NCBI GenBank assembly: GCA_973895155.1
Contig: OZ316898.1
Location: forward strand, 14,166,330-14,230,329
DNA from: Marsupella aquatica
Lineage: Eukaryota > Plantae > Marchantiophyta
Direction of reading: 5' to 3'
DNA length: 64,000 nucleotides
In this document: in pieces, positions 1 to 64,000 of the stretch
Position numbering within the stretch: the stretch's first letter is position 1
Layout of the letters: every line of letters begins with the position of its first letter
The notes under the pieces: model-generated
What the model saw: the letters and a program-made list of their open reading frames with translations, nothing else
Databases searched by the model: none
What the model was told of the DNA's origin: nothing
Translations under genes and position numbers: made by a program

Positions 1-1599
1 GAGTTGGAACATTGGGGCCGGGATGGAGTTACGTACGGAAGGAATCTACTTTGAATGTCTCCAACGGGTAGTGCCCCATGTGGAGTTAGCTAAGCTTCTA
101 TTTCTGGAGAACCAAAAATTCTCATTCACACCTCGGAACATAAGGGGAGAGCTCACATTGACAATGGTGGCCGGTTGGGTGATTAATCCCACCTCCACTA
201 CTTCCATTCCTCTTTCCGCCGTCAAGGATGCTGAGCACAAGGGATTTCTGGCCAAGGTTCATCAACGGGTCCTTGGTAACGTGCAATCAAGGGTGGTGAA
301 TGGAGAGCACTTCGTGGTAGCTATGGACATCAAGAACTATCCAGCCCATGTGTACGGATGGTGGTACTACGGGTTGAAGAAGCTACTGGACGCCGATCCC
401 GGGAGTGTGAAACCAGGTGGGGCTGTACATTTGATGGGGTCATTTTTGCTAGCCAGAGCAGAAGGGTGGATTGTTTCCCCGGGACAGGAAGACACTGGAT
501 CATCCCTTACCACGGAAATCAGGAGTATTGCCACTACCATCTTGGGAAAACTAACGGAGGGATCATCCTCGGCGGTTGGAGATGATAATAGAGAGGAAGA
601 AAACCAGGATGAGGACTCCACATTGGAGTGGCTTGAATCACTTGTGGGAAATCTGGAGGAGCCCCTAGTCTATGACATTCCTGATGTCTACCTGGCGGAG
701 TTACGGGAATTCCGGGAGGGGGTCCATGAGGGACTCAAGCTAGTCCACGCATTGAGAGATTCTCTCAAGCAGGCCACCGCCAGAGTAGAGACTTTGGGGC
801 AGGGTGCCTTGTCTATGAAGGAGGTGATCAAGGCCAAGGAGGAGGCCATTCATGAGAAGGTTAAACTTCTCCAAGCAGCTCACGTAGAGATTTCCAACTT
901 GAAGGGAGCCTTGTCCACCAAGGCCAAGGAAGCGGAAGAGGTTGGAGTATTGAAATAAGCATTGGCCAAAGAGAAGCAGAATTCTAGAGAAATGGTGGAG
1001 TTAAGAGCCCAGGTGGGAGCACTACGGAGTCAGTTGGTGATCTTTGAGACAAGGGCTAAGAGGAGTGAAGCCTTGAGTCTGGGGAAACGGAAGAACCCCT
1101 GCACACCTAGCTCCACACTTTCCCCGGATTTGATCTCCAGGGCCATTGAGATGGTGGTGAAGGAAGTCAGTGGGAAGTATGGGCCCCTGTTGGATGCAGC
1201 CAAGAAGAGTCAAGAGAAAAGCAAGAGCTTAGAGAAGAAGCTCAGGGAGGTACGTAAATCGTTATGACACTAGTACATATTAAGCTGATTTCCGATGCTC
1301 AATTTTTGCGAACAATCGGCGTCCGATTCTTTTAGCATCGGAAATTCCGATTATCAAAAAATGGCAATATGCCATACTCTCGGCTTCGGATATCTTCATT
1401 TCCGATATAATTGACAACGGAACCTTTCCGATGCGTTAAAAAACGGATCATATCCGTTAGAAAGCACATCGGATCCCTCAACAGAAACTTTGATTGATAT
1501 GTCCGATGTTTTTTGTAACGAAAATGATGTGCGTTACAATATTGATCGGAAACTTTCCGTAGTTAATAATAACGGATATTATATCCGATTGTGCTAACA

Positions 1600-1780
1600 T
1601 GGCAAAGTCCGATGTTGGAAGAATGGGAAAGTCCGATGCTGGGAGTATGGGAAAGTCCGATGCTAGAAGAATGGGAAAGTCCGATGCTGGAAGAATGGGA
1701 GAGTCCGATGTGGGGAGTATGGGAAAGTCCGATGCTAGAAGAATGGGAAAGTCCGATGCTGGGAGTATGGGAAAGTCTGG
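1600..1780 (+). repeat. 21-bp tandem subterminal repeat (ATGGGAAAGTCCGATGCTRGRAG-like) of the CACTA element
   Basis: About 8 tandem units; they generate the spurious WESPML/MGKSDA ORFs. Confidence 0.9.
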
Positions 1781-2624
1781 TTATGACAAAAAGAAAATTT
1801 TTGATTGTGTTAGAATGAAAAGTTTTGATGTGTTAGATGGGGTATGTGGTTGCACCGACATACTCTTCCCAAAAGATGCAATCATTCTTGCATGCATGAA
1901 TAACTTCATACTTGAGGCAAATGGACTTGAGTGTTGTTTTTGCCTCATTCCAAGACCCAACATATTGTTCCCTTACGGAAATATGTGCTCAACATGCTAA
2001 GTCCAAAATACATCATCTAGAAGGAGGTTGCTTGTCCCATGTAGTCTTTGTTGCAAGTCCAACAACAACATAGTTGATAAAAGATGAGACAATCAGGAGC
2101 CATTGACGCTGAGGCTTTGGAAGGACCAAAATATCATCCATAACTAATAAGCCATAATTATCCCATATCAAATCTAATGAAGGAGGGCTTTACTATCGAT
2201 GAATGACCCCTGCCAGATTTCTATTGGTTTCTCCTAGGGGAATGTAATAGGGTAACTAGAATAGGTCACTTGATGCAAAGATCTAATCTCATGATAGAGA
2301 AAAATGGATCAAGAATGGGTCCAAATTATGGGTCTTAGTAAACTCACAAGTGTATAAAATCCCCAAACACTCTAAGTCAAACAACAAAAGTGCTAAGCTT
2401 GCATGTACAATGTAAGGAATAAGAACCACAAAGTTAAGCTCATGTTGGAGGAATAGCAATTGGGATGGGTGACCAATTAGTTGAGAAAATTTGAAGAGTT
2501 CACATGTCAAGGGAGATGGGCACCTAGCTCATAGTTCCAAATGAAAGTAGAAACCCAATTAAAGGAAGAGATGGGTGACCTGAGCATGTCGCGTCCGCTG
2601 AAATGCATATCCCATTTTGATTGC

Positions 2625-2810
2625 TTCGGACTTTCCCATTCTCCTAGCATCGGACTTTCCCATTCTCTCACCATCGGACTTTCCCATTCTCCTAGCATCG
2701 GACTTTCCCATTCTCTCACCATCGGACTTTCCCATTCTCCTAGCATCGGACTTTCCCATTCTCCCACCATCGGACTTTCCCATTCTCCCACCATCGGACT
2801 TTCCGATAGA
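2625..2810 (-). repeat. Inverted counterpart of the 21-bp subterminal repeat array
   Basis: About 8 units of CATCGGACTTTCCCATTCTCY, the reverse complement of the left array. Confidence 0.9.
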
Positions 2811-4150
2811 AGTCCGATTGTCGATATCCGATACTATTAAAATGGCATGTTGCGATGCTAGTAGTATCGGATATATGGTTTTTCAAATTTTATTTTACAA
2901 AGGCGTCCGATGTGGAGAGAATCAGAAAAAGGAGGTAAAATATACTAGTGTGAGAGGCTCAGGTCAACACGGGGACCCCGGGGATGCCGCCCCGATCTGT
3001 CACCCCTGGGACTCCCATGGCCACCGGACAGGTTTTACCGTTGGAGTTGCGGTCCGGTGAAGAGGCGGCCTTATGGAAGGACACCATTGGTGAGGGGTAC
3101 ATTAAGGCGTGGCAGGGCTTGGCCAATTTGAGAAAGCAGGGGAACATGAGCACAAGGAGTACCCCGGTAAAGAAGAAGAGGAGTGAAGTGGCACTCACTC
3201 CAGTGGAGAGTGATGAGGAGACCAACTCACGGGGCTCAAGCCATGGCACCGTGAGTGAGGATGAGGAGGACTAGGGTGGTCGTACGGACGTGGTTGTATG
3301 GCCCCTGGACTTTCCAACCTTTTTTGAGGGGTCACTCACGGGCTTGTTGGAAAGAGCTCGCGGAGCTGATTCCAACAAGGGGCGGCGCTCCTCAAACGGA
3401 GCCAGGATGAGCAGGTTATGGCCCGGCGAAGTTGTGGTTACGGGATACGGAAACGGCCATAACTTGGTCGTCCGATGTCGGTTTCGAGAGCGGTTGAGTG
3501 ATTCGCGATCAGGAGGGGGAGAGCTATCCAGGGGTGAACTCAGAAGTGCAAGTGGAAGGGAACCTAGTTTCGGCCATTGTGGGGTCCCTTGTTTTTTTTC
3601 GCGGTTCACGGAGCGATGTTGGGGCACCGTCGGTCCCATAGTTAGTTTAGGGTTTTAGAATCATGTGTGTGCCGCATGCTTTTAGTTTAGGGGTTTCTTA
3701 GTGAAGGGTTTAGCGGCGCCGCTAGGGTAAGCCGCCATCATTGTGGCCCCGTGAGGGGTGCTTTGGTGTGTTTTTTGGTATTTAGGGGGAGAGCCCCGGA
3801 GTAGTGTGGGGGGGAACTCAGCGTAGTGCTTGGATGCTTTGGAGTAGCTTTTGTGAGTAGCGCACCGATTAGGAGAAGTTCAAGCCAGAGTAGTGAGGTG
3901 GAGAACGTAGCACTTGTCCTCGGGAGGCAGGAGTTGGGCAGACGGCAGGAGGCCGGGTTGTCCTTGCATGTGTTACGGGAAACACCAAGAGATATGGATT
4001 TGGCTCGAGGTTCCAATATTTTGTGTGTCACTTGTTGTTGCTTGTGTTGTTTGTTTTCCTCCCCTAGTGCGTGTGGTCGGTGTCGTTGTGGAAACATTTG
4101 CCCTTGTCACTAGTGTTCAAATCTTATTGTAAACGTTTGAATACTTGCCC

Positions 4151-4330
4151 AAGAGAGGAGGGGGGTGGTGACAGCACTCACCTGGTGGGCATGAGTTGTA
4201 GATGGTAGGACCAGTCCCTTGGACTTGATCAAAAACGGAGAGACCAGTAGGTAGACTTGATCAAAAAGTACACTTTCGGGAGCGGAATCAAACATACTCA
4301 TCCTTAGGTGTGCAAATCCTCCAAATAGCA
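4151..4330 (+). mobile_element. Possible polypurine tract followed by the start of a 3' LTR
   Basis: AAGAGAGGAGGGGGG directly followed by TG, downstream of the retro-like ORF. No second LTR was found. Confidence 0.3.
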
Positions 4331-4652
4331 TCCCTCCACGACCCCGTAATACGATACCAACGGTTTAAGCGAAGAAAAGTACGGTTTGCAAGTATTAATC
4401 GTTGGATAGGCAAGTGACAGGGGAATAAACACCCTAAAATTTAAATCAATAAAGTTTTTTTTAGGAATTTTTTCACCCCTAACCCCATATTTGATAATAA
4501 AAAACCCTATGATTATTATAATTCTCAAAATTGGATTAAAATAACCCTAATGTTCTTAAACAAAAATTTAAAAGTATTTCACTAAACCCAATAAAAAACC
4601 CTATACTTATTCGCGCGTGGTGGGTCGAAAGAAAAGAAGTGAGGACCCCGGG
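4330..4652 (-). mobile_element. MITE or fragment sharing the left end of the P-like element at 30351
   Basis: The reverse complement of its end reads CCCGGGGTCCTCACTT...CGACCCA-CA-GCGCGAATAAGTATAGGGTTTTT, near-identical to 30351-30410. The other boundary is approximate. Confidence 0.65.
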
Positions 4653-4889
4653 CTTTGAGGATGGGAAGGGGTTGTTTGCTTTGGAAGTACTGATGTGTGT
4701 CCAATATGTGTCCGATGTTATTTGAATGGGATATGGTATGGGACTTTAGTTTTTTACAATGTCTAGGTTGCATGGAATTAATGGATTCAGATATGGAGCA
4801 TACTTTAAGCAATAGATATGTATACTGCATGAAATTGTGGACAATGAGAAAAATCATAGAATGCCGATAAAAAGATAATGCCGATAAAA

Positions 4890-5340
4890 ATATACATGAA
4901 GATGGTGGGGTCTACAATTTATACTAACTTGTGGGGACTGTATGTCTCTATCTTCCACTACAATTACGTTGGGTCTCTCTTGGACTATGGACCGTGATCT
5001 GGGAATATACGTCATGACAATGGACCACTCGGGGTCATTGGGATAGGGTACAGGTAAAAGCATTGCTCAAGGTGATGTGGGAAGGCAAAGGGATTTGAGG
5101 ACCTCCAATTGGAACTGATGACATTATTTGCGTATGTCTTCAAACAAGTAAAATTGCATGCATCATCTTCACAAGTACGATTGTGGCCTACAAGATTCAT
5201 CTTGAACCATTTGCACTTGAATACCACTTCCTCCAAAGTAGTATGTGCATGGTACTTCACTGTTAGGATCAAAACGGGGGGCGTTTTTGGATGGCAAAGG
5301 TTACCAAAATACTGACCAAGGTTGATGAAGTGCCTGACAA
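4890..5340 (-). pseudogene. CACTA TnpD transposase C-terminal fragment (DUF4216-like)
   Basis: VVFKCKWF...DDACNF...PFAFPHHLEQCF/...PNDPEWSIV resembles the FKCxW...PF...Q.FY..DP...W.VV pattern; frameshifted. Confidence 0.65.
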
Positions 5341-5499
5341 CATTGGTATCCTAAAACAATGGATTTTGAGGAGCTATCGGCAATTGAAGGAAAATTAATA
5401 TTATCCTAAACCCTAAACCCTAAACAAAGCTCTACATGGAGAGATATGTCTTCCAAAACTGCAATTTATGCCTATAATTTTTCTTTGAATGCAAACAAC

Positions 5500-5795
5500 C
5501 TTGGGAGTCTCACTATATTTTGGACTCCCCATCACCTGCGACATTTTTAGGCCTCAGACCCCCTAAAATGTAAGAAAAAATTGTTTTTTTCAACCCCTAT
5601 AAAATTGAAATATTCTTGAAATATTCCAAAATTTTGGTTAGAAAGGTCCTATTGTTCTTATAAGTCTCAAAATTGGATTTAAAAGACCTTGTTGTTTTTA
5701 TGAGAAAATTCTTAAGTCTTCCTTTTGAACTAATAAAATGGCCCTATCCTTTGTCGCACGTGATGTGCCATTTTTGTGGAAGTGAAACCCCTGAG
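5500..5795 (-). mobile_element. ~300-bp MITE, CTCGGGGG-TIR family
   Basis: TSD CAAACAAC at 5492-5499 and 5796-5803; reverse-complement copy of 31574-31870. Confidence 0.85.
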
Positions 5796-7168
5796 CAAAC
5801 AACACCTTGTGGCCAAGAGAAACACAAAGAATTATTCAGGCATCCGTGCTAAATGTCTAACTCGAGGAAATCATGTAATAGATTGGTGGCTTAATTTTTT
5901 GTTATCGTAACAAATGTGATTTTTGGTATCTACATAGTATTTTATCATAAACAAATGGTTTTTATGTACATATTTTTGAATGGTGAAGTAACAAATATAT
6001 TTCAGAGTCAAACGTGTATCAATAATTTTCTAGTGAAAATAAATTTGCATATCTCTCAAATGTCTCAAACACTCCTCGCAAATCGAAGATCCTTTTTCTT
6101 TGCTTGCATGAACTCCAAATACAAATTATGACAGGCCCTGAGTTTATCAGTATTTGTCATTGTCTTCCTGTACTCTTGGTCTTTGTTGTGATGCCAGCCC
6201 AGTTTTTGAAACTCTGGTGCTGAGAGGCCAGCTTAAATCCATGCTTCACTTCTCGAAATATCTTTTCCCCATATGTTTATTGTTCAAACAACTCATTTTT
6301 TGCCCATGCACCATGATTTCTGCCAATCACTCTATACTTCCCCCAATACTTCCTTGATTGGTGGGAAATCACTTGGGTCCATATGAAGAAAGAGATTTGA
6401 TATTCTCCACATGTAAATGATCCACCAGACAGATTAGGGTAGATTCATCAGATCCTTTGTCAAGAATGTCACACTTAAAATTATAACAATAGTTTGCAGT
6501 ACTCTACAACTTGCCATCAACTCCACAAGATCCAAGCAATGGGCATTGATCTTGTACTTTAATTTCAAGTGTGGTATACACAAAAAACATCTTAGGATGA
6601 GGTTCCAAAGAATGAGGAAAACAAAAGGATTATAAACAATGGTGGGGAGGTTTCATCCGGTACCGGTATCAAAACTTTCATAGCATAACATGAGTGTCCT
6701 AACTGCCTTAAAGTCATCCGCAAAAGAGGTCAGTGATGCATGATAATCACAAGAGAGTTCATGAGGATGTTGCAATTGAAACTTAAATCCAAAATATCAT
6801 CAACCACTTTCTTTGGACTATTGAACAATTAAAAATTACTTACAATGTCTTGTTGAAGAATTTCAACTTTTGAAGCTCTCTTGATGCGGCTGTTGTGTTT
6901 CTCCCTTCTTGGACCTCACTCAAATGTTGGGTTTCCACTGCCCCAATTGTGTCATCATCAAAGGTCAAACGATGTAGTTAGGGGAACCGGGGAATTGTGG
7001 CCGTCGCTACCCAAACTGCAAATTGAAGACAATATTGATTATGTTTTTGGATTTGAACTGCGGACGCAACACAAATTTTAGAGTGAAGACAATATGGATC
7101 ATGTCTTAAATTGGATTTGAATTTTTACTATATTGCGGAATAGTCATAGGGCTTACTTTTGTTGAAGT

Positions 7169-7459
7169 CTCAGGGTTTCATATGGCACATCATGTGCGAC
7201 GAATGATAGGGTGATTTTATTGGTTTGAAGGGAAGACTTAAGAATTTTTGCGGAAAAACATTCAATAGAGTCTTTTAAATTCAATTTTGAGACTTATAAG
7301 AACATTAGGGTCTTTCTAACCAAATTTTTGGAATATTCTAAGAATATTCCAACTTTATAGAGGTTGAAAAATTAAAAAACATTTCTTACATTTTAGGGGG
7401 TCCGAGGCCTAAAAACGTCGCAGGGGATGGGGAGGCATCCATATAGTGAGACCCCCAAG
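7169..7459 (+). mobile_element. MITE, CTCGGGGG-TIR family (older copy)
   Basis: Body homologous to 31574-31870; degenerate 8-bp TSD GTTGAAGT/ATTGAAAT. Confidence 0.8.
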
Positions 7460-7492
7460 ATTGAAATATGACGTCATCCTTCATGACAATAC

Positions 7493-8129
7493 CTTGGGGG
7501 TTTCACTTCCACAAAAATGGCATATCACGTGGGACAAAGTATAGGGTCATTTTATTGGAGGTTCGATGGGAAGACTTGAGAATTTTATGTGAAAAACAAT
7601 AGGGTTTTTTAAATCCAATTTTGAGACTTATAAGAACAATTACTGTCCTTATAACCAAAATTTTGGAATATTCCAAGAATATTCAAACTTTATAGGGGTT
7701 GAAAAATATTTTTTTCCTTACATTTTAGGGGGTCCGAGGCCTAAAAACCTCGGGGGGGTCACTTCCATGGAAGTGACACATCACGTGCGACAAAGTATTG
7801 GCCCATTTAGATGGGTGTGGCAGAAGACTTCTAAAGTTTGGTGGAAGAACACATAGGGCATGTTTTATTGACTGGTACGTTGACTTTAAAGAACACATAG
7901 GCTTATTTAATTGTAAAAAAAAATCTTTAAAGTTTTTAGGGGTTTTTTAGTAAAAAATGACAAAATTTAAAGAAAGAAAGGGTTTTGCAAAAAAGAATTT
8001 TTCACTTATAAGTTAGGGGGGTCAAACTCTAAAACGTCACATGCGATGTATGGCCCTCCATATAGTGACCCCCCGAGCCTAAAAACGTCGCAAGTGATGG
8101 GGAGGCATCCATATAGTGAGACCCCCAAG
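7493..8129 (+). mobile_element. MITE, CTCGGGGG-TIR family, containing a nested related MITE
   Basis: Ends CTTGGGGG...CCCCCAAG; TSD GACAATAC/GATGATAC, both derivable from GACGATAC by CpG decay. Confidence 0.8.
7749..8077 (+). mobile_element. Nested MITE (sister subfamily)
   Basis: Ends CTCGGGGGGGTCACT...AGTGACCCCCCGAG; duplication CCTAAAAAC at 7740-7748 and 8078-8086. Confidence 0.85.
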
Positions 8130-8448
8130 GATGATACAATCATGACTCATACCATGCACACGTAGTTGACACAATCCATACGTGGTTCACCCAAGGATTC
8201 ACCTCTTCTCCAAGGCTATGTCCACACGAACACTCCAACTTTACTTCAGAGTAGTCGAGCACACAAGCTCTCTCTCTTCCTTAAGTTGCTCCGTTATAAT
8301 GAGTAAGCACCACTTACCATCGGCTTACACTAGCCCTGGCTGGTATATATATGCAAGGTCACACATGACTAACCTAACCTCATCTAAGTCCTTAACTGAG
8401 GTTAACCTAATTGTCGTAACCTTTGAGTCACAAGACTAAGAGCAATCC

Positions 8449-9290
8449 TTAACAACTTTCATAATGGGATGATCGCTTCCTTCTCGAGTGGCTCCCTGAA
8501 GCACCTCCACTTACCGCTGCACCGAACAATGGTTGGCCCTCTTCCTCACCCAATCCTTGGCAAGTCTCTTTGTGCTGACCACCGGTTCCACTTTTACTTC
8601 CAAATTTTGTTCCACCGGCCCGTACGTCCACCAATTGATCTCCCTCACGATCTTTGCCAACCTGATCCTGTTGTGTAAAGCTCCCACATACTTACCTTTG
8701 TGGTACCCTGCTTGACTTTCAATTTTAGTGTCTTCTTGAAATCCAGTCCAAAAATCTTCTTATACTCCGCCTAAACTTGTGGCAGCAGCACTTTGTCACA
8801 ATTCGCAACATATTTCTCAAACCAGTTGGGGGGTCAATTATAAATTGCAAGAGAAAATATTTATCAACTCCTTGAAAACTGCATCCTCTAGGTGTGCTTC
8901 CATCGCCTTCAAGAAAAAATAATCCACATCAAGAATATTAATAGAAGTGAACGGCTTGGTCCTCGCCATACAATCAAGAGGTTTAAAGCCTGGTTTGCTT
9001 CTTTATCTTTCCCTCTTCCCTTCACGTACTCACAAATTGCAAATGCTACAACCGGACCAAATAAAAGGGTAACCTTCTCAGACTTCTTGAATCAAACCCA
9101 CAAAAGGAGTTTCTCAATTTCCTTAAAGTTAGGAAACATCCCGATAGCGTCTCGCACATGCTAGTTCTTCTTCAGGAATTTTTGCTTATCACAAATCTCC
9201 GTTCTGCTAGATTGAAGAGCAGAGGCTGCTCATCAAACTCTCATCATCTTGAGAACCACTCCTCTGACTGGGGGCCATTGTCATGGATTG
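8449..9290 (-). pseudogene. Heavily degraded TE-type ORF remnant
   Basis: Coding-like composition with multiple stops and frameshifts; no family motif recognised. Confidence 0.25.
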
Positions 9291-9369
9291 GAGGGGTAGG
9301 TGCAATCAAGTAATTAATATACTTAATGATATAGTATCATTTGTCTCTTTGGAGTAGGCCTTCTGAACT

Positions 9370-10361
9370 GGAAGTCCTTAGTAAGAGATGTGAAATAACT
9401 TCAGGCGTCTGCTAATATTTTGCACGCAACTACATTTTTCCTTTTATGTCGTTTGTCATGTTGTATCAAGTCTATTTTTATGTCATCTGTGTGGGTCAGA
9501 CTATACAGCGCAAATATGTACGTCATCCCTCAAGTATCACACAAGCCTGTACATGACATATTTCTAGCTTATAGAGTGCTTTGGACCTGTAATTGTGTTG
9601 GAAGCAAGGACATGCCAGAGATGACTTGATGGGGTTTCCATCTATGTTATATCATTCTAGGTGACATAGATTGAACTGTTATATTGTGACAGAACCAGTA
9701 AATTACCATGTTATGAATGATGTTAATTTATCTATGAGGCAACAAAATAATCTCATAACATCATTTGCCACAACTCTAAAGAGGTTACTTCTTACGTCAT
9801 CTGTGATGTTACTTTACCTTGTCTGAGGCATTATTGTAATCATCTGAGACACTACTTTACTTTGTCTGAGACATTAATTTGCGGTCCCAAGCTATGTTAA
9901 AACTCTGCAAACTCTTGAGTTTAAGTTCCCAGATTCATCTTTGTTGCAATGTCATAGGCACCATTATTTCCATGGTTCCACACGAAGTACATTAGGCCAC
10001 TCTAGAGGACTTACATTATTTAGTCTTATAATGTTAGCCACAACGCAAGTTACAATGCACAGTTCAACTTTAAATCCACTCTGTCTAAAATAACAAACAA
10101 TGAGAATATAATGTGTGGAACACCGTTAAAGTATCACAATTGTGACAACATAAATTGTCTCACTCAACATACACATGAAAGTGGAAAGACATCTCACACA
10201 ACATAGCTTTGTTATATGTAGATCTGAATGACATCAAGTGACCCAACCACATTTGCATCTGTAATAATGACAGCTATAATTGTGTCTGGCGGTTTGACAA
10301 GGCCCTCATTAAGAGATGTGAAATTACTTCAGGTGTCTATTAATGTTGTGCAGAACTAGTG
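9370..10361 (-). mobile_element. Probable CACTA terminus with subterminal repeats
   Basis: Ends in ACTAGTG at 10361. A ~40-bp direct repeat (TAAGAGATGTGAAATWACTTCAGGYGTCT) lies at ~9382 and ~10310. The partner end and TSD were not found. Confidence 0.35.
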
Positions 10362-11821
10362 TCTGTATATACTACTATTATTAAGCGACCCCTTCTGGTA
10401 GCTGCAGTAGAATAGATTAAGTGGTAGCACTTGTAGAGGATATGTATTTTAATTTTGAAAGTTAGTTTAGGCACTATTCTGTAAGGCAAACGGTGTCCAA
10501 CCAAAGCAAAAGTGAAACCCTTTCAATGATTCCGTTTACATTTCTCCAACTTCCCCTCATCTCAGTCGCCAAAATCATTGACGTATCCTCATGAAGGACA
10601 CCATCCTAGCCAAACTAACGATTTGTCTCTGAGCGTTTCCACAGTAATATTGTCCATTCGCCTTAGAAACAATATCTTAGAAATAGCAGGCTAAAACAAC
10701 CCCGGGTACACTGGCATACAACTGCAACTTTTCATTAAAGTGTATCTGGCAGCACGAAGGGTAGTAACCATCAGCTTACTCGAATAGGTTACCAAACAGC
10801 CCAGCTGTACCTGTGTTGCAGACTTTTAGAACAGAAACCATATTCAAAGGGAATACATGGATAAAATAAATTCTATACTCTCCTAATCCAGGATTTGAAG
10901 CATACAAACAAGGCTTCCACGGTGCAGAAAGCAATTAAGCTTTAGAAAGCTGGATGGGACTACCATTAATTTTCGGGTATTGATGTCAGTCCTTGATCCC
11001 ACTAGTGTGAGAAAAACTGTCGCCTCCTTATCAGCAGGCACGCACTTTGCTTATACATTCTCACATTGAGTTCTAATCAACAAGAGGAACGAATACAGCT
11101 TGAATTTCTCACCTGCCTTAGGCTTGCTGTTATCGATAACAAGAGACCAACTGCTGACTGTCTGTGAGATGATAGTGCATGAACCGCCCTCAATATTATG
11201 CCAGGCTAGACTATCTAACCGTAAAGTTGGGCTTACTGATTGGCACAACCTGCAGACTTCCAGAGACACATCCGTAGACCTTGCCTCAAACCGAATTAAA
11301 TATCATCCACGTGAATGCCATATCACTGGTTACTGAAGTTTTCCATTATTCTACTGTGAGAAAGAGATCAAATGTGAATTCCTCACCTACATCACCATTT
11401 TCGCCCTCTTAGCTCAAGCCCAGAATAGTTTTCATTGCTCATGATTGCTTGAAACCAAAGACCTGCAGTTGCAACAGAGATATCCATGGTGTTCATTCCA
11501 TGTTAACGTTACGTACTTTCCCCACAAAAGCTCAGTCACAGACAAGTTGTCATCCAGTGGCATAATCTCCACTGCAGGACCGTGACTGTATCTGCGAAAG
11601 CAGGGATTCTTCTCTTCAGCGTCGTCTTCTTCTCCAGGTCAAAATTCTGAATCGTGAATGTGCGCGGCATGGAGGTCTCGCCTGTCTAGCCGAAGATGTC
11701 TTGAAGTTCGGAGAAGGCATGGAACATATCACCATTGTAGAAGGAAGCTTTCATGCCAATGAGGAAGATTTCGCTCCCACAATTCTATCAACCAGCCCAC
11801 CTTAAATCTCCATGGCAAAGA

Positions 11822-14800
11822 TTATCTTCTTCTGGATTCACTACTTGGCTTGTCCCGTGAACCATCATCCCCTCCATAGCTATCCCTCTTAGGTTCCAGT
11901 TGCCGTGTCCTGTCCTCCTCTCTAGTTTTAAGATTTGCATCCCCGAGTTCAGCCTGCTTGTTCTGTTCTGCAAGGTGAACTTGTACCCGATGATCTTTCT
12001 GTTGAACTTGTCTCTGCAAAAGGTAAATCTGGAACATAATACTAAATGTTAAAACATCAAGACAGAACGGAAATAATTTCTTAATAATCTTGGAGTCTCG
12101 TAAATGGTCGGTAGATGAAATATCAAAAGCCATTTAGTGAGATAAAGATGCATCGTCGAGAACTTGAGTGCAACAAAACGTTTTCAGACGATGACAGAGA
12201 TAAGGCATTAAAGCCATACGAGACGTTGCAATAAGACAAATAAACCAATAACCAAGTTATTTCAAAGACATGTTCAAACCAAGAGCTACCACTTACAGTC
12301 TGCTGTGACCGCTCTGCTTCAAAGTTGAGATCCTCCACATATTCAAAGAGCTCTGAAATGTAAATGAAGGTTAAGTAGGTTACAACAGGCTTGAGGGACA
12401 AAGACGGACCAAGAAGAAGGAATGCAAAAGTCTGCCAATTACATTAGCAAGAACAATTTCCAGCATGTATCCTTGACATTGCGAAAGTTTAGGTCTACCT
12501 TGGTATCCACGTCTAAGTTCCAGAGTAAGAGACTTCTGCATTGCCAGCTTTGTGCCCAGTTCATGCATCTGTAACACACATGAAAGTCAAGATGAGCTTT
12601 CAAAGATGAACATTCCGTTTCCCAAAATATTTACAAGCTACAACATTCAAATATAGGCCTATGCGATAGTTCAGATATACACCACTGAATCATCACCAAC
12701 CTTTCCCTCCGAGGCCTCGCGGCCAATCTCCTCATTCTCCTCCTGCAAAGTGCGGCACTTTGCCATCAACATTTTCCCATTTTTACTGTGAGGGGTGAAC
12801 TGCACTGCGGCAAGGTCATCTTGAAGCTCTTTCACTTTCTTCTCTGCAGCTTCAAGCTCTTTCTACAAGAAACGAATCATGTAATAAGTCTGCAGATATT
12901 GTCGTTCCTCTTTAATCCTACACCTACAGTGAGAATGGGTATACCTTCATCCTGGTAAATTCAGCATGTATGGCTGGATCAAGTAGTAAGCGGCGTGCCT
13001 GTGAAATGCCAGACAATTATTCAGACAAGATCAAAAAACTTAGAAGTCATCTCGAACTGTGCAGATACGGAAGAAAAGACAAACATCCCCAGCACTGAAC
13101 TGGAAGCTGCTAAGGTACCTGCAACATCGGTGGCTTCAGCATGAGTCTCAAATCATGCACCATCGACTGCACATGATCAACGAGTCCACACCAGGATCAG
13201 AGCTCCTCCGTAGTAAACATCAAGTGCTTGAAATACGCAACATATACGGAAGCGGAAGATGTCAACTCATACTGTGGGAGAAATTGATAGATTGATTACA
13301 TGAATGGAAATCGGTAATTTAATGTCACAACACTTTCGACCAAAATAACCAAATCCGAATATTCCTCTCACCAGCCGCAGTAAAAGAAACTACAAAGTAT
13401 GAAGCTCACTTTCTTCTAATCGCTTGTATTCACTATACTGGATACTCTTCACTACATTCATAAACCTTGCAAAATCAAACGCACTTTACAATAGAATAGA
13501 TGCTGTCAAGACGTACCTACTATTGTGACATTAATGATTACTTTGAAAGCATTCAAGACGAGATCAAGCACTGTCTCACCTTAAGGTCTACTATCTCTTG
13601 CTCCTTTCCTGCAAGCTTCACGAGCATAGCCCCCTCCCTACGTTTTGCACTTAAGAGCTGGAAAAATGGACAAACGGGTATCAATAATCGATATCACAAG
13701 ATTCGAACAAATTGTGCAACAAGCACATGCTCTGCGCATACAAAGCCGGAGAAGAGTCGACCATGTATGAGCGAATTGCTCTTAAGCACTAAATGGGCAA
13801 GCTTGCAACAGATCGATCGATCCGGACCTTAAGCTGCATTGTTAAATAAAATTCGCGCAGCGAGAGACTCTTCTCCATTGCATGACTAATAGCATGTTAC
13901 ATGGCCTTGCGCTAGTGTCCACTCGCTTCTTGCTTGCATGCCAAAAATCCAATGGCTGTTACCTCTTTCGTCCATTTTGGATCAATTGCATGTATAACAA
14001 TCAGATCGTCGATTACAAAGCATACTTGGTAATCACCTGCTCTTTCAGTTGGACGTCAGACGCTTGCAGTTTCTGAAAAGCCTCCAGCGCGACATCTGGC
14101 TCTATTAAGGAGATCAAGCACAGACGAAAACAGACTGAGGATGCAACGATATGCTAGGTGTTCCTAAGAGTGAAGACACGGAAAATACAGTGTAGACGTT
14201 ATTCAATAAGTGAACGGATTCATACGTGCTGTTAGTATCAAATTCCACAGAAATGTGATCTCACATTTACATGAAGTCAATGTAGAATTTGTTTAAAACT
14301 TCGGTTGCTCAGAAACTCGCTACAGGGCCCGTATCCCACTAACTGTCAGCATTGACCTCTACAAGTCTGCGAAAATGGCTTCTCATTTTATTATTCATTG
14401 CTTACAAACTTTGGAAGTGCAGATGAATCACTTGACTAACATGATTGTCGAGCTGAGGTTCAGCCACTTTTACCCACAAAATGTGATCGAGTTCAAGATA
14501 CCAAACTTGGTCACAACGCCTGAGGAATAAAGCATAAACTCACCAGGATTGGCGATCAAGGGCAGAAGAGATTCGACTTGGAAAGTAGTTTGCCATTTCT
14601 TCACATCTCCATTAACTTTGTTGATGTCTTTCTGAAATACAGAACAAAAACTAAGAAACATTTTAAACATCTTCTGTGGTCGCCCAAAGCATTCCATGGT
14701 TAACTCACTGACAGGACCTCACTTCAAAAATTTGATTCGCTTGATAGCTACGAGTGAACCAATTAACCTAGCTGTGACTGAAAATGAAGTCACTGGAAGA

Positions 14801-16236
14801 AATCTCACTTTTACAGCGACGGAGTGCTCCGAGTCCTACCTGCAACTTCGCTATTGTGTTCTCTCGTTCTTCCAGACTGATTTCAAAGTATTACACCCAA
14901 GCCCACGTTCAACCAAAGCACACAAAGGAGGTGAGGGAGGAAGAAAACACGCTTCCATAAAACAGAAACTACTTTTTGAACTACTGCGAGCAAGTATCTT
15001 TAAAGCCACCAGGAAAAGCTCCATTTAAATTCTGCCATCAAACCTGTCAGATGCAACTAAGACTTAGGAAATGACAAGCTTGTTGCCACTTGTACCTGGC
15101 ACGCAAGTTGAGTATGGTTGTTGTGGCATGATCGTTTCCAACCACGGTACTGGCATACATCTAGGGCAGAAGTTCAGATATCAGGTATGAAGGAGCAGAA
15201 TACTCTCCTAATCCCAGAGAATCATTCGGCATATCCATAATGAGCGCGTCGCATTCAGGGAAGTTTACATTTTTAGCATAACAGGAAACACCTAGCTAGA
15301 AAAACGCGTACTTTCTTTGCAGGGTAGAGGTCGACACCTTCATCGTCATCCTCCAGTTCCATGAAGGTTCTCTTCGCACCTGTAGTCAACGGTTTGCAAA
15401 ATCAACACATCTGTCCCACACCTATCTCAGTTTCAACGCACGGGTCAAGTGCTGGGTCTAAGGCGTGAGTTTGTCCCTTGCCGTAACAGCCACTCAAACC
15501 TAATGTCCCATGAAAGTTGCGGTTAACTCTAGAATAAACTCACTTTTCGACATCGATTCCGTACGAAATAATGACCAATTTCTTACTAACATTGCTTGCT
15601 AGAAATACTGGTTAAGCTTTAATTTCAATGTGAATCAGTCTGAACTGGACTTCGTTCGCTGAAGCATTTCTTCTATCGCTAACTTTTCAAATCCATATCT
15701 TCCAAAGTTCTTCGATCTTTCGAGTCCACGCCCTCGCCAGTCAACAAACTAAGCTAGTAGGCTCAGTGCATGCCTATGCCGTTTTCAAAGTAGAGGACTC
15801 TGATTCTGATTCTAATTCTAAAATGCAGTGAAGGAGAGCTCATGACTACCTGACTTGGCATTGTCATCTCCGTCATCTCCACAATAATCGAAGTCATCCT
15901 GGAAAAACGGAAAATTAACTTGGGAGGTAGAAAGACCATTTGCCAACCACTGACAAGAAAGAGGAGCAGACTTTAGCAAGAATTTTCTCAGCGTGAAATC
16001 CAGTCCGGGCCATTCCAAATTCGGAGTTCATCACCTTCGAGCTGCTGAATCGCAGGAAGACAGAGCAGAAGCAGACCCAAGAAAATGACTAGAAAAGTGT
16101 AAAGCCACAAAAGTGTGCAAAGCACAACAGTTTCCCGCGCCGCAGCTGGTCGTGCCGCACAAGGGCCTGCCTCCAACAAAATTTTAAAATGTGGAGGTTA
16201 CTAGCCACTTACATCGTAGAACGTGGGATTGGCCAT
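11822..16236 (-). CDS. FIP37: FKBP12-interacting protein of 37 kDa (WTAP/Fl(2)d homologue), m6A methyltransferase complex subunit; about 12 coding exons
   Basis: GT-AG exons translate to MANPTFYD (16236-16213) / DDFDYCGDD..SG (15898-15850) / AKRTFMELEDDDE (15379-15312) / ..TILNLRA / SLEERE.. / KKWQTTFQVES / EPD..LKEQ / LLSAKRREG..KEQEIVDLK / ..LKPPMLQ / ARRLLLDPAIHAEFTRMK / ..AAVQFTPHSKNGKMLMAKCRTLQEENEEIGREASEGK / MHELGTKLAMQKS / ..., with a stop at 11822. These are the hallmark WTAP motifs. Confidence 0.95.
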
Positions 16237-17059
16237 CACAGAAGCGCTCTTCGATCTCGTTCGGTCCGTATTGCTGCGGTCGATGCACTCTGCTCCCGAA
16301 TTGCCTCTGCCTCCAGTCGTAGACTACCGTAAATTGTTCGAACCGCAGATTAACGGTACGTGCGCGCTTCTGGACTTCGAAGCACGTCATTTTTCGTGAT
16401 CATCCCCGCAACTCAGCTCTTAGATCACAGTTCCTTTACTCTGTATGATTCTTTGCTTCACCCAACCCCAACCCCAGCGTTGAAAGGACGGTTTCATGGA
16501 GCACTCACAAAACCAGAAGATGTCCACAGAAACGAAACGGTAGAGCAGTATTTCGATTGGCACATGTAGCATAACCGATGGCCAGCATATTATTTTGGGG
16601 GGATTTTTGCCAAATTTACCTGATATTTTTTCGGGCAATCAATACACGAGAGTTTGTTACTCATGAATTCACCAGACACCCATAAGTCAAGGTATTCTTT
16701 GTCGGATTGACCGTTTTCCTTACATCTAGGAGCATCTGATGGTTGATATTGCATGTTTCAAAACATTTATACAAGGGAGTACCTCTCAAGGGATGGGAGG
16801 AGTTGACACCCTTAGTCCTTCTTGTCTTGAATCTATCTATCTACAAGTATAATAAAGGATCCCACCTTTTTTAGTCCTTCGTCCCAATACAAAACAGCTC
16901 CCGGGCAGAAAAGATCTAGAGCAATTGGATTCGTTTGGTTATTTTCCTTGATCATTGATGGAGGAAATGCATGGGCACCCCTGGTGCATACATGCTTTCC
17001 CCACGCTGTCCCATAAATGCCCCGGCCCGACTCCCTATGGGCCAGCCCTCCTTGCACCG

Positions 17060-17746
17060 CCAGGTTTAACCTGACGGACAAGTTGACGGGTTGCCGGGCA
17101 CGTAAAACTGTCAAATGACGGCCCCAAAATGGCCAGTCTGACATATATACCCCAGTATTCCCCCGGACTCTCCCGGACTCCCGACCCGACCCGGCTCCCG
17201 TCCCGCCTGGACCCTGCCCGGACCCTGCCCCAGCCCACCCAAACCCAGCCCGGACCCGGCCTCCCGAACCCCTCCCAAAATCCTCCCCTCCCCGAACCCC
17301 TCCACTCCAAACTCCTCCCCAAACTCCTTTCGAACCCGGCCTCCCAAACCCCTCCCCGACCTCCTCCCCAAACCCCTCCCCAACCTCCTCCCCGAACTCC
17401 TCCCGAACCCGGCCTCCTGAACCCTTCCCGAACCCCTCCCAAACTCCTCCCCAACCTCCTCCCCAAACTCCTCCTCTCCGAACTACTCTCCGAACTCTTC
17501 CCCGAACTCCTCCTCCCCAAATTCCTCCCCTCCCCTCCCCGAACTCCTCCCTGGCCTCCCAAACCCATCCCGAACCCCTCTGGAACCCCCTAAACACCCG
17601 GCCCGAACCCAGCCCAGGCCAGCCCGGGTCAACCCCCACACCCGGACCGACTCTGGGAGACCGGGCGACCGGGTTGACCGGTTGACGGTTTGAGGGGGAA
17701 AATCAACCAATCTGACGGCCCGTCTGACGGGCAAGGTCAAACCGGG
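17060..17746. mobile_element. GC-rich non-autonomous TIR element with a C-rich repeat core
   Basis: Perfect 8-bp TSD TTGCACCG (17052-17059, 17747-17754); imperfect TIR CCAGGTTTAACCT/AGGTCAAACCGGG; TGACGG subterminal motifs; internal CCCGAACTCCTCC-like repeats. Confidence 0.8.
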
Positions 17747-18664
17747 TTGCACCGTGCAACACACGGGCAATGAGCTCGTCTATAAATAATGGGGTAAAAG
17801 TCTCCTCAATGCCATGAGTTATCCTACACCATGTTGATCTATGCCTAGTAATCCTTGGCCTCCTTGCATCCTAGACGTAACTTTCTTGGGCTTAGGATGA
17901 CTTTGCATCTTGAGGTTTCTACCTAGCACGATCCCTAGTAAATAGTGACAGAGACAAATTATCAAGAGAACAATGTTACATTATGAGCCTGAGATCTTAT
18001 TTTGATAAATGAATAGTCATGAATATTTGATCCACAGATTGTATTACAAGTCCCTGATATTCCACTTGTCTTTACATCACTAGCAACAATTGCACCTAGC
18101 CAAGTTGCATTGCGTCCCTTGTGCTCTTGGATCCAATCCTTCTACTATGTATGCACAAACAGTCGCACCAAGAAAAACATCAAAAATACTGTGCAAAGAC
18201 TGTGACAGGGTAGTTCGCGTGAAAGTAAACCTAATGAAAATCGTGGTATGGCAAAAATTCAAATAGAAAGACATTTACCATATTGTCTTCACTTAAGTTA
18301 CATCATAGTTAGGCGGGGGTGGCGGCCACTATTCTGCTGTTCCAATCTCCCGACCGCGTTTGACAGTCTAAGGTTAGGATTGTTGACCATAAATTTCACA
18401 ATGGTTGTTGTTGGTCATAGTACCAAGCTAAAACATGTTATGGGAATTGAACTCCATACACAAAGTTTCAGAGGAGTCCTGGTTGGTAACAATACTTTGG
18501 GAGAGTCTGACCAAGTAAAATAGTTATGTCAGGGGTCCCATCAAACATATACCTTGGCTTTTCATAACATTCATAAGAAAAAATTCTAAACAGTATAATT
18601 TGTAATTTTTCTCTTTCATATGTCTGGTCTTATGGTCATTTTGGCCAAAAGCCTCCCTAGTCAT

Positions 18665-18920
18665 TTCCCAAGGTCCTTGCTTTTTTTTTCAACCCATCAC
18701 AAGCAAATAAGCATAGGGTTTTTTATTGGGTTTAGTAAAGACTTTTAAACTTTTGTGAAAGAACATTAAGGGTGTTTTAATGCATAATTATTTAAGAATA
18801 ATAATAATCATAGTGTTTTTTAAATCATTTGGGAATATTCCAGAAATTTGGGTATGGAATTTTTGTGTTTACCTAAGTTTTAGGGTGTTATTCCCCCAAA
18901 ACTTTGCGCGTGAGGGTCAT
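18665..18920 (+). mobile_element. Degraded MITE fragment of the CCCGGGGTCCTCAC family
   Basis: CCCAAGGTCCTT...AACCCATCAC...AATAAGCATAGGGTTTTTTATTGGG resembles the 30351 left end. Confidence 0.5.
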
Positions 18921-19182
18921 TTGATTATAGTGACATTTTTTAATCATGAGATAGACCTAAATGTACATGTTGCAGCACACCATTCGAGACACCATTGTCA
19001 CACCAACTTGACACTCTCCTCCCACAGTCCTTGAAATCTAGTTGCCTTGTCGACTTCCCCACTCCCTGCAATGTCGAACTGCTTGGTAATCTCACTTATG
19101 CTTGACAACACTTGTGCTCCATATCATTTACTACTAGCTCAATACCTGTGCGTTGCACAAAAGATATCGTTTCATAAAGATG

Positions 19183-19456
19183 CTATGGGGGCTCACTCTA
19201 AAGGGGGTCTCATAATATGCTCGGTGTTTTTAGCTATTAAACACCCTAAAAATAAGAAAAAGTTTAGATTAACTATTTTTCTACCCCTATCTTTTTGGAA
19301 TTTTCTATCTATTCCTATCATTCTCAAAAGTGGATTTAAAAAACCCTAATGTTCTTCTACAGAAATTTAAAAGTATTCTTCTCAACCCAATAAACAAACC
19401 ATAAGTATACTTACTTTCATGTGATGGGTAGAAAGGAAATAAGTGAGGACCCCGGG
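19183..19456 (-). mobile_element. MITE with a CCCGGGGTCCTCAC end
   Basis: Right end GTGAGGACCCCGGG; TSD TAAAGATG/AAAAGATG (7 of 8 match). Confidence 0.65.
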
Positions 19457-20140
19457 AAAAGATGTCGTTAGGGAAAAAAATGTCATCAAGTAAAACAAAG
19501 TCGCTCTGTCAAAGACATTGTTAAGTAGAAAGATGTCAAGGCATCTAAAATGTTGTCAGGTAAAAAGATGTTGTTGTATCAAAGATGTTAAGTAAAAAAT
19601 GTTGTGACGCCAAAGATGTTGCACTGGGGATGTCACTAGGTAAAAATATTTTGTTGCGTCAATGGAAGATGCACAAAAGATGTTGACATGTTACGCAATT
19701 TTTTTTGTTTGCATGAAAACTTGTCATCGTGTAAAGATTTTGTTTGCAAAAAATGCTACAAGGATATGTTATAATTACATAAAATATGTTGATGCATAAA
19801 ATATATTGATGCAATATGTCATTGTGTAAATTAAAGATATTGTTGCGAGCAAGATATTGTTGATGTTGTTACAAAAAATGTCATCGCAGAAAATATATTG
19901 TGAAAAAAATGTTGTTGTGTAAAAGATGTAGAGTTGTGAAAAATGTGTTGTTTTTGAGTTTTTAAGGCATGACATGTGTGCCCAAGGAAATTAAGAGCAA
20001 AAGATGAGTAGACGGGCCAAGGTCTGTAATTTTCAGTTTTGGGGGAAACAGGTGTGTGCCCAAGGGAGAGAGAAAAATGGGCACTGGTTTCGGACGGGCA
20101 TATGGGGCAAATGCAAGGGCAGTCCATTGGGCAAAGGCTA
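19457..20140 (+). repeat. Degenerate AAAAGATGTYG repeat array followed by a GGGCA/TGCCC motif cluster, probably an old TE end
   Basis: More than 15 imperfect AAAGATGTT copies, then clustered TGCCC/GGGCA motifs. Confidence 0.5.
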
Positions 20141-20333
20141 ATAAGCGACTATATTTGGAATTTCAAAAGAAAAATTGATAGAATGGCTGAATTCATAGTG
20201 TAATAAATGAGTTCAAGTTTGGCTTGTAGTCTATGGAAATTGTCACAACCAGGAACTTGTCTGAGAGGTGGATCCTGGGAGGGTTGAGGATTACAGGAGG
20301 ACAAATCCTCCCCAATCCTCTCGCCTGGATTAG

Positions 20334-20401
20334 TTCCTTTAAGTATCTATCTATGCCTTGCCCTCTATTCCTTTAAGTATCTATCTATGCCTTGTCCTCT
20401 A
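20334..20401 (+). repeat. ~34-bp tandem duplication
   Basis: TTCCTTTAAGTATCTATCTATGCCTTGYCCTCTA twice. Confidence 0.85.
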
Positions 20402-23400
20402 ATTTTCCGTTTCTATGTACCTCCTCCTTGTTTTGATGCTTTCCCAGTTTTATTTTTGGCATTGCAAAAGTTAGATTTTGAATGACAACCACTCTAAAAA
20501 GTGGAGGGACCTTGTATTATAGGTTTTAATTGACAATGCTGTGCATTGCACGGTTATGAGGTAGTCTACAATAAACTGGTCTGGGTGTAGTGGGGGTGGT
20601 ACCTGGTGAATGTTGTTAGAGTGTTGGGGTCCCTCTCGTTATGGCACTCACAAAGGAAAGTATTGACCTTGCTTCTCCTCATATTATGCCCAAATAGAAT
20701 CTCAGTCCCAAATTCACCATTGTTAACCTTGCATGGGATTTAAAAAACGTGTGCTTTCATTAAAATGATATGGTTTTACGGACAAAAATTGGTAAGGAAG
20801 TGTGAGTGGTTACGAATAGGGATTCATAATCCTATTGAAGTTCAAAAGTTTCGATGGAGATCACATTTGTGAATACAACATAAAAGCTTGAGTAGACTCC
20901 ATCTTCTTCCAGCAGAAGCACTTTCTATAGACTCTGTCTCCCTGTAATGATATGTCAATGCACTAGCGTAGATGATCAGTAGATATCTCTTAGTCAATCA
21001 GACTTAGATTCGAAGGGCAAACTGAATTGATCATGTGTACTTTTAGATCAGGTTCTTAGGCATCACCTATTGTGTTAGTGTGAAAAATGTTTCTGAGAGC
21101 AATGGAGTTCCAATCAACTAATTTCACAAATCTCAGTCGGTTCCCCCTGTGGCTTAATTAAACCCACAGAGTAGAACAGACGGCCTTTGATTACTGCCGG
21201 GTAGAGATTGTTTCCGCGTGTCTTGCATTTCAAATGATCACTTATTCTCTGTGATAAGAAGCAGCTTGAAGAAAAACTTCCTGTCCAACGAGGGCAAAGC
21301 ACGACAACGACTTTACAACATTGAAACTAATGCTGACTTCACACTCAAATATCTCTCTCAGGTATAGTACACAATTACATTGCACCAATTGAGCAAAATG
21401 TATAGTATACGATCACACCGAATTGTCGTGACTTCGAGTGCCAAAATCAAAGGCAGAGATATCTCTATTTCCACTAAGAGGACGTATGTACTTAATTCTA
21501 TCATAGAGAGTAACAACGCTAGTTTTTCCCCATCCAATGTAATAAGTACCAAATTTCTGCTTCCGGCATCAAGCACTTCATGATAATTAGCCGATGATTG
21601 CTCGAAAGTGTCTTCAAATTAGTCTGTGTCAAGGACGCATTCTTCAGATTACTCTGTCCGACAAACTCAAGGTGAAAATCAGTAATATAAATCCTTGCAA
21701 ACCATGCAGTGAACTCATGACAACGTAGGAAAATGAACATGAATGAGAAGAACACACAAACCCAAACACTATCGAATATGACAGCTCAGACAACGATCTT
21801 TAGTGGCATCAACGGTGTTCAGAGAATGTCCCTATGGTACGATTACTCGGGTTTCGGTGACATGCTTCGATGATCAAGTGTTTTGCTCTGAGATCAAGTC
21901 GAGTCAACAAGGCTCAGTCAGGGTAGTGACAACGCAGTAAACTATCAGTGCCTAGACTTTGTTTGCCGTGTTCCACCATCGCTACTAACATTTAGCTGTA
22001 CCACTTTGAGGAAGCATCACTAAAAGTCTTACGGCCCAAATTCACCGGAAATCTAAAGCAATCTTGGATTGAAGGTGCGAGCGACCTTCAAAACTGGACG
22101 AATTGCATTTGGGGTTCTTCCAAACGCATAGTATAAAGACCTCGACCCTCGACTTAACTGTGTTTGGAATGTCCACCTTAAGAATCTCTGTCAGATTTTA
22201 CAAACGACTTCCGATCTGGGCAACATGACTTGATGCATGCCTTTTTTTGGTTCCAAAAGCAGGTTTCAGCACTTTGCCATTCAATTGTGCCGAGTAGATT
22301 CGAACTCCTACCCTAAACCCAACTTTCATAACTTGAGCCGGGTGATCAATAATTCCTTCTAAAAAAGTAAATGCCAAGGTGCCTGCAACAGAACAAGATA
22401 GCACTGTACAGTAGTTGAGACCTATGATGTGCCTGCTGGGCCAGATTCATATGGAATGGGTGACTTGCTTGGTTTAGAGCACACATGATAAGCACAAGGA
22501 TGTCGTTTGTTACTGTCCACATTCATCCAACACTAGTCTAGTGCTCATTCTTTGAAAGTAAGTAGAGGTAAGAACACATTCAAGTTAGCTACCCCATTGT
22601 CAGCGAAGCACCTTGCTCCCAATCCTTGTTTCCCAACCCCAATTTCAGTTAAGCCCTAAGAGTCACTCCCTGGAAGGTTCACTCTAGATTGTGGGCCATG
22701 AAAAAGTAATTTTGATTGCGATTATATAATTAGGTTTAGCAGTTTATGGTCCAACATGTTTTTCATCCTATTAAAACAGGAGTTTGTACAAGTATGACAT
22801 CTTTAATTGGACAGGTACAGAGTTAGCAAAGGAAAAACAAATGGTGGTGTGGCTTGCGTTAAATTGAAACATGGAATCAAGAACCTGCAACGGGGGAAAA
22901 AAGATTGGTGGTATAGATTGAGACTAGGCTGTAGCATGGGAGAAAAAATAGTTTGCAAATGAAGGAAAATAATGGCAGCATAATTTTGGGCAGCATAGTT
23001 TGGGGATGGATGCAAGAAAGAGTTTGGGGCTGGAATTGGAAAACAATGAGGAAAGAGCTCCCACAAACAAACAAAAAAAGATTTATGGTATGATTTGTTT
23101 CAAAAGCACTTTTGACTAACCAGAACCAGCCAGGCCCAAAAAACTACCACCATAATCAAGAGTTATGGCATGATTCGGGGCTGGATGGAAACATGGAAGA
23201 AATGATCTCCATGGGCAAGCAAAATAGAGAGTCGTATTGTGGCGAAGGTAGAGATCGTTTGATTCGTGGCATGATTTGGGGGCTGGATGGAAAAATGGAA
23301 GAAAGATTTAGATTGATTCACCAAAGAAAGAAAGAGTGGTGGCGCCAATTTGGGGATGGACGGAACGAAGGAACGGAAACAGAGTGAAGTAGAGCGGTAC

Positions 23401-24906
23401 AGAAGTACACTGTAGAGTTCCGTAAACAGAAAGTGGAGCAATCCAAAGAAAGGATTGACTGATTGCTTGATTGATTGGCACGAAGACGAGGATGGCTTTG
23501 GTAATGGGCGTCTTTCGCCACGGAAGGAATGGGAAATTAACCAATCAAGAAGAGCGGGCTGGTTGCGTATCGTGTCTAATACTCTGATGATCGCTTTGAT
23601 GGATATGGAAAAAAAAAAGTCCAATTTCCCCCCACCCGCCCATTCCTCGGCCTGCTGCTGTGCTGTGCTGTGCTGCTGTGTCTGCTGCTCCTCCCGTCCA
23701 GAGAGACTAATGACTTGACTCCTACTACTTGACTGGCTGCGTGCGGTGGTGGTGCCGCGATGGAGGAGAGCGGATCCGTTGATGTTGCCTGCCGCCACCA
23801 CCACATTGGGGATTTGGAGCGGAGCAGGAACAGCAGCAGCAATAATCAAGCAAGGCGAGGCGAGGACGTGAAGAGGGTAAAGCAAGGAGAGCAAAAGACG
23901 AGAGAAAGAGGCGGAGGCCGGGCGGGGAGGAGAAAGGGCAGCTTGAGAAGGCTGGCGATGTTGTACATGTGTGTCGCGAGAAAAGGGACGAGCGTGCGGC
24001 AGAGGAGTGGTATCGCTTACCTCGTCTCTTCTTACTACCACGCCGGTTTCGCGGAGGTAACGACGACGGACGGGAAAAAAGGGCAAGGCAGCAACCCTCT
24101 GTAGCGCGAGCTATTCATTACAATCCCGATCACCGCCACCGGTGACCGGGAACGAGAAATGTGAATCAGAGGTGAGGCTCACTCTCTCTCTGAGTTTCTC
24201 TGCTCGGACGAGTTTCATTGCTGGCTGTGCATCATCTTCTCTTCTGCTGCCGACGCTAGGTTAAAACCAAAGGTCTTCCCGATTCTGTTGATTTCTTCCT
24301 GCAGTTCGCAGTCAACGCTGTACACTGTCTCGTCCTCCTCTTTCGACTCATTTCGCAACTCTTCGGTGCTTCATCTGTTCGCCTTCCTTGTGTGAACGAG
24401 AAGGTATACTTGGAGTCGTACTTAAACTTCGTCAAGGTGCTTTCAGGTCGTCAAGGATGAATGCTAGGTTCTCTACCCGGTTGGCTTGGAGGCAGAGAAC
24501 TGCAGTCGAAGCAGTCTGACGTGCGAGTCATAGTGGTGAGTCGCCTGTTCTGTCGCATGAATTCTCTGAGAAGTTATAGTCGTATCCATAGATCGATTGG
24601 CATTTTCCCTTCGTTGTACTTTGCCTGCTTCTTCTTCCTTCTTTCGGAGTTATTGCTGTCTCCATCTGATTAGACTTTAAGTCCTCACGATTTATTTTAA
24701 TCTCCTTGGAGACGCAGCGCTTTGTGGAATATGAATCCGTCGTGACAAACTTCCATGTTTTTCAAGAGTCTAAGGGCGTAGCTGTATATTGAGGGAAGGT
24801 AGGGCATCAGTAGCACAAAGAGTTTCGTCTGCGGGATTCTCTCTAGCATTCTCTGTCCCGCTAGCACGACCTGGCTGTAAGTTCCTGTCCTGGAATATTT
24901 CTAAAG

Positions 24907-25098
24907 ATGGTTGCTGCTTTTTCAGAAAGGGAAAGCCAATCTAAGTCGGCTGAGAGTAGCGACGCATCACCGCCAGGAGGTCGAAGGCTTTGGAAGTTCC
25001 ACAGAACCAGGAAGAGCCGCCGAGGCATTCTCGGACGCTGTGGAAGCTGTTTAGGCGACTATGCTTTGAGACTTAATATCCTCCCCCTAACTAATTGA
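24907..25098 (+). other. Candidate upstream ORF (63 aa) in the leader of the 25158 gene
   Basis: ATG in good context (AAGATGG); ends ~60 nt before the main ATG. Confidence 0.3.
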
Positions 25099-25157
25099 GC
25101 TTTGAGTTAAGGGACTTCGAATTGCACACCGAATCCGAGTGCGTCAGTGGAATTCTG

Positions 25158-26578
25158 ATGAATTCGAGTGATGATGCTACTCCGGATAATTCCCCTCGCA
25201 ATTCACCTCGGATTCTTCCCCCTCCCAAGGCCAAAAGGCAGCCTGCGGCGAGACCCAGGAAACCTCAACCTCGACCTACGAATGATTTAGTTCTGAAAAT
25301 CAAGCCTCCAGGTAGTATTTCCTCTCAAAGTTTTACAAGCTTACTTTACATTTGTTTATTACTCGAGTTATAAGGTTTTGGATTGATACCATATCTCCTC
25401 ACATGGAGTAATACATTAGCTTGAAACAAGAAGAGAAGATTGGGTTTATTTCATGTCTTACCGTGACAAAAAATGATGCGAGTGCCGACTTTCAAATGCT
25501 TACAAATTGCTCCTGTCTGTTGCTTCAACCAGTCACAAAACCTCGCAGTTCTGCAAATGTGCTGCCAAGGAAAAGGACATTTCAGACAGAGAGGCTTCAC
25601 GTGGAGGACCAGTTTGTGGAAGAAACTGACCTAGAGAGGTATTATGTAGAGGAACCTCCTGCCCAGAAGCATCGGATGAAGAAGCCTCGTGTTGAGAAAC
25701 CTGTTCCCTTTGTGGAGGACATTGATTTAGAAAGGCATTATGTTGAGGAACCGCCTGCTGAGAAGCCTCGGATAAAGAAGGCTCGTGTTGAGAAGCCTGT
25801 ACCCTACGTGGACGAATACGATATAGAACGGCATTTTGTTGAGGAACTTCCGGCTGAAAAACCTCGGGTGAAGAAGCCTCGTGTTGAGAAGCCTCGAGTT
25901 GAAAAGTCTGTTGTGGTGAAGGCTCGCGTTGAGAAGCCTCCCCGTATTGAGAAGACTCGACTTGACAAGTCACAAGCTGTGAAGCCAGAAGTTGAGAAGT
26001 TCCATGGTGAGAAGCATCCCCGTATTGAGAAGTTTCATGTAGAAAAGCCTCGTGTTGAGAAACCCAAAATCGAACAGCCACGTATCGAGAAGCCTCGCTT
26101 CGAGCAGCCACGAATTGAGAAGCCTCAGTTGCACCAGCATCAGAAGAAGCCAAAAGTAAAATTACCCAAAGCTGCTGCTGTAGTTGTCCCCAAGCCACCA
26201 AAGCAGTCCAAGCAAAAGGTGGTCCCTACACAGCAGCAATACCCGGATTCGGATTGGGAGGTGCAGGAGGCGCAGATTGATCGGAATAGAGCTTTTCAAC
26301 AGGAGTATGATCGGAATGCTCTCAAACAGGCAGCTAAACAATTGGAGGATTTGGTAGAGGCAACGGCAGCGATGATGGATGAGGTGCAAAAAGAGGACGA
26401 CGAATCGGAGAGATTGGAGGAGGAAAAGAATAGGTTGTTGGATGAGTTGCTGGTTTGGGAAGGTCTTACTGACAGTCCCTATCCTACCTTCAATCCCTAT
26501 CGTTCCTTCATTCCTGTGCCCCCGACAAAGACAAAGGTCAAGCGGGTAAGGAAAGCAAATGTTCCTCCCATGCATTGA
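25158..26578 (+). CDS. ~399-aa Lys/Pro/Glu-rich repeat protein with C-terminal coiled coil, possibly INO80E/TFPT/Iec3-like; exons 25158-25311 and 25533-26578
   Basis: A phase-1 GT-AG intron joins the two ORFs in frame with no lesions. It has three ~30-aa repeats and many (V/I)EKPR units; the C-terminus reads RLEEEKNRLLDELLVWE. A CpG-rich, CT-rich leader region lies at ~23600-24400. Confidence 0.8.
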
Positions 26579-27792
26579 GTGCTTAAGTCAAGGTAGTGTG
26601 TTGTTGGCAAACGTGTGCACGAGTCCCTCCATTGTGTCACTTATTTCTGACATGCCTTTTCAAAGAGCTCTTCGTCCGTGATGTCAAGACAGAGGAGTTT
26701 GAGTTTCTAGTTAAGCACCAGCACGTTATTGGGAATGTGGCTATTCCAGAAGTTGCGAGGATGTTTCTGCACGCTGTCCCATTATCTTTTAGCTCGTGCT
26801 TGAGGAAATGATTCTTCTGGTTGCCCGCGGTGCCTATCTCGTGTTTGAAGAAGATTTTTGGTGGGTACTGTTGTATTTCTCACGGTTGTAAGTGAAAAGA
26901 TTGATTGCGTTGAGGAATTTTAGTGGTGGTTGAATTGAACAGTTCTTTGAGACGTTGATGTAGCTGTCCAGCCTCCTATAATTGTGCTCTCAGAAATCAA
27001 GTTATGGAAGTTGAGAAGAAAAATTATAATTAGAAGACTGAGATGCTTGTTCCATTTATACGTTCCATCTATACGTCAGTGAAAGCAGATCTTTGACTCG
27101 AGTTCACCTGGCTTTGGGAATTTTAAAGCTGTCCTTGTATCTCTCGGAAGGTTCATCTGCATCGCTTAGATGTTGATGACCAGTTAATGTCTCTGATACG
27201 TTCATAGTTATGCTACTATTCTAGTCTCAGCCGTGACATCAACTCATGAAGGGCGTCTGTTCACAGGACAGTGTACAGGTGATCTCCATTGTACGATTTC
27301 ACTCATTCGGTGAAGCGAGCTTTCAGCAGTGGGGTTAATGTAGAGAGTTCCGATAGGTCTTCTTGTTATGCTTGGTTTGACATTATCAGTGTGTGCCCCT
27401 GGAATAAACTCCTGATTTTTAATAATGAAGTAGCCTGACCTTATGATGCTTTTTGAAAGTGATGTTCCCATGGAGCCATGAGCCAGGCAACTTGGTGAGT
27501 GACATCTTTTACACTACTTCTTGACATCTGGCCAACCCATGGACTGTGACATCGTTTACACTTCACTCATTCACAGCCTTCTGGTCTCCAAAAGCCCTGA
27601 AGTTACATTTTTTACAGATCACTCCAGTGTCCACCCCCATGTTCAATTAGTGAGGGAAAAATTCGAGGGACACCAAAATTAGTGACTCACTAAATTGTGT
27701 ACAATATGTTTTTAGCAGGAATCCTACTAATTATGTTTTAAGTCTCTATTTACGAGCAATGAAAGTGATGACAAAAGAACAATTCCAGGTAA

Positions 27793-27906
27793 CAGGATAC
27801 CACACTATCAAATCACACCAGAGTGGAGCATGTCAATGAGATAGGACCCAGGATACCACACTATCAAATCACACCAGAGTGGAGCATGTCAATGAGATAG
27901 GACCCA
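27793..27906 (+). repeat. ~56-bp perfect tandem duplication
   Basis: CAGGATACCACACTATCAAATCACACCAGAGTGGAGCATGTCAATGAGATAGGACC twice. Confidence 0.9.
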
Positions 27907-28947
27907 CGACAACTCCAGATGTCAATGCTGCGTTACTAAACTGTACAAGACTGGCACTGACATCATGGGAGAAGGCCACAAAAAGAAGTGTTTGCAAACA
28001 CAAGCCTCAGTGCTGGTATCACTACATGGTTACCCAAACATCCAAGAAAGACCTCAGCATGTTAGCTTAGTTGTGCCTTACTGATTGTATAGAAAGCACT
28101 TTTCAAATCAAAAGAATCCAAGAAACCACACAAACAAGTGAAATTTAATCCTTACCTGCACACGGTTAGTTTCTCTGTCCAGGAAATGGTCATTCCACAC
28201 ACAGGAATAGCAAGGGTGCATGACCTTGCTAGCCACACGTAATTTAAGTAGAAGTCCACCCAGGGTGTACTATGCTTGGAGCTCTATCTATACTTGAGGA
28301 GAAGAAAGACTACATTGATTTAGTGATTGAGGCACAAAGGACGGTGACAATATGGTGTTATGGCCAAGTCCCTACACACAGTTTGACAGAGGGACAAAGG
28401 GAGGGACAAACACCACTTGTTCTCATCTTCAATGGCGTAAAGCTTGTAAATATTTGGGGGATAGGAAGCAGAGCGCTAAACAATTCTATTATTTACAGAG
28501 AACTGCATGTGTGAACATCTAATTTCCGATCTTGCAACTATTGCTCTGACCAAGAAACTAAAGCACCCTACCAATTGTCAATCTAGCAACTAGTGCATGA
28601 CCAAGAACTAAAAACATAGTGACGGACCAGACGTTTTGCCCACGGTGGAAAAAAATTCTAAGGCAAAAATGTATTGGATACGGAATTGGTATTCCCTCTA
28701 AAAACCCAGATTTTAGATTTTGAAAATGAAAAAAAACGACTTGAATCCGAAGTAGGGATACGGCGTATCCCATTTTGGATCCCACCGCGATTTTCCCCCC
28801 AAAAAACTAACAAACGCAGTAAAAAGGGCAAGGTTGGTTTACCCATCAAGAATATTGATTTCCTAGAAAATTCTTTTTAACGGTAAATTTTAACCATCTG
28901 CGATGAAACTGCGGTTAGAAATTGACCACGGTCGGGGGGGGGGGGAA

Positions 28948-28960
28948 CTATAAATAGGAG
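28948..28960 (+). promoter_or_regulatory. TATA-box-like motif followed by a pyrimidine-rich tract inside the non-autonomous element
   Basis: CTATAAATAG, then CT-rich sequence at 28975-29020. Confidence 0.35.
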
Positions 28961-31129
28961 AGCCCCGGCTTAAATCTTTCCCTCATTTCTTCTCGCTCTC
29001 GCATCCTCTTGCTCCCCGGGAATCCACACTCTCTATGCAAATTCGTATCCACCCTGAATCAGACTGGAAGAACATGTGAGAATGATATATCTTTTTGGAA
29101 ATGATGAGGACAAATCTCAAATTGATTTAATCTTCAAAAATCCAGTTTGGGTGTCATAAACTTGAGAAAATGAGGTTGGATGCGAAGTGGGATACCCACC
29201 TCTAAATATGAAGCATTTAGGTGCAAAATGCAAGAAATTCAAGGTTGAATGCAAAATGGGATACCGCATATCCCGTTTCGGATTCAACCGATGAATCACA
29301 CGCATTTTAGAATCAAAAGATAGAAAATTCAAATGAATGTTGAATGCGAAGTGGGATACCAGGTATCCCGTTTGGTATTCAACCTTTGATTATCTCTCAC
29401 GTTAGGTCTAAAAGGTAGAGGTTGAATGTGAAGTGGGATATTGTGTCTCCCATTGGGTATCTCACAATAAACATAGTGACAAACCAAATGAGAAGTGAGA
29501 ATGCACAAGCCGTAAGTTCAAGAGTTGAATATGAAATGGGATACCACGTATCCCACTTCGGATTCAATCCAAGGATATGAGGATTTTGGAATGCACAAAC
29601 CATAAATTGAGAAATTCAATCCAAAGCTAGTGAATACCGGGTAATTCTTAACTTTGAGCCCCTAAGTTTTCAATTAATTTTTCAAAATCAAATCCAAAGA
29701 CCCTATCTAGCTACGTGAGAGTCTTGAAACTATCTAAATTCATACTTAACATCTTCATCACTAGTTGTGACAAGAATTGATATGTTTCTATGCGTAACTC
29801 AATCAAATTCAAATAGTGGATTGAAAAGATTCCATCATAGCACATTAAATTGGTTCATAAAGAGTCCAAAACGATGAAAAATTGACTAAGATATGATCAA
29901 ATCAAGTTGTGGGGTGAAATTACAAAATTACAAAAACTTAAGTTTGTACCCTCTCATGCTTTGGAAGCCATATCTTTGTCAGTATTTATCAAAATTCCTT
30001 ATAATTGATACCGTTAGAAAGAAGAGCTTGAGCTGCTTCATTCGGCGCTACAAAAATAGAAAAAGAAAAACTTTGAGACCAAGTGAAATCTAGCAAAAAA
30101 TCATATTGCATTTCTAAAAAGATCAACAAATGATGAAAACTTTAAGAGGAATACCACTTAGTGGGATACTAGGTATCCCATTTGGTATTCAAACATGTTA
30201 TTTCACAAATCTAGAAAGGAAAAAGTCATAAAAACTTGTATGAATACCAAGTGGGATCCATGGATCCCACATTTAGTATAAGAACATGTTGTTTTATCCC
30301 ATTTGGTATAAGAACATGTTATTTTACAAATCAAGAACTTTACAAAGAGTCCCGGGGTCCTCACTTAATTACTTCCGACCCATCATGCGCGAATAAGTAT
30401 AGGGTTTTTTAATTCCATTTTGCAGAATACTTAAGAAGTTTTGTGCAAGAACTTTAGGGGTTCATAAATACATTTTGCAACTTTGAAGTACAATAGGGGT
30501 GCTAAAACATCAATTCTTCAATATAAGTTGTAAGTTTAAGATAGGGCATATTATTCAATAAAATATATGGGCAACACGCGTCAATTTTTAACTGGTCCAC
30601 ATGGCACTTCCTTGCATAAAGCTGGTTTAGGGGCAACATGTGGATTTCATGGCCAAAGTTTGAGAGCAAAATTCAAATTGTGAATGTGAGCGGGAGGTAT
30701 ACAGTGAGGGGGAAAGGGCGAGGATCATGGGAGCAGGTCGGGGGCCACTTAGGGCCATTGATCCAGTAGTATAGTGCCGTTTGGGGTAACATCGTGTGGC
30801 CATGCATTGGCCCACCCCGTCCATCAAGGAGTCCATTTGATGTTAGTCGCTGCGGCTGTCTAGGGTCTAATTTAGGGTAAAATGGGAAGCCATCCATCCA
30901 TCCGTTTGTCGGGCCATCGATTGGCTATCGTTTGCCCTGGCAGTTTAGGCTAATGCGCAAACTTCTGATTGCTGCGTCATCTGAAGGAAAAAATTTCAGG
31001 GTGAGTTGGGGGAGTCTGGGGCTCGATGCTGCCTCGATACTTTTCCAATGCATTCATGCTGCAGGGCGCTATGATCGTGCTCGATTGACATTGACATTGG
31101 GACTTTGATTGGGCAAGGCACTATTGGGC

Positions 31130-31475
31130 AAGGCTATGATCAATCGGAGGGGGGGGAGCGACTCTGGATCAAGCTGCTGTGATCGATCGGGAGGGGGACT
31201 CAAGATCAAGCTACAACGATCGATTGGGAGGCGGCTGTGATCGGGGGTGATATTTGATTGGGCTGCTGTCGAGGCTACTGTGATCAGGCGAAGCTGTGAT
31301 CAGGCTACTTTAGATCGGGCTGCTATGATCAGGAGGCAGTTTTGAGTTTGGCTACTGTGATCCGCTGCTGTGATCGGGCTGCTGTGATCGGGCTGCTGTG
31401 ATCGAGGGCAAATCTGTGATCGGGTGCAGCTGTGATTGGCCGAGTTTGGATCTGCCATGGTGCTGTGATCAGGCA
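31130..31475 (+). repeat. GCTGTGATCGGGCT-like short tandem array in the 5' region of the P-like element
   Basis: About 15 imperfect CTGTGATC copies. Confidence 0.8.
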
Positions 31476-31573
31476 AGAGCGCATAGGGTGAACTGCGGCT
31501 AGGTGTGAGTGCACACAGTGAGCCAATAGAGCTTGGTTGGGTGCGCCTAAGTTATTATGCTGCAGGTACGTAC

Positions 31574-31870
31574 CTCGGGGGTTTCACTTCCACAAAAATG
31601 GCATATCACGTGCGACGAAGGATAGGGTCATTTTATTGGTTCTAAGGGAAGACTTAAGAATTTTTGTAGAAGAACAATAGGGTCTTTTAAATTCAATTTT
31701 GAGACTTATAAGAACATTAGGGTATTTTTAATCCAATTTTTAGAATATTCCAAGAATATTCCAACTTTATAGAGGTTAAAAAATAATATTTTTTTCTTAC
31801 ATTTTAGGGGGTCTGAGGCCTAAAAACGTCGCAGGCGATGGGGAGGTCCCCATATAGTGAGACCCCCGAG
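31574..31870 (+). mobile_element. 297-bp MITE, CTCGGGGG-TIR family (best-preserved copy)
   Basis: TIR CTCGGGGGTYTCACT; perfect TSD GTACGTAC (31566-31573, 31871-31878). Confidence 0.92.
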
Positions 31871-32656
31871 GTACGTACTTTAATCTGGTGGAGTTTTCTA
31901 TTTCTCTCTCTTGGTGCTTTTGAACTGCTAGTGTTGTCCCGGTGTTGTCATGTTCATCGTTCTCCATTTGCACTCGTGAAGGTAAGGACAGGGCTCATTC
32001 GTCCGCATGTCTTTGAACTTTAGTTGCTACGAATGCACCCCACTTTGCTTCCTTGTCATTTGAAAGATCTGTCACCTTCTTCTTTGCAAAGAACCTCTCT
32101 TACCTTGCATCTCATCGTTGCTTTGATCAAATTAGAAGGCTGTCTACTACCATGCATCTCATTGTTGCCACCAGACTGAAGATCCTCTATTACCACGTAG
32201 CTTCATATATTGATGATTTAAAAAACACTAATGCAATCTGTACATATACCATGGCAGTATATAAAACATGAATAGAAAATCATGCAATATGAAATCTGGA
32301 GAGCAAAGAAGAGGAATATCATCCTAACTGTGTAGGCTATCAGTACACAGACCTTAATAATCTCTTCCAGAAGGTCCTTGATGTGCATAATGTGAACTTG
32401 TTCTATGATTAATTGGGTTACAAAGGTGAAATCTGCCCCCTTCCCAGTGAGGCATTTGCAGTGCCCTTGATTAGCAGCAGCTGCCTTGGCTTTGTCACTT
32501 CAGTTTGAAGACAAAAGCAGATCATTGAACACTTCACCATAATGCCAAATAACTACAGTAGACAGAAAAGAAGTATTATCGGACAAAACATTTTAACTCA
32601 CAAATAAATATGCACAAAGGGTAATTAAACCTCAGATGTCTCCCATTCTTGCTCAG

Positions 32657-32683
32657 AACCCTAAACCCTAAACCCTAAACCCT
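32657..32683 (+). repeat. Interstitial plant telomere-type repeat (AAACCCT)n
   Basis: AACCCTAAACCCTAAACCCTAAACCCT; similar tracts at ~5405 and ~60795. Confidence 0.85.
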
Positions 32684-33460
32684 GGAGTTTCATAGGCTGT
32701 CGAAGTCACTTGAGGCTCTCACATCCATTTGGCACTGTGATCTGCAGCTTGTCAAACAAGAAGAGGAAAGTGCAGCTTGTTCAGCCTGATCTGTTTAAAG
32801 TCTATAACCTAGAACCAATAGTTGCCAACTGAGGTATGTTAAGTTCTGGCTCAGACAACTTGAATGGCCAGTTTTGTTTCATGGTTAACTTATATCCATA
32901 TTTCCATGCTTGACTGCAATTATGTGTTGTATGTACAAGTTTGCTAGTGTGCCTTCTTCTTCTCCTTCTTCCTCTAGTGTATTTGGTCTTATTGAATGTT
33001 TTATTGTAGATCTTCATGTCCCAGTCGTCCTTTCTCTATTCAGTCTCCTCCAAGGAATCAATTTCCAGCAGGAATGCACTTGGCTTGAGTTTATTTCCTT
33101 GAGCTCAGACAGCCAGCTTTTTCAGCTATTAATATGCTAGACTCGACTCTTCTTGCAGGATGGATTTGTTTAGGGTGTAGTGGAAGCATCTCAGCGAGCA
33201 TCTCACAAGCTTCAGCAATATACAGTCAAGGTTCACGTTCAAAAATTGTGGAAGGAGCAGACCTCAATCAACTATCACCACTTGCTGCATCTCGAGTTCC
33301 ATTAGAGATTAAAGGTATGCTTATGTTAAAGATGCTGTCAATAACTATGAATCTGCTGTTCAATGTAGAATGGATGTTGAGGGGATGCAAAATGGATGCC
33401 GAGTGAATGCATCTGTACGTTGTGCTTTTTGACATATTTTCCCATAAGGAGAACCACCGC

Positions 33461-34073
33461 ATGGATCCCCCTTGCTGTTTCTTTTGTGATGAGACGGATG
33501 ATGTGGTCTTTTGTGATGGGCCTTGTAGTAGACATTTTCACTTTGTTGGTGAAAAAGGTATGCAGGGACCTGCTTGCACTCCTGTAACATTGCCTAAAAA
33601 CAATGACTGGAGGGCACCATGGGTTTGTGAATTGTGTGCTGCCAGCAGAGCTAGATGCTTTGCTTGTGGACTCATTGGCAGATTTGAACATCCCACAGCA
33701 CAAGAATCTCTTGTGCTCCATTGTGCCCATCCTGATTGCTTTTCTCATTACCATCCTGGCTGCCTTAGGGTGCTACTTGTGGTTGGGGCACTGCCTCAAA
33801 GGTCTCATCCAGCAAGTCCAAACAGCCTAATGTGCCCAAGGCAATTTTTGTGAGTACTGTAAAGTGTACAAGGATGGTATTAAAGACTTTGTACAGTGTC
33901 GGAGGTGCCCTCGCAGTTGGTGTCATGATGAGACACCTGGGGGGGTGAAGCACCTCAGGAGGTGTGTGAAGGGCAGGGACCATTGGGATGTGGAAGGGTG
34001 GCGTTTTATTTATTGTAATAGGCATGCAAAACCTGAGGGGGAAGTGGTTCCTGTGCAGCCTCATACCTCTTAG
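33461..34073 (+). pseudogene. EDM2/NSD-type composite PHD-finger ORF with a 1-bp frameshift near 33848
   Basis: CFFCD...FCDGPCSRHFH...C...WVCELC....RCFACG...HCAHPDCFSHYHPGC...MCPRQF/CEYC...FVQCRRCPRSW...W...RFIYCNRH follows the EDM2 PHD cysteine/histidine spacing. Confidence 0.8.
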
Positions 34074-34355
34074 AGGCTATGAGATATGTTGGTAGAATTG
34101 CTTTGGTAAAGGCTTGGTACAAATCAAGCGAACTTATTCATTGGACTAATCACATGTGAACAATGATAGCAAGATTTGTTGTTCTTGCCTGGTCTTCAAA
34201 TTTGGATACCAAAACCTTTTTTGAAGTATTTTGGAGTAATCTCTAATACTATTTGTATTGTTTTGTTCACTGTGCTATATGGCAGGTTCCTTATGTGACT
34301 GTGAAAATCGTATATAGAACCCTTGATGCTTTAACCTGAACAAATTGATTGAAAT

Positions 34356-37300
34356 GGCTTCCCAATTTGTAAAGCTACTTCACAAGAAAAGGGATGTGGT
34401 GACTGATGGGAAAGATGAAGAACCTATAGCTGTGTTGGCCTTCAAAGAAGGACAAACTTTGGCTGATTTCCGAAACCGAATTCCTGATTTGGTTGATTTT
34501 GATTTTGATTTCTGGGATTATAGGCTTCCTGGTCGAATGAAGGTCAAGAGTGAGAAAATGACTGAGCTGTCTGAATTGGATGGAAAAGTTGCTGTCATTG
34601 AACAAATTGGATCCTTGCCTACTGGCAGGGCAGAGTTTCCATCAGTTTCTGTTGCTGTCACCCAATCAGTTGCAGTGGATTCTTCACAGGGTGAACAGTT
34701 GCAAGAAATTCCCCCTGTGAGAGCTTCTTTTGAGTCTATTTTGATGTCTAAGGCAGCTATCAAAGTTTGGAATGATGAATTTATAAGACTAGAAAAGTGG
34801 ATTCACAAGAATGGTTATAAAAATCATAATTGGAGGATTCGAACATGGGATGATGGACAGGATGTGAGAGGCCATCTAGAGTGTCTTGAGTGCAGAGTGG
34901 TCTATGGGAGAGCAGACAATTCCCAAGATAGGAAGTCAATTGCTAATCTATTTAGCAATTTTAAGACCAAGCACCTTGCCTTTGCTAAACACAAAGATAG
35001 TTACTGCAGGAGAAGGGGTATTGCTATGATTGGGGTGAAGCCCTCAGATCTTGCACAGAAGCCTGAGTTTGATTATGAGGGGGCTATAGCAACTGGCCTA
35101 GAGATAGTAAAGAATCCGAATGTTGAGTGTGGAGGTGATGATGAGCTATTTCATGTGCCCCCTGTGCCTGGATTAGCCAATAATGCAAACAAGTGGTTCC
35201 TTTATAAGGTTCGTTGTAAAATCTGTGGGACAATCATGGATTTGGTTTGTAAGAAAGGGACTTTGGATCACAACCTGAGGACCCACTTGGTCAGTCGGGG
35301 TCACTTGGATGTAGTTGAAGCCAGAGAAAATACTGTTGAACTTGCATTGAGATCTGGAAAGAGGGGCAGACCAAGGAAGCCAGATGAGAGGGATCAACAT
35401 CCTTCACAGAATTCAATTTTAAAATTCTTCAAGGAGGATGCTTCCAATGCAAGCAGCAGCTCTGATACAGGTGGGTCTATAGACATTGATGTGGGCTTAA
35501 GTTTGCTCTGTTGGGGAATATGGGATGAATGTGTAAGAGTGGAAGAATGTGAAGTATGCTATGAAGGGTATCTTGCATGATGAGCGTGGTGGACATGTAT
35601 GGGATTTAGATGCTGCAGTCTCTATTGATGTCTACAATCCTAGCACAAGTTCTATTGTACATATAAAAGGACTATTTAGGCATAGAGATTGCTCTAGGCT
35701 GTCCTTGTACGGTGGGGGATTTCTGAACCTAACTTGCAGTAGATGTCATGCTATAACACTAGAAGATGACTTTCGTGGGCGGGTGCACAGGGAAGCAGAG
35801 GCTTTAGCAAAGAGAGGGGAAAGAAGCACAGAGGGTGGTTTGAATGCACGTTATTTGACACGTCCAGAGTTGACCACACAGCTGCATGGTTTGAATGTTA
35901 AGAGAAGAAAGGAGAGATGGTTGTTGGCACTATAGACTCAGAAAGTGTGTGCCCTTAGTACTAGGAAGAGAAAATTGCAGGAACTGTTAGGAGTAGCTGC
36001 AAACACAAAAAAGATTTGAGACTTTTTCTAAGGAGTATTGTCAATGGTCATAGGAATGGTGCATTTGGTGGAAAAGAAGTTCTGTGGGATTTCTTGAAGG
36101 ATGTAGGTAGAAATTTGGAGAGAAGTGCAAGGGGGTTTCGCTACAGTCAGAAAACAAAAGCCATAGCTCAAGCTATGTTTCAATATGGGGGCCGGCAGGT
36201 GGCCCATGTTTTTGCAAGGAACTTAGCTGGGCCAAGCCTGAAGACACTAAAACGAGATAGAGCAAAATTTATTCAATTTCGTGCTGGAATCAGGCCAAAA
36301 ACATTCAAAGAGGTGGCTAGAATTTTGTCTGCTGCAAAGGAGATGTTGGGAATTCAAGGGGATGTACCTGTCATGCTTGCAGAGGATGAAACCAGGATCA
36401 AGGAAAGCCCAAGGTATGTTTGCATATTATAGCACATAATGATGCAATTGGAGTTGAAGACTATTTGTGAGACATATAGTTCTATGAACTCTTTGGAACT
36501 GACTTCATTAACATTGGGCTCTCTGCAGGTGGGAGGCCAAATATGACACTTTGATTGGCTTCTGTGGCCATAAGGATGGGCACACTTGTGAATTTGGATT
36601 AGAAATTCTTGTAGGTGACGGTGAGGATGGCTATAACAAGATTGTAAACACATTTCAGGATTTTAACAAGGGCATGTATGCTAGAGTTGTCATTGTGAAT
36701 CCATTGCATGTTGGAATGCCAAAGTTGGCCCTTTGTGCTATATCAACCTGTAACAAATTCAAGGCAGAATGGGTATGAGAGCATTGGGTGCAATTGAAGG
36801 AATCTTGGGATGTGCATTGTAGAGACTGTGTAGGTCCTTTGCTTGGGCATGCTAGTGATGGTGATGCAAGACGCAGGAAATTGATGTTAGAAGACTACAA
36901 AGGAGCAAATTGCTCTTACCCTAGATTTTTTGTAGGGTGGGAAGGATGGCCTTACTCAGTTGCCATATTGCCTAATGGGGACCTCTATGGTTTTGGTGAT
37001 CAAGACCAACCTCACAATGGGAAAAAGTTGATTAACCCACTAGATCGAGTGTCCTCAATAATGGCACTTGGAGACCAACATGCTTCTCTGTTTCATGTTT
37101 GTAATGTGTATAATCATTACCCAATTCATCAACATGGATTGAATTGGGATGATGTGAACAGATCTGACCGTCAGAATTGGGCTGGTCCTTAGAGGATAGC
37201 ATCAGACAAGGTGCATGAATGTTTAACAGATCTACATGCAAGAACTGATATGTTGTATGAACGAAGCTTGGGGACAGAGTTGTATCTGCAGATCTGTGCA

Positions 37301-38929
37301 GATTATATTGACATTTTCTACTCCCAGAGACATGATCTAAGGACTAGAGTGAAACTGGCAGGCAAAGTTTCTTGGTTCTTTCGACTGTGGAGGTTGTGGT
37401 TAAGGTATGGTGATCATGCTGTAGGTGGAAATGTTGCTTCACATACAGAGAAAAATATGATTTCAATCCAAGCTTTTCATGATGTTAATATGTCTTGCCA
37501 GTTCATTGTGTTGCTTATATGTGCATTTCGTGATAAATTTTCTCGCTTATGTATTCCATTTCATGAGTTGGGTTCTGATTGTTGTGAGATCTTTTTCAGC
37601 AAGGTAGGTGGAATGAGTGGCCATGAGAGGAATTATGATTTTGGCTCTTTGGTAGATAGTGCTGTTGGGTTGAATCGTCTTGCTGGATTAGAATGTGGAC
37701 CAGAGGGCTTGAAAGTAGCTCGATCACATAAGAAGCAAGATCATGTGTGGGCCAAGCTTCATCCTTTACTTGAAGGTGAAGATGCACCTAATCTTTTTGA
37801 TTACTCTGAAGTGCAAACTAATGAGTTGGTGGTTGTAGCCTTGAAAGAAGGATTTGAAGAAGCAAAAGAGCTCCTTAGAAGGTTGCCAATGTCTCCCCGA
37901 AGTGATCTGCCAGCATCAAGAAAGTGGTGGTGGACTCACCCTTGGCATGTGGAAGTTGAAACATGGCCAGATTCAGCTGTCATAGCAGAGGCAGTTATTG
38001 TTGACGATTCTGAAGACCATGTAGAGCATAGATCTCCAATTGGACCTCGTCCAGAAGGAGAGTTTCATGAATTTGAAGACCCTGAGAAAGATCTAAATCG
38101 AATTGATGCATGGTTGACAGATGAGCTAACCATTCCTGATGATGTTTTGCAGGATGGGGCTGAGTTAGATGTACCAGAATCTCATTCTGTAGAGGTAGAT
38201 ACTTTGGGGCATGAGGTTCGTCATGTGTTGTCTTCTGTTGTGGTTGATCTTACAGAGTCTATTCAGAGCCCTCTACAAGAAAAGAGGAAGGTGCCTACAG
38301 TTACCTATGAAGGCAGAACAATTTACAAATCTACTTTGGTGAGTCAACTAGTGGGCAACCCTCATTTGTCCAAGGATAGGCTCACAAGGGTGAAACAAGT
38401 GGCATATTATAACCTTGGTAAGAGGAAACAATGTGATCCAAATACTGTGACCTGTTTTGTTGATGTTGGGAGTGATTGTGGAGTAGCATTTGAATGTGCT
38501 AATGCTGCAGGCCCTTCTACAAGATCAAAGAAGGGGAAAGGTAAGGGAAGAGGTAAAGCTAGGACTCAGGAACCAGAAGTTCAAGCCAAGAAAGAATTTT
38601 GGCTTGGTCGGATTATGATGATGAGACAGAAAGTTAAGGGACAATGGACTAGAGTGAGATCTGCTATTGATTTGCTTGACAGGCCTACACCTCCTCATGG
38701 ACACATAGGGACTATTTGTCAGTTTTTATTTAATTGGTATAAGCCAACAAGCTCAAGCAAGGTTGAATTCACTTATGATACGACTGATTTACAATGGATT
38801 GATATAGAAATGGTGATGACTAATGTTACTCTGACCATGAAACAAGGGATTGGCTTAGTGTATGTGTTAGATCGTGTTGACAAACAAGCTTTGGATAATT
38901 ATCTAGAGACTATGTCTAGAGTTGAATGA
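34356..38929 (+). pseudogene. DDE transposase of the P/THAP9-like (DxxH) type with two N-terminal C2H2-like Zn fingers and an AT-hook; intron ~36414-36528
   Basis: Motifs in order: LAEDETRIK, GHASDGD, DQPHNGKK, DRQN, GSDCCEIFFS. Also CLEC..H..H, CKIC..H...H and KRGRPRK. In-frame stops at ~35933, 36776 and 37190, plus 2 frameshifts. Confidence 0.8.
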
Positions 38930-41390
38930 TGTGCCTGTATCCATAGTCATGGTAGTGGTTTAAGTAGGTATAGGGGATAGGTTAGGGGGTGGCAGATTTG
39001 GATACTTAGCTTCTTGCTCAATCAGGGGTTCAAGTCTCCTCTGCCACATACACTCATTCAGATTGTCAACTCAATTTCCTTTTGGTGCACCTACCTTTCA
39101 CATGAGACTATAAGCATAGGAGATTGCAAATATAAACAACTCATATTGTATATTGCTGAAGCTTCTACTAGCATTGAGATTCTTAGTGGAAGCATCAACA
39201 CTATATACTATAAGTTTTATGATGAGACATCATGGATGCCAAAGGAGCATAGGAGGGCTTGACTAAGACTCGAATAATCTTGACAGACACTAAAAAAAGG
39301 TGCACATTTAACAGAACTTTTCTTTTCTTAGTAAGGTATGTTTAAATGAAGGCAAAACTTTACTTAACCTTTTTTAGGGGTCAAAATCTAAGGATTTGGA
39401 ATTCTTCTAAGTATGATAGGGAGGGAGAAAAAAATATTTTACTTAATAAGTTAGGGTCACAAGGGACCAAAACGTCGAGCGTGGTATGGGGTCCTCTGTA
39501 TACTGAGGCCCCCGAGCAAAGAGTGATAAGATCTTTACAAAGAACAAATGAGATCCAATTTGTATTCAAATATGAAAATGGATGAGTGGCTTGTGGCCGA
39601 GGGCCAATCCGGGACTTTGAATCTGAGGTGGGGTCCATAGACCCACTTGGTATATGCCTCCATTTTTAGGTAGGTCCGTTGATTAGTCCTGCATATTTTG
39701 AAAGAGTAAAAAATGGATGTGATTGGGGTTGTGATGAGCAAGGAAAAATCTGAAATTGTTTTGGAGTTGGATTGACAAACGGGACTCATGGATCCGTGTT
39801 GGTATTCAAACCTCAATATTGAAGTGCGAGGTGTGGCAAGGGCAAAATTTTGGCAAGTGAATACCAAATGGGATCCGTGGATCCGTGTTGGTATTCAAAC
39901 CTCAATATTGAGGTGCGAGGTGTGGTAAAGGCAAAATTTGGTGGGTGAATACCAAATGGGATCCATGGATCTGTGTTGGTATTCAAACCTCAATATCAAG
40001 GTGCAAGGTGCGGCAAGGGCAAATTTTGGCAAGTGATTACCAAATGGGATTCGTGGATCCCATTTGGTATTCATCCTCAATTTTTGTTATTCTCACTAAT
40101 CGAGTCCCTTCAATGAGTTCACAAAAGTGAAGAAAAACTTTATGTGCGGGCTCATTCTTATATAGTTTTGGGGAAGGTATCCATGTGGAGTCCTCTGATT
40201 GGTCGGTACGTATTTTTAAAAAATGTCCTGTGTTGGTATTTGACCCAAAATATTGTTGGAATGGATATAGGAAGTGTTAATTTTGGGGGGTGACAACCAC
40301 ATGGGACCCGTGGATCTCACATGGTATTCAAAGCCCAATATCGTGTTGTTTGTAGTAGTAACACATTATTTTTGGATCCCATTTGGTATTCACCCTTGGT
40401 TTTTCAGAGAAGGTTGTTTTTGGATTTGTTTAGAAAAATGGGATCCATGGATCCCTGTTGGTATTCAAACCTCAATTTCCAGGTGAGCAGTGCGACAATC
40501 GAGTATTTTGAGGTTGAATACCAGATTGGATTATACTTGGATCTAACTTCATATTCAAATTGCGTTTCGGCCCCAAGATGCGCTTGGGTTAACTTAACTG
40601 ACTGTGATGATCAATCATGGTTTGGAGGAAATGTTTTGTGGTAGGTGTTTTTATGCTTAGTAATATTCAAATCCAATTTACCCTTTTTGGTAAATGTGTC
40701 CATCAAACGGTTGAGTTAGCATGTTTTTGATTGATTTTCTTTGATTGAATGCGAAGTGGGATACGCGGTATCCCATTTTGTTTTGCACTACTTGATTGAC
40801 GATCAATGTTTTTTGTTTTTGGTGTGTTTTGAGCCTGGTTTTGAGACGCCTTGATTCAGCTTTCAGAGAGAGGACTTGGAAATCGTTGTTTTAGGCGTTT
40901 TGGAGTTTTCCCTCATTTTAGAGATGAAGTGTTAGGAAATTATAAATTATAGAGATTTGCAAGTTTTGGTTAGAAAGTATCCCGAGTTGGAATCCGATGT
41001 AACGTTGGATCCAATTTTGGATTCTTACTAAAATTCATGTTTTTTGGATAAAATTATGGGATTTTTTGCCATTTTTGGCAAAATTCAAAACACACTTCTC
41101 GTTGGGTGGTCACACTTCCTGTTTGGTCCGTCACTATGTTTAAAGCATTAAATAATCATAATTAGGGATACTCTATTTCAATCAATTTAGTCTTGGAGCA
41201 ACGGTCATTATCAAATTATAGGGAGAATGCAGAGCTCAACTTCTCTGTGAAGCTCGACAGTTCATACAGGTACGTTCATGATCCAAACCTTCACAGCCCA
41301 TGGTTTGTACTAGCCTACCTTATGCAAAATGTAGAAACATTGATTGATCAACTTCATGAAGAAGTGATAGAAAGAAATAAGTCAGGATAC

Positions 41391-42421
41391 CCCTGGGCCC
41401 TCACTCTTACTATATTAAGTGAACCCCCCTGAGAACAAACACCCCCCGTGTACCCCTTCTTAATATTTTTGTTCACAAAAGAAATCCCATTGTTAATGTA
41501 AAAATATTAACTTTTCCTATTAAATTTTATCCTTTTGTAAATTATAATAGAGTTTTTCAAGGAATTGAAAACACCCTTGAATTTTTAGAATTACAAATAT
41601 CATATTGAAATAGATAAAACTTTATCTTTCATAGGGGACTTGTATGTTATGCTCGATCTTCAAGGTACATATTTTATATATAGATAAATAAAATTAGTAC
41701 GAGAGAAAATTATAGTTCTTCCTATAGTTTACACATAGCCATGCACTCTTGTCTTAGTGTTCGCAAAAGTGCCTCTAAATTTCTAGTTTCATAAGTACTA
41801 TATATGTATAATCCAGGAATAATACTCCAAAGTCTGAACCAACTATAACAAACATTGTTGAGCGCCTGAGACCCCTCCCTCAACACACAAACACATCTGG
41901 CCTCATACCTGGTTGTTTGATTCAAGGGAATTCAAAAGTAATCTTGTCCTTCCATGTGGGATTGATCCATGGATCCCCATCAATCCTAGTTTCCCAACCA
42001 AGTTGGGCCCAAAGATTCTGGCCCAACATTTACTCAACTCCCCAGTTAACTCCTAAACATGCGGGTAAACATGTCTACCCAAACCCATTTGTTCCACCAT
42101 AAGGGGACCAACGAAACCAAACTTGCCTTAAGACAATAAATAATTAAATGTTTGATTTACTATATGGACACGTGTGCAAATGAAGTGATGACATGTGTGC
42201 CAACCATATAGTGACGCGTGTACTTGGCATTTTGGGTACCCTTGCATAAGATTTATGTCACATGTATTGATAAGAGTCTTATTACTAATATTGTGGCGAA
42301 TGTATATAGAGGGATATTGCCTACTTTAAAAACTATTATAAAAATTAGTTTGCATTACATTAAAAATACCCTTGCGTTGTTCGCACGTCCTCCCTGTATT
42401 AGTAACACTAAGGGCCCAGGG
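41391..42421 (+). mobile_element. 1.03-kb non-autonomous element, CCCTGGGCCCT-TIR family
   Basis: TIR CCCTGGGCCCT; perfect 8-bp TSD CAGGATAC (41383-41390, 42422-42429). Confidence 0.9.
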
Positions 42422-42780
42422 CAGGATACAAAATAATGGTAGCTTGCAGCCCTGCTCATTCATGACTGTCCGCTAATTGCAAGGAACTGTCCACTAATCG
42501 CAAGGAATAATTTGTTTGTATAACAAATTAAGGGTATTATCAAAGATTATAATAACCTAGGAGGATTTTATATATAGGACTGAAATTTCTTTTTAGAATG
42601 AACAAGATAGATTTAAAATAATGTTCCTCCAAAATATAACAACCTTGGGGTACCTGGGGAGGCTTTAATTTGGTCACAGGTATATCTCATTACATTTCCC
42701 TTAGTGAGGGCCCAGGGGATTAAGGATAATCAGGTCATTGGGATTTGGGAAGCTATCAAGAACACTCAACAACCATTGTG

Positions 42781-42888
42781 CTCGGGGGGGTCACTTTCCT
42801 CAAAAGTGCCACATCATGTGCGACGAAGTATAGGGCCATTTAATTGGGTTCGGTGGAAGACTTCCAAAGATTTGTGGAAGAACAACAG
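42781..42888 (+). mobile_element. Left part of a CTCGGGGG-family MITE interrupted by the Sola-like element; continues at ~62684-62735
   Basis: Homologous to 7749-7860. The sequence after 62683 (..CTTTAAAGAACAATAGGC..) matches the continuation seen at ~7860-7910. Confidence 0.75.
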
Positions 42889-43156
42889 AACCCCAATTTA
42901 AGGAAAACCGAACTTTGGAAATTCCGAAAATCACTAAATATTATTATTTTAATAAAAAGGGGGCGACATGACGCGTGGCTGCGCGTGAAACCCTAAAAAT
43001 AACTGCAACGTCACATTTTAACCAATCCAACTTGACGGGACCAAGAGACATGCTCACGCGAATAATAATAACAAAGAAATAAATCTTTGAGATCCTTTAT
43101 ATATGATAACCAGTATATAAGGAGTTTACAAATGGTTTCTAGAACGACAATACAAA

Positions 43157-43900
43157 TTAATCTGATCTCATGCCGACTATTATTTTGGAAGCGTCCAAAA
43201 TTGGGCATCTGTTAAATTGCTCTACTAGATATCTATCTCCATGCCTCTGAATCACAGGGTCTTCCCATAGAGTATGATTATAATCATAATCTCTAAAAAT
43301 AGATTTAACTGACCAATCAGGATAATCTCTTCCATTGGCAATAACAAGCGGCTCACAAGAGTTTGCTAGCTTGCTAAGATACGGAATCAACAAGTTAATC
43401 AGGAAACTGTCGTCGACCGACCCAAAATATTTGGGCGGAAATAATGATCCAATAACAGGATCTAAACAAGCATGAAATGCATCGGATTCGATAAACATTA
43501 TATTTTGCTGCAAATACGCCTTCATATAAATTCCAACCTTCTCAAAACACTTCAAAAATATCCACTTATTTGATGTCACCCCATCGCATAAGTAACAATG
43601 AGACTAATCCCAAATATACTTAAATGAGGCCATTTCCATCGCAGTAAAAATAGATGCTAAAATCTGATCTAAAAGGTTCTTCCCAAGAGAGGACCAGATC
43701 CCTACATCGAAATTCTCAAAATAGAATCTCAAGAATTCGTGAAGATGAGGCCTTGGAAAAATGTATATATTCCCAATCCAAATTCCAGTTGAGACCGCCA
43801 TCAGTTGGGAACGCGGTGCAGTGTAACAGAGTAGATGCTCCACGTCTAAAACTAGAGCCCATTTTCTCTGCTGCAATGAATCTCCTATAGAGAAACACAA
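43157..43900 (-). pseudogene. FCP1/NIF-like HAD phosphatase domain, copy 3 (catalytic motif degenerate; internal stop)
   Basis: ALVLDVEHLL...IFPRPHLHEFL..FENFDVGIWSS...YIWD*...FLKCFEKV...NIMFIES. Confidence 0.7.
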
Positions 43901-44099
43901 GAAGATGCATGAGCCCGTATGGATGTAGTCACACGAATGGTCGCGTCACATATTACAGAGAAAACATCCTCTACACTCTGGCCATTGATAAGTGACGTCT
44001 GTTGAAGTGCTTGATAAGAACTTGATCCGCATGTCTCTGCACGTGCAGATGCTCCCATATATCCTCGTTCAGATCCCAATCTCAATGTAGATTTCTAAT

Positions 44100-44677
44100 C
44101 GACCAGATGGGATAATCGAACTTGTTAGCGAACGCAAGACAAAGCCCTAAATTTGATAGCTTTCATAAATATGGAATGAGGTCATCCCTAAAAAAGACAT
44201 CATCCAATGATCCTTGAAACGACTTAGCGAACAATAATCCGCATACAGCTGTCTGGCATGTATGGGAAGGACAGGCATCAATCTGGATTATATTCTCTGG
44301 TCGATAATCTTGAAACATATCACGTAGTCTCTCGATAGATTTGAAGACAACAGTCTTATAATTTTTCTTCACATAACCAAGATTTCAGCAATGATCCTGC
44401 GTGAACACATATATCAGTTGCGACAGGTCGGTGCTCGACAACACTTCTGAAAGTATCTGATAAACCAGTTTATCATCGAGAATAGACCAGACCATCACAT
44501 CAAAATGATCATAACAGAATTTTATAAGATCATGAAGATGCGGCCTCGGAATGACACATAGAGATCCGATACGAATTCCGGGTGTCGACTGAGCTGAGGA
44601 GTATATTTTGAAACAGAGCACAGGAAGTTTTCCAGTCCTAAAACTAGAAGTTGACGCAACCTGCTCCACTTAGACAC
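44100..44677 (-). pseudogene. FCP1/NIF-like HAD domain, copy 2 (frameshift and stop)
   Basis: LLVLGLENFLC / IPRPHLHDLIKFCYDHFDVMVWS...FTQDHC*...VFKSIERL...PENIIQIDACP. Confidence 0.7.
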
Positions 44678-44808
44678 CTGCAAATGAACAATTCGATTAT
44701 CATATTATGCAATTGCAAACAACCACGCGACCGGGCGCGTCACTCCCAAAATATAAAGTTCAATTTCAATCAATTTATAAATAATAATTGATAATAAACA
44801 ATAAACGT

Positions 44809-45714
44809 TTACTTATTGGACTTATCCCGGGCTTCTATAGCACGGTCTTTTTCTGCAGATAAGTATTTCATAAATTCGTCAAACTTTTCTAAATGGTCTT
44901 TATTCCCCTGATTACGAATGATCACATTTCTCCTCCAAAGATTCGTCTTATCAATATAATCTTTCTCAAGATTTTCTTGAGAGAACGTTGGAATCCCATA
45001 TCCACGAAGGAGCTCGCGGAATGTCAACTTGTCAATTGACATGTCGCATAGATATGGATATAGTTTCTTTCTAAAAAATAGGTCATCATCGAGCCCAGAA
45101 TATGCATCGGGATACAACGATGAATAGAAGTCATTAAGACTCGTCTTATATGCAGCGTCATCGATAAGAATGACATTCTCGATGTTGTAATCTTTAATAT
45201 CGGCGGCAATGTCGGAGAGACATTTGACAAATAAGGGGATGTCATTATTATTCTTCCCTATAAGTCGAGTTGATTCTTGTCCCCATATAAATTTAATACG
45301 TTTCAAAACTTTGGGTCGAAGTATCAGCCTTACACAAGATAGAATATTCCATTTGAACATGCACGACCAGATCGCAATGTTGTATAGATCTGCCACCTTC
45401 TCAAGAAATTCCATTAAATCAGGCCTTGGATAGATAACCTTGTGCATCTGTCTCATACCCCTTGACCGAATGGGCATCCCAGGGATGATCTTCTCTGACC
45501 AGATAAGTACCCGATTCAGATCGAAAATTACAAGTCTCTTCTGAACCGATGACTTCTTTGCCGATGGATTAGGCGCCATCTGTACCTGTGATTTTTGTGC
45601 CGCAGGGTTTGCAGAACGTACTAGAACTGTCTGTTTGTTTCCCGCCTCCGGACGATCACCAAACTTCCGGACTGGTGCCTTCGATACTCGATCGGGGGGT
45701 TTCAGGATAGGCTT
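44809..45714 (-). CDS. FCP1/NIF-like HAD phosphatase domain, copy 1; spliced in frame to the Ulp1 exon
   Basis: KRLVIFDLNRVL...PRPDLMEFLE...YNIAIWS...FIWGQE...VKCLS...ENVILIDDAAYKT; the frame is open from the splice acceptor at 45715. Confidence 0.8.
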   Translation of the reverse strand, partial: KPILKPPDRVSKAPVRKFGDRPEAGNKQTVLVRSANPAAQKSQVQMAPNPSAKKSSVQKRLVIFDLNRVLIWSEKIIPGMPIRSRGMRQMHKVIYPRPDLMEFLEKVADLYNIAIWSCMFKWNILSCVRLILRPKVLKRIKFIWGQESTRLIGKNNNDIPLFVKCLSDIAADIKDYNIENVILIDDAAYKTSLNDFYSSLYPDAYSGLDDDLFFRKKLYPYLCDMSIDKLTFRELLRGYGIPTFSQENLEKDYIDKTNLWRRNVIIRNQGNKDHLEKFDEFMKYLSAEKDRAIEARDKSNK

Positions 45715-45800
45715 CTGTAAAACATTAAGAAATGAAAATAAGTTTATAACGCGAACAATCGCGTGACTACAAAGAGAGACACTGAAATGAAGTGTATTAC

Positions 45801-46535
45801 CTGTACAAGACGGTCGTTCAGTGCTGGAATTCCTCCGGAAATGTCAATCATAGCAGCACGGATCCCGGTAACTAGGTTACTTGCGGACGTCGGCTTGCGG
45901 AAGTCCATGTCAAATAACGACAAGACTATCTCCCTACGGAATTTCTCAATTTGATCCGCGGCAAAATTAATTTTGTTTCCTTGACACAAGCACTTGGCGT
46001 ATCTCAAGATAAACACACCACAACTGTGGCCGTCACTCTGGTGAGGAATATCATTCCGATATATCCGTTCCCAACCTGAGAGATCCAAGTTGACACCAGT
46101 TCTCCAGCCAATTTTGTCGGCGTAGTACTTCCCAACAATATCTAGCACCCTAGGATTTTGTCGATTATGAACTAGAGAATCTAGGTACTCCAGCCGTTTC
46201 TCCTTCGGATACACAACTACCAATGACCAATGTTCTTTCACAGCATTGTGTACTGGAAAGACCAGTTTGTCGTATTGACTGATTTTTAGCGAAAACTCCT
46301 TTGTCCAAGCTGCTCTCTCCTCGTCGAAAATGGTAGGATCCATGGAGAGAAGCTCAAAATGGTGTGTTTGAAAGAATTTGACAAGGTCTGACTTTCCAAC
46401 TCTATCGAGAATCAGTTCGAGAAAACTCAAATAAGCGTTAATTATATCATCGGTGAGCAACTCGCGCGGTCTCAGACACATCATATGTTTCCTCTTGATC
46501 GAGTGTTGTAAGAACTTGGTCAATAGCTCTTCCAT
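45801..46535 (-). CDS. Ulp1/SENP-family (peptidase C48) ubiquitin-like protease
   Basis: LTDDIINAYL, FPVH...HWSLVV, YLDSL and PHQSDGHSCGVF give an intact His-Asp-Cys triad and oxyanion Gln. Confidence 0.92.
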
Positions 46536-46722
46536 ATCCTTAGAAGGATCAAGACATTGATCTATTCAACTAGCCAAATTTTCAAAAAACTGCAAAAAAC
46601 AGAGATTTCAGTATGCCTTCAAATAACGTACTGAGGTTGTAGCCTAAGGGTTCTACCTCAGAAAACAGAAACAATAACAAATCAATAATAAAATAATGAC
46701 GTCTATAATAGAAACTTTAAGC

Positions 46723-48422
46723 TTATAGCTTGCGAATGACCTTTGGATTGGGTGGATCCGGCCTTTTCGCAGTTGATCTCTTGGGTGCCTCAATCGCAAC
46801 AACATCCTTCAGCCCTCCTCGAGACCGCAGTGATCGCTCCACCGGACCAGTTTGCGAAGGTTGGAGCGATGAGGCGGGAAGACCTTCAAATGGTTGTGGC
46901 ATTTGATTGAAATATTCCACAATCTGGGAATCCGATTCCAAAATATCCGGTGCCACAATTTCTGCGCGAGTGACCTCTGCAATATATCGGGGTCGAGACC
47001 ACGAACCCGGTCGCGTCAAGTCAGCTGTTAGTCTCTTAACGACTTGAGCCAAGTCTGGTGCCAAAGACGTTCCCAGGTCTTGCACTCGATTCTCGGAAAA
47101 GCGGACATTATTGATGATTGTCTCCATTTTGGATGCAGTGGCAGTCTTCTCCTCGGTAATCAAAAGACCCTTCCAATATTGCAAAGCAAGGACTACCTGG
47201 ACTCGGAGCTGCTCCGGTGAATATTTATTCCAATCATCCAACGAGACCGTACTTAAGGGTGGATCGTTAAATTCAAACTCCGGGCGAAGAAAATAGTCTA
47301 ATATTTTCTTCTTAACTGCAACTGAGGGTGAAGAAGGCTTCTTCAAATTCAGCCTTATTTTTGGTAGACATTGTGCCTCGGGAATAAGCAAAAGATCCTT
47401 GGCCCTCTCGGCCTCCTTCCTCGCTGCCTCCAGTCTTGCGGCTTCTTCTCTCTCCGGTCTTGCGGAATCGACCTTTTCCGCCTCCAACTTCTCCACCTCC
47501 ACCCTCTCCGGTCTTGCGGTCTCGTCCGCCATCCTCTCGGCCAGCAACCTCTCAGCCGCCACACTCTCCGCCTTGGCCCTATTTGCCTCTGTCACTAAAA
47601 GGACTCTCACAGCCTGGGCTTTCTCAGCCTGGGCTTTCTCAGCCTGGGCTTTCTCAGCCTGGGCTTTCTTAGCCTCGGCTTTCTCAGCCTCGGCTTTTTC
47701 AGCCTCCGCGTTCTCAGCCTCCGCGTTCTCAGCCTCCGCTTTCTCAGCCTCGGCTTTCTCGGCCTGGGCTTTCTCAGCCTCAGCTTTCTCCTTCTTCTTC
47801 GCGGCAGTTGCTTTTCTAGCTGCTGCCTTTTTCTTCTTAGCCTCCTTCTTTTGAAGCTCCTCTTGCCGGGCCGCCTTTTGCCGGGCCGCCTCTTGCTGGG
47901 CCGCCTCCTCTCTGGCCTCCTCCTGCCGGGCCGCCTCCTTCTTTTAAAGCTCCTCTTGCCGGGCCGCCTCCTTCTTTTGAAGCTCCTCTTGTCGGGCCGC
48001 CTCCTGCCGGGCCGCCTCCTGCCGGGCCACCTCCTGCCTGGCCGCCTCCTGCCGGGCCTCCTCCAGCCGGGCCTCCTCCAGCCGGGCCTCCTCCTGCCAG
48101 ACCGCCTCCTCTTTGGCCTCCTCCTGCCGGGCCGCCTCCTCTCGGTCCACCTCATGTCGAGGCTCTTGTGTGGCCTCTTCATCAAAGTCCTCAGCGTCCT
48201 CAGAACCCTCCATCTCCTCGTCCTCTTCATCAGCGTCCTCAGCGTCCTTCATCTCCTCTCCGTCACTCTCTTCATCTCCTCTATTGTCGGAATCTCCATC
48301 CACTTCTTGAATGTTTCGTCCTCCATTGTAAAGAGAAACGGAGCCAATTCTCCAAATTTCATCATTTCGTTCTTCCCCATTTGAGCCCATGGGCAAACAA
48401 AACTCGTAGCTCTCATAAATAC
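46723..48422 (-). pseudogene. Acidic and charged coiled-coil linker region of the cargo protein (EAARQ and AEKAQ/E pentapeptide repeats), frameshifted
   Basis: 15-bp tandem repeats at ~47610-48140; ORFs 47944-48447 and 46723-47610. Confidence 0.6.
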
Positions 48423-48521
48423 CTGAAAAACAATGGAAACATGACAATTCTAAGCTTGACTTGACCGTTCGCGTGACAAAAGTTTAAACGATAATGTGAT
48501 CGAAGAGGGTTATTTATATAC

Positions 48522-51038
48522 CTTCGAATTTGGATGACAATAATGTGATCCAGGCCGCCCAAATGAGTTCCAGATATTACGACACTGTCGTACAATGGTG
48601 AGAAACTGTCCTTCTTCCATTGATGTTTGATGACAGTGGTTCAGAGCTTTCGATAATCCCATCAAATGAACATTATTGTCGTTGTTGAGCGTTGCCCAAA
48701 ACATTACAGCTTCTACAGTACCGCAAGCATCTCGTACAACTTGGCTGACTTTGTCGTCCTCTTTCAGCAATTTGTACACCATTATTGTGTGCTGGCCTCC
48801 GAGTATCCAGAAATGACTGGTCATAATGTCCTCGTCCTTTGGCGCCGAATCGTAGGGCGCCCCATTGTAGTCGGGATCTCTGTCGGCCTCCGACTGAACC
48901 CACTTCACAAGGACTAAAAAGCAGCATCGCTTTTCGAACTTTATAGCCGAATGAGAGAGGAGTGAATTCTTTAGCCTATCTGTGTAATCCTGATTCCACT
49001 CTCGGCACTTGATGTGGTCCGGTGCAAGATGACAACGTGATGTCTCAACAAAAAATGACTTGTTGTTAAATATATTCACAGCACTATATTCTTTGAGGAA
49101 AGAATCGAATAGAGCCCCGACATTCGCTGAGGTAATTACTTTCGGAAGATTCTCCGCCGAGTATACTTCAACCTTGCTCACTGGCGGGGCCTTTCCCAAG
49201 CGAAATCCCTGGTTGAAAGGAACTCTCTGGAACTCAAGTACGTCAATAATGTATTGACAAATCAAATCCCCTGGGCCCTCAGCGTTACTAATGCAAGGAG
49301 GACGTGCGAACAACGCAAGGGTATTTTTAATGTAATGCAAACTAATTTTTATAATGTTTTTTAAAGTAGGCAACATCCATGTATATACATTCATCACAAT
49401 ATTAGTAATAAGGCTCTTATCAAATACATGTCACATTAATCTTATGCAAGGGTACCTAAAATGCCAAGGACACATGTCACTATATGGTTGGCACACATGT
49501 CATCACTTCATTGGCACACATGTCCATATAGTAAATCAGACATTTAATTATTTATCCTCTTAAGGCAAGTTTGGTTTCATGGGCTTGCATGGTAGACTTG
49601 TTTACCTGCATGTGTTAAGTAAATGTTGGGCCAGGATTTTGGGGCCCAACTCATTTGGGGTTCTGGGATTGATGGGGACCCATGAATCAATCCCACATAG
49701 ACAAACAAGATTACTTTTGAATTCCCTCGAATCAAATGGCCAGGTATGAGGCCAGGTGTGTTTGTGTGTGGGTTGGTGTACTCCCTTGATCATTGGGTTG
49801 GGGGTGGTACCCGGTGCTCACAGTTGTTTGATTGCAGAGATGGCAGGAAAATTACCCACCATGTCTAAGTAACAATTTCAGCCAAAGGAGATTTGATGGT
49901 ATTACTCTCCACAATTTTCAGTAGTCATTTTTTGTATTATTAGTACTTTGTGTCTAGAATATATATGATTAATGTGTGGTTTGATGTGTCAAGTTGCATG
50001 AAAGAAGTTGCCAAAAACTCTACTTATCATTTGGTGTTAATGGTTGATGTCATACCATTCTTAGTCAAGATAGAATAATTTAGCAATTGGAGTTTACATA
50101 AATAGTATATATGCAATTATTCCTCCAAGGATATAGCATAGCATAATAATGCCTTTGTACTAGTTCAGTTTATCTCTATGAGGTCTACAAGTTGCCTGAG
50201 TTATAGTCATATACTCTAGGAAGAACTATAAATCTTTAGTACTAATTTTGTTATGATCTATATAAAATATGTACCGTGAACATCAGCGTAACATAATATT
50301 TCCCTATGCAAAATAGAATCTTTTATGGTTCAGTATGATATTTACAATTTTTAAAAATTCAAGGGTTTTTTTAATTTCTTGAAAAACTCTGTTATAATTT
50401 ACAAAAGGATAAATTTTTATAGGAAAAAATAATGTTTTTACATTAACAATGGATTTTTTTTTGTGAACAAAAATATTAAGAAGGGGTACACGGGGGGTGT
50501 CTGTTCTCAGGGGGGTTCACTTAATATAGTAAGAGTGAGGGCCTAGGGATCAAATCTCCCGTTGATCCCTCTGGATCGGAAGGATATCCCACACTAGTAA
50601 CCTTTTCCAAGGCGTGCCTTGCACCTAGAAGATCATCGATTCTGGGCTGATTGAAGGTTACATATTGCGTTTGATCCAAACAAATGCTTATTTTGTCCTC
50701 CTGCTGGTCGTCGCTGACTAGCAGAACCAACACTCTTTAACTTTCATGTTCTTCTCAAAGAAACACCCGAGAATTTGTGATCTCTCCAAAACTGTAGCTT
50801 TATCATTTTTTGCCACCACAAGATGACAGCGCCATTGCGAACGACTATTCCAAAATTGGATATCTCAGTCGATTCAAAGAGATGGATACTCTTTGTCTCC
50901 GTTGTTCTCTCTCTGATTGACTTTCCTCGATATGCAAGTATGGATGTCTCCGCGGGAGTCATTTTTGTCTTGGCTTTCTTACGAGAAGCAGCTTTAGACG
51001 AGTCTCTTTTCTACTTTGAAGTTCCGGTAGGATCCATT
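48522..51038 (-). pseudogene. ParB/Sulfiredoxin-like (DGQHR-type) domain exon, interrupted by a MITE
   Basis: CREWNQDYTDRLKNSL...FWILGGQHTIM...ALN. Removing 49269-50548 and one TSD restores GSTGDLI|CQYIID in frame. Confidence 0.6.
49269..50548 (-). mobile_element. 1.28-kb non-autonomous element, CCCTGGGCCCT-TIR family; inverted relative to 41391-42421
   Basis: Perfect 8-bp TSD ATCAAATC (49261-49268, 50549-50556); both ends homologous to the 41391 copy. Confidence 0.92.
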
Positions 51039-51112
51039 CTGAAACAGACAAATATTGAAAGTTAAACGTTTATTATAAAATACTAACACGCGCATGGTCG
51101 CGTCATGCCGAA

Positions 51113-51679
51113 TTACATTTTAGGAACGTTTATCCTGACCCAATCTTCTCGCTCATCTTCATCTAACCAAAACCAAAGGTTCCTAAATGTGTCAAGTTCA
51201 GATCCTTCAAATCCACCCAGAATGTCCAGCGGCGGGAGAGTTCTGATGGATTCTGTAAATCTTAATGCGACACTCCGTGAAGTCAAATGCCTTCGAAGCG
51301 ATTCATATCCTGGTCTATCAGTGAAGTCATAAGCTACCAAGGTGACCGTCGCCCAAGTACTACTATAAGTAACTATGTGGCACCACTTCTTACTGACTGT
51401 TCGAATGGTGATCAAGTCCATGACCCGATTTTTAATCGCAGTATCCGACAAATTCCCAAGACAATGGAAAAACTCTTTGACTAATGGCCAAATATATTTC
51501 TCGACAATATCGTTCGGAAGACCGGGTATCAGGTCTTCAACTTGACTCCATATCATGTTTCGGTTGATAACCTTTGCACGTGCAATGCGCTCCATCATCA
51601 TTTGACGATGAGATTTTTGATTCATGTCAAAGGATTGCAGCATAATATGGAAAAGATTAAGAACAAGAACTGGGACCAC
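51113..51679 (-). CDS. F-box-like protein/exon 3
   Basis: LIPGLPNDIVEKYIWP...IRTVSKKWCHIV....W. Confidence 0.7.
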   Translation of the reverse strand: MVPVLVLNLFHIMLQSFDMNQKSHRQMMMERIARAKVINRNMIWSQVEDLIPGLPNDIVEKYIWPLVKEFFHCLGNLSDTAIKNRVMDLITIRTVSKKWCHIVTYSSTWATVTLVAYDFTDRPGYESLRRHLTSRSVALRFTESIRTLPPLDILGGFEGSELDTFRNLWFWLDEDEREDWVRINVPKM

Positions 51680-51824
51680 CTAGATTCTGAGAAAATCTAC
51701 CAAACCTTTCGATTAGAACATCTCGTTCTTCCTCATCTAAATTGTTATATTTGTTCATAATCAATGTGATTTCGTCATAAGTAGTAGTCCCAAGAACAGA
51801 TATTTCTGGAAGCATAGAAATATC

Positions 51825-52229
51825 CTATCGAATAACTAGACAGACTGAGTCAAACTCCAACTCGTTAGTTTTGGGTATGTCGTAAAGAGCTTCATTTGCG
51901 ACATCAACAATCCGGTTTGCTTGTTTGAGCATATCCCATAACCTTGTATTTGTAACTAAAAATTTCCACTTCTTGCTACAAGCTCCAAGCCGAATAAGGT
52001 CTCGGACCCTATCGATAACCAAATCGTTATCGAGGTGTCGATATCCACGCAATCTTTCAATTGAAATAAAGTGTTCGTAGAGTATTGGCCAAATGTTTGA
52101 AATGACCAAAACATCTGGTATTTCTCCAATGAGACTAGAGGAGGTTTCATCCAGCGTATCCCATATTGTTTTCTGTTTCCTTTCATGAGATGAAAGGAAA
52201 TCTCGAGCCTCATTCAAAAGTTGGCTCAT
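51825..52229 (-). CDS. F-box-like protein/exon 2
   Basis: LIGEIPDVLVISNIWP...LGACSKKWKFLV....LW. Confidence 0.65.
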   Translation of the reverse strand: MSQLLNEARDFLSSHERKQKTIWDTLDETSSSLIGEIPDVLVISNIWPILYEHFISIERLRGYRHLDNDLVIDRVRDLIRLGACSKKWKFLVTNTRLWDMLKQANRIVDVANEALYDIPKTNELEFDSVCLVIR

Positions 52230-52294
52230 CCTGCTTTTATCATATCACAAAACATTGTTAGAAGACATACGACGCGCTTGGTCACGTAAGTTAA

Positions 52295-52846
52295 CTAGAA
52301 TTCCTTAAAAGCGTAGATGTCACCCTCAAGGTATCCAACTTCGTGGCATCTGACTGTAAATTTCCATTTTTCAAGACGGTGAAGAGCATCGTAAGTCTTC
52401 GTGAAGAGTTCCCTAAGATCTCTGGACATTGACCCCATGAATTTAATTCTTGGGTATTTCTGGAAGAAACTTTGAACTGTCGATGAGAGAGACTCATTTC
52501 CGATCGGTTTAGTAGGATTTCGTGGGAAAGCCAAATCTAATAAACTCAACTTGATTACACCCAGAAGATAGGTATTCCCAACAAGGTGACACCATCTGCG
52601 ACACACCGAAGATAGTCCTACAAACTCATCCAATTCCTTTATTGAGAAATTTCCTGCATTAGCCGAGGAATTAAAAGTCTCCTTGATCCGAGGCCATATC
52701 AATTCCGCAACAATGAAATCTGGAAGTCCAGGTAGTAGTGTTTCAACAAATACAGAATATCCCGCCAGTAGACCATCTTGGCTTCTGTCCAAAACATCAA
52801 ATATTGGGCATAGATATCTGAAGCTCTCCAGACCAGGTTCGCCCAT
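52295..52846 (-). CDS. F-box-like protein/exon 1
   Basis: LLPGLPDFIVAELIWP...LSSVCRRWCHLV. Confidence 0.7.
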   Translation of the reverse strand: MGEPGLESFRYLCPIFDVLDRSQDGLLAGYSVFVETLLPGLPDFIVAELIWPRIKETFNSSANAGNFSIKELDEFVGLSSVCRRWCHLVGNTYLLGVIKLSLLDLAFPRNPTKPIGNESLSSTVQSFFQKYPRIKFMGSMSRDLRELFTKTYDALHRLEKWKFTVRCHEVGYLEGDIYAFKEF

Positions 52847-52984
52847 GACTCTTTTTAGCCAAATGATATATCCCAGAGATTATTTTCACACGACTGGTTG
52901 CGTCTACAAATCAGAATGTATAAACAATTCTTTGAGAGACTGATTTTTTCGGGTCACAACGTGACAAATCATAAATGTTGCTTC

Positions 52985-53550
52985 GTCCTCTAACAGAACC
53001 AGTCAATGAGAGAGCTACCTCAGACGCGAATGGTCACGTCAACTGCTCCTAAATGAAACCTTACCTCCTCTAACAGAACCAGTCAATGAGAGATCTACCT
53101 CAGACGCGACTAGTCACGTCAACTGGTTCTAAAAGGAACCTTACCTCCTCTAACATAACCATTCAATGAGAGAGCTACCTCAGACGCGACTGGTCGCGTC
53201 AACTGAACCTAAACAACTATATCCATTGAACCTTCCTTGTGGATATTTGGATATGGTATGCGCTCAATAAATCTATCCAGTTTCCTTCTCACACGCGACT
53301 GGTCGCGTCAACTGGTCCTAAAAGGAACCTTACCTCCTCTAACAGAACCAGTCAATGAGAGAGCTACCTCAAACGCGACTGGTCGCGTCAACTGAACCTA
53401 AACAACTATATCCATTGAACCTTCCTTGCGGAGATTTGGATATGGTACGCGCTCAGTAAATCTATCCAGTTTCCTTCTCACACGCGACTGGTCGCGTCAA
53501 CTGGTCATAAAAGGAACCTCACAATATTTTCACGCGACTGGTCGCATCAA
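52985..53550. repeat. Tandem array (~76-bp and ~100-bp modules), each carrying the ACGCGACTGGTCGCGT palindrome
   Basis: CCTCTAACAGAACCAGTCAATGAGAGAGCTACCTCAGACGCGA... four times; about 7 palindrome copies. Confidence 0.9.
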
Positions 53551-56169
53551 CAGCTCAAACAACTTTTGGACACTAGGATAATACAGTGATAAAACTATGA
53601 TTACTGACCCGTACGGACAAGGAAATCCGAGTAAGCATGATTTCATTCATTTGTATTCATTCATGAACTTTACAATAATTCAGATGTTTGAGCTCTGTCA
53701 TTGTGAAACTATTATATATCAGAAGTTTAGAGAACGATTCAGCTAAGATGATTCAATTTAGCAGTCTACTGGTTGTATTCATCAATTAAAGGATTCAGTG
53801 TAATGAGATTCACATAACATGAGAGTTTATATGATTAAATTCACAGCGTGCAAGTTTGTAATGAGTTTGTAATGAGTTTGTAATGAGTTTGTATGATTCA
53901 CACATATTTGAGTTTACAAACAAACCGCATTATGAAAACTCAGCTTAACAATCAAGAGAAATTTTAGCAAACAACAATCAACACCAACAGAAAATATAGA
54001 AATTGCACCTGAATTCTAAAAATTTGATGTAATCGTCTGAGAGATTGACCAAGCACTTGAAGACCTTGCTGCGGCATTCCAGAAAGTAAATATAAGATTG
54101 AAGATAATAATATGCTAAGCAACAACAACACAGCTTCTATACTTCTATACATAGAGCTTCGCTGCCACCAATTGAATAACATGTACTTAATGCTAAGGAA
54201 CTCATTATGTCGAGTTAAAAAGACTCTTTCAGAAGTACAATCAAAGCTATGGATAGGCAAACTGAGCATGAATAAAAGCGCACTAAACCTAAAGATTCAA
54301 AGAGGTGAAACAAACCTGAATGCTGAATGGAAGGAGCTGAAACAAGCTGCCAAATAGTAGTTCGAGCTGCTGAAACACGTTGATCGAGCTGATATGAGCT
54401 TAAAATTGGCTGACATGAGCTGATACGAGCACTCCCAAAAAACTAGCTGCAACGAATCCAACGGGCTCCTAAGAATCCCTTCGAGCAAACTAGAAGTGAA
54501 TACAAGCTGTAAATGCAAGCTGCAACGCGCCAACGAGCTCTGGTCGAAACGATCGACAACTACTAAGAGCTGCAACGCGCCGACAAGCACCTGACCACAA
54601 CGAACAAGCTGCAACGACAAAAATGAAATCCAGGGCAGGAGCAAGAGCGACGAGAGCGAGAGTGAGAGCGACGAGAGCAGGCGCACGAAAGTCTAGGGAG
54701 CGAGAAACAACAACAATGAACAGTGAACTCAAGACCGTGGGCGCCAACACTAAGGAAGGACTAATTAGGGTATTGTTTTAGCATAACCCTAATAACAGCC
54801 TAGCGACAGGAAGATTCCAGATGATCTCCGTACACTCCACCATCGACTCAAAAAACTATGCAATCGTGAAAAAACGATTACCGGATTCCTTTTGATTTGC
54901 CGTACTAAAGGAGATTTCTATTTGATCGCCAATTTGAAATTTAAACCGGTAATTATGCAACTGCAAAAGATTGTTAGTGGGGACCCCCGGATCCGGATCC
55001 GGATCTGTATCTTCACTATATCTGCCAATTCAATTTAAAATGTCAACGAACGACAACTTTCTCACAATCGTTCCATCACGTAATGGAGGCAAACTTCAAA
55101 ATCATTCCATTTTGGTAGTGGAGACCGTTGGATCCGTACTCCACTCTCTATCTTGCCAATTCAAACCCATACTCTAAACAACGTAAAACGATTCTCACGG
55201 TCGGGGAGAACCGATATTCAAAATCAATCCTGTACAATGATTCTCACAACTGGAGACTCAACCAATTTTCAAAATCAAAATCGAGTCTAGATGAACACAT
55301 CCTTCATGGAGTCAATAGACAGATCTCATTGCTCACGGATCATTCCTCATTTTTAGTTTCTCCTGACCAGGATACTAGCTGGGCTCTCAGCGGAGGCTGA
55401 TCCAAGGCACATTTGAGGTGGAGCAGATTGGATCATTCGACTATTCCAGTCGGAGGCGGAGCTCAATCAAGCAACACTGGCGCAGTTCTTGTTGTATCAC
55501 CTTCAATCTTGGGGAGAGCACATCCGATCAAGCGGGAGAGTTGCGACGAAGTGAGATGACAAACATTTAGAACCTCCATAGTCTGCCTCATTCATCGAAG
55601 CATACTAGCGGACCAACAAAGAGCGGATATTCTGAAATCACTGTCTGGTCGAGGATTTTGATCTTGATACGATCAACAAGTTGTCATTCTCTGGTGGTGC
55701 GATTCGGTCACGATACTCAAGGAAATTGGAGTTCGAAGGAGGAGGCTTAGTTGGTTGGGACGAGGAGGCTACGCTGGAAGGAAGAGGTTTGGCTGGGAGG
55801 AGGGTTTCCACCAACATCGGAGGGTTGCCACCAACATTGCTGAGACCACACGCAACTGAATAACTTGTAAGTATCAATCAACATTAATTCCGCAATAAAT
55901 GAGGAGAGTAGTTGCCTTAAATCACGCCTTCAATGCATGAATTGACTCAATGAAGTTATGGTCCAATTTCTCACTCCAATTTTGATCAATCCGTGTTTCA
56001 AGTCCAATACAGAAGCAATGTATCAGAAGTACTAGTAGAGGATCCAAATGAATTCTCTAGTCTAAAATTGTATGGCGTTCAAGTCTAGTTGTCCGTACAT
56101 TTTGCTATTGTTTATTATAGTTGACGGCCTAGCAAAACGAAACGTAATCGAGGTCCATTTTTCAGATCA

Positions 56170-56830
56170 GACTGCTCTCAACTTGTTAGTAGGATGACAT
56201 GATTTTTTGGTTACACATGTAGTTCGTCACGCGCACAGTCGCGTGAACCAATTTATCTCGTGTCTTTTGATATTGTTTATTGTAGTCCACAGCCTAGCGA
56301 ATTGGCCAGCAATCTATTTTAAAAGCAACGTCTTCGGTTTATCACGCGCACGGTCGCGTTAATGTTTTCGAGGTCAGCAAAAGCTCTGCACTCTTAGACG
56401 TAATCGCCCTTTATTTCTTAGATCTTCCTGATCTCAACTTGTTAGTAGGATGACCTGTTTTTCAGTTACACATGTAGTTCGTTACGCGCACAGTCGCGTG
56501 AACCAATTTATCTTGTGTCTTTTGATATTGTTTATTGTAGTCAACAGCCTAGCGAATTGGCCAGCAATCTATTTTAAAATCGAGGTCTGCGTTTCATCAC
56601 GCGACCGGTCACGTTAATGTTTTAGAGGTCAGCAAAAGCTCTGCACTCTTAGACGTAAATACCCTTTATTTCTCAGATCTGCCTGATCTCAACTTGTTAG
56701 TAGGATGACCTGTTTTTGGTTACACATGTAGTTCATCACGCGCACAGTCGCGTGAACCAATTTATCTCAGGTCTTTTTGATATTGTTTATTATAGTCGAC
56801 AGCCTAGCGAATTGTCAGTCAGAGGAATCT
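56170..56830. repeat. ~255-bp tandem repeat (about 2.5 copies) with two palindrome copies per unit
   Basis: TCTCAACTTGTTAGTAGGATGAC...CACGCGCACAGTCGCGTGAACCAATTTATCT recurs three times. Confidence 0.9.
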
Positions 56831-57060
56831 CGATTTTTCCTTGATTGCAAAAATGGTTACATCAATCCCGAAGGACTTTGGATGTGGAATCCATATCCAC
56901 TAGCACTATCCAGGAATTTAACTGACCTGGTCTTTCGAACACTATTTTCCACGGGACGAAATTAAGCTACACAGTATCTATAACAAGTTCTAACTTGAAC
57001 TACTCTTGAATCTGTAGTTCTAATCTTTGACTACTCAAAATATTGTTGACTTCGATCGAG

Positions 57061-57432
57061 TCAGTCATTCCAAGATGAAGGCATCCACTCATCGGTGTCT
57101 GGTGTGGATTCCCTTGAATCCAGAAATTCTTTCTTTGCCCAAGTCTTAACGTCCATAGATTTTCTCGGCTTGCTCTTTCTGTAATACAAATCAGAATCTT
57201 CGTTCATCTCTAATTGCCTTTTCTTCGGTGCGTCCACTTTCTTGGCCTCCTTCTTGACTGTCTTAGCGTCTGCTGCTGCTTCCCCCGAAATGGATTCGAC
57301 GCATGCTCTGGCCTTCAACTTCTCCCCCCTCGAAACAGATTCCACGAGGGCTTTGCCCTTTAACTTCTCCCCTGATGCCATCTTTGTAGTCATCTCTGTC
57401 GGATTGGTCTCCATCTGATCTTCCATCGACAA
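57061..57432 (-). CDS. Small charged hypothetical ORF in the Sola-like element
   Basis: 123-aa K/E-rich ORF with an internal duplication (GEKLK.KA/RA.VES.S); TATA-like sequence ~300 bp upstream on the minus strand. Confidence 0.35.
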   Translation of the reverse strand: MSMEDQMETNPTEMTTKMASGEKLKGKALVESVSRGEKLKARACVESISGEAAADAKTVKKEAKKVDAPKKRQLEMNEDSDLYYRKSKPRKSMDVKTWAKKEFLDSRESTPDTDEWMPSSWND

Positions 57433-57914
57433 ATATGGCGAACAATGTCGTCTCTCCTAAAACATTTGACCCGATTTAGTCACCATAAACATTATATTAC
57501 ATCGCTGACACATTCTGTAAGGAGTACCATGAATTCGATACGTCGAACCTTCTGAAACATCCGTCGGAACATCCTCATTCTTTGAGCTCAGCGGAGTAGT
57601 CATCGCCCTTCAAACAAGAGATGCGGACCGAGACTAAGAATTGGAAATGAGAGAGCTGATGTGCGAATAGATTATCCAGTAGCCAGAAAGTGGAATGCGT
57701 GGGGGAATGAGCAATAGGGATCATCTCAATGCTTTATACTGTTTAGTCTCCACTAGACAGTCATTGTACATAGTGGTTTCTAGAAGAGAGTGCGCGTTTG
57801 ACTGGCGCGTATTAGAATTGGCGGGAAGTTCAGTTGTCCTTTAATTATGGCTTTAATTTCACGTTTGGCGACCGCCCCGGGAATACTGATTGCTAGTGAA
57901 GTACTAAGATCTTA

Positions 57915-58745
57915 TGAGGGTCAGTAGTTACTGACTGTCCGGTGTTCACTCATTGGTAAACTGGTACTGTCCACTCATTTTTTCTGAGTGGAGTTGAAAT
58001 GATTGTTTGTAATTGATTGTAGTCGTTCTCATTCACTTGAAATGACTGACGGACCATGCATAATCTGTTACCGGTATGTGTGATGCCTTTAGATCCGTAA
58101 TTGTATCTTCTTGTCTCACGCGCAATTGTATCTTACTTATGAAGTACCAAGTACGAGCTAGAGTTTGGGCCTAGCCTTCTAGCTTCTATGTCGTAGACCC
58201 TGTTATCCCTACACCCTCTGACTAAGGTCACGCGACATGCCTTTAGATCCATAATTGTATCTTCCTGTCTCACGTGCAATCATATCTTACTTATGAAGTA
58301 CCAAGTACGAGCTAGAGTTTGGGCCTAGCCTTCTAGCTTCTACGTCGTAGACCCTGTTATCCCTACACCCTCTGACTAAGGTCACGCAACTAGTCACGTG
58401 CAGGGCAGTGCATTGACTATATTCTGCCTACTTATTGACGGTCGTGATAGGACAATGCAGTTCATGGACATTTTACTGGCACTTATTAGCATTACTGTCC
58501 TCAGTAGTTACTGACTGTCCACTCATTTATTCTGAGTGGATGTGAAATGATTGATCGTAATCGATTGTGGTCGTTCTCATTCATTTGAAATGACTGACGG
58601 ACCATGCATAGTCTGTTGCCGGTATGTGTGGTACCTCTAGGGTCACGCGACCAGTCGCGTGCAGCGCAGTGCATTGACTACATTCTGCTTATTGACCAAC
58701 GTGACAGGACAGTGCAGTGAAATTGACGGACGTGACAGGACTGTA
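57915..58745. repeat. Duplicated blocks (~165 bp x2, flanked by a ~150-bp x2 block) upstream of the transposase, with palindrome copies
   Basis: 58086-58235 repeats at ~58238-58390; TCAGTAGTTACTGACTGTCC blocks at ~57921 and ~58501; TCACGCGACCAGTCGCGTG at ~58643. Confidence 0.85.
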
Positions 58746-58787
58746 TGCTTACAGTGATATTCTCTGATGTGCAGGATCATAATTATT

Positions 58788-61700
58788 ATGGTGACATCTA
58801 CAGTCTGGATCAGGGAAGGCAAACACGTTATTATAGGCATACGTGAGAAACAGGTTGGAAAAGGTCGCGTGATAAGTCTTGATCCTTCCAGGGTTTGTCA
58901 CAATGTTCCTCTTGGGGCGGACAAAGTTCTTCTTCTATTGGAGGAAGTTTTTGACGAGACCATTCTATGCAAAGATGGCAAACTTTTGAAGGACATGATT
59001 GGGGGTTACCTTGTATGGGAAAGGAATCAGCTTTTTCGAGCTCCCATGGAATCGGAGGATGTGTTTGGCACTGTTGGTGATGATCAAGATCCAGTCAATC
59101 AAAATTCTGATGGGAACAACCATAATGAGAGTCGGTCTGGTGTGGAAGTAGTTTTACCAAAGGCCTTGTGGATGGGCATGCCTGTAAAGGTGGTGGATGA
59201 GAACAAGTTGATTTTTGCAGTGGCAACTATACATGTTCTAGATCCTATAGTCAAGCTTGGGGATGTCACCCTTGGGAATACACATGTGGGAATTCTGATC
59301 AACAATTTTGTCGAGGGAGCTACCATAGATCATCTGAAGCATAGAGATTGCTTAAAAGCTTGGTCGATGGACCAACTCATTGCCAAGGATGGCAACTTGT
59401 TGTCTTTCCACAACATCAGGCAAGCTGTGGGAGGGAACACATCTCCAACAAGTGGCAAGCGGTCCTACGTCCATAAAAGTAGGAAAAGAAAGAGTCCATC
59501 TTCCCAGACATCTAGAAGAGACACATCTTTGGCACGTCAAGATGTGTTGTTGATAAACACTAAGGACTGTTGTAGTGAACATTGTTGCCAATATTTGGAC
59601 CGCAACTTGGCTATGGCAATTAGGCAAAAGTGGTGGTCAAAATCTTTTGCGGAGCGCAAGGAGGAGGAAATCAAGGCTATTAAAAATACAATACACTTGG
59701 GTACTGGAGAAAGGATTCTAGCAGTGGAGGGCAAAGTATTGTGCTTGGAGGCATGGAGAATCATTCATTCAAGAGGAAAGACTCAATTTTATGCCTTGAA
59801 GAAGACTGTGATGGCTGGAATGAACATAGGTACCCATGGTAATGCTGGAAAAAGGCGTATGTCCGAGAAAGTATCTCAAGCGTTCATGTCAATGAAAGAG
59901 ATTATTGAGGAGGCAGCTGATCATCATCCAGCCAAGTTGAGAACCATGGCAGATAATACAAGGATGGTTTTGAGGGAATTGCCAACAAATCTTACTTGGG
60001 AGAATATTAGAAACAGGGTTAATATTGTCAACCAGGAGGCTGGTCTTCCTCCAATTTCCCAACCCACCTTGAGTCATCTACATCAGATGTATTTCAGGGA
60101 GTTCTCACGTCACAAAAAGGGCAACAACTTTTCAAAGTGTACAACTTGTAGTGAGTTGCTTCAACGGAAAGCAAACCTTACAAGAGCTAAGGAAGAGTTA
60201 GAGGGCCTAAGGCGTGACGAGGAGGAACATCACCAAGACCACACACAGCAAAGAATGTGCTATCATACCTGGAGATATGAGTCCATCCATCGTCCAAAGG
60301 AAGTGTTATGCCTTATTCACATGATAAGATGGATCATTCAAAGACAGCTCTCCCAAGAATGCCCTTCAATCCTAAGCATGTGGATGGTGCCCAAAAGTTC
60401 CCAATTACTGTCACTGGTATCCTTACTCATGGTCATGGTCCCAAGGCCATAGCCCAATATCATGTTGGAGTGTGGCCAGGTGATGTCAACATCACTATTG
60501 GGTCAATTGATTCAATACTAAGGATGTTGGAAAACCCAAATCCAATGATCAAATCACTTGTGGAGGGGCCAGACTCGACAAGTCTTTTTAAAGACCTCCT
60601 TTTTGGGAGAGCAGATATCTTGGAGGCAAGTGTCCCTAGAGCATTTGAGGATGACATTGCCTACATCTCAAGCCTAGGTACTTTACTCACAATCCTTTAA
60701 TTTATTATTATTTAATAATATAAGCTCACACACACTGACACTCTACTTTGTGTAGTTGTTGCTCCTCCTAGTCAAGGTTTCATTAATAGGGTTTAAACCC
60801 TAAACCCTAAATTGGGGTTTAGGGTCTGACTAGGGTTTTATTTAAAAGCATTCTGAGATTGTTACATTGTGATGCAGCACCTGAGGCACCAAAGTTCAGG
60901 CCCCTTCCACGAGTATTGAAGCTACAACTGGATAATTGTGCCTCAGACAACAAGAACAGATATATGATGGCTTATTTGTCATTGTTGACGGCAAGGGAGG
61001 TGTTTGAAGAGGTTCATCTTGGTTTTATGGTGGTTGGGCATACTCATGAGGACGTTGACGGTATGTTTGGGCATTTTTCAGAGTCTATGATGCATAACCC
61101 CACATACTCATTGCCTGAGTTAATGTCCTTGTTCATGAGAGCAAGGACACCCAATGCAGTCCCACATTTTCTACAGGAGGTCCCAGATTTCAAAAACTAC
61201 TTAGCTCCATTCATGTTGAAGGGCCCTAAGGCATTGGTGGGGCATTTAAAACCCAGGCTGTTTAGGTTCTATGTTCGTCATGATAGTATGCCATGCTTCC
61301 AATACAAAATGAAGTCAACTGATCAGGGATGGTTACCCAAGGAAGGTATTGAAATGTGGTCATGGAAAGATGACAAAAGTCCTCACATCCCAATTGGGGT
61401 GCCCAAACGGCTACCAATGATGGAGTTGAAAATGCTTCCTGAAGTGCTGACAGGGTTGAAGAAGCATGTGTCATTCTTTGAGTTTATTCTAAAGCGAACA
61501 AAAGAGGAAGAACCAAAGCGACGTTGGACAACTCTCATCAATTATTGGAATGACATTGTAGATACTCTACAGGGTGAGCAGGTGCAATATGAACCTGAAG
61601 GTGCACACAACTTGGAATATGGGTTTTGGCCTTTATCAATATGGAGAGAGCACGTTCCACCAGAATATCGAAATGTGGCATGTGAGTTGGAGGCAACAGT

Positions 61701-62173
61701 GGATTATGTGGGACCAGCAAAAGATAAACCTCCTGAGAGTTTTAACCCTAGGGTTGATGTTGTGAAGGGCTATTATGTGTTGGTACGGCCGGACGACTCA
61801 GACCTGGATGTTTATCCCGTCCATATGGGGTTAGTTGTTACAGATGTCAGTGGTAGAAGGACCAGTGAATGAACAAAACCTTCTTCTTACTCATGTATGT
61901 GGTGTTGAGTGGTTTAGACCATTTATGGCAAAGAAGCAACGTGGTCAATCAGACTGGCAGCCAAGAGAGCGGTGGGCAGATTCTTGGGATAAGAAATGGG
62001 AACGTGATCCAACTCCAATATACAAGGAAGCTGAGACAATAGATGTTTCCTCTGCCTTGTGGTGTTTCAAAGCACGTAAAGGACCAGTGACAGGGCTGGT
62101 AGGAATTCCAAAGAATGTTGCTGTCAAGGCAAGAGACTATCTCTTGACATGCATAGCAAGTGACAAATCCTAG
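58788..62173 (+). pseudogene. Sola1-type DDD transposase with two N-terminal Tnp1/En/Spm-like domains; intron ~60678-60877; frameshifts near 60320 and 61850
   Basis: CCSEHC, CLEAW, HGN, FSKCTTC, HDKMDHSKT, LQLDNCASDNKN, FMVVGHTHEDVDGMF. Confidence 0.8.
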
Positions 62174-63294
62174 ACAGTAATGAAGCATGTAGTTTAGCAT
62201 ACAGTTTAAAAGGCAACTCAGAATAGTAGTAGCCAGAGAACTCAAGTTTAGACAAGTCTTATCGTCTAAGTTAGTTAGTTGGTTAGTTTATTTAAGATAT
62301 AATATTAGTTAGTGGGGCCTTAGTTTGGTGATATTAAGGCATGATATTATTGACATTCAAATGAATGTCCAGTAGACATTGTAATATACAACAATCATAT
62401 TAATTGTTGTAAAGGGTGGTCAATCTTTTTTGTATTCAACCCTATAGTAATTAAATAGACAATTGAAACAATGAATGACAGTTTAATTAAGGATTTGTGC
62501 ATGGATCAAGAGGTACTTGATGTCATTTAGTGATGCATTGTTATAAAGATCTTGCAACAAAACATTTGAAGTTTTTGACTATCCCACCAAATGTTAAAGA
62601 GGTTGATCATTCATTAACTTATAATATTTAGATAAAATGAGAATTAATCTAATACTTTAGTATTCCTTAAATTGGGGTTATAGTGTTCGTTTTAATTGTT
62701 GGGCCGCTTTAAAGAACAATAGGCATTTATTAAATGGGATATATTCCACAGAAGATGTCCATATAAGTTAGGTTTGCTCGCATTAGTCAGTATATACCCT
62801 CCCTTTATACATGTCTTCCCTCTAGATTTTAAATATAAGATGTGAGACTCAACGGAATGGTGAACTACAATTCAGTTCTGTTGCTTCTTTGTATGCTTGC
62901 TCATCCTATTGATGGTGTTCATCGCATTATATATTTGACTCTGACCCTGGGGCATTGTTCTTTTTATACGCAGGCTAGTACTCAATGGAATGAAAACAAT
63001 TCACCTCTGATAAGAGCTATGTGCTCCATATTATGAATTTGCATTGATACTTTTGCTTTGTTCATGTTTGATCACAGGGTCAGCAGACGGCCAGCCCGGC
63101 ATGGGCCCCGACCCAGGAGTTCACCTTTCAAGGGAGTTACACACTATAAGAGGACAGGGAGATGGGAAGCACACATTTGGTGAGATGTGGTTCAAACTTT
63201 CGTAAAAAATGGTTCTAACTGATGCTAAAATCGTCAGCATAAGACTGAGTTTTGTAAGCAATGTTTTACTTCGATCACTTAAAGAGCTTGCTCT

Positions 63295-63508
63295 ACTATT
63301 TTATTGAGAATGACACGGCAGCCTTACCGTCTTCTAGTCTTTCGTTATAGTAGCGTAGTAATCTAGATCTTAGCTAGACATCAATCAGGTCATCACTTGC
63401 TCGACTATTTTATTGAGAATGACACTGCAACCTTATCGTCTTCCGGTCTTTCGTTATAGTAGCGTTGTACTCTAGATCTTAGCCAGAAATCGATCAGGTC
63501 ATCACTTC
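63295..63508 (+). repeat. ~110-bp tandem duplication
   Basis: ACTATTTTATTGAGAATGACAC...ATCAGGTCATCACTT twice. Confidence 0.85.
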
Positions 63509-64000
63509 TGCAACATATTCTTAAAATCTTAAAGTTCATGTTCCCCATTTGGGACTTAAAGTTACGTTCTTTCTTGCTGTCAGTAGTTTTTCTCTACCAT
63601 AATCACCCACTTTGTTTAACTCCTCGATCATTGAACAGTTATGCTTCATGAGTGTCATAGATCATTAATTTTCTTGTATGAGGTAGGTCTAAACAGATTT
63701 TCCGCGGATCCCCTCTTTCGATAAGTCCTCGCCTGTACCCAACTCATCTATTATATATCTCTACCGGGCTAGTTAACTACACATCCATTTTGTTGAACAT
63801 ATTCTTGATACGATGTAAAGACAACGGCTCTTTGGTTTTCCTCTACAATCTTCTACAAGCCTTTGACATATGCATCATCAATCTTTGCAGGGTCAACAGA
63901 AAACAAATATATCTAGGTACGCGTACACATATATGTATTCTGTGAAGTCATTTAAGAGGCTAGGCTCGAAGTACATTTCAGGTTTATCAGTCGTTTTTCC

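Follow-up and report, generated by a model that had tools for sequence, protein, structure and literature searches.

Introduction

Among giant DNA transposons with accessory genes, Sola1-1_Ec32 of the brown alga Ectocarpus (Genome Biol 2025) is 21.5 kb long, makes a 4-bp target site duplication (TSD), ends in AACCG/CGGTT and carries an opposite-strand gene with ParB-like and DNA-methyltransferase parts; the best BLASTP match of its protein is Repbase Sola1-1_PPa (PMC12477816). A sequence-only reading of the locus studied here had taken Sola elements to be transposase-only, a description that the ParB-methyltransferase gene of Sola1-1_Ec32 has made outdated (PMC12477816). Red-algal Plavaka, Mutator and Zisupton elements carry ParB-like accessory genes (PAG3) beside inverted-repeat arrays, and it was proposed that such an element binds and modifies itself (bioRxiv 10.1101/2025.02.11.637652). 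The PAG3 elements have an EnSpm/Plavaka transposase, and their ParB-like genes are partnered by 2OG oxygenase, N6-methylase and SET domains, with no Ulp1, F-box or NIF genes reported. In plants, MULE and CACTA elements often carry Ulp1 domains, and VANDAL elements encode a factor, VANC, that probably acts on motifs of the element itself, causing hypomethylation.

In this study, we examined a window of 64,000 nucleotides of contig OZ316898.1 from the liverwort Marsupella aquatica. We regard positions 42889-62679, at a probability of about 85%, as an inactivated copy of a multi-copy giant liverwort Sola1 DNA transposon with a divergent accessory cassette that belongs to its lineage. The element resembles Sola1-1_Ec32 in its DDD motif series, 4-bp TSD, AACC...GGTT termini, length of about 20 kb, the position of accessory genes opposite the transposase strand (described as ParB-like there) and the common occurrence of nested insertions. 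Sola1-1_Ec32 has 282-bp imperfect terminal inverted repeats (TIRs) and a single accessory gene, the ParB-like and DNA-methyltransferase fusion, whereas the window element has 17-bp TIRs and no methyltransferase remnant; it carries instead an Ulp1 protease and a long acidic repeat protein, along with three ORFs each of F-box-like and NIF-like type. With the PAG3 elements it shares the giant size, a putative ParB-like binder coupled to modifying activity, and inverted-repeat arrays beside accessory genes, which here lie opposite the transposase. Like KAONASHI-type MULEs and CACTA elements, it is a plant DNA transposon with a C48 SUMO-protease domain, but unlike these and VANDAL it belongs to another superfamily, and its protease occurs alongside private palindromes and a protein that may bind DNA at specific sequences. 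The layout is already published for algal transposons; new here is the Ulp1 domain in the position of the methylase, together with F-box-like and NIF-like genes.

Results and Discussion

The 19.8-kb interval is a single unit bounded by TIRs and a TSD (Table 1). When up to three mismatches were allowed, AACCCCAATTTAAGGAA had five matches in the window (0.41 expected), and the two TIRs were the only perfect ones. With the flanks joined, the sequence matched MITE-like copies (7749-7911 and 31574-31690) through the junction, and in public contigs loose ends at 42884/42885 run on into a sequence starting with ATAGGGCATG. Both results indicate that the host repeat, where uninterrupted, has only one ATAG; the duplication of 4 bp is therefore real, and its left copy differs by one later T>C change. 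This confirms the perfect 17-bp TIRs, the 4-bp TSD (ACAG/ATAG) and the insertion into a MITE that had been read from the sequence earlier. The element moved into this MITE by cut-and-paste, forming the 4-bp duplication. The view of a single element of Sola type, with ~10 kb of accessory genes on its minus strand, is upheld as well.

Table 1. Features of the element and its target site in the window.
Feature	Position	Strand	Remarks
Left TSD copy	42885-42888	.	ACAG; one change from ATAG
Left 17-bp TIR	42889-42905	+	AACCCCAATTTAAGGAA; begins AACC, as in published Ectocarpus Sola1 termini
NIF/FCP1-like ORF 3	43160-43945	-	Pfam NIF 7.2e-9; two same-frame ORFs with in-frame TAG between them at 43604-43606
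NIF/FCP1-like ORF 2	44166-44669	-	Pfam NIF 4.5e-4, under Pfam cut-off; in-frame TGA at 44385-44387
NIF/FCP1-like ORF 1	44812-45579	-	256 aa from ATG; Pfam NIF 6.9e-10, over cut-off
Ulp1/SENP-type cysteine protease domain	45747-46565	-	Pfam Peptidase_C48 1.4e-20, over cut-off
Acidic Lys/Glu-rich repeat ORF	46726-48483	-	Upstream of Ulp1 domain; 15-bp tandem repeats; in-frame TAA at 47944-47946
Putative ParB-like gene	48513-51010	-	Motif ILGGQHT; broken by frameshift near 50820 and nested MITE
Nested 1.28-kb MITE	49268-50548	.	Within ParB-like exon; inverted copy of repeat at 41390-42718
F-box-like ORF 3	51116-51679	-	188 aa; Pfam F-box E 0.004, under cut-off
F-box-like ORF 2	51828-52244	-	139 aa; Pfam F-box/F-box-like E 0.003, under cut-off; paralog alignment
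F-box-like ORF 1	52298-52879	-	194 aa; Pfam E 0.05-0.08, under cut-off
Central non-coding region	52887-58661	.	Separates divergent gene sets; tandem arrays carrying palindrome CACGCGACTGGTCGCGTG
Central tandem arrays	52986-53519; 56157-56814; 58083-58387		80/189-bp, 255-bp and 154-bp units, respectively
Solitary CACGCGACTGGTCGCGTG copies	43930-43947, 44724-44741, 45748-45765, 51087-51104		In short gaps 5' of cargo ORFs
Fifth solitary CACGCGACTGGTCGCGTG copy	52887-52904
Sola1-type DDD transposase gene	58767-62170	+	Pfam DUF7869, E 6.6e-37
Transposase exon 1 (predicted)	58767-60679	+	Frameshift at ~60320
Transposase intron (predicted)	~60680-60897	+
Transposase catalytic Asp codons	60323-60325, 60931-60933, 61051-61059	+	Invariant alignment columns
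Transposase exon 2 (predicted)	60898-62170	+	Frameshift at ~61849
Right 17-bp TIR	62663-62679	-	Exact reverse complement of AACCCCAATTTAAGGAA
Right TSD copy	62680-62683	.	ATAG

A search with the transposase yielded 3067 homologs. In alignments with 7 to 11 of them, the DDD triad of the RNase H-like transposase corresponds to invariant Asp columns in HD(K)M, LQLDN and HTHEDVD, which, with the DUF7869 match, bears out the proposed plus-strand DDD transposase of Sola type. The catalytic Asp residues are retained in the window copy despite two frameshifts, which were placed by comparison with the continuous ORFs of a relative (L005). No RNA run matched the stretch, and the exon-intron structure given is a prediction. 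Compared by eye, motif by motif, the protein shares with that of Sola1-1_Ec32 the series CC..C, C..C, MMDG/HDKMD, VDN..ENKN/LDN..DNKN and MVGHTH.ID/VVGHTHEDVD. The termini read AACCCC...GGGGTT in the window element versus AACCG...CGGTT in Sola1-1_Ec32. Thus, the 4-bp TSD, the DDD triad, the transposase motifs and the termini all fit membership of the Sola1 superfamily.

One cargo product is the Ulp1 protease, whose presence had been predicted: besides the Peptidase_C48 match, it has the complete catalytic residue set, with His, Asp, Cys and the oxyanion Gln in the motifs HW, LDS and Q..G.SCG. It matches the SENP1 catalytic domain (E 2e-18 over ~200 residues) with the catalytic residues aligned, has a homolog with 50% identity (P0001) and is, judged by these residues, catalytically intact. 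For the C-terminal part of the neighboring acidic ORF, a weak homolog lies beside a NIF gene of a different species (L006).

The earlier count of three FCP1-like ORFs holds in part, since the NIF profile is over the cut-off in two of them, while ORF 2 stays below it and the second catalytic Asp is missing. At the level of the fold, the match is significant for ORFs 1 and 3, neither of which has the DxDx(T/V) active-site motif of FCP1/SCP phosphatases. ORF 1 has FDLNRV, in which the nucleophile Asp is retained and the second Asp is replaced by Asn, and ORF 3 has LDVEH (D-V-E-H-L), in which the second catalytic Asp is absent; relatives show DVNKV, DVKGV or DLNKI at this place. In HAD phosphatases generally, this second Asp takes part in catalysis, and its loss means that the three ORFs are probably inactive as phosphatases. 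The frame of ORF 1 stays open in the upstream direction as far as an acceptor-like AG close to 45714; the ORF is 36% identical to a homolog with the motif LDVNKV (P0177), and ORF 3 has homologs in the Calypogeia fissa sequence L003. The stop codon in ORF 2 is private to the window copy, as all public contigs aligned there read TGG (44385 T>C, full depth, four runs).

The putative ParB-like gene encodes the same protein as one continuous 418-amino-acid ORF in a relative (P0178), and its exon regains a continuous frame once the nested MITE is removed. A direct repeat of 7 bp borders this MITE (49261-49267 and, 49 exon bases away, 50549-50555). Searches of Pfam, NCBIfam and PDB profiles gave no match for a ParB-like fold; the assignment is suggested by a GQH(S/T) motif and an Atlas match at rank 15, and the AlphaFold model has a pLDDT of 34. 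The exon is homologous to the one preceding a methylase-like ORF in L003. No methylase-like remnant was detected in the window at E 0.05, and no DNA-methyltransferase or other nucleic-acid-modifying domain is fused to the gene.

Three F-box genes had also been proposed; three weak F-box-like ORFs are indeed present, but every match is below the Pfam cut-off. All three match profile positions 18-45 only (E 0.003-0.08), and a profile built from them weakly matches the SKP2 F-box region (E 0.14). ORF 1 has LPD..IWP...VSKKW in common with its paralogs, and the ten family-bearing Atlas clusters nearest to ORF 3 are all F-box. A structure model has a pLDDT of 41, and no substrate-binding domain is present in the ORFs.

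The 18-bp, CpG-rich palindrome CACGCGACTGGTCGCGTG has 16 sites in the window (0.02 expected), all within the element. It marks the cargo-gene gaps as well as the transposase 5' region, where some 105 bp separate the last site (58644-58661) from the ATG that follows, and it occurs neither in the 17-bp TIRs nor in the 270-bp subtermini.

We then considered whether the cargo belongs to the element at all. The Ulp1/F-box/NIF block could be a fragment of another transposon, for instance an Ulp1-bearing MULE or CACTA element, or a set of host genes that landed in a plain Sola. The window is indeed rich in nested repeats, one of them the MITE inside the element, Ulp1 domains are frequent passengers of those plant elements, and among transposase relatives with long flanks, the nearest one (Calypogeia L001, 58% identity) shows no cargo in 7.7 kb upstream, a flank that contains another repeat. 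However, a search of the element revealed no other inverted-repeat pair or TSD bracketing any cargo block, so the cargo is not a nested element with ends of its own, and the private palindrome is common to cargo gaps and transposase 5' region. In three public runs, every bin of 42300-47500 was covered by 600-1889 contig pieces with 85-100% identity, and the cargo is about as repeated as the subterminal bin, both figures being contig depth and not copy number. Furthermore, L003, whose transposase is only 32% identical, has a head-to-head layout with homologous cargo: a GQHS exon, NIF-like ORFs including a tandem pair, and lineage-specific palindrome arrays. NIF-like and ParB-like cargo thus adjoins distant Sola1 transposases in Calypogeia. 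L003 differs in having an N6_N4_Mtase-like ORF (5.4e-5, under the cut-off) at the place of the acidic ORF and Ulp1, and neither tblastn nor phmmer found F-box-like ORFs or Ulp1 in it. The stop in NIF-like ORF 2 that is peculiar to the window copy, and cargo homologs from other samples whose frames are open (54%, 50% and 36% identity), likewise favor cargo of the element's own. The missing internal ends, the private palindrome, the multi-copy cargo and the homologous Calypogeia cargo together argue that the cargo is part of the element lineage, and a composite locus is highly improbable.

The window copy itself is mutationally dead. It cannot be functional, since the damage extends over the transposase and several cargo genes, with two frameshifts in the former, a frameshift plus the MITE insertion in the ParB-like exon, and in-frame stops at three places; apart from the MITE hit the decay consists mainly of C>T/G>A changes. 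Neither these lesions nor the nested MITE figured in the sequence-only reading. Relative to the family majority, 16 non-synonymous and 7 synonymous differences at the best-supported sites look neutral. This pattern, the NIF-like ORFs without a catalytic Asp and the sub-threshold F-box matches would also be expected if the accessory ORFs were non-functional captured fragments, as in Pack-type cargo, persisting only through recent amplification of the family. We consider this very unlikely, because the neutral pattern describes only the decay of the dead window copy. The paralogs, only 23-29% identical, retain open frames and motifs, open frames also persist in homologs from other samples and from Calypogeia at 36-54% identity, and the Ulp1 catalytic residues are intact. 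Throughout the NIF clade carried by transposons, the Asp-x-Asn motif is kept, which speaks for an altered function under selection.

As to what the cargo does, we infer, as did the sequence-only reading, a possible counter-defence or chromatin module; the private palindromes and the CpG retention in the cargo half are indirect evidence for this idea. The putative ParB-like protein may act as a sequence-specific DNA binder that recognizes the element's own palindromes. Bound there, it would bring the deSUMOylase, the small F-box-only adaptors and the altered CTD-phosphatase-like proteins to the element's chromatin, and with these partners the element would remain transcribed and escape methylation, its anti-silencing being self-targeted and comparable in its logic to that of VANC. 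We put this mechanism forward as a tentative possibility; such a role finds support in algal elements, where ParB-like accessory proteins are paired with inverted-repeat arrays next to them. The conserved cargo might instead serve transposition, the palindrome binder marking the element for the transposase or organizing the transpososome in the manner of the second ORFs in PIF/Harbinger or CACTA elements, and the other genes regulating transposase stability or nuclear activity. Many plant DNA transposons require a second DNA-binding protein, the palindromes stand in subterminal or central arrays near the transposase start, and the window data show no effect on silencing. Yet the palindromes are absent from the element ends and precede each cargo ORF, the CpG retention points to chromatin state, and self-modification is favored by the authors for algal ParB fusions (PMC12477816; bioRxiv 10.1101/2025.02.11.637652), so we rate a transposition aid as unlikely.

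The CpG observed/expected ratios of the window element are 0.89 in the cargo, 0.91 in the centre and 0.29 in the transposase gene; the corresponding values in L003 are 0.86, 1.23 and 0.46. Rather than active protection, this contrast could stem from selection for CpG-rich binding sites or from methylation of the gene-body type in the transposase. Seen in two distant lineages, a ratio of ~0.9 against 0.3-0.5 for the transposase gene would, however, suit an accessory half kept unmethylated over evolutionary time. On this basis, a more speculative extension of the anti-silencing mechanism is that liverwort Sola1 elements address it to themselves in modular form, with the palindrome binder tethering exchangeable effectors. 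If so, the effector would be methylase-like in some sublineages and, in the window element, a deSUMOylase with F-box-only adaptors and pseudo-CTD-phosphatases.

An accessory cassette with private palindromes

The 19.8-kb Sola1 element (42889-62679) carries, besides its transposase gene, a conserved accessory cassette in divergent orientation, together with private palindromes. The 18-bp palindrome CACGCGACTGGTCGCGTG has 16 sites at up to three mismatches, all of them within the element (0.02 expected). Arrays lie at 52986-53548 and 56157-56814, one copy is found ~105 bp ahead of the transposase ATG, and solitary palindromes occupy short gaps 5' of the NIF/FCP1-like ORFs NIF3, NIF2, and NIF1, the ParB-like gene, and F-box ORF 1.

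A nested foreign element was considered as the source of the cargo. An inverted-repeat search of the window, which addresses a refuting outcome named by the sequence-only reading, found no bracketing pair at any cargo block that would mark a separate nested element with its own ends. In addition, a private palindrome common to both halves of the element is hard to reconcile with such an insertion, and this source was rejected. Of the element's sequence, only the MITE recurs elsewhere in the window. A further refuting outcome in the sequence-only reading was that other copies lack the cargo, and the contig data and related loci bear on it. Three public runs yielded 600-1889 contig pieces of 85-100% identity in every bin of 42300-47500, and the subterminal bin was not deeper than the cargo bins, contig depth being different from copy number.

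Related cassettes were found beside other transposases. At a Calypogeia fissa locus (L003), the transposase is 32% identical and stands head-to-head with a homologous GQHS exon; this cassette also includes a NIF-like ORF and an ORF of 838 aa that matches N6_N4_Mtase. No methyltransferase remnant was found in the window. A second cassette in C. fissa holds a tandem pair of NIF-like ORFs, and on a metagenomic contig a ParB-like homolog lies 5' of the transposase. For the closest Calypogeia relative (L001), whose transposase is 58% identical, no TIR (terminal inverted repeat) was found and its flanks showed no cargo, an uninformative result given that the upstream flank covers just 7.7 kb and includes another repeat.

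As a separate observation, L001 has a different palindrome, CACGAGCCATGGTTCGTG, arrayed upstream of the transposase (6508-7338) and in its intron (9647-9702). The palindrome is thus lineage specific, its placement conserved.

Termini, target site, and host repeat

Perfect 17-bp TIRs, a 4-bp target-site duplication (TSD; ACAG/ATAG), and insertion into a MITE had been proposed from the sequence, and a TIR search combined with an alignment of the joined flanks confirmed all three. The left TIR is the 17-mer AACCCCAATTTAAGGAA at 42889-42905, with its exact reverse complement at 62663-62679. Five TIR matches at up to three mismatches occur in the window (0.41 expected), of which only the two element ends are perfect. 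The bases flanking the TIRs are ACAG on the left and ATAG on the right. Within the window, MITE-like copies at 7749-7911 and 31574-31690 match the joined flanks in an alignment that is unbroken at the junction; these copies read GAAGAACA-ATAG-GG with one ATAG each, and public contigs matching the left flank run on as ATAGGGCATG... precisely from 42884/42885. These uninterrupted copies with a single ATAG, together with the contig continuations, indicate that the element inserted into a member of the repeat family and that ATAG was duplicated. The left TSD copy is accordingly read as an ATAG that later mutated to ACAG.

The host repeat family, with C(C/T)CGGGG(G)TCAC termini, has at least five occurrences in the window (42779-42888, 7155-7911, 30348-30453, and 31571-31870). 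The public runs contain it in great abundance, the depth of bin 42822-42995 being 5-15x that of the Sola cargo. A 1.3-kb MITE with CCCCTGGGCCCTCACT termini has two window copies, 41390-42718 and 49268-50548, which are 86-92% identical in aligned blocks; the former sits directly outside the Sola element.

Transposase and superfamily assignment

An exhaustive HMMER search found 3067 relatives of the 349-aa transposase exon. Those with a species name belong to the liverworts Calypogeia fissa (58% identity) and Riccia sorocarpa and to Chara braunii, which makes a liverwort origin of the window most likely. The closest relative, on a Logan contig (L005), consists of two continuous ORFs with a short intron between them, and frame changes against it at ~60320 and ~61849 show that the window transposase has two frameshifts. 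In alignments with full-length relatives, Asp is invariant in HD(K)M, LQLDN, and HTHEDVD.

The curated Sola1-1_Ec32 transposase of Ectocarpus, whose best BLASTP match is Repbase Sola1-1_PPa from Physcomitrella (PMC12477816, supplement), has the motifs CC..C, C..C, MMDG, VDN..ENKN, and MVGHTH.ID, and its element has a 4-bp TSD and AACCG...CGGTT termini (PMC12477816). Compared by eye with the printed sequence, the window transposase shows a motif series identical in kind, and the window element ends in AACCCC...GGGGTT as opposed to AACCG...CGGTT. This by-eye comparison assigns the element to the Sola1 superfamily, and the Sola-type DDD transposase predicted on the plus strand is borne out by the invariant Asp columns, DUF7869, and the Sola1-1_Ec32 motifs and termini.

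The telobox-like AAACCCTAA forms a tandem pair in the transposase intron (60790-60825) beside the TIR-like AACCCCAATTTAGGGTT and recurs in the left subterminus of the element (42988-42996). With nine occurrences across the window (0.78 expected), it is not element specific.

Gene content of the cassette

Coordinates and diagnostic matches of the coding features.
Feature	Coordinates	Strand	Basis
Transposase ORFs (one gene)	58758-60449, 60281-60697, 60823-61869, 61835-62170	+	Pfam DUF7869, E 6.6e-37
F-box-like ORFs 1, 2, 3	52879-52298, 52244-51828, 51679-51116	-	Sub-threshold Pfam F-box
Putative ParB-like gene	51010-48513	-	ILGGQHT motif, Atlas lead, homology to Calypogeia exon
Acidic Lys/Glu-rich ORF	48483-46726	-	15-bp repeats; one in-frame stop
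Ulp1/SENP domain	46565-45747	-	SENP1 alignment 2e-18; His, Asp, Gln, Cys intact

The three F-box-like ORFs share 23-29% identity and the motif LPD..IWP...VSKKW. Each matches the F-box profile in its second half only and stays under the Pfam cut-off; a profile of all three matched the SKP2 F-box weakly (E 0.14), and the nearest Atlas clusters were all F-box-like. The structure predicted for ORF 1 from a three-sequence alignment had a pLDDT of 41, too low to be of use. The three F-box genes of the sequence-only reading are thus probable F-box-only proteins on the shared motif and the weak SKP2 and Atlas support, but each falls short of the Pfam cut-off.

The putative ParB label was based on the ILGGQHT motif, an Atlas lead, and homology to the Calypogeia exon; profile searches of ParB-like alignments against PDB sequences, Pfam, and NCBIfam gave no match. 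Single-sequence structure prediction reached a pLDDT of 34, likewise too low to be of use. A homolog from another sample (P0178, 418 aa, 54% identity) is a single continuous ORF, and the window gene is broken by a frameshift near 50820 and by the 1.28-kb MITE at 49268-50548, an inverted copy of 41390-42718 flanked by a 7-bp repeat. With the MITE and one of the two repeat copies taken out, the reading frame is again exact, which indicates insertion into an exon.

The proposed Ulp1 protease was upheld by the SENP1 alignment and its intact catalytic residues. Three NIF/FCP1-like ORFs are present as proposed, NIF1 being open and NIF2 and NIF3 having one in-frame stop each. All transposon-borne NIF relatives compared have Asp-x-Asn/Lys/Glu in place of Asp-x-Asp, and the altered motif is thus conserved and not a product of decay. 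Word-indexed protein searches gave one match each for Ulp1, NIF1, and the ParB-like protein, and dS between cargo homologs at 36-54% identity would be saturated.

Tandem repeats of 15 bp and 33 bp at 47520-48140 account for the Lys/Glu/Ala-rich repeats in the ORF ahead of Ulp1, and the opposite strand contains spurious Pentapeptide-like ORFs. On a Logan contig from another sample (L006, 2-784 and 1041-1733), an acidic ORF with weak similarity to the C-terminal part of the window Lys/Glu-rich ORF is directly followed by a NIF-like gene without an intervening Ulp1 domain; the ATG of this gene has a strong acceptor-like site ahead of it.

The cargo ORFs might instead be exons of one spliced polyprotein transcript, for which the splice-site evidence is mixed. 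Acceptor-like AGs ahead of the NIF1 and NIF2 frames would suit this arrangement, but a true stop terminates NIF1, and the simplest donor/acceptor pair linking the ParB-like and acidic ORFs does not keep the frame.

Proposed function and relation to known elements

The observed/expected ratio of CpG reaches 0.89 for the cargo and 0.91 for the centre, in contrast to 0.29 in the transposase gene, 0.53 in the window background, and 0.23 in the nested MITE. The distant Calypogeia element (L003, 1-23693) gave 0.86 for the cargo, 1.23 for the centre, and 0.46 for the transposase. This contrast in both elements lends indirect support to an anti-silencing mechanism, to which we give a tentative probability of about 0.3. 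In it, the putative ParB-like protein would bind the palindromes and recruit or cooperate with the deSUMOylase, F-box-only adaptors that borrow the host SCF ligase, and Asp-x-Asn NIF-like proteins as possible phospho-CTD binders, and the chromatin of the element would stay permissive. The earlier idea of a counter-defence or chromatin module thus gains from the CpG contrast but still rests on inference; its main functional rival is that the accessory genes serve transposition itself.

Among plant transposons, MULE and CACTA elements are well-known carriers of Ulp1 domains, and to our knowledge transposon-encoded anti-silencing factors are established experimentally only for VANDAL elements of eudicots. 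Our literature search turned up no Sola element described with Ulp1, F-box, or NIF-like genes, and no transposon of any kind with NIF-like cargo; the F-box-only and the Asp-x-Asn NIF-like genes would each add a new cargo class. A giant Sola1 element whose accessory gene is of the ParB-methyltransferase type has already been published from Ectocarpus (PMC12477816), as have ParB-like accessory genes with repeat arrays from red algae (bioRxiv 10.1101/2025.02.11.637652), and the authors propose a self-binding, self-modifying role for ParB-like fusions beside inverted-repeat arrays (PMC12477816; bioRxiv 10.1101/2025.02.11.637652). Such genes with private repeat arrays are a recent finding in algae, with no functional tests there, and Sola1 is known from a moss. 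The elements compared here combine a shared scaffold (Sola1 transposase, palindromes, and putative binder) with differing effector modules in one land-plant lineage, a tractable comparative system for the evasion of host silencing by DNA transposons. Marchantia and other liverworts are transformable.

Decay of the window copy

The window copy is a fossil, useful solely for documenting which genes the element carried: its lesions comprise two transposase frameshifts, the ParB-like frameshift and MITE, three in-frame stops, and the mismatched TSD. Where NIF2 is interrupted by TGA, all public contigs covering the codon have TGG, which makes this stop private to the copy. Across 5.2 kb, ~336 window positions are at odds with 10% or more of the local depth of other public contigs, and at the 40 best supported of these nearly all contig depth disagrees with the window. 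The largest difference classes, A>G and T>C from window to read letter, correspond to G>A and C>T mutations in the window copy, many of which remove CpG; the fossil was probably methylated after insertion. The best-supported sites include 16 non-synonymous and 7 synonymous differences, a pattern that looks neutral.

Follow-up and report, generated by a model that had tools for sequence, protein, structure and literature searches.

In the VANDAL21 transposons of Arabidopsis, YAGTATTAY motifs are bound by the element-encoded protein VANC21, which leads to loss of methylation (Hosaka et al. 2017, PMC5735166; Sasaki et al. 2023, PMC10398659), and the VANC21 motifs are located in introns and in upstream tandem repeats (PMC5735166). 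Transposases can also serve as sequence-specific activators (bioRxiv 10.64898/2026.08.24.746577). In algae, ParB-like accessory genes have been described in Sola1-1_Ec32 of Ectocarpus (PMC12477816) and in Plavaka PAG3 of red algae (bioRxiv 10.1101/2025.02.11.637652). In the liverwort Marsupella aquatica, a palindrome was found that probably serves one family of large cut-and-paste transposons, with a DUF7869 (Sola-like) transposase, as its own docking site and is probably read by a protein encoded by the element itself; the transposase was classed as DUF7869 by its Pfam match only, and 'Sola-like' is a label. The arrangement is genuine and has been conserved, although comparable ones are already known from algae and Arabidopsis. 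At the level of sequence, the likeness to VANC/VANDAL21 consists in a short family-private motif that is restricted to non-coding DNA, amplified in tandem and different between related families. The motif here is, however, a palindrome of 18-20 bp and not a 9-bp oriented motif as in VANDAL21, and the transposase is of the DUF7869/Sola-like type, whereas that of VANDAL21 belongs to Mutator. Pfam scans of all larger ORFs of the window, i.e. of the whole stretch of 64,000 nucleotides that was analysed, did not reveal a VANC homologue.

The palindrome is CpG-rich, has the consensus (T)CACGCGAC-NN-GTCGCGTG(A) and contains the core ACGCG-N6-CGCGT. A search with the 18-mer CACGCGAC-NN-GTCGCGTG, allowing up to 4 mismatches in 16 positions, yielded 22 copies, compared with a mean of 0.6 and a maximum of 2 in shuffled sequence. 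With CGCGAC-NN-GTCGCG and 0-1 mismatch, 9 matches were obtained against 0.03 expected, and none of 100 shuffles reached 9. Within the scope of the 64-kb window all 22 copies lay between 42,960 and 58,661, and the 18-mer was absent from positions 1-42,959 and 58,662-64,000, the rest of the window; this agrees with the original prediction, in which the motif had not been noticed outside the element. All sites listed there were found, i.e. the solitary copies at 42971, 44725, 45749, 48459, 51088, 52272 and 52888, the copies at 58384 and 58645, and two arrays, for which about seven and about five copies had been given and 7 (53024-53547) and 5 (56229-56753) were counted. A solitary copy at 43931 could be added to this list. 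Over the palindrome copies 76 of 88 core CpGs were intact, and 11 of the 12 losses were TG/CA transitions. A weak match with 4 mismatches was also observed at 47000 inside coding sequence and may be due to chance.

The candidate element extends from 42880 to 62688 (~19.8 kb) and comprises cargo genes on the minus strand, three palindrome arrays and a transposase gene on the plus strand. Its candidate ends are a 29-nt inverted pair (42880-42908 and 62660-62688), which is 86% complementary and has a perfect 17-mer core. No target-site duplication was found at 42880/62688, and the ends are therefore tentative, so that cargo and transposase could also belong to two separate elements of the same family in head-to-head position. 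The transposase gene (58788-62173) is made up of several ORF pieces and encodes a DUF7869 catalytic core (Pfam PF25273, E 6.6e-37), and its product is 58-68% identical to proteins of Calypogeia fissa. In all other larger ORFs Pfam detected only Ulp1, NIF and F-box-like domains, all encoded on the minus strand. Three tandem F-box-like ORFs (52295-52846, 51825-52229 and 51113-51679) gave weak Pfam F-box matches below the curated cut-off, with a homologue at the related locus L005 (E 4e-5). An Ulp1/C48 protease exon (45801-46535; PF02902, E 1.4e-20) was found to be syntenic in the related locus L004, and three NIF/CTD-phosphatase-like units (NIF-A, 44809-45714; NIF-B, 44385-44677; NIF-C, 43157-43884; PF03031) have counterparts at L004 and L006, where NIF genes likewise lie downstream of ParB-like genes. 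A foreign insertion of 1,288 bp (49261-50548) is nested inside the ParB-like exon and is not part of the system; it was skipped by contigs of three runs with an 8-nt overlap at the joint, has a second, inverted copy at 41391-42421, and shows no motif and a CpG o/e of 0.23. The algal elements are similar in their size of ~20 kb, in a gene for an accessory protein whose N-terminal domain is ParB-like, on the strand opposite the transposase and in adjoining inverted-repeat arrays, a likeness which, as one element, rests on the tentative inverted pair joining cargo and transposase. They differ from the present locus in that the host here is a land-plant liverwort, that single sites are also found in nearly every cargo intron and that relatives without a ParB-like cassette still have arrays.

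Array 1 (52986-53550) lies directly upstream of the minus-strand cargo genes and contains seven copies in units of 80, 109 and 189 bp. Array 2 (56157-56814) contains five copies of the variant ACGCGCACAGTCGCGT in 255-bp units with two sites per unit. Array 3 (57966-58745), built of 154-bp and 127-bp repeats, carries full copies at 58384 and 58645 and half-sites at 58117 and 58230, and its end is separated by ~110 nt from the transposase gene's acceptor and ATG, which follow it. The units of the three arrays (80/189, 255 and 154 bp) are unrelated and the palindrome is the only sequence that they share, indicating that the motif itself, and not a duplicated unit, is the recurring thing.

Single copies were spaced ~1 kb apart in GT-AG-bounded spacers between the cargo ORFs; the gene models and candidate introns were drawn from the nucleotide sequence only, and all copies examined are decayed. 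Five solitary copies had been predicted to lie in short GT-AG introns, and five (43931, 44725, 45749, 48459 and 51088) were located in GT-AG-bounded candidate introns, 2 of which are well supported by indirect evidence. These segments are 72-135 nt long and run from GT to a polypyrimidine-AG, with the palindrome 34-49 nt upstream of the AG. The copy at 45749-45764 lies in an 86-nt GT-AG intron (45715-45800) between the Ulp1 and NIF-A exons, with the donor CAG/GTAATA and the acceptor TTTTACAG/; this intron links the Ulp1 frame, in the phase of the donor, to 45 more open codons that run into the NIF-A ORF. A decayed copy (48459-48474) was found in a 99-nt intron (48423-48521) after the ParB-like exon, and this intron and both its exon borders are conserved in three other lineages (L003, L004 and L005). 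The 77-nt GT-AG segment 51040-51116 holds the copy at 51088-51103; its acceptor, 49 nt downstream of the palindrome, comes directly before the ParB-like ATG (51038), and the same order of acceptor and ATG could be observed at L003. Two further copies occupy candidate introns. That at 44725-44740 is found between NIF-A and NIF-B in a segment of 135 nt (44678-44812), across which the reading frame is not clean in this decayed copy; that at 43931-43946, which has lost one CpG, is in the segment 43885-43956, ahead of the NIF-C exon. The other solitary copies were found in a 65-nt spacer, intron or intergenic, from the stop of F-box-like ORF 1 to the ATG of ORF 2 (52272-52287), 41 nt before the first cargo ATG at 52846 (52888-52903, two CpGs decayed), and downstream of the last cargo ORF (42971-42986, ACGCG-N6-CGCGT), ~90 bp inside the candidate left end. 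The predicted placement in non-coding parts was thus seen in arrays, introns and spacers alike.

Lying 34-49 nt upstream of acceptors, the palindromes of pre-mRNA introns might also form RNA hairpins shortly before the branch-point region, with a role in splicing control or small-RNA pathways, and a perfect copy would give a GC-rich stem of 7-8 bp. Such hairpins are, however, extremely improbable: compared with shuffled sequence, three of four candidate introns showed no gain in folding (z +1.4, +0.8 and +0.25; the fourth -2.7), and the exact sequence, not mere pairing, is repeated at unrelated sites. Most copies lie in arrays outside ORFs, and the position of the intron sites is also the space left in an intron of ~100 nt after donor, branch point and pyrimidine tract.

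Other copies of the element family, observed as high-copy DNA in 4 runs of 2 studies, keep the palindrome at the same places and restore it where the window copy deviates. The window shows TT at 48461-48462, where other genomic copies have GC, restoring ACGCGAC, and a G at 52890 and a C at 52899 in other copies restore a perfect motif. Absence of the motif from the introns of other copies had been named in the original prediction as an argument against it; at the intron site 48461-2 the motif was restored in these copies. CpG o/e was 0.8-1.2 in the motif-bearing region (43-58.8 kb) as against 0.18-0.32 in the transposase gene, which contains no palindrome copy. This contrast would fit local protection from methylation or, alternatively, could reflect a different age or composition, and it provides a prediction that is testable on methylation maps.

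Each of four other loci with DUF7869 transposase genes (L001, L002, L007 and L008) has a family-specific palindrome, and four other loci with a ParB-like cassette (L003, L004, L005 and L006) carry palindromes as well. The palindromes of these relatives are 16-18 bp long, family-specific and located in upstream arrays and introns. L001 has TCACGAACCATGGTTCGTGA five times upstream of the transposase ATG, once in a transposase intron and once 3' of the gene, and L002 has 16 copies upstream and one in an intron. Six copies of ATCCTCGA-N-TCGAGGAT were found upstream at L007, and 21 copies of ATCGGCGG-N-CCGCCGAT at L008. The arrays of L001, L002 and L007 are placed like Array 3, before the transposase gene. 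At the cassette loci, a decayed L001/L002-type palindrome was seen at L003 inside the conserved intron that follows the ParB-like exon, and the motif of the window itself recurred at L004, where it precedes the ParB-like ATG. L005 showed three copies of ACGGGACAGTGTTCCGT, each 36-40 nt upstream of an acceptor, and L006 65 copies of TGGGGAG-NN-CTCCCCA in arrays on both sides of the ParB-like gene. The motif of L001/L002 agrees with that of the window in the outer TCACG...CGTGA and in its 8+2+8 geometry, which would be expected if protein and site drift together.

The ACGCG/CGCGT within the motif and the position of the arrays upstream of genes would also suit a host transcription factor, e.g. 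a reader of the CGCG-box or ACGCGT type, whose sites had been acquired as promoter or enhancer modules. This is highly improbable, since related families differ in their palindromes (CGAACC, GGGACA, GGGGAG, TCCTCGA and GGCGG types), so that one host factor cannot explain the sites, and the remaining 44 kb of the window contain no copy of the motif. It is likewise very unlikely that the palindromes are ordinary transposase-binding sites that serve transposition only, as in the subterminal repeats of Ac or En/Spm, and have no regulatory or chromatin role. Arrays do accompany the DUF7869 transposase gene in 5 of 5 lineages seen, the L008 array, ~8 kb upstream of the transposase gene, is possibly near the end of its element, and one window site lies close to the candidate left end. 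All three window arrays are, however, internal, with none near the candidate right end; they adjoin start codons and not both termini, and an even spread through the cargo introns and the relatives' transposase introns would be needless for end recognition. The 12-bp motifs of En/Spm TnpA, and those of transposases that serve as sequence-specific activators (bioRxiv 10.64898/2026.08.24.746577), resemble the palindrome as repeated private motifs near a promoter with a transposase-derived or transposase-part regulator, and inverted motif pairs are bound by dimers. The superfamily differs, however, and internal arrays and intron sites are found here instead of subterminal repeats; a tandem-HTH domain was not found at this locus.

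An alignment with P0001 shows that the ParB-like exon (48522-51038, minus strand) is broken in the window: codon 8 is followed by a stop, the frame shifts near 50822, and the nested insertion interrupts the exon. Its AlphaFold model (pLDDT 77) aligned with the N-terminal domains of ParB, Noc and KorB (Z 9.0-9.4, rmsd 2.1-2.4, ~90 residues), and all top structural matches belong to the ParB/Srx superfamily; as modelled, the protein has the ParB N-terminal nucleotide-binding (ParB/Srx) fold. Two helices follow this domain in the modelled exon. The CTP-binding box of ParB is an arginine-rich GERRxR at a strand-helix turn. At the equivalent turn (model residues 154-158) the window has GGQHT and homologues have GGQH[TS]; arginines are absent, and the motif is closer to DndB/DUF262-type motifs. 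Tblastn with the second-exon products of L004 and L005 detected a remnant of the second exon of ~41 codons (48291-48422, minus strand), while the rest of the ~430-residue second domain is missing in the window copy. This domain, as seen in L004 and L005, had no match in Pfam, PDB sequences or Atlas, and its sequence revealed no known fold. In contrast to the algal elements, it could not be recognised by sequence as a methyltransferase or a 2OG oxygenase. Its strings DLIFLDSTL and VDFFYFDGTI faintly recall a DPPY-type motif.

The palindromes could be parS-like loading sites on which the ParB-like protein dimerises and perhaps spreads, marking the element as self. The ParB/Noc/KorB-type fold of this cargo protein argues for such a role, as do the private palindromes at 5 of 5 ParB-like cassette loci examined and the algal ParB-like accessory genes, which adjoin inverted-repeat arrays and for which self-binding has been proposed (bioRxiv 10.1101/2025.02.11.637652; PMC12477816). 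It is nevertheless unlikely, and the ParB-like protein could not be upheld as the parS-like reader that had been predicted. The structural matches cover the N-terminal domain only and no parS-reading HTH was seen in the exon model, GGQHT stands in place of the arginine-rich box, and the gene is broken in the window copy with its second domain deleted. Moreover, arrays and intron sites occur at L001, L002 and L008, but no ParB-like gene was found within ~21 kb of their transposase loci. A multi-copy palindrome of 16-18 bp and a protein with the ParB N-terminal fold are shared with bacterial ParB-parS; the locus differs in that an HTH was not detected in the modelled exon, in the replaced arginine box, in that a ParA partner was not seen, and in its eukaryotic host with sites in introns and promoters. 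Quite unlikely, too, is a full eukaryotic counterpart, in which the ParB-like protein would load at the palindromes, occupy the entire element from sites ~1 kb apart and bring the Ulp1, CTD-phosphatase-like and F-box-like proteins to its chromatin, keeping cargo and promoter free of CpG methylation as an anti-silencing toolkit common to several liverwort transposon superfamilies.

Docking sites private to the element family are thus preferred as the explanation of the palindrome. A sequence-specific element protein would recognise it, probably as a dimer, each subunit taking one 8-bp half-site. Dense sites in the arrays that immediately precede the divergent cargo and transposase gene sets, together with single sites about every 1 kb in the remaining non-coding DNA, i.e. 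short cargo introns and spacers, would cover the whole element with one private address. The most likely use would be self-directed regulation, i.e. transcriptional activation or anti-silencing of cognate copies, resembling VANC on VANDAL21, AtMu1 or TnpA transposase-type regulators, and recruitment of the transposase to the sites would also be possible. We infer the binding of a protein, the identity of the binder and the effect of binding. The private sites, their conservation and the relatives' own palindromes would have the look of docking sites that co-evolve with an element-encoded, probably dimeric protein. To this extent the original prediction of sites for an element-encoded dimeric protein is supported by the private motif, its non-coding placement, its retention in other copies and the palindromes of relatives, but its suggestion that the ParB-like protein binds them is not. 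Relatives with no ParB-like gene nearby have arrays too, which makes the transposase a competing candidate, and its N-terminal region is at least as likely a binder as the cassette's ParB-like protein. None of the element's proteins revealed a DNA-binding domain; in the N-terminus of the transposase Pfam finds no domain and the structure model has a pLDDT of 35.

The question of the binder is thereby one of two proteins, ParB-like or transposase, and it bears on whether the ParB-like accessory proteins of algal transposons bind their own element. The address is long and unambiguous and relatives carry a changed address, so that co-evolution of protein and site would be directly readable. If an element-encoded protein binds the sites, the locus would offer a compact land-plant model of how a transposon distinguishes its own copies from other genomic DNA.

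The CpG-rich palindrome is a genuine and strongly non-random feature of the window. Its core CGCGAC-NN-GTCGCG was matched nine times at no more than one mismatch, against 0.03 matches expected, and the 18-mer CACGCGAC-NN-GTCGCGTG was matched 22 times at up to 4/16 mismatches, against 0.6 in shuffles of the window. All 22 matches were located within 42,960-58,661, and the 18-mer was absent at the same threshold from the remaining 48 kb, in agreement with the original prediction, in which no motif had been noticed beyond the element. Every motif position listed there was recovered, and an additional solitary copy was found at 43931. A match with four mismatches at 47000, within an ORF, was set aside as probably due to chance. 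The constant core of the motif was ACGCG-N6-CGCGT, with TC...GA flanks in most copies. The palindrome is arrayed in three places: seven copies lie at 52986-53550, five at 56157-56814, and two full copies plus two half-sites at 57966-58745. Cross-comparison of the arrays revealed unrelated repeat units with the palindrome as the sole common sequence, indicating that the motif recurs in its own right and was not carried along by the duplication of a single unit.

Repeats of other kinds were also observed in the window. A palindrome of another type, with GGATCC at its centre (TGAATACCAAATGGGATCC...), was abundant in an 88-bp tandem array at 39750-40510, and the palindrome GGGATAC-N3-GTATCCC occurred five times, at 28755-30163 and at 40758; other elements of the window may also have private palindromes. 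Two 24-bp tandem arrays (unit ATGGGAAAGTCCGATGC...) at 1599-1777 and 2626-2804, in opposite orientation and about 850 bp apart, looked like a pair of repeat regions belonging to another element. Telomere-type AACCCTA repeats were seen in two places, as a short perfect run at 32657-32683 and as a palindromic AAACCCTAAACCCTAAATTGGGGTTTAGGG stretch at 60780-60830 within a transposase intron. The same intron holds a palindrome site in relatives and, in the window, only a possible decayed remnant at about 60726.

The cargo is a string of minus-strand ORFs running from 52846 down to 43157, in the order three F-box-like ORFs, the ParB-like exon, a charged low-complexity stretch, an Ulp1/C48 protease and three NIF/CTD-phosphatase-like units. 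The transposase gene, with a DUF7869 core (E 6.6e-37), is located at 58788-62173 on the plus strand. A 19.8-kb element may be delimited by a pair of inverted 29-nt sequences, 42880-42908 and 62660-62688; these ends are tentative, since no target-site duplication was found at them, and no comparable terminal inverted pair was found in the relatives.

Five solitary copies of the palindrome had been predicted to lie in GT-AG introns. Copies 43931, 44725, 45749, 48459 and 51088 were indeed found in segments of 72-135 nt with a GT start and a pyrimidine-rich AG end, 34-49 nt 5′ of the AG; from their sequence, two of these putative introns are well supported and the rest are candidates. The 99-nt intron at 48423-48521, which follows the ParB-like exon, was kept at three other ParB-like cassette loci (L003, L004 and L005) with identical exon ends (KW[KG]|GT ... 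AG|x[FY]M[RK]A..VCPWA), and its L003 version contained a decayed palindrome of the type of the L003 lineage. Across the 86-nt motif-bearing intron at 45715-45800, the Ulp1 frame is in phase with 45 more open codons that reach the NIF-A ORF. In segment 51040-51116 the acceptor lies immediately 5′ of the ParB-like ATG, as it does at L003, and removal of the segment by splicing would place the third F-box-like ORF and this ATG in one reading frame. Because of these two in-phase joins, the cargo, whose exons were analysed singly, may constitute a single gene, long or alternatively spliced, and not a set of separate genes. Copy 52272 was located in a 65-nt spacer that is possibly intergenic, copy 52888 lay 41 nt 5′ of the first cargo ATG and copy 42971 lay 3′ of the last cargo ORF. 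That the copies in putative introns are nearly equidistant from the acceptor probably reflects the room that donor, branch point and pyrimidine tract leave free when an intron is only some 100 nt long. RNA folding of three of four candidate introns was no better than that of shuffled sequence, and no Rfam family was detected in 42-63 kb.

The copy of the element in the window is decayed. A foreign element of 1,288 bp interrupts the ParB-like exon at 49261-50548, and other genomic copies were without this insertion and showed 8 nt of overlap where its two flanks meet. The ParB-like gene also showed an early stop and a frameshift, and most of its second exon was absent. The 1.29-kb insertion is non-coding and has an inverted second copy 7 kb off, at 41391-42421; the diversity of flanking sequence at read ends suggests that it is an independent high-copy element. 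The cargo region was a high-copy repeat in DNA contigs of four runs from two studies and two organisms. Where the window deviates from the palindrome, other copies had the bases that restore it (GC for TT at 48461-2, G for A at 52890, C for T at 52899), indicating that the motif is maintained by the family at these solitary sites. The first of these positions lies in the putative 99-nt intron, and conservation of the motif in introns of other copies, on which the original prediction depended, was observed at this site. Core CpGs were intact in 76 of 88 cases, and 11 of the 12 losses were to TG or CA, so that they look like deamination of methylated CpG.

Relatives of the transposase with 58-68% identity were found in the leafy liverwort Calypogeia fissa. 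At the transposase locus L001, an array with five copies of TCACGAACCATGGTTCGTGA stops roughly 300 bp 5′ of the transposase ATG; a further copy was found within an intron of the transposase gene and another on the 3′ side of that gene. At L002, the near-identical CACGARCCATGGYTCGTG was present 16 times upstream and once in the same transposase intron as in L001. The more distant transposase locus L007 carried ATCCTCGA-N-TCGAGGAT six times upstream of the gene, and L008 carried ATCGGCGG-N-CCGCCGAT 21 times, in an array plus scattered singles. The cassette locus L004 was syntenic with the window (F-box-like, ParB-like, second domain, Ulp1 and NIF; ParB-like 58-61% identical) and showed the window's own motif 5′ of the ParB-like ATG. 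L005 (39% identical) contained ACGGGACAGTGTTCCGT three times, each 36-40 nt 5′ of an acceptor. L006, in which a distant ParB-like gene is followed by a NIF gene, contained TGGGGAG-NN-CTCCCCA 65 times, in arrays on both sides of the ParB-like gene and between ORFs. The outer TCACG...CGTGA and an 8+2+8 layout were common to the motifs of the window and of L001/L002, and symmetric CpGs were present in five of the six palindrome types. Downstream of the L002 transposase, at 14254-18819 of that locus, a second, unrelated palindrome (TTGTTAGCGAGCTCGCTAACAA) occurred five times among Pfam-negative minus-strand ORFs; an adjacent element with a palindrome private to itself probably lies here. Inference on the 3′ part of the L001 element is limited, since a Ty3/gypsy LTR retrotransposon (gag, RNase H and integrase with chromodomain) follows the C. 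fissa transposase locus closely, at 13600-18650 of L001.

The ParB-like identity was obtained from fold comparison alone and not from sequence searches, as the exon had no match in Pfam, NCBIfam or PDB sequences. The AlphaFold model of the exon was of moderate confidence (pLDDT 77), and its top structural matches were all ParB, Noc and KorB N-terminal domains (Z 9.0-9.4, rmsd 2.1-2.4, about 90 residues); the predicted similarity is limited to this N-terminal domain. GGQHT occupied the position of the arginine box, and no parS-reading helix-turn-helix was seen in the exon model. The second exon comprises about 430 residues in relatives, and a methylase reading of its domain was not confirmed for the window's family. 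The proposal that the ParB-like protein binds the palindrome in the manner of parS was weakened by L001, L002 and L008, which possess arrays and intron sites although neither profile search nor tblastn revealed a ParB-like gene in the roughly 21 kb around each; other cargo homologues were also absent from these regions. The three loci could be derivatives that lack the cassette and are served in trans, since L003, from another sample, has both a ParB-like gene and a palindrome of the L001/L002 type. The N-terminal region of the transposase and the cassette protein are thus competing candidates as putative site readers, and no DNA-binding domain was identified in either. For the transposase N-terminus, Pfam at E up to 10 gave noise only, residues 1-320 had no match in a word-index protein search and a model from a three-sequence alignment reached pLDDT 35; an En/Spm Tnp1-like reading was therefore not confirmed. 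In red and brown algae, ParB-like accessory proteins were proposed in 2025 to bind the inverted-repeat arrays of their own element (bioRxiv 10.1101/2025.02.11.637652; PMC12477816), including a 21.5-kb Sola1 element with a ParB-like accessory gene opposite the transposase (PMC12477816). No paper was found that describes this cassette in liverworts or other land plants.

The placement of the palindrome fits putative self-directed regulation better than end recognition alone, since arrays lie directly 5′ of both divergent gene sets, single sites recur every 0.8-1.3 kb or so across the cargo, and transposase introns of relatives also carry sites. The CpG observed/expected ratio was 0.8-1.2 over the motif-bearing 43-58.8 kb and fell to 0.18-0.32 exactly at the motif limit, which is the start of the transposase gene; it was 0.23 in the nested foreign insertion and 0.53 in the remainder of the window. 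The C. fissa relatives also had higher ratios in arrays (0.74-1.07) than in transposase genes (0.48-0.50). This step in base composition is compatible with self-directed regulation, and is not proof of it. A design with motifs in introns is already known from VANDAL21, where VANC21, which the element encodes, binds motifs located in introns and in tandem repeats upstream, and methylation is lost (PMC5735166). The element of the window resembles VANDAL21 in its motifs in candidate introns and upstream arrays, with binding here putative, and its site placement agrees with transposase-type regulators (bioRxiv 10.64898/2026.08.24.746577).
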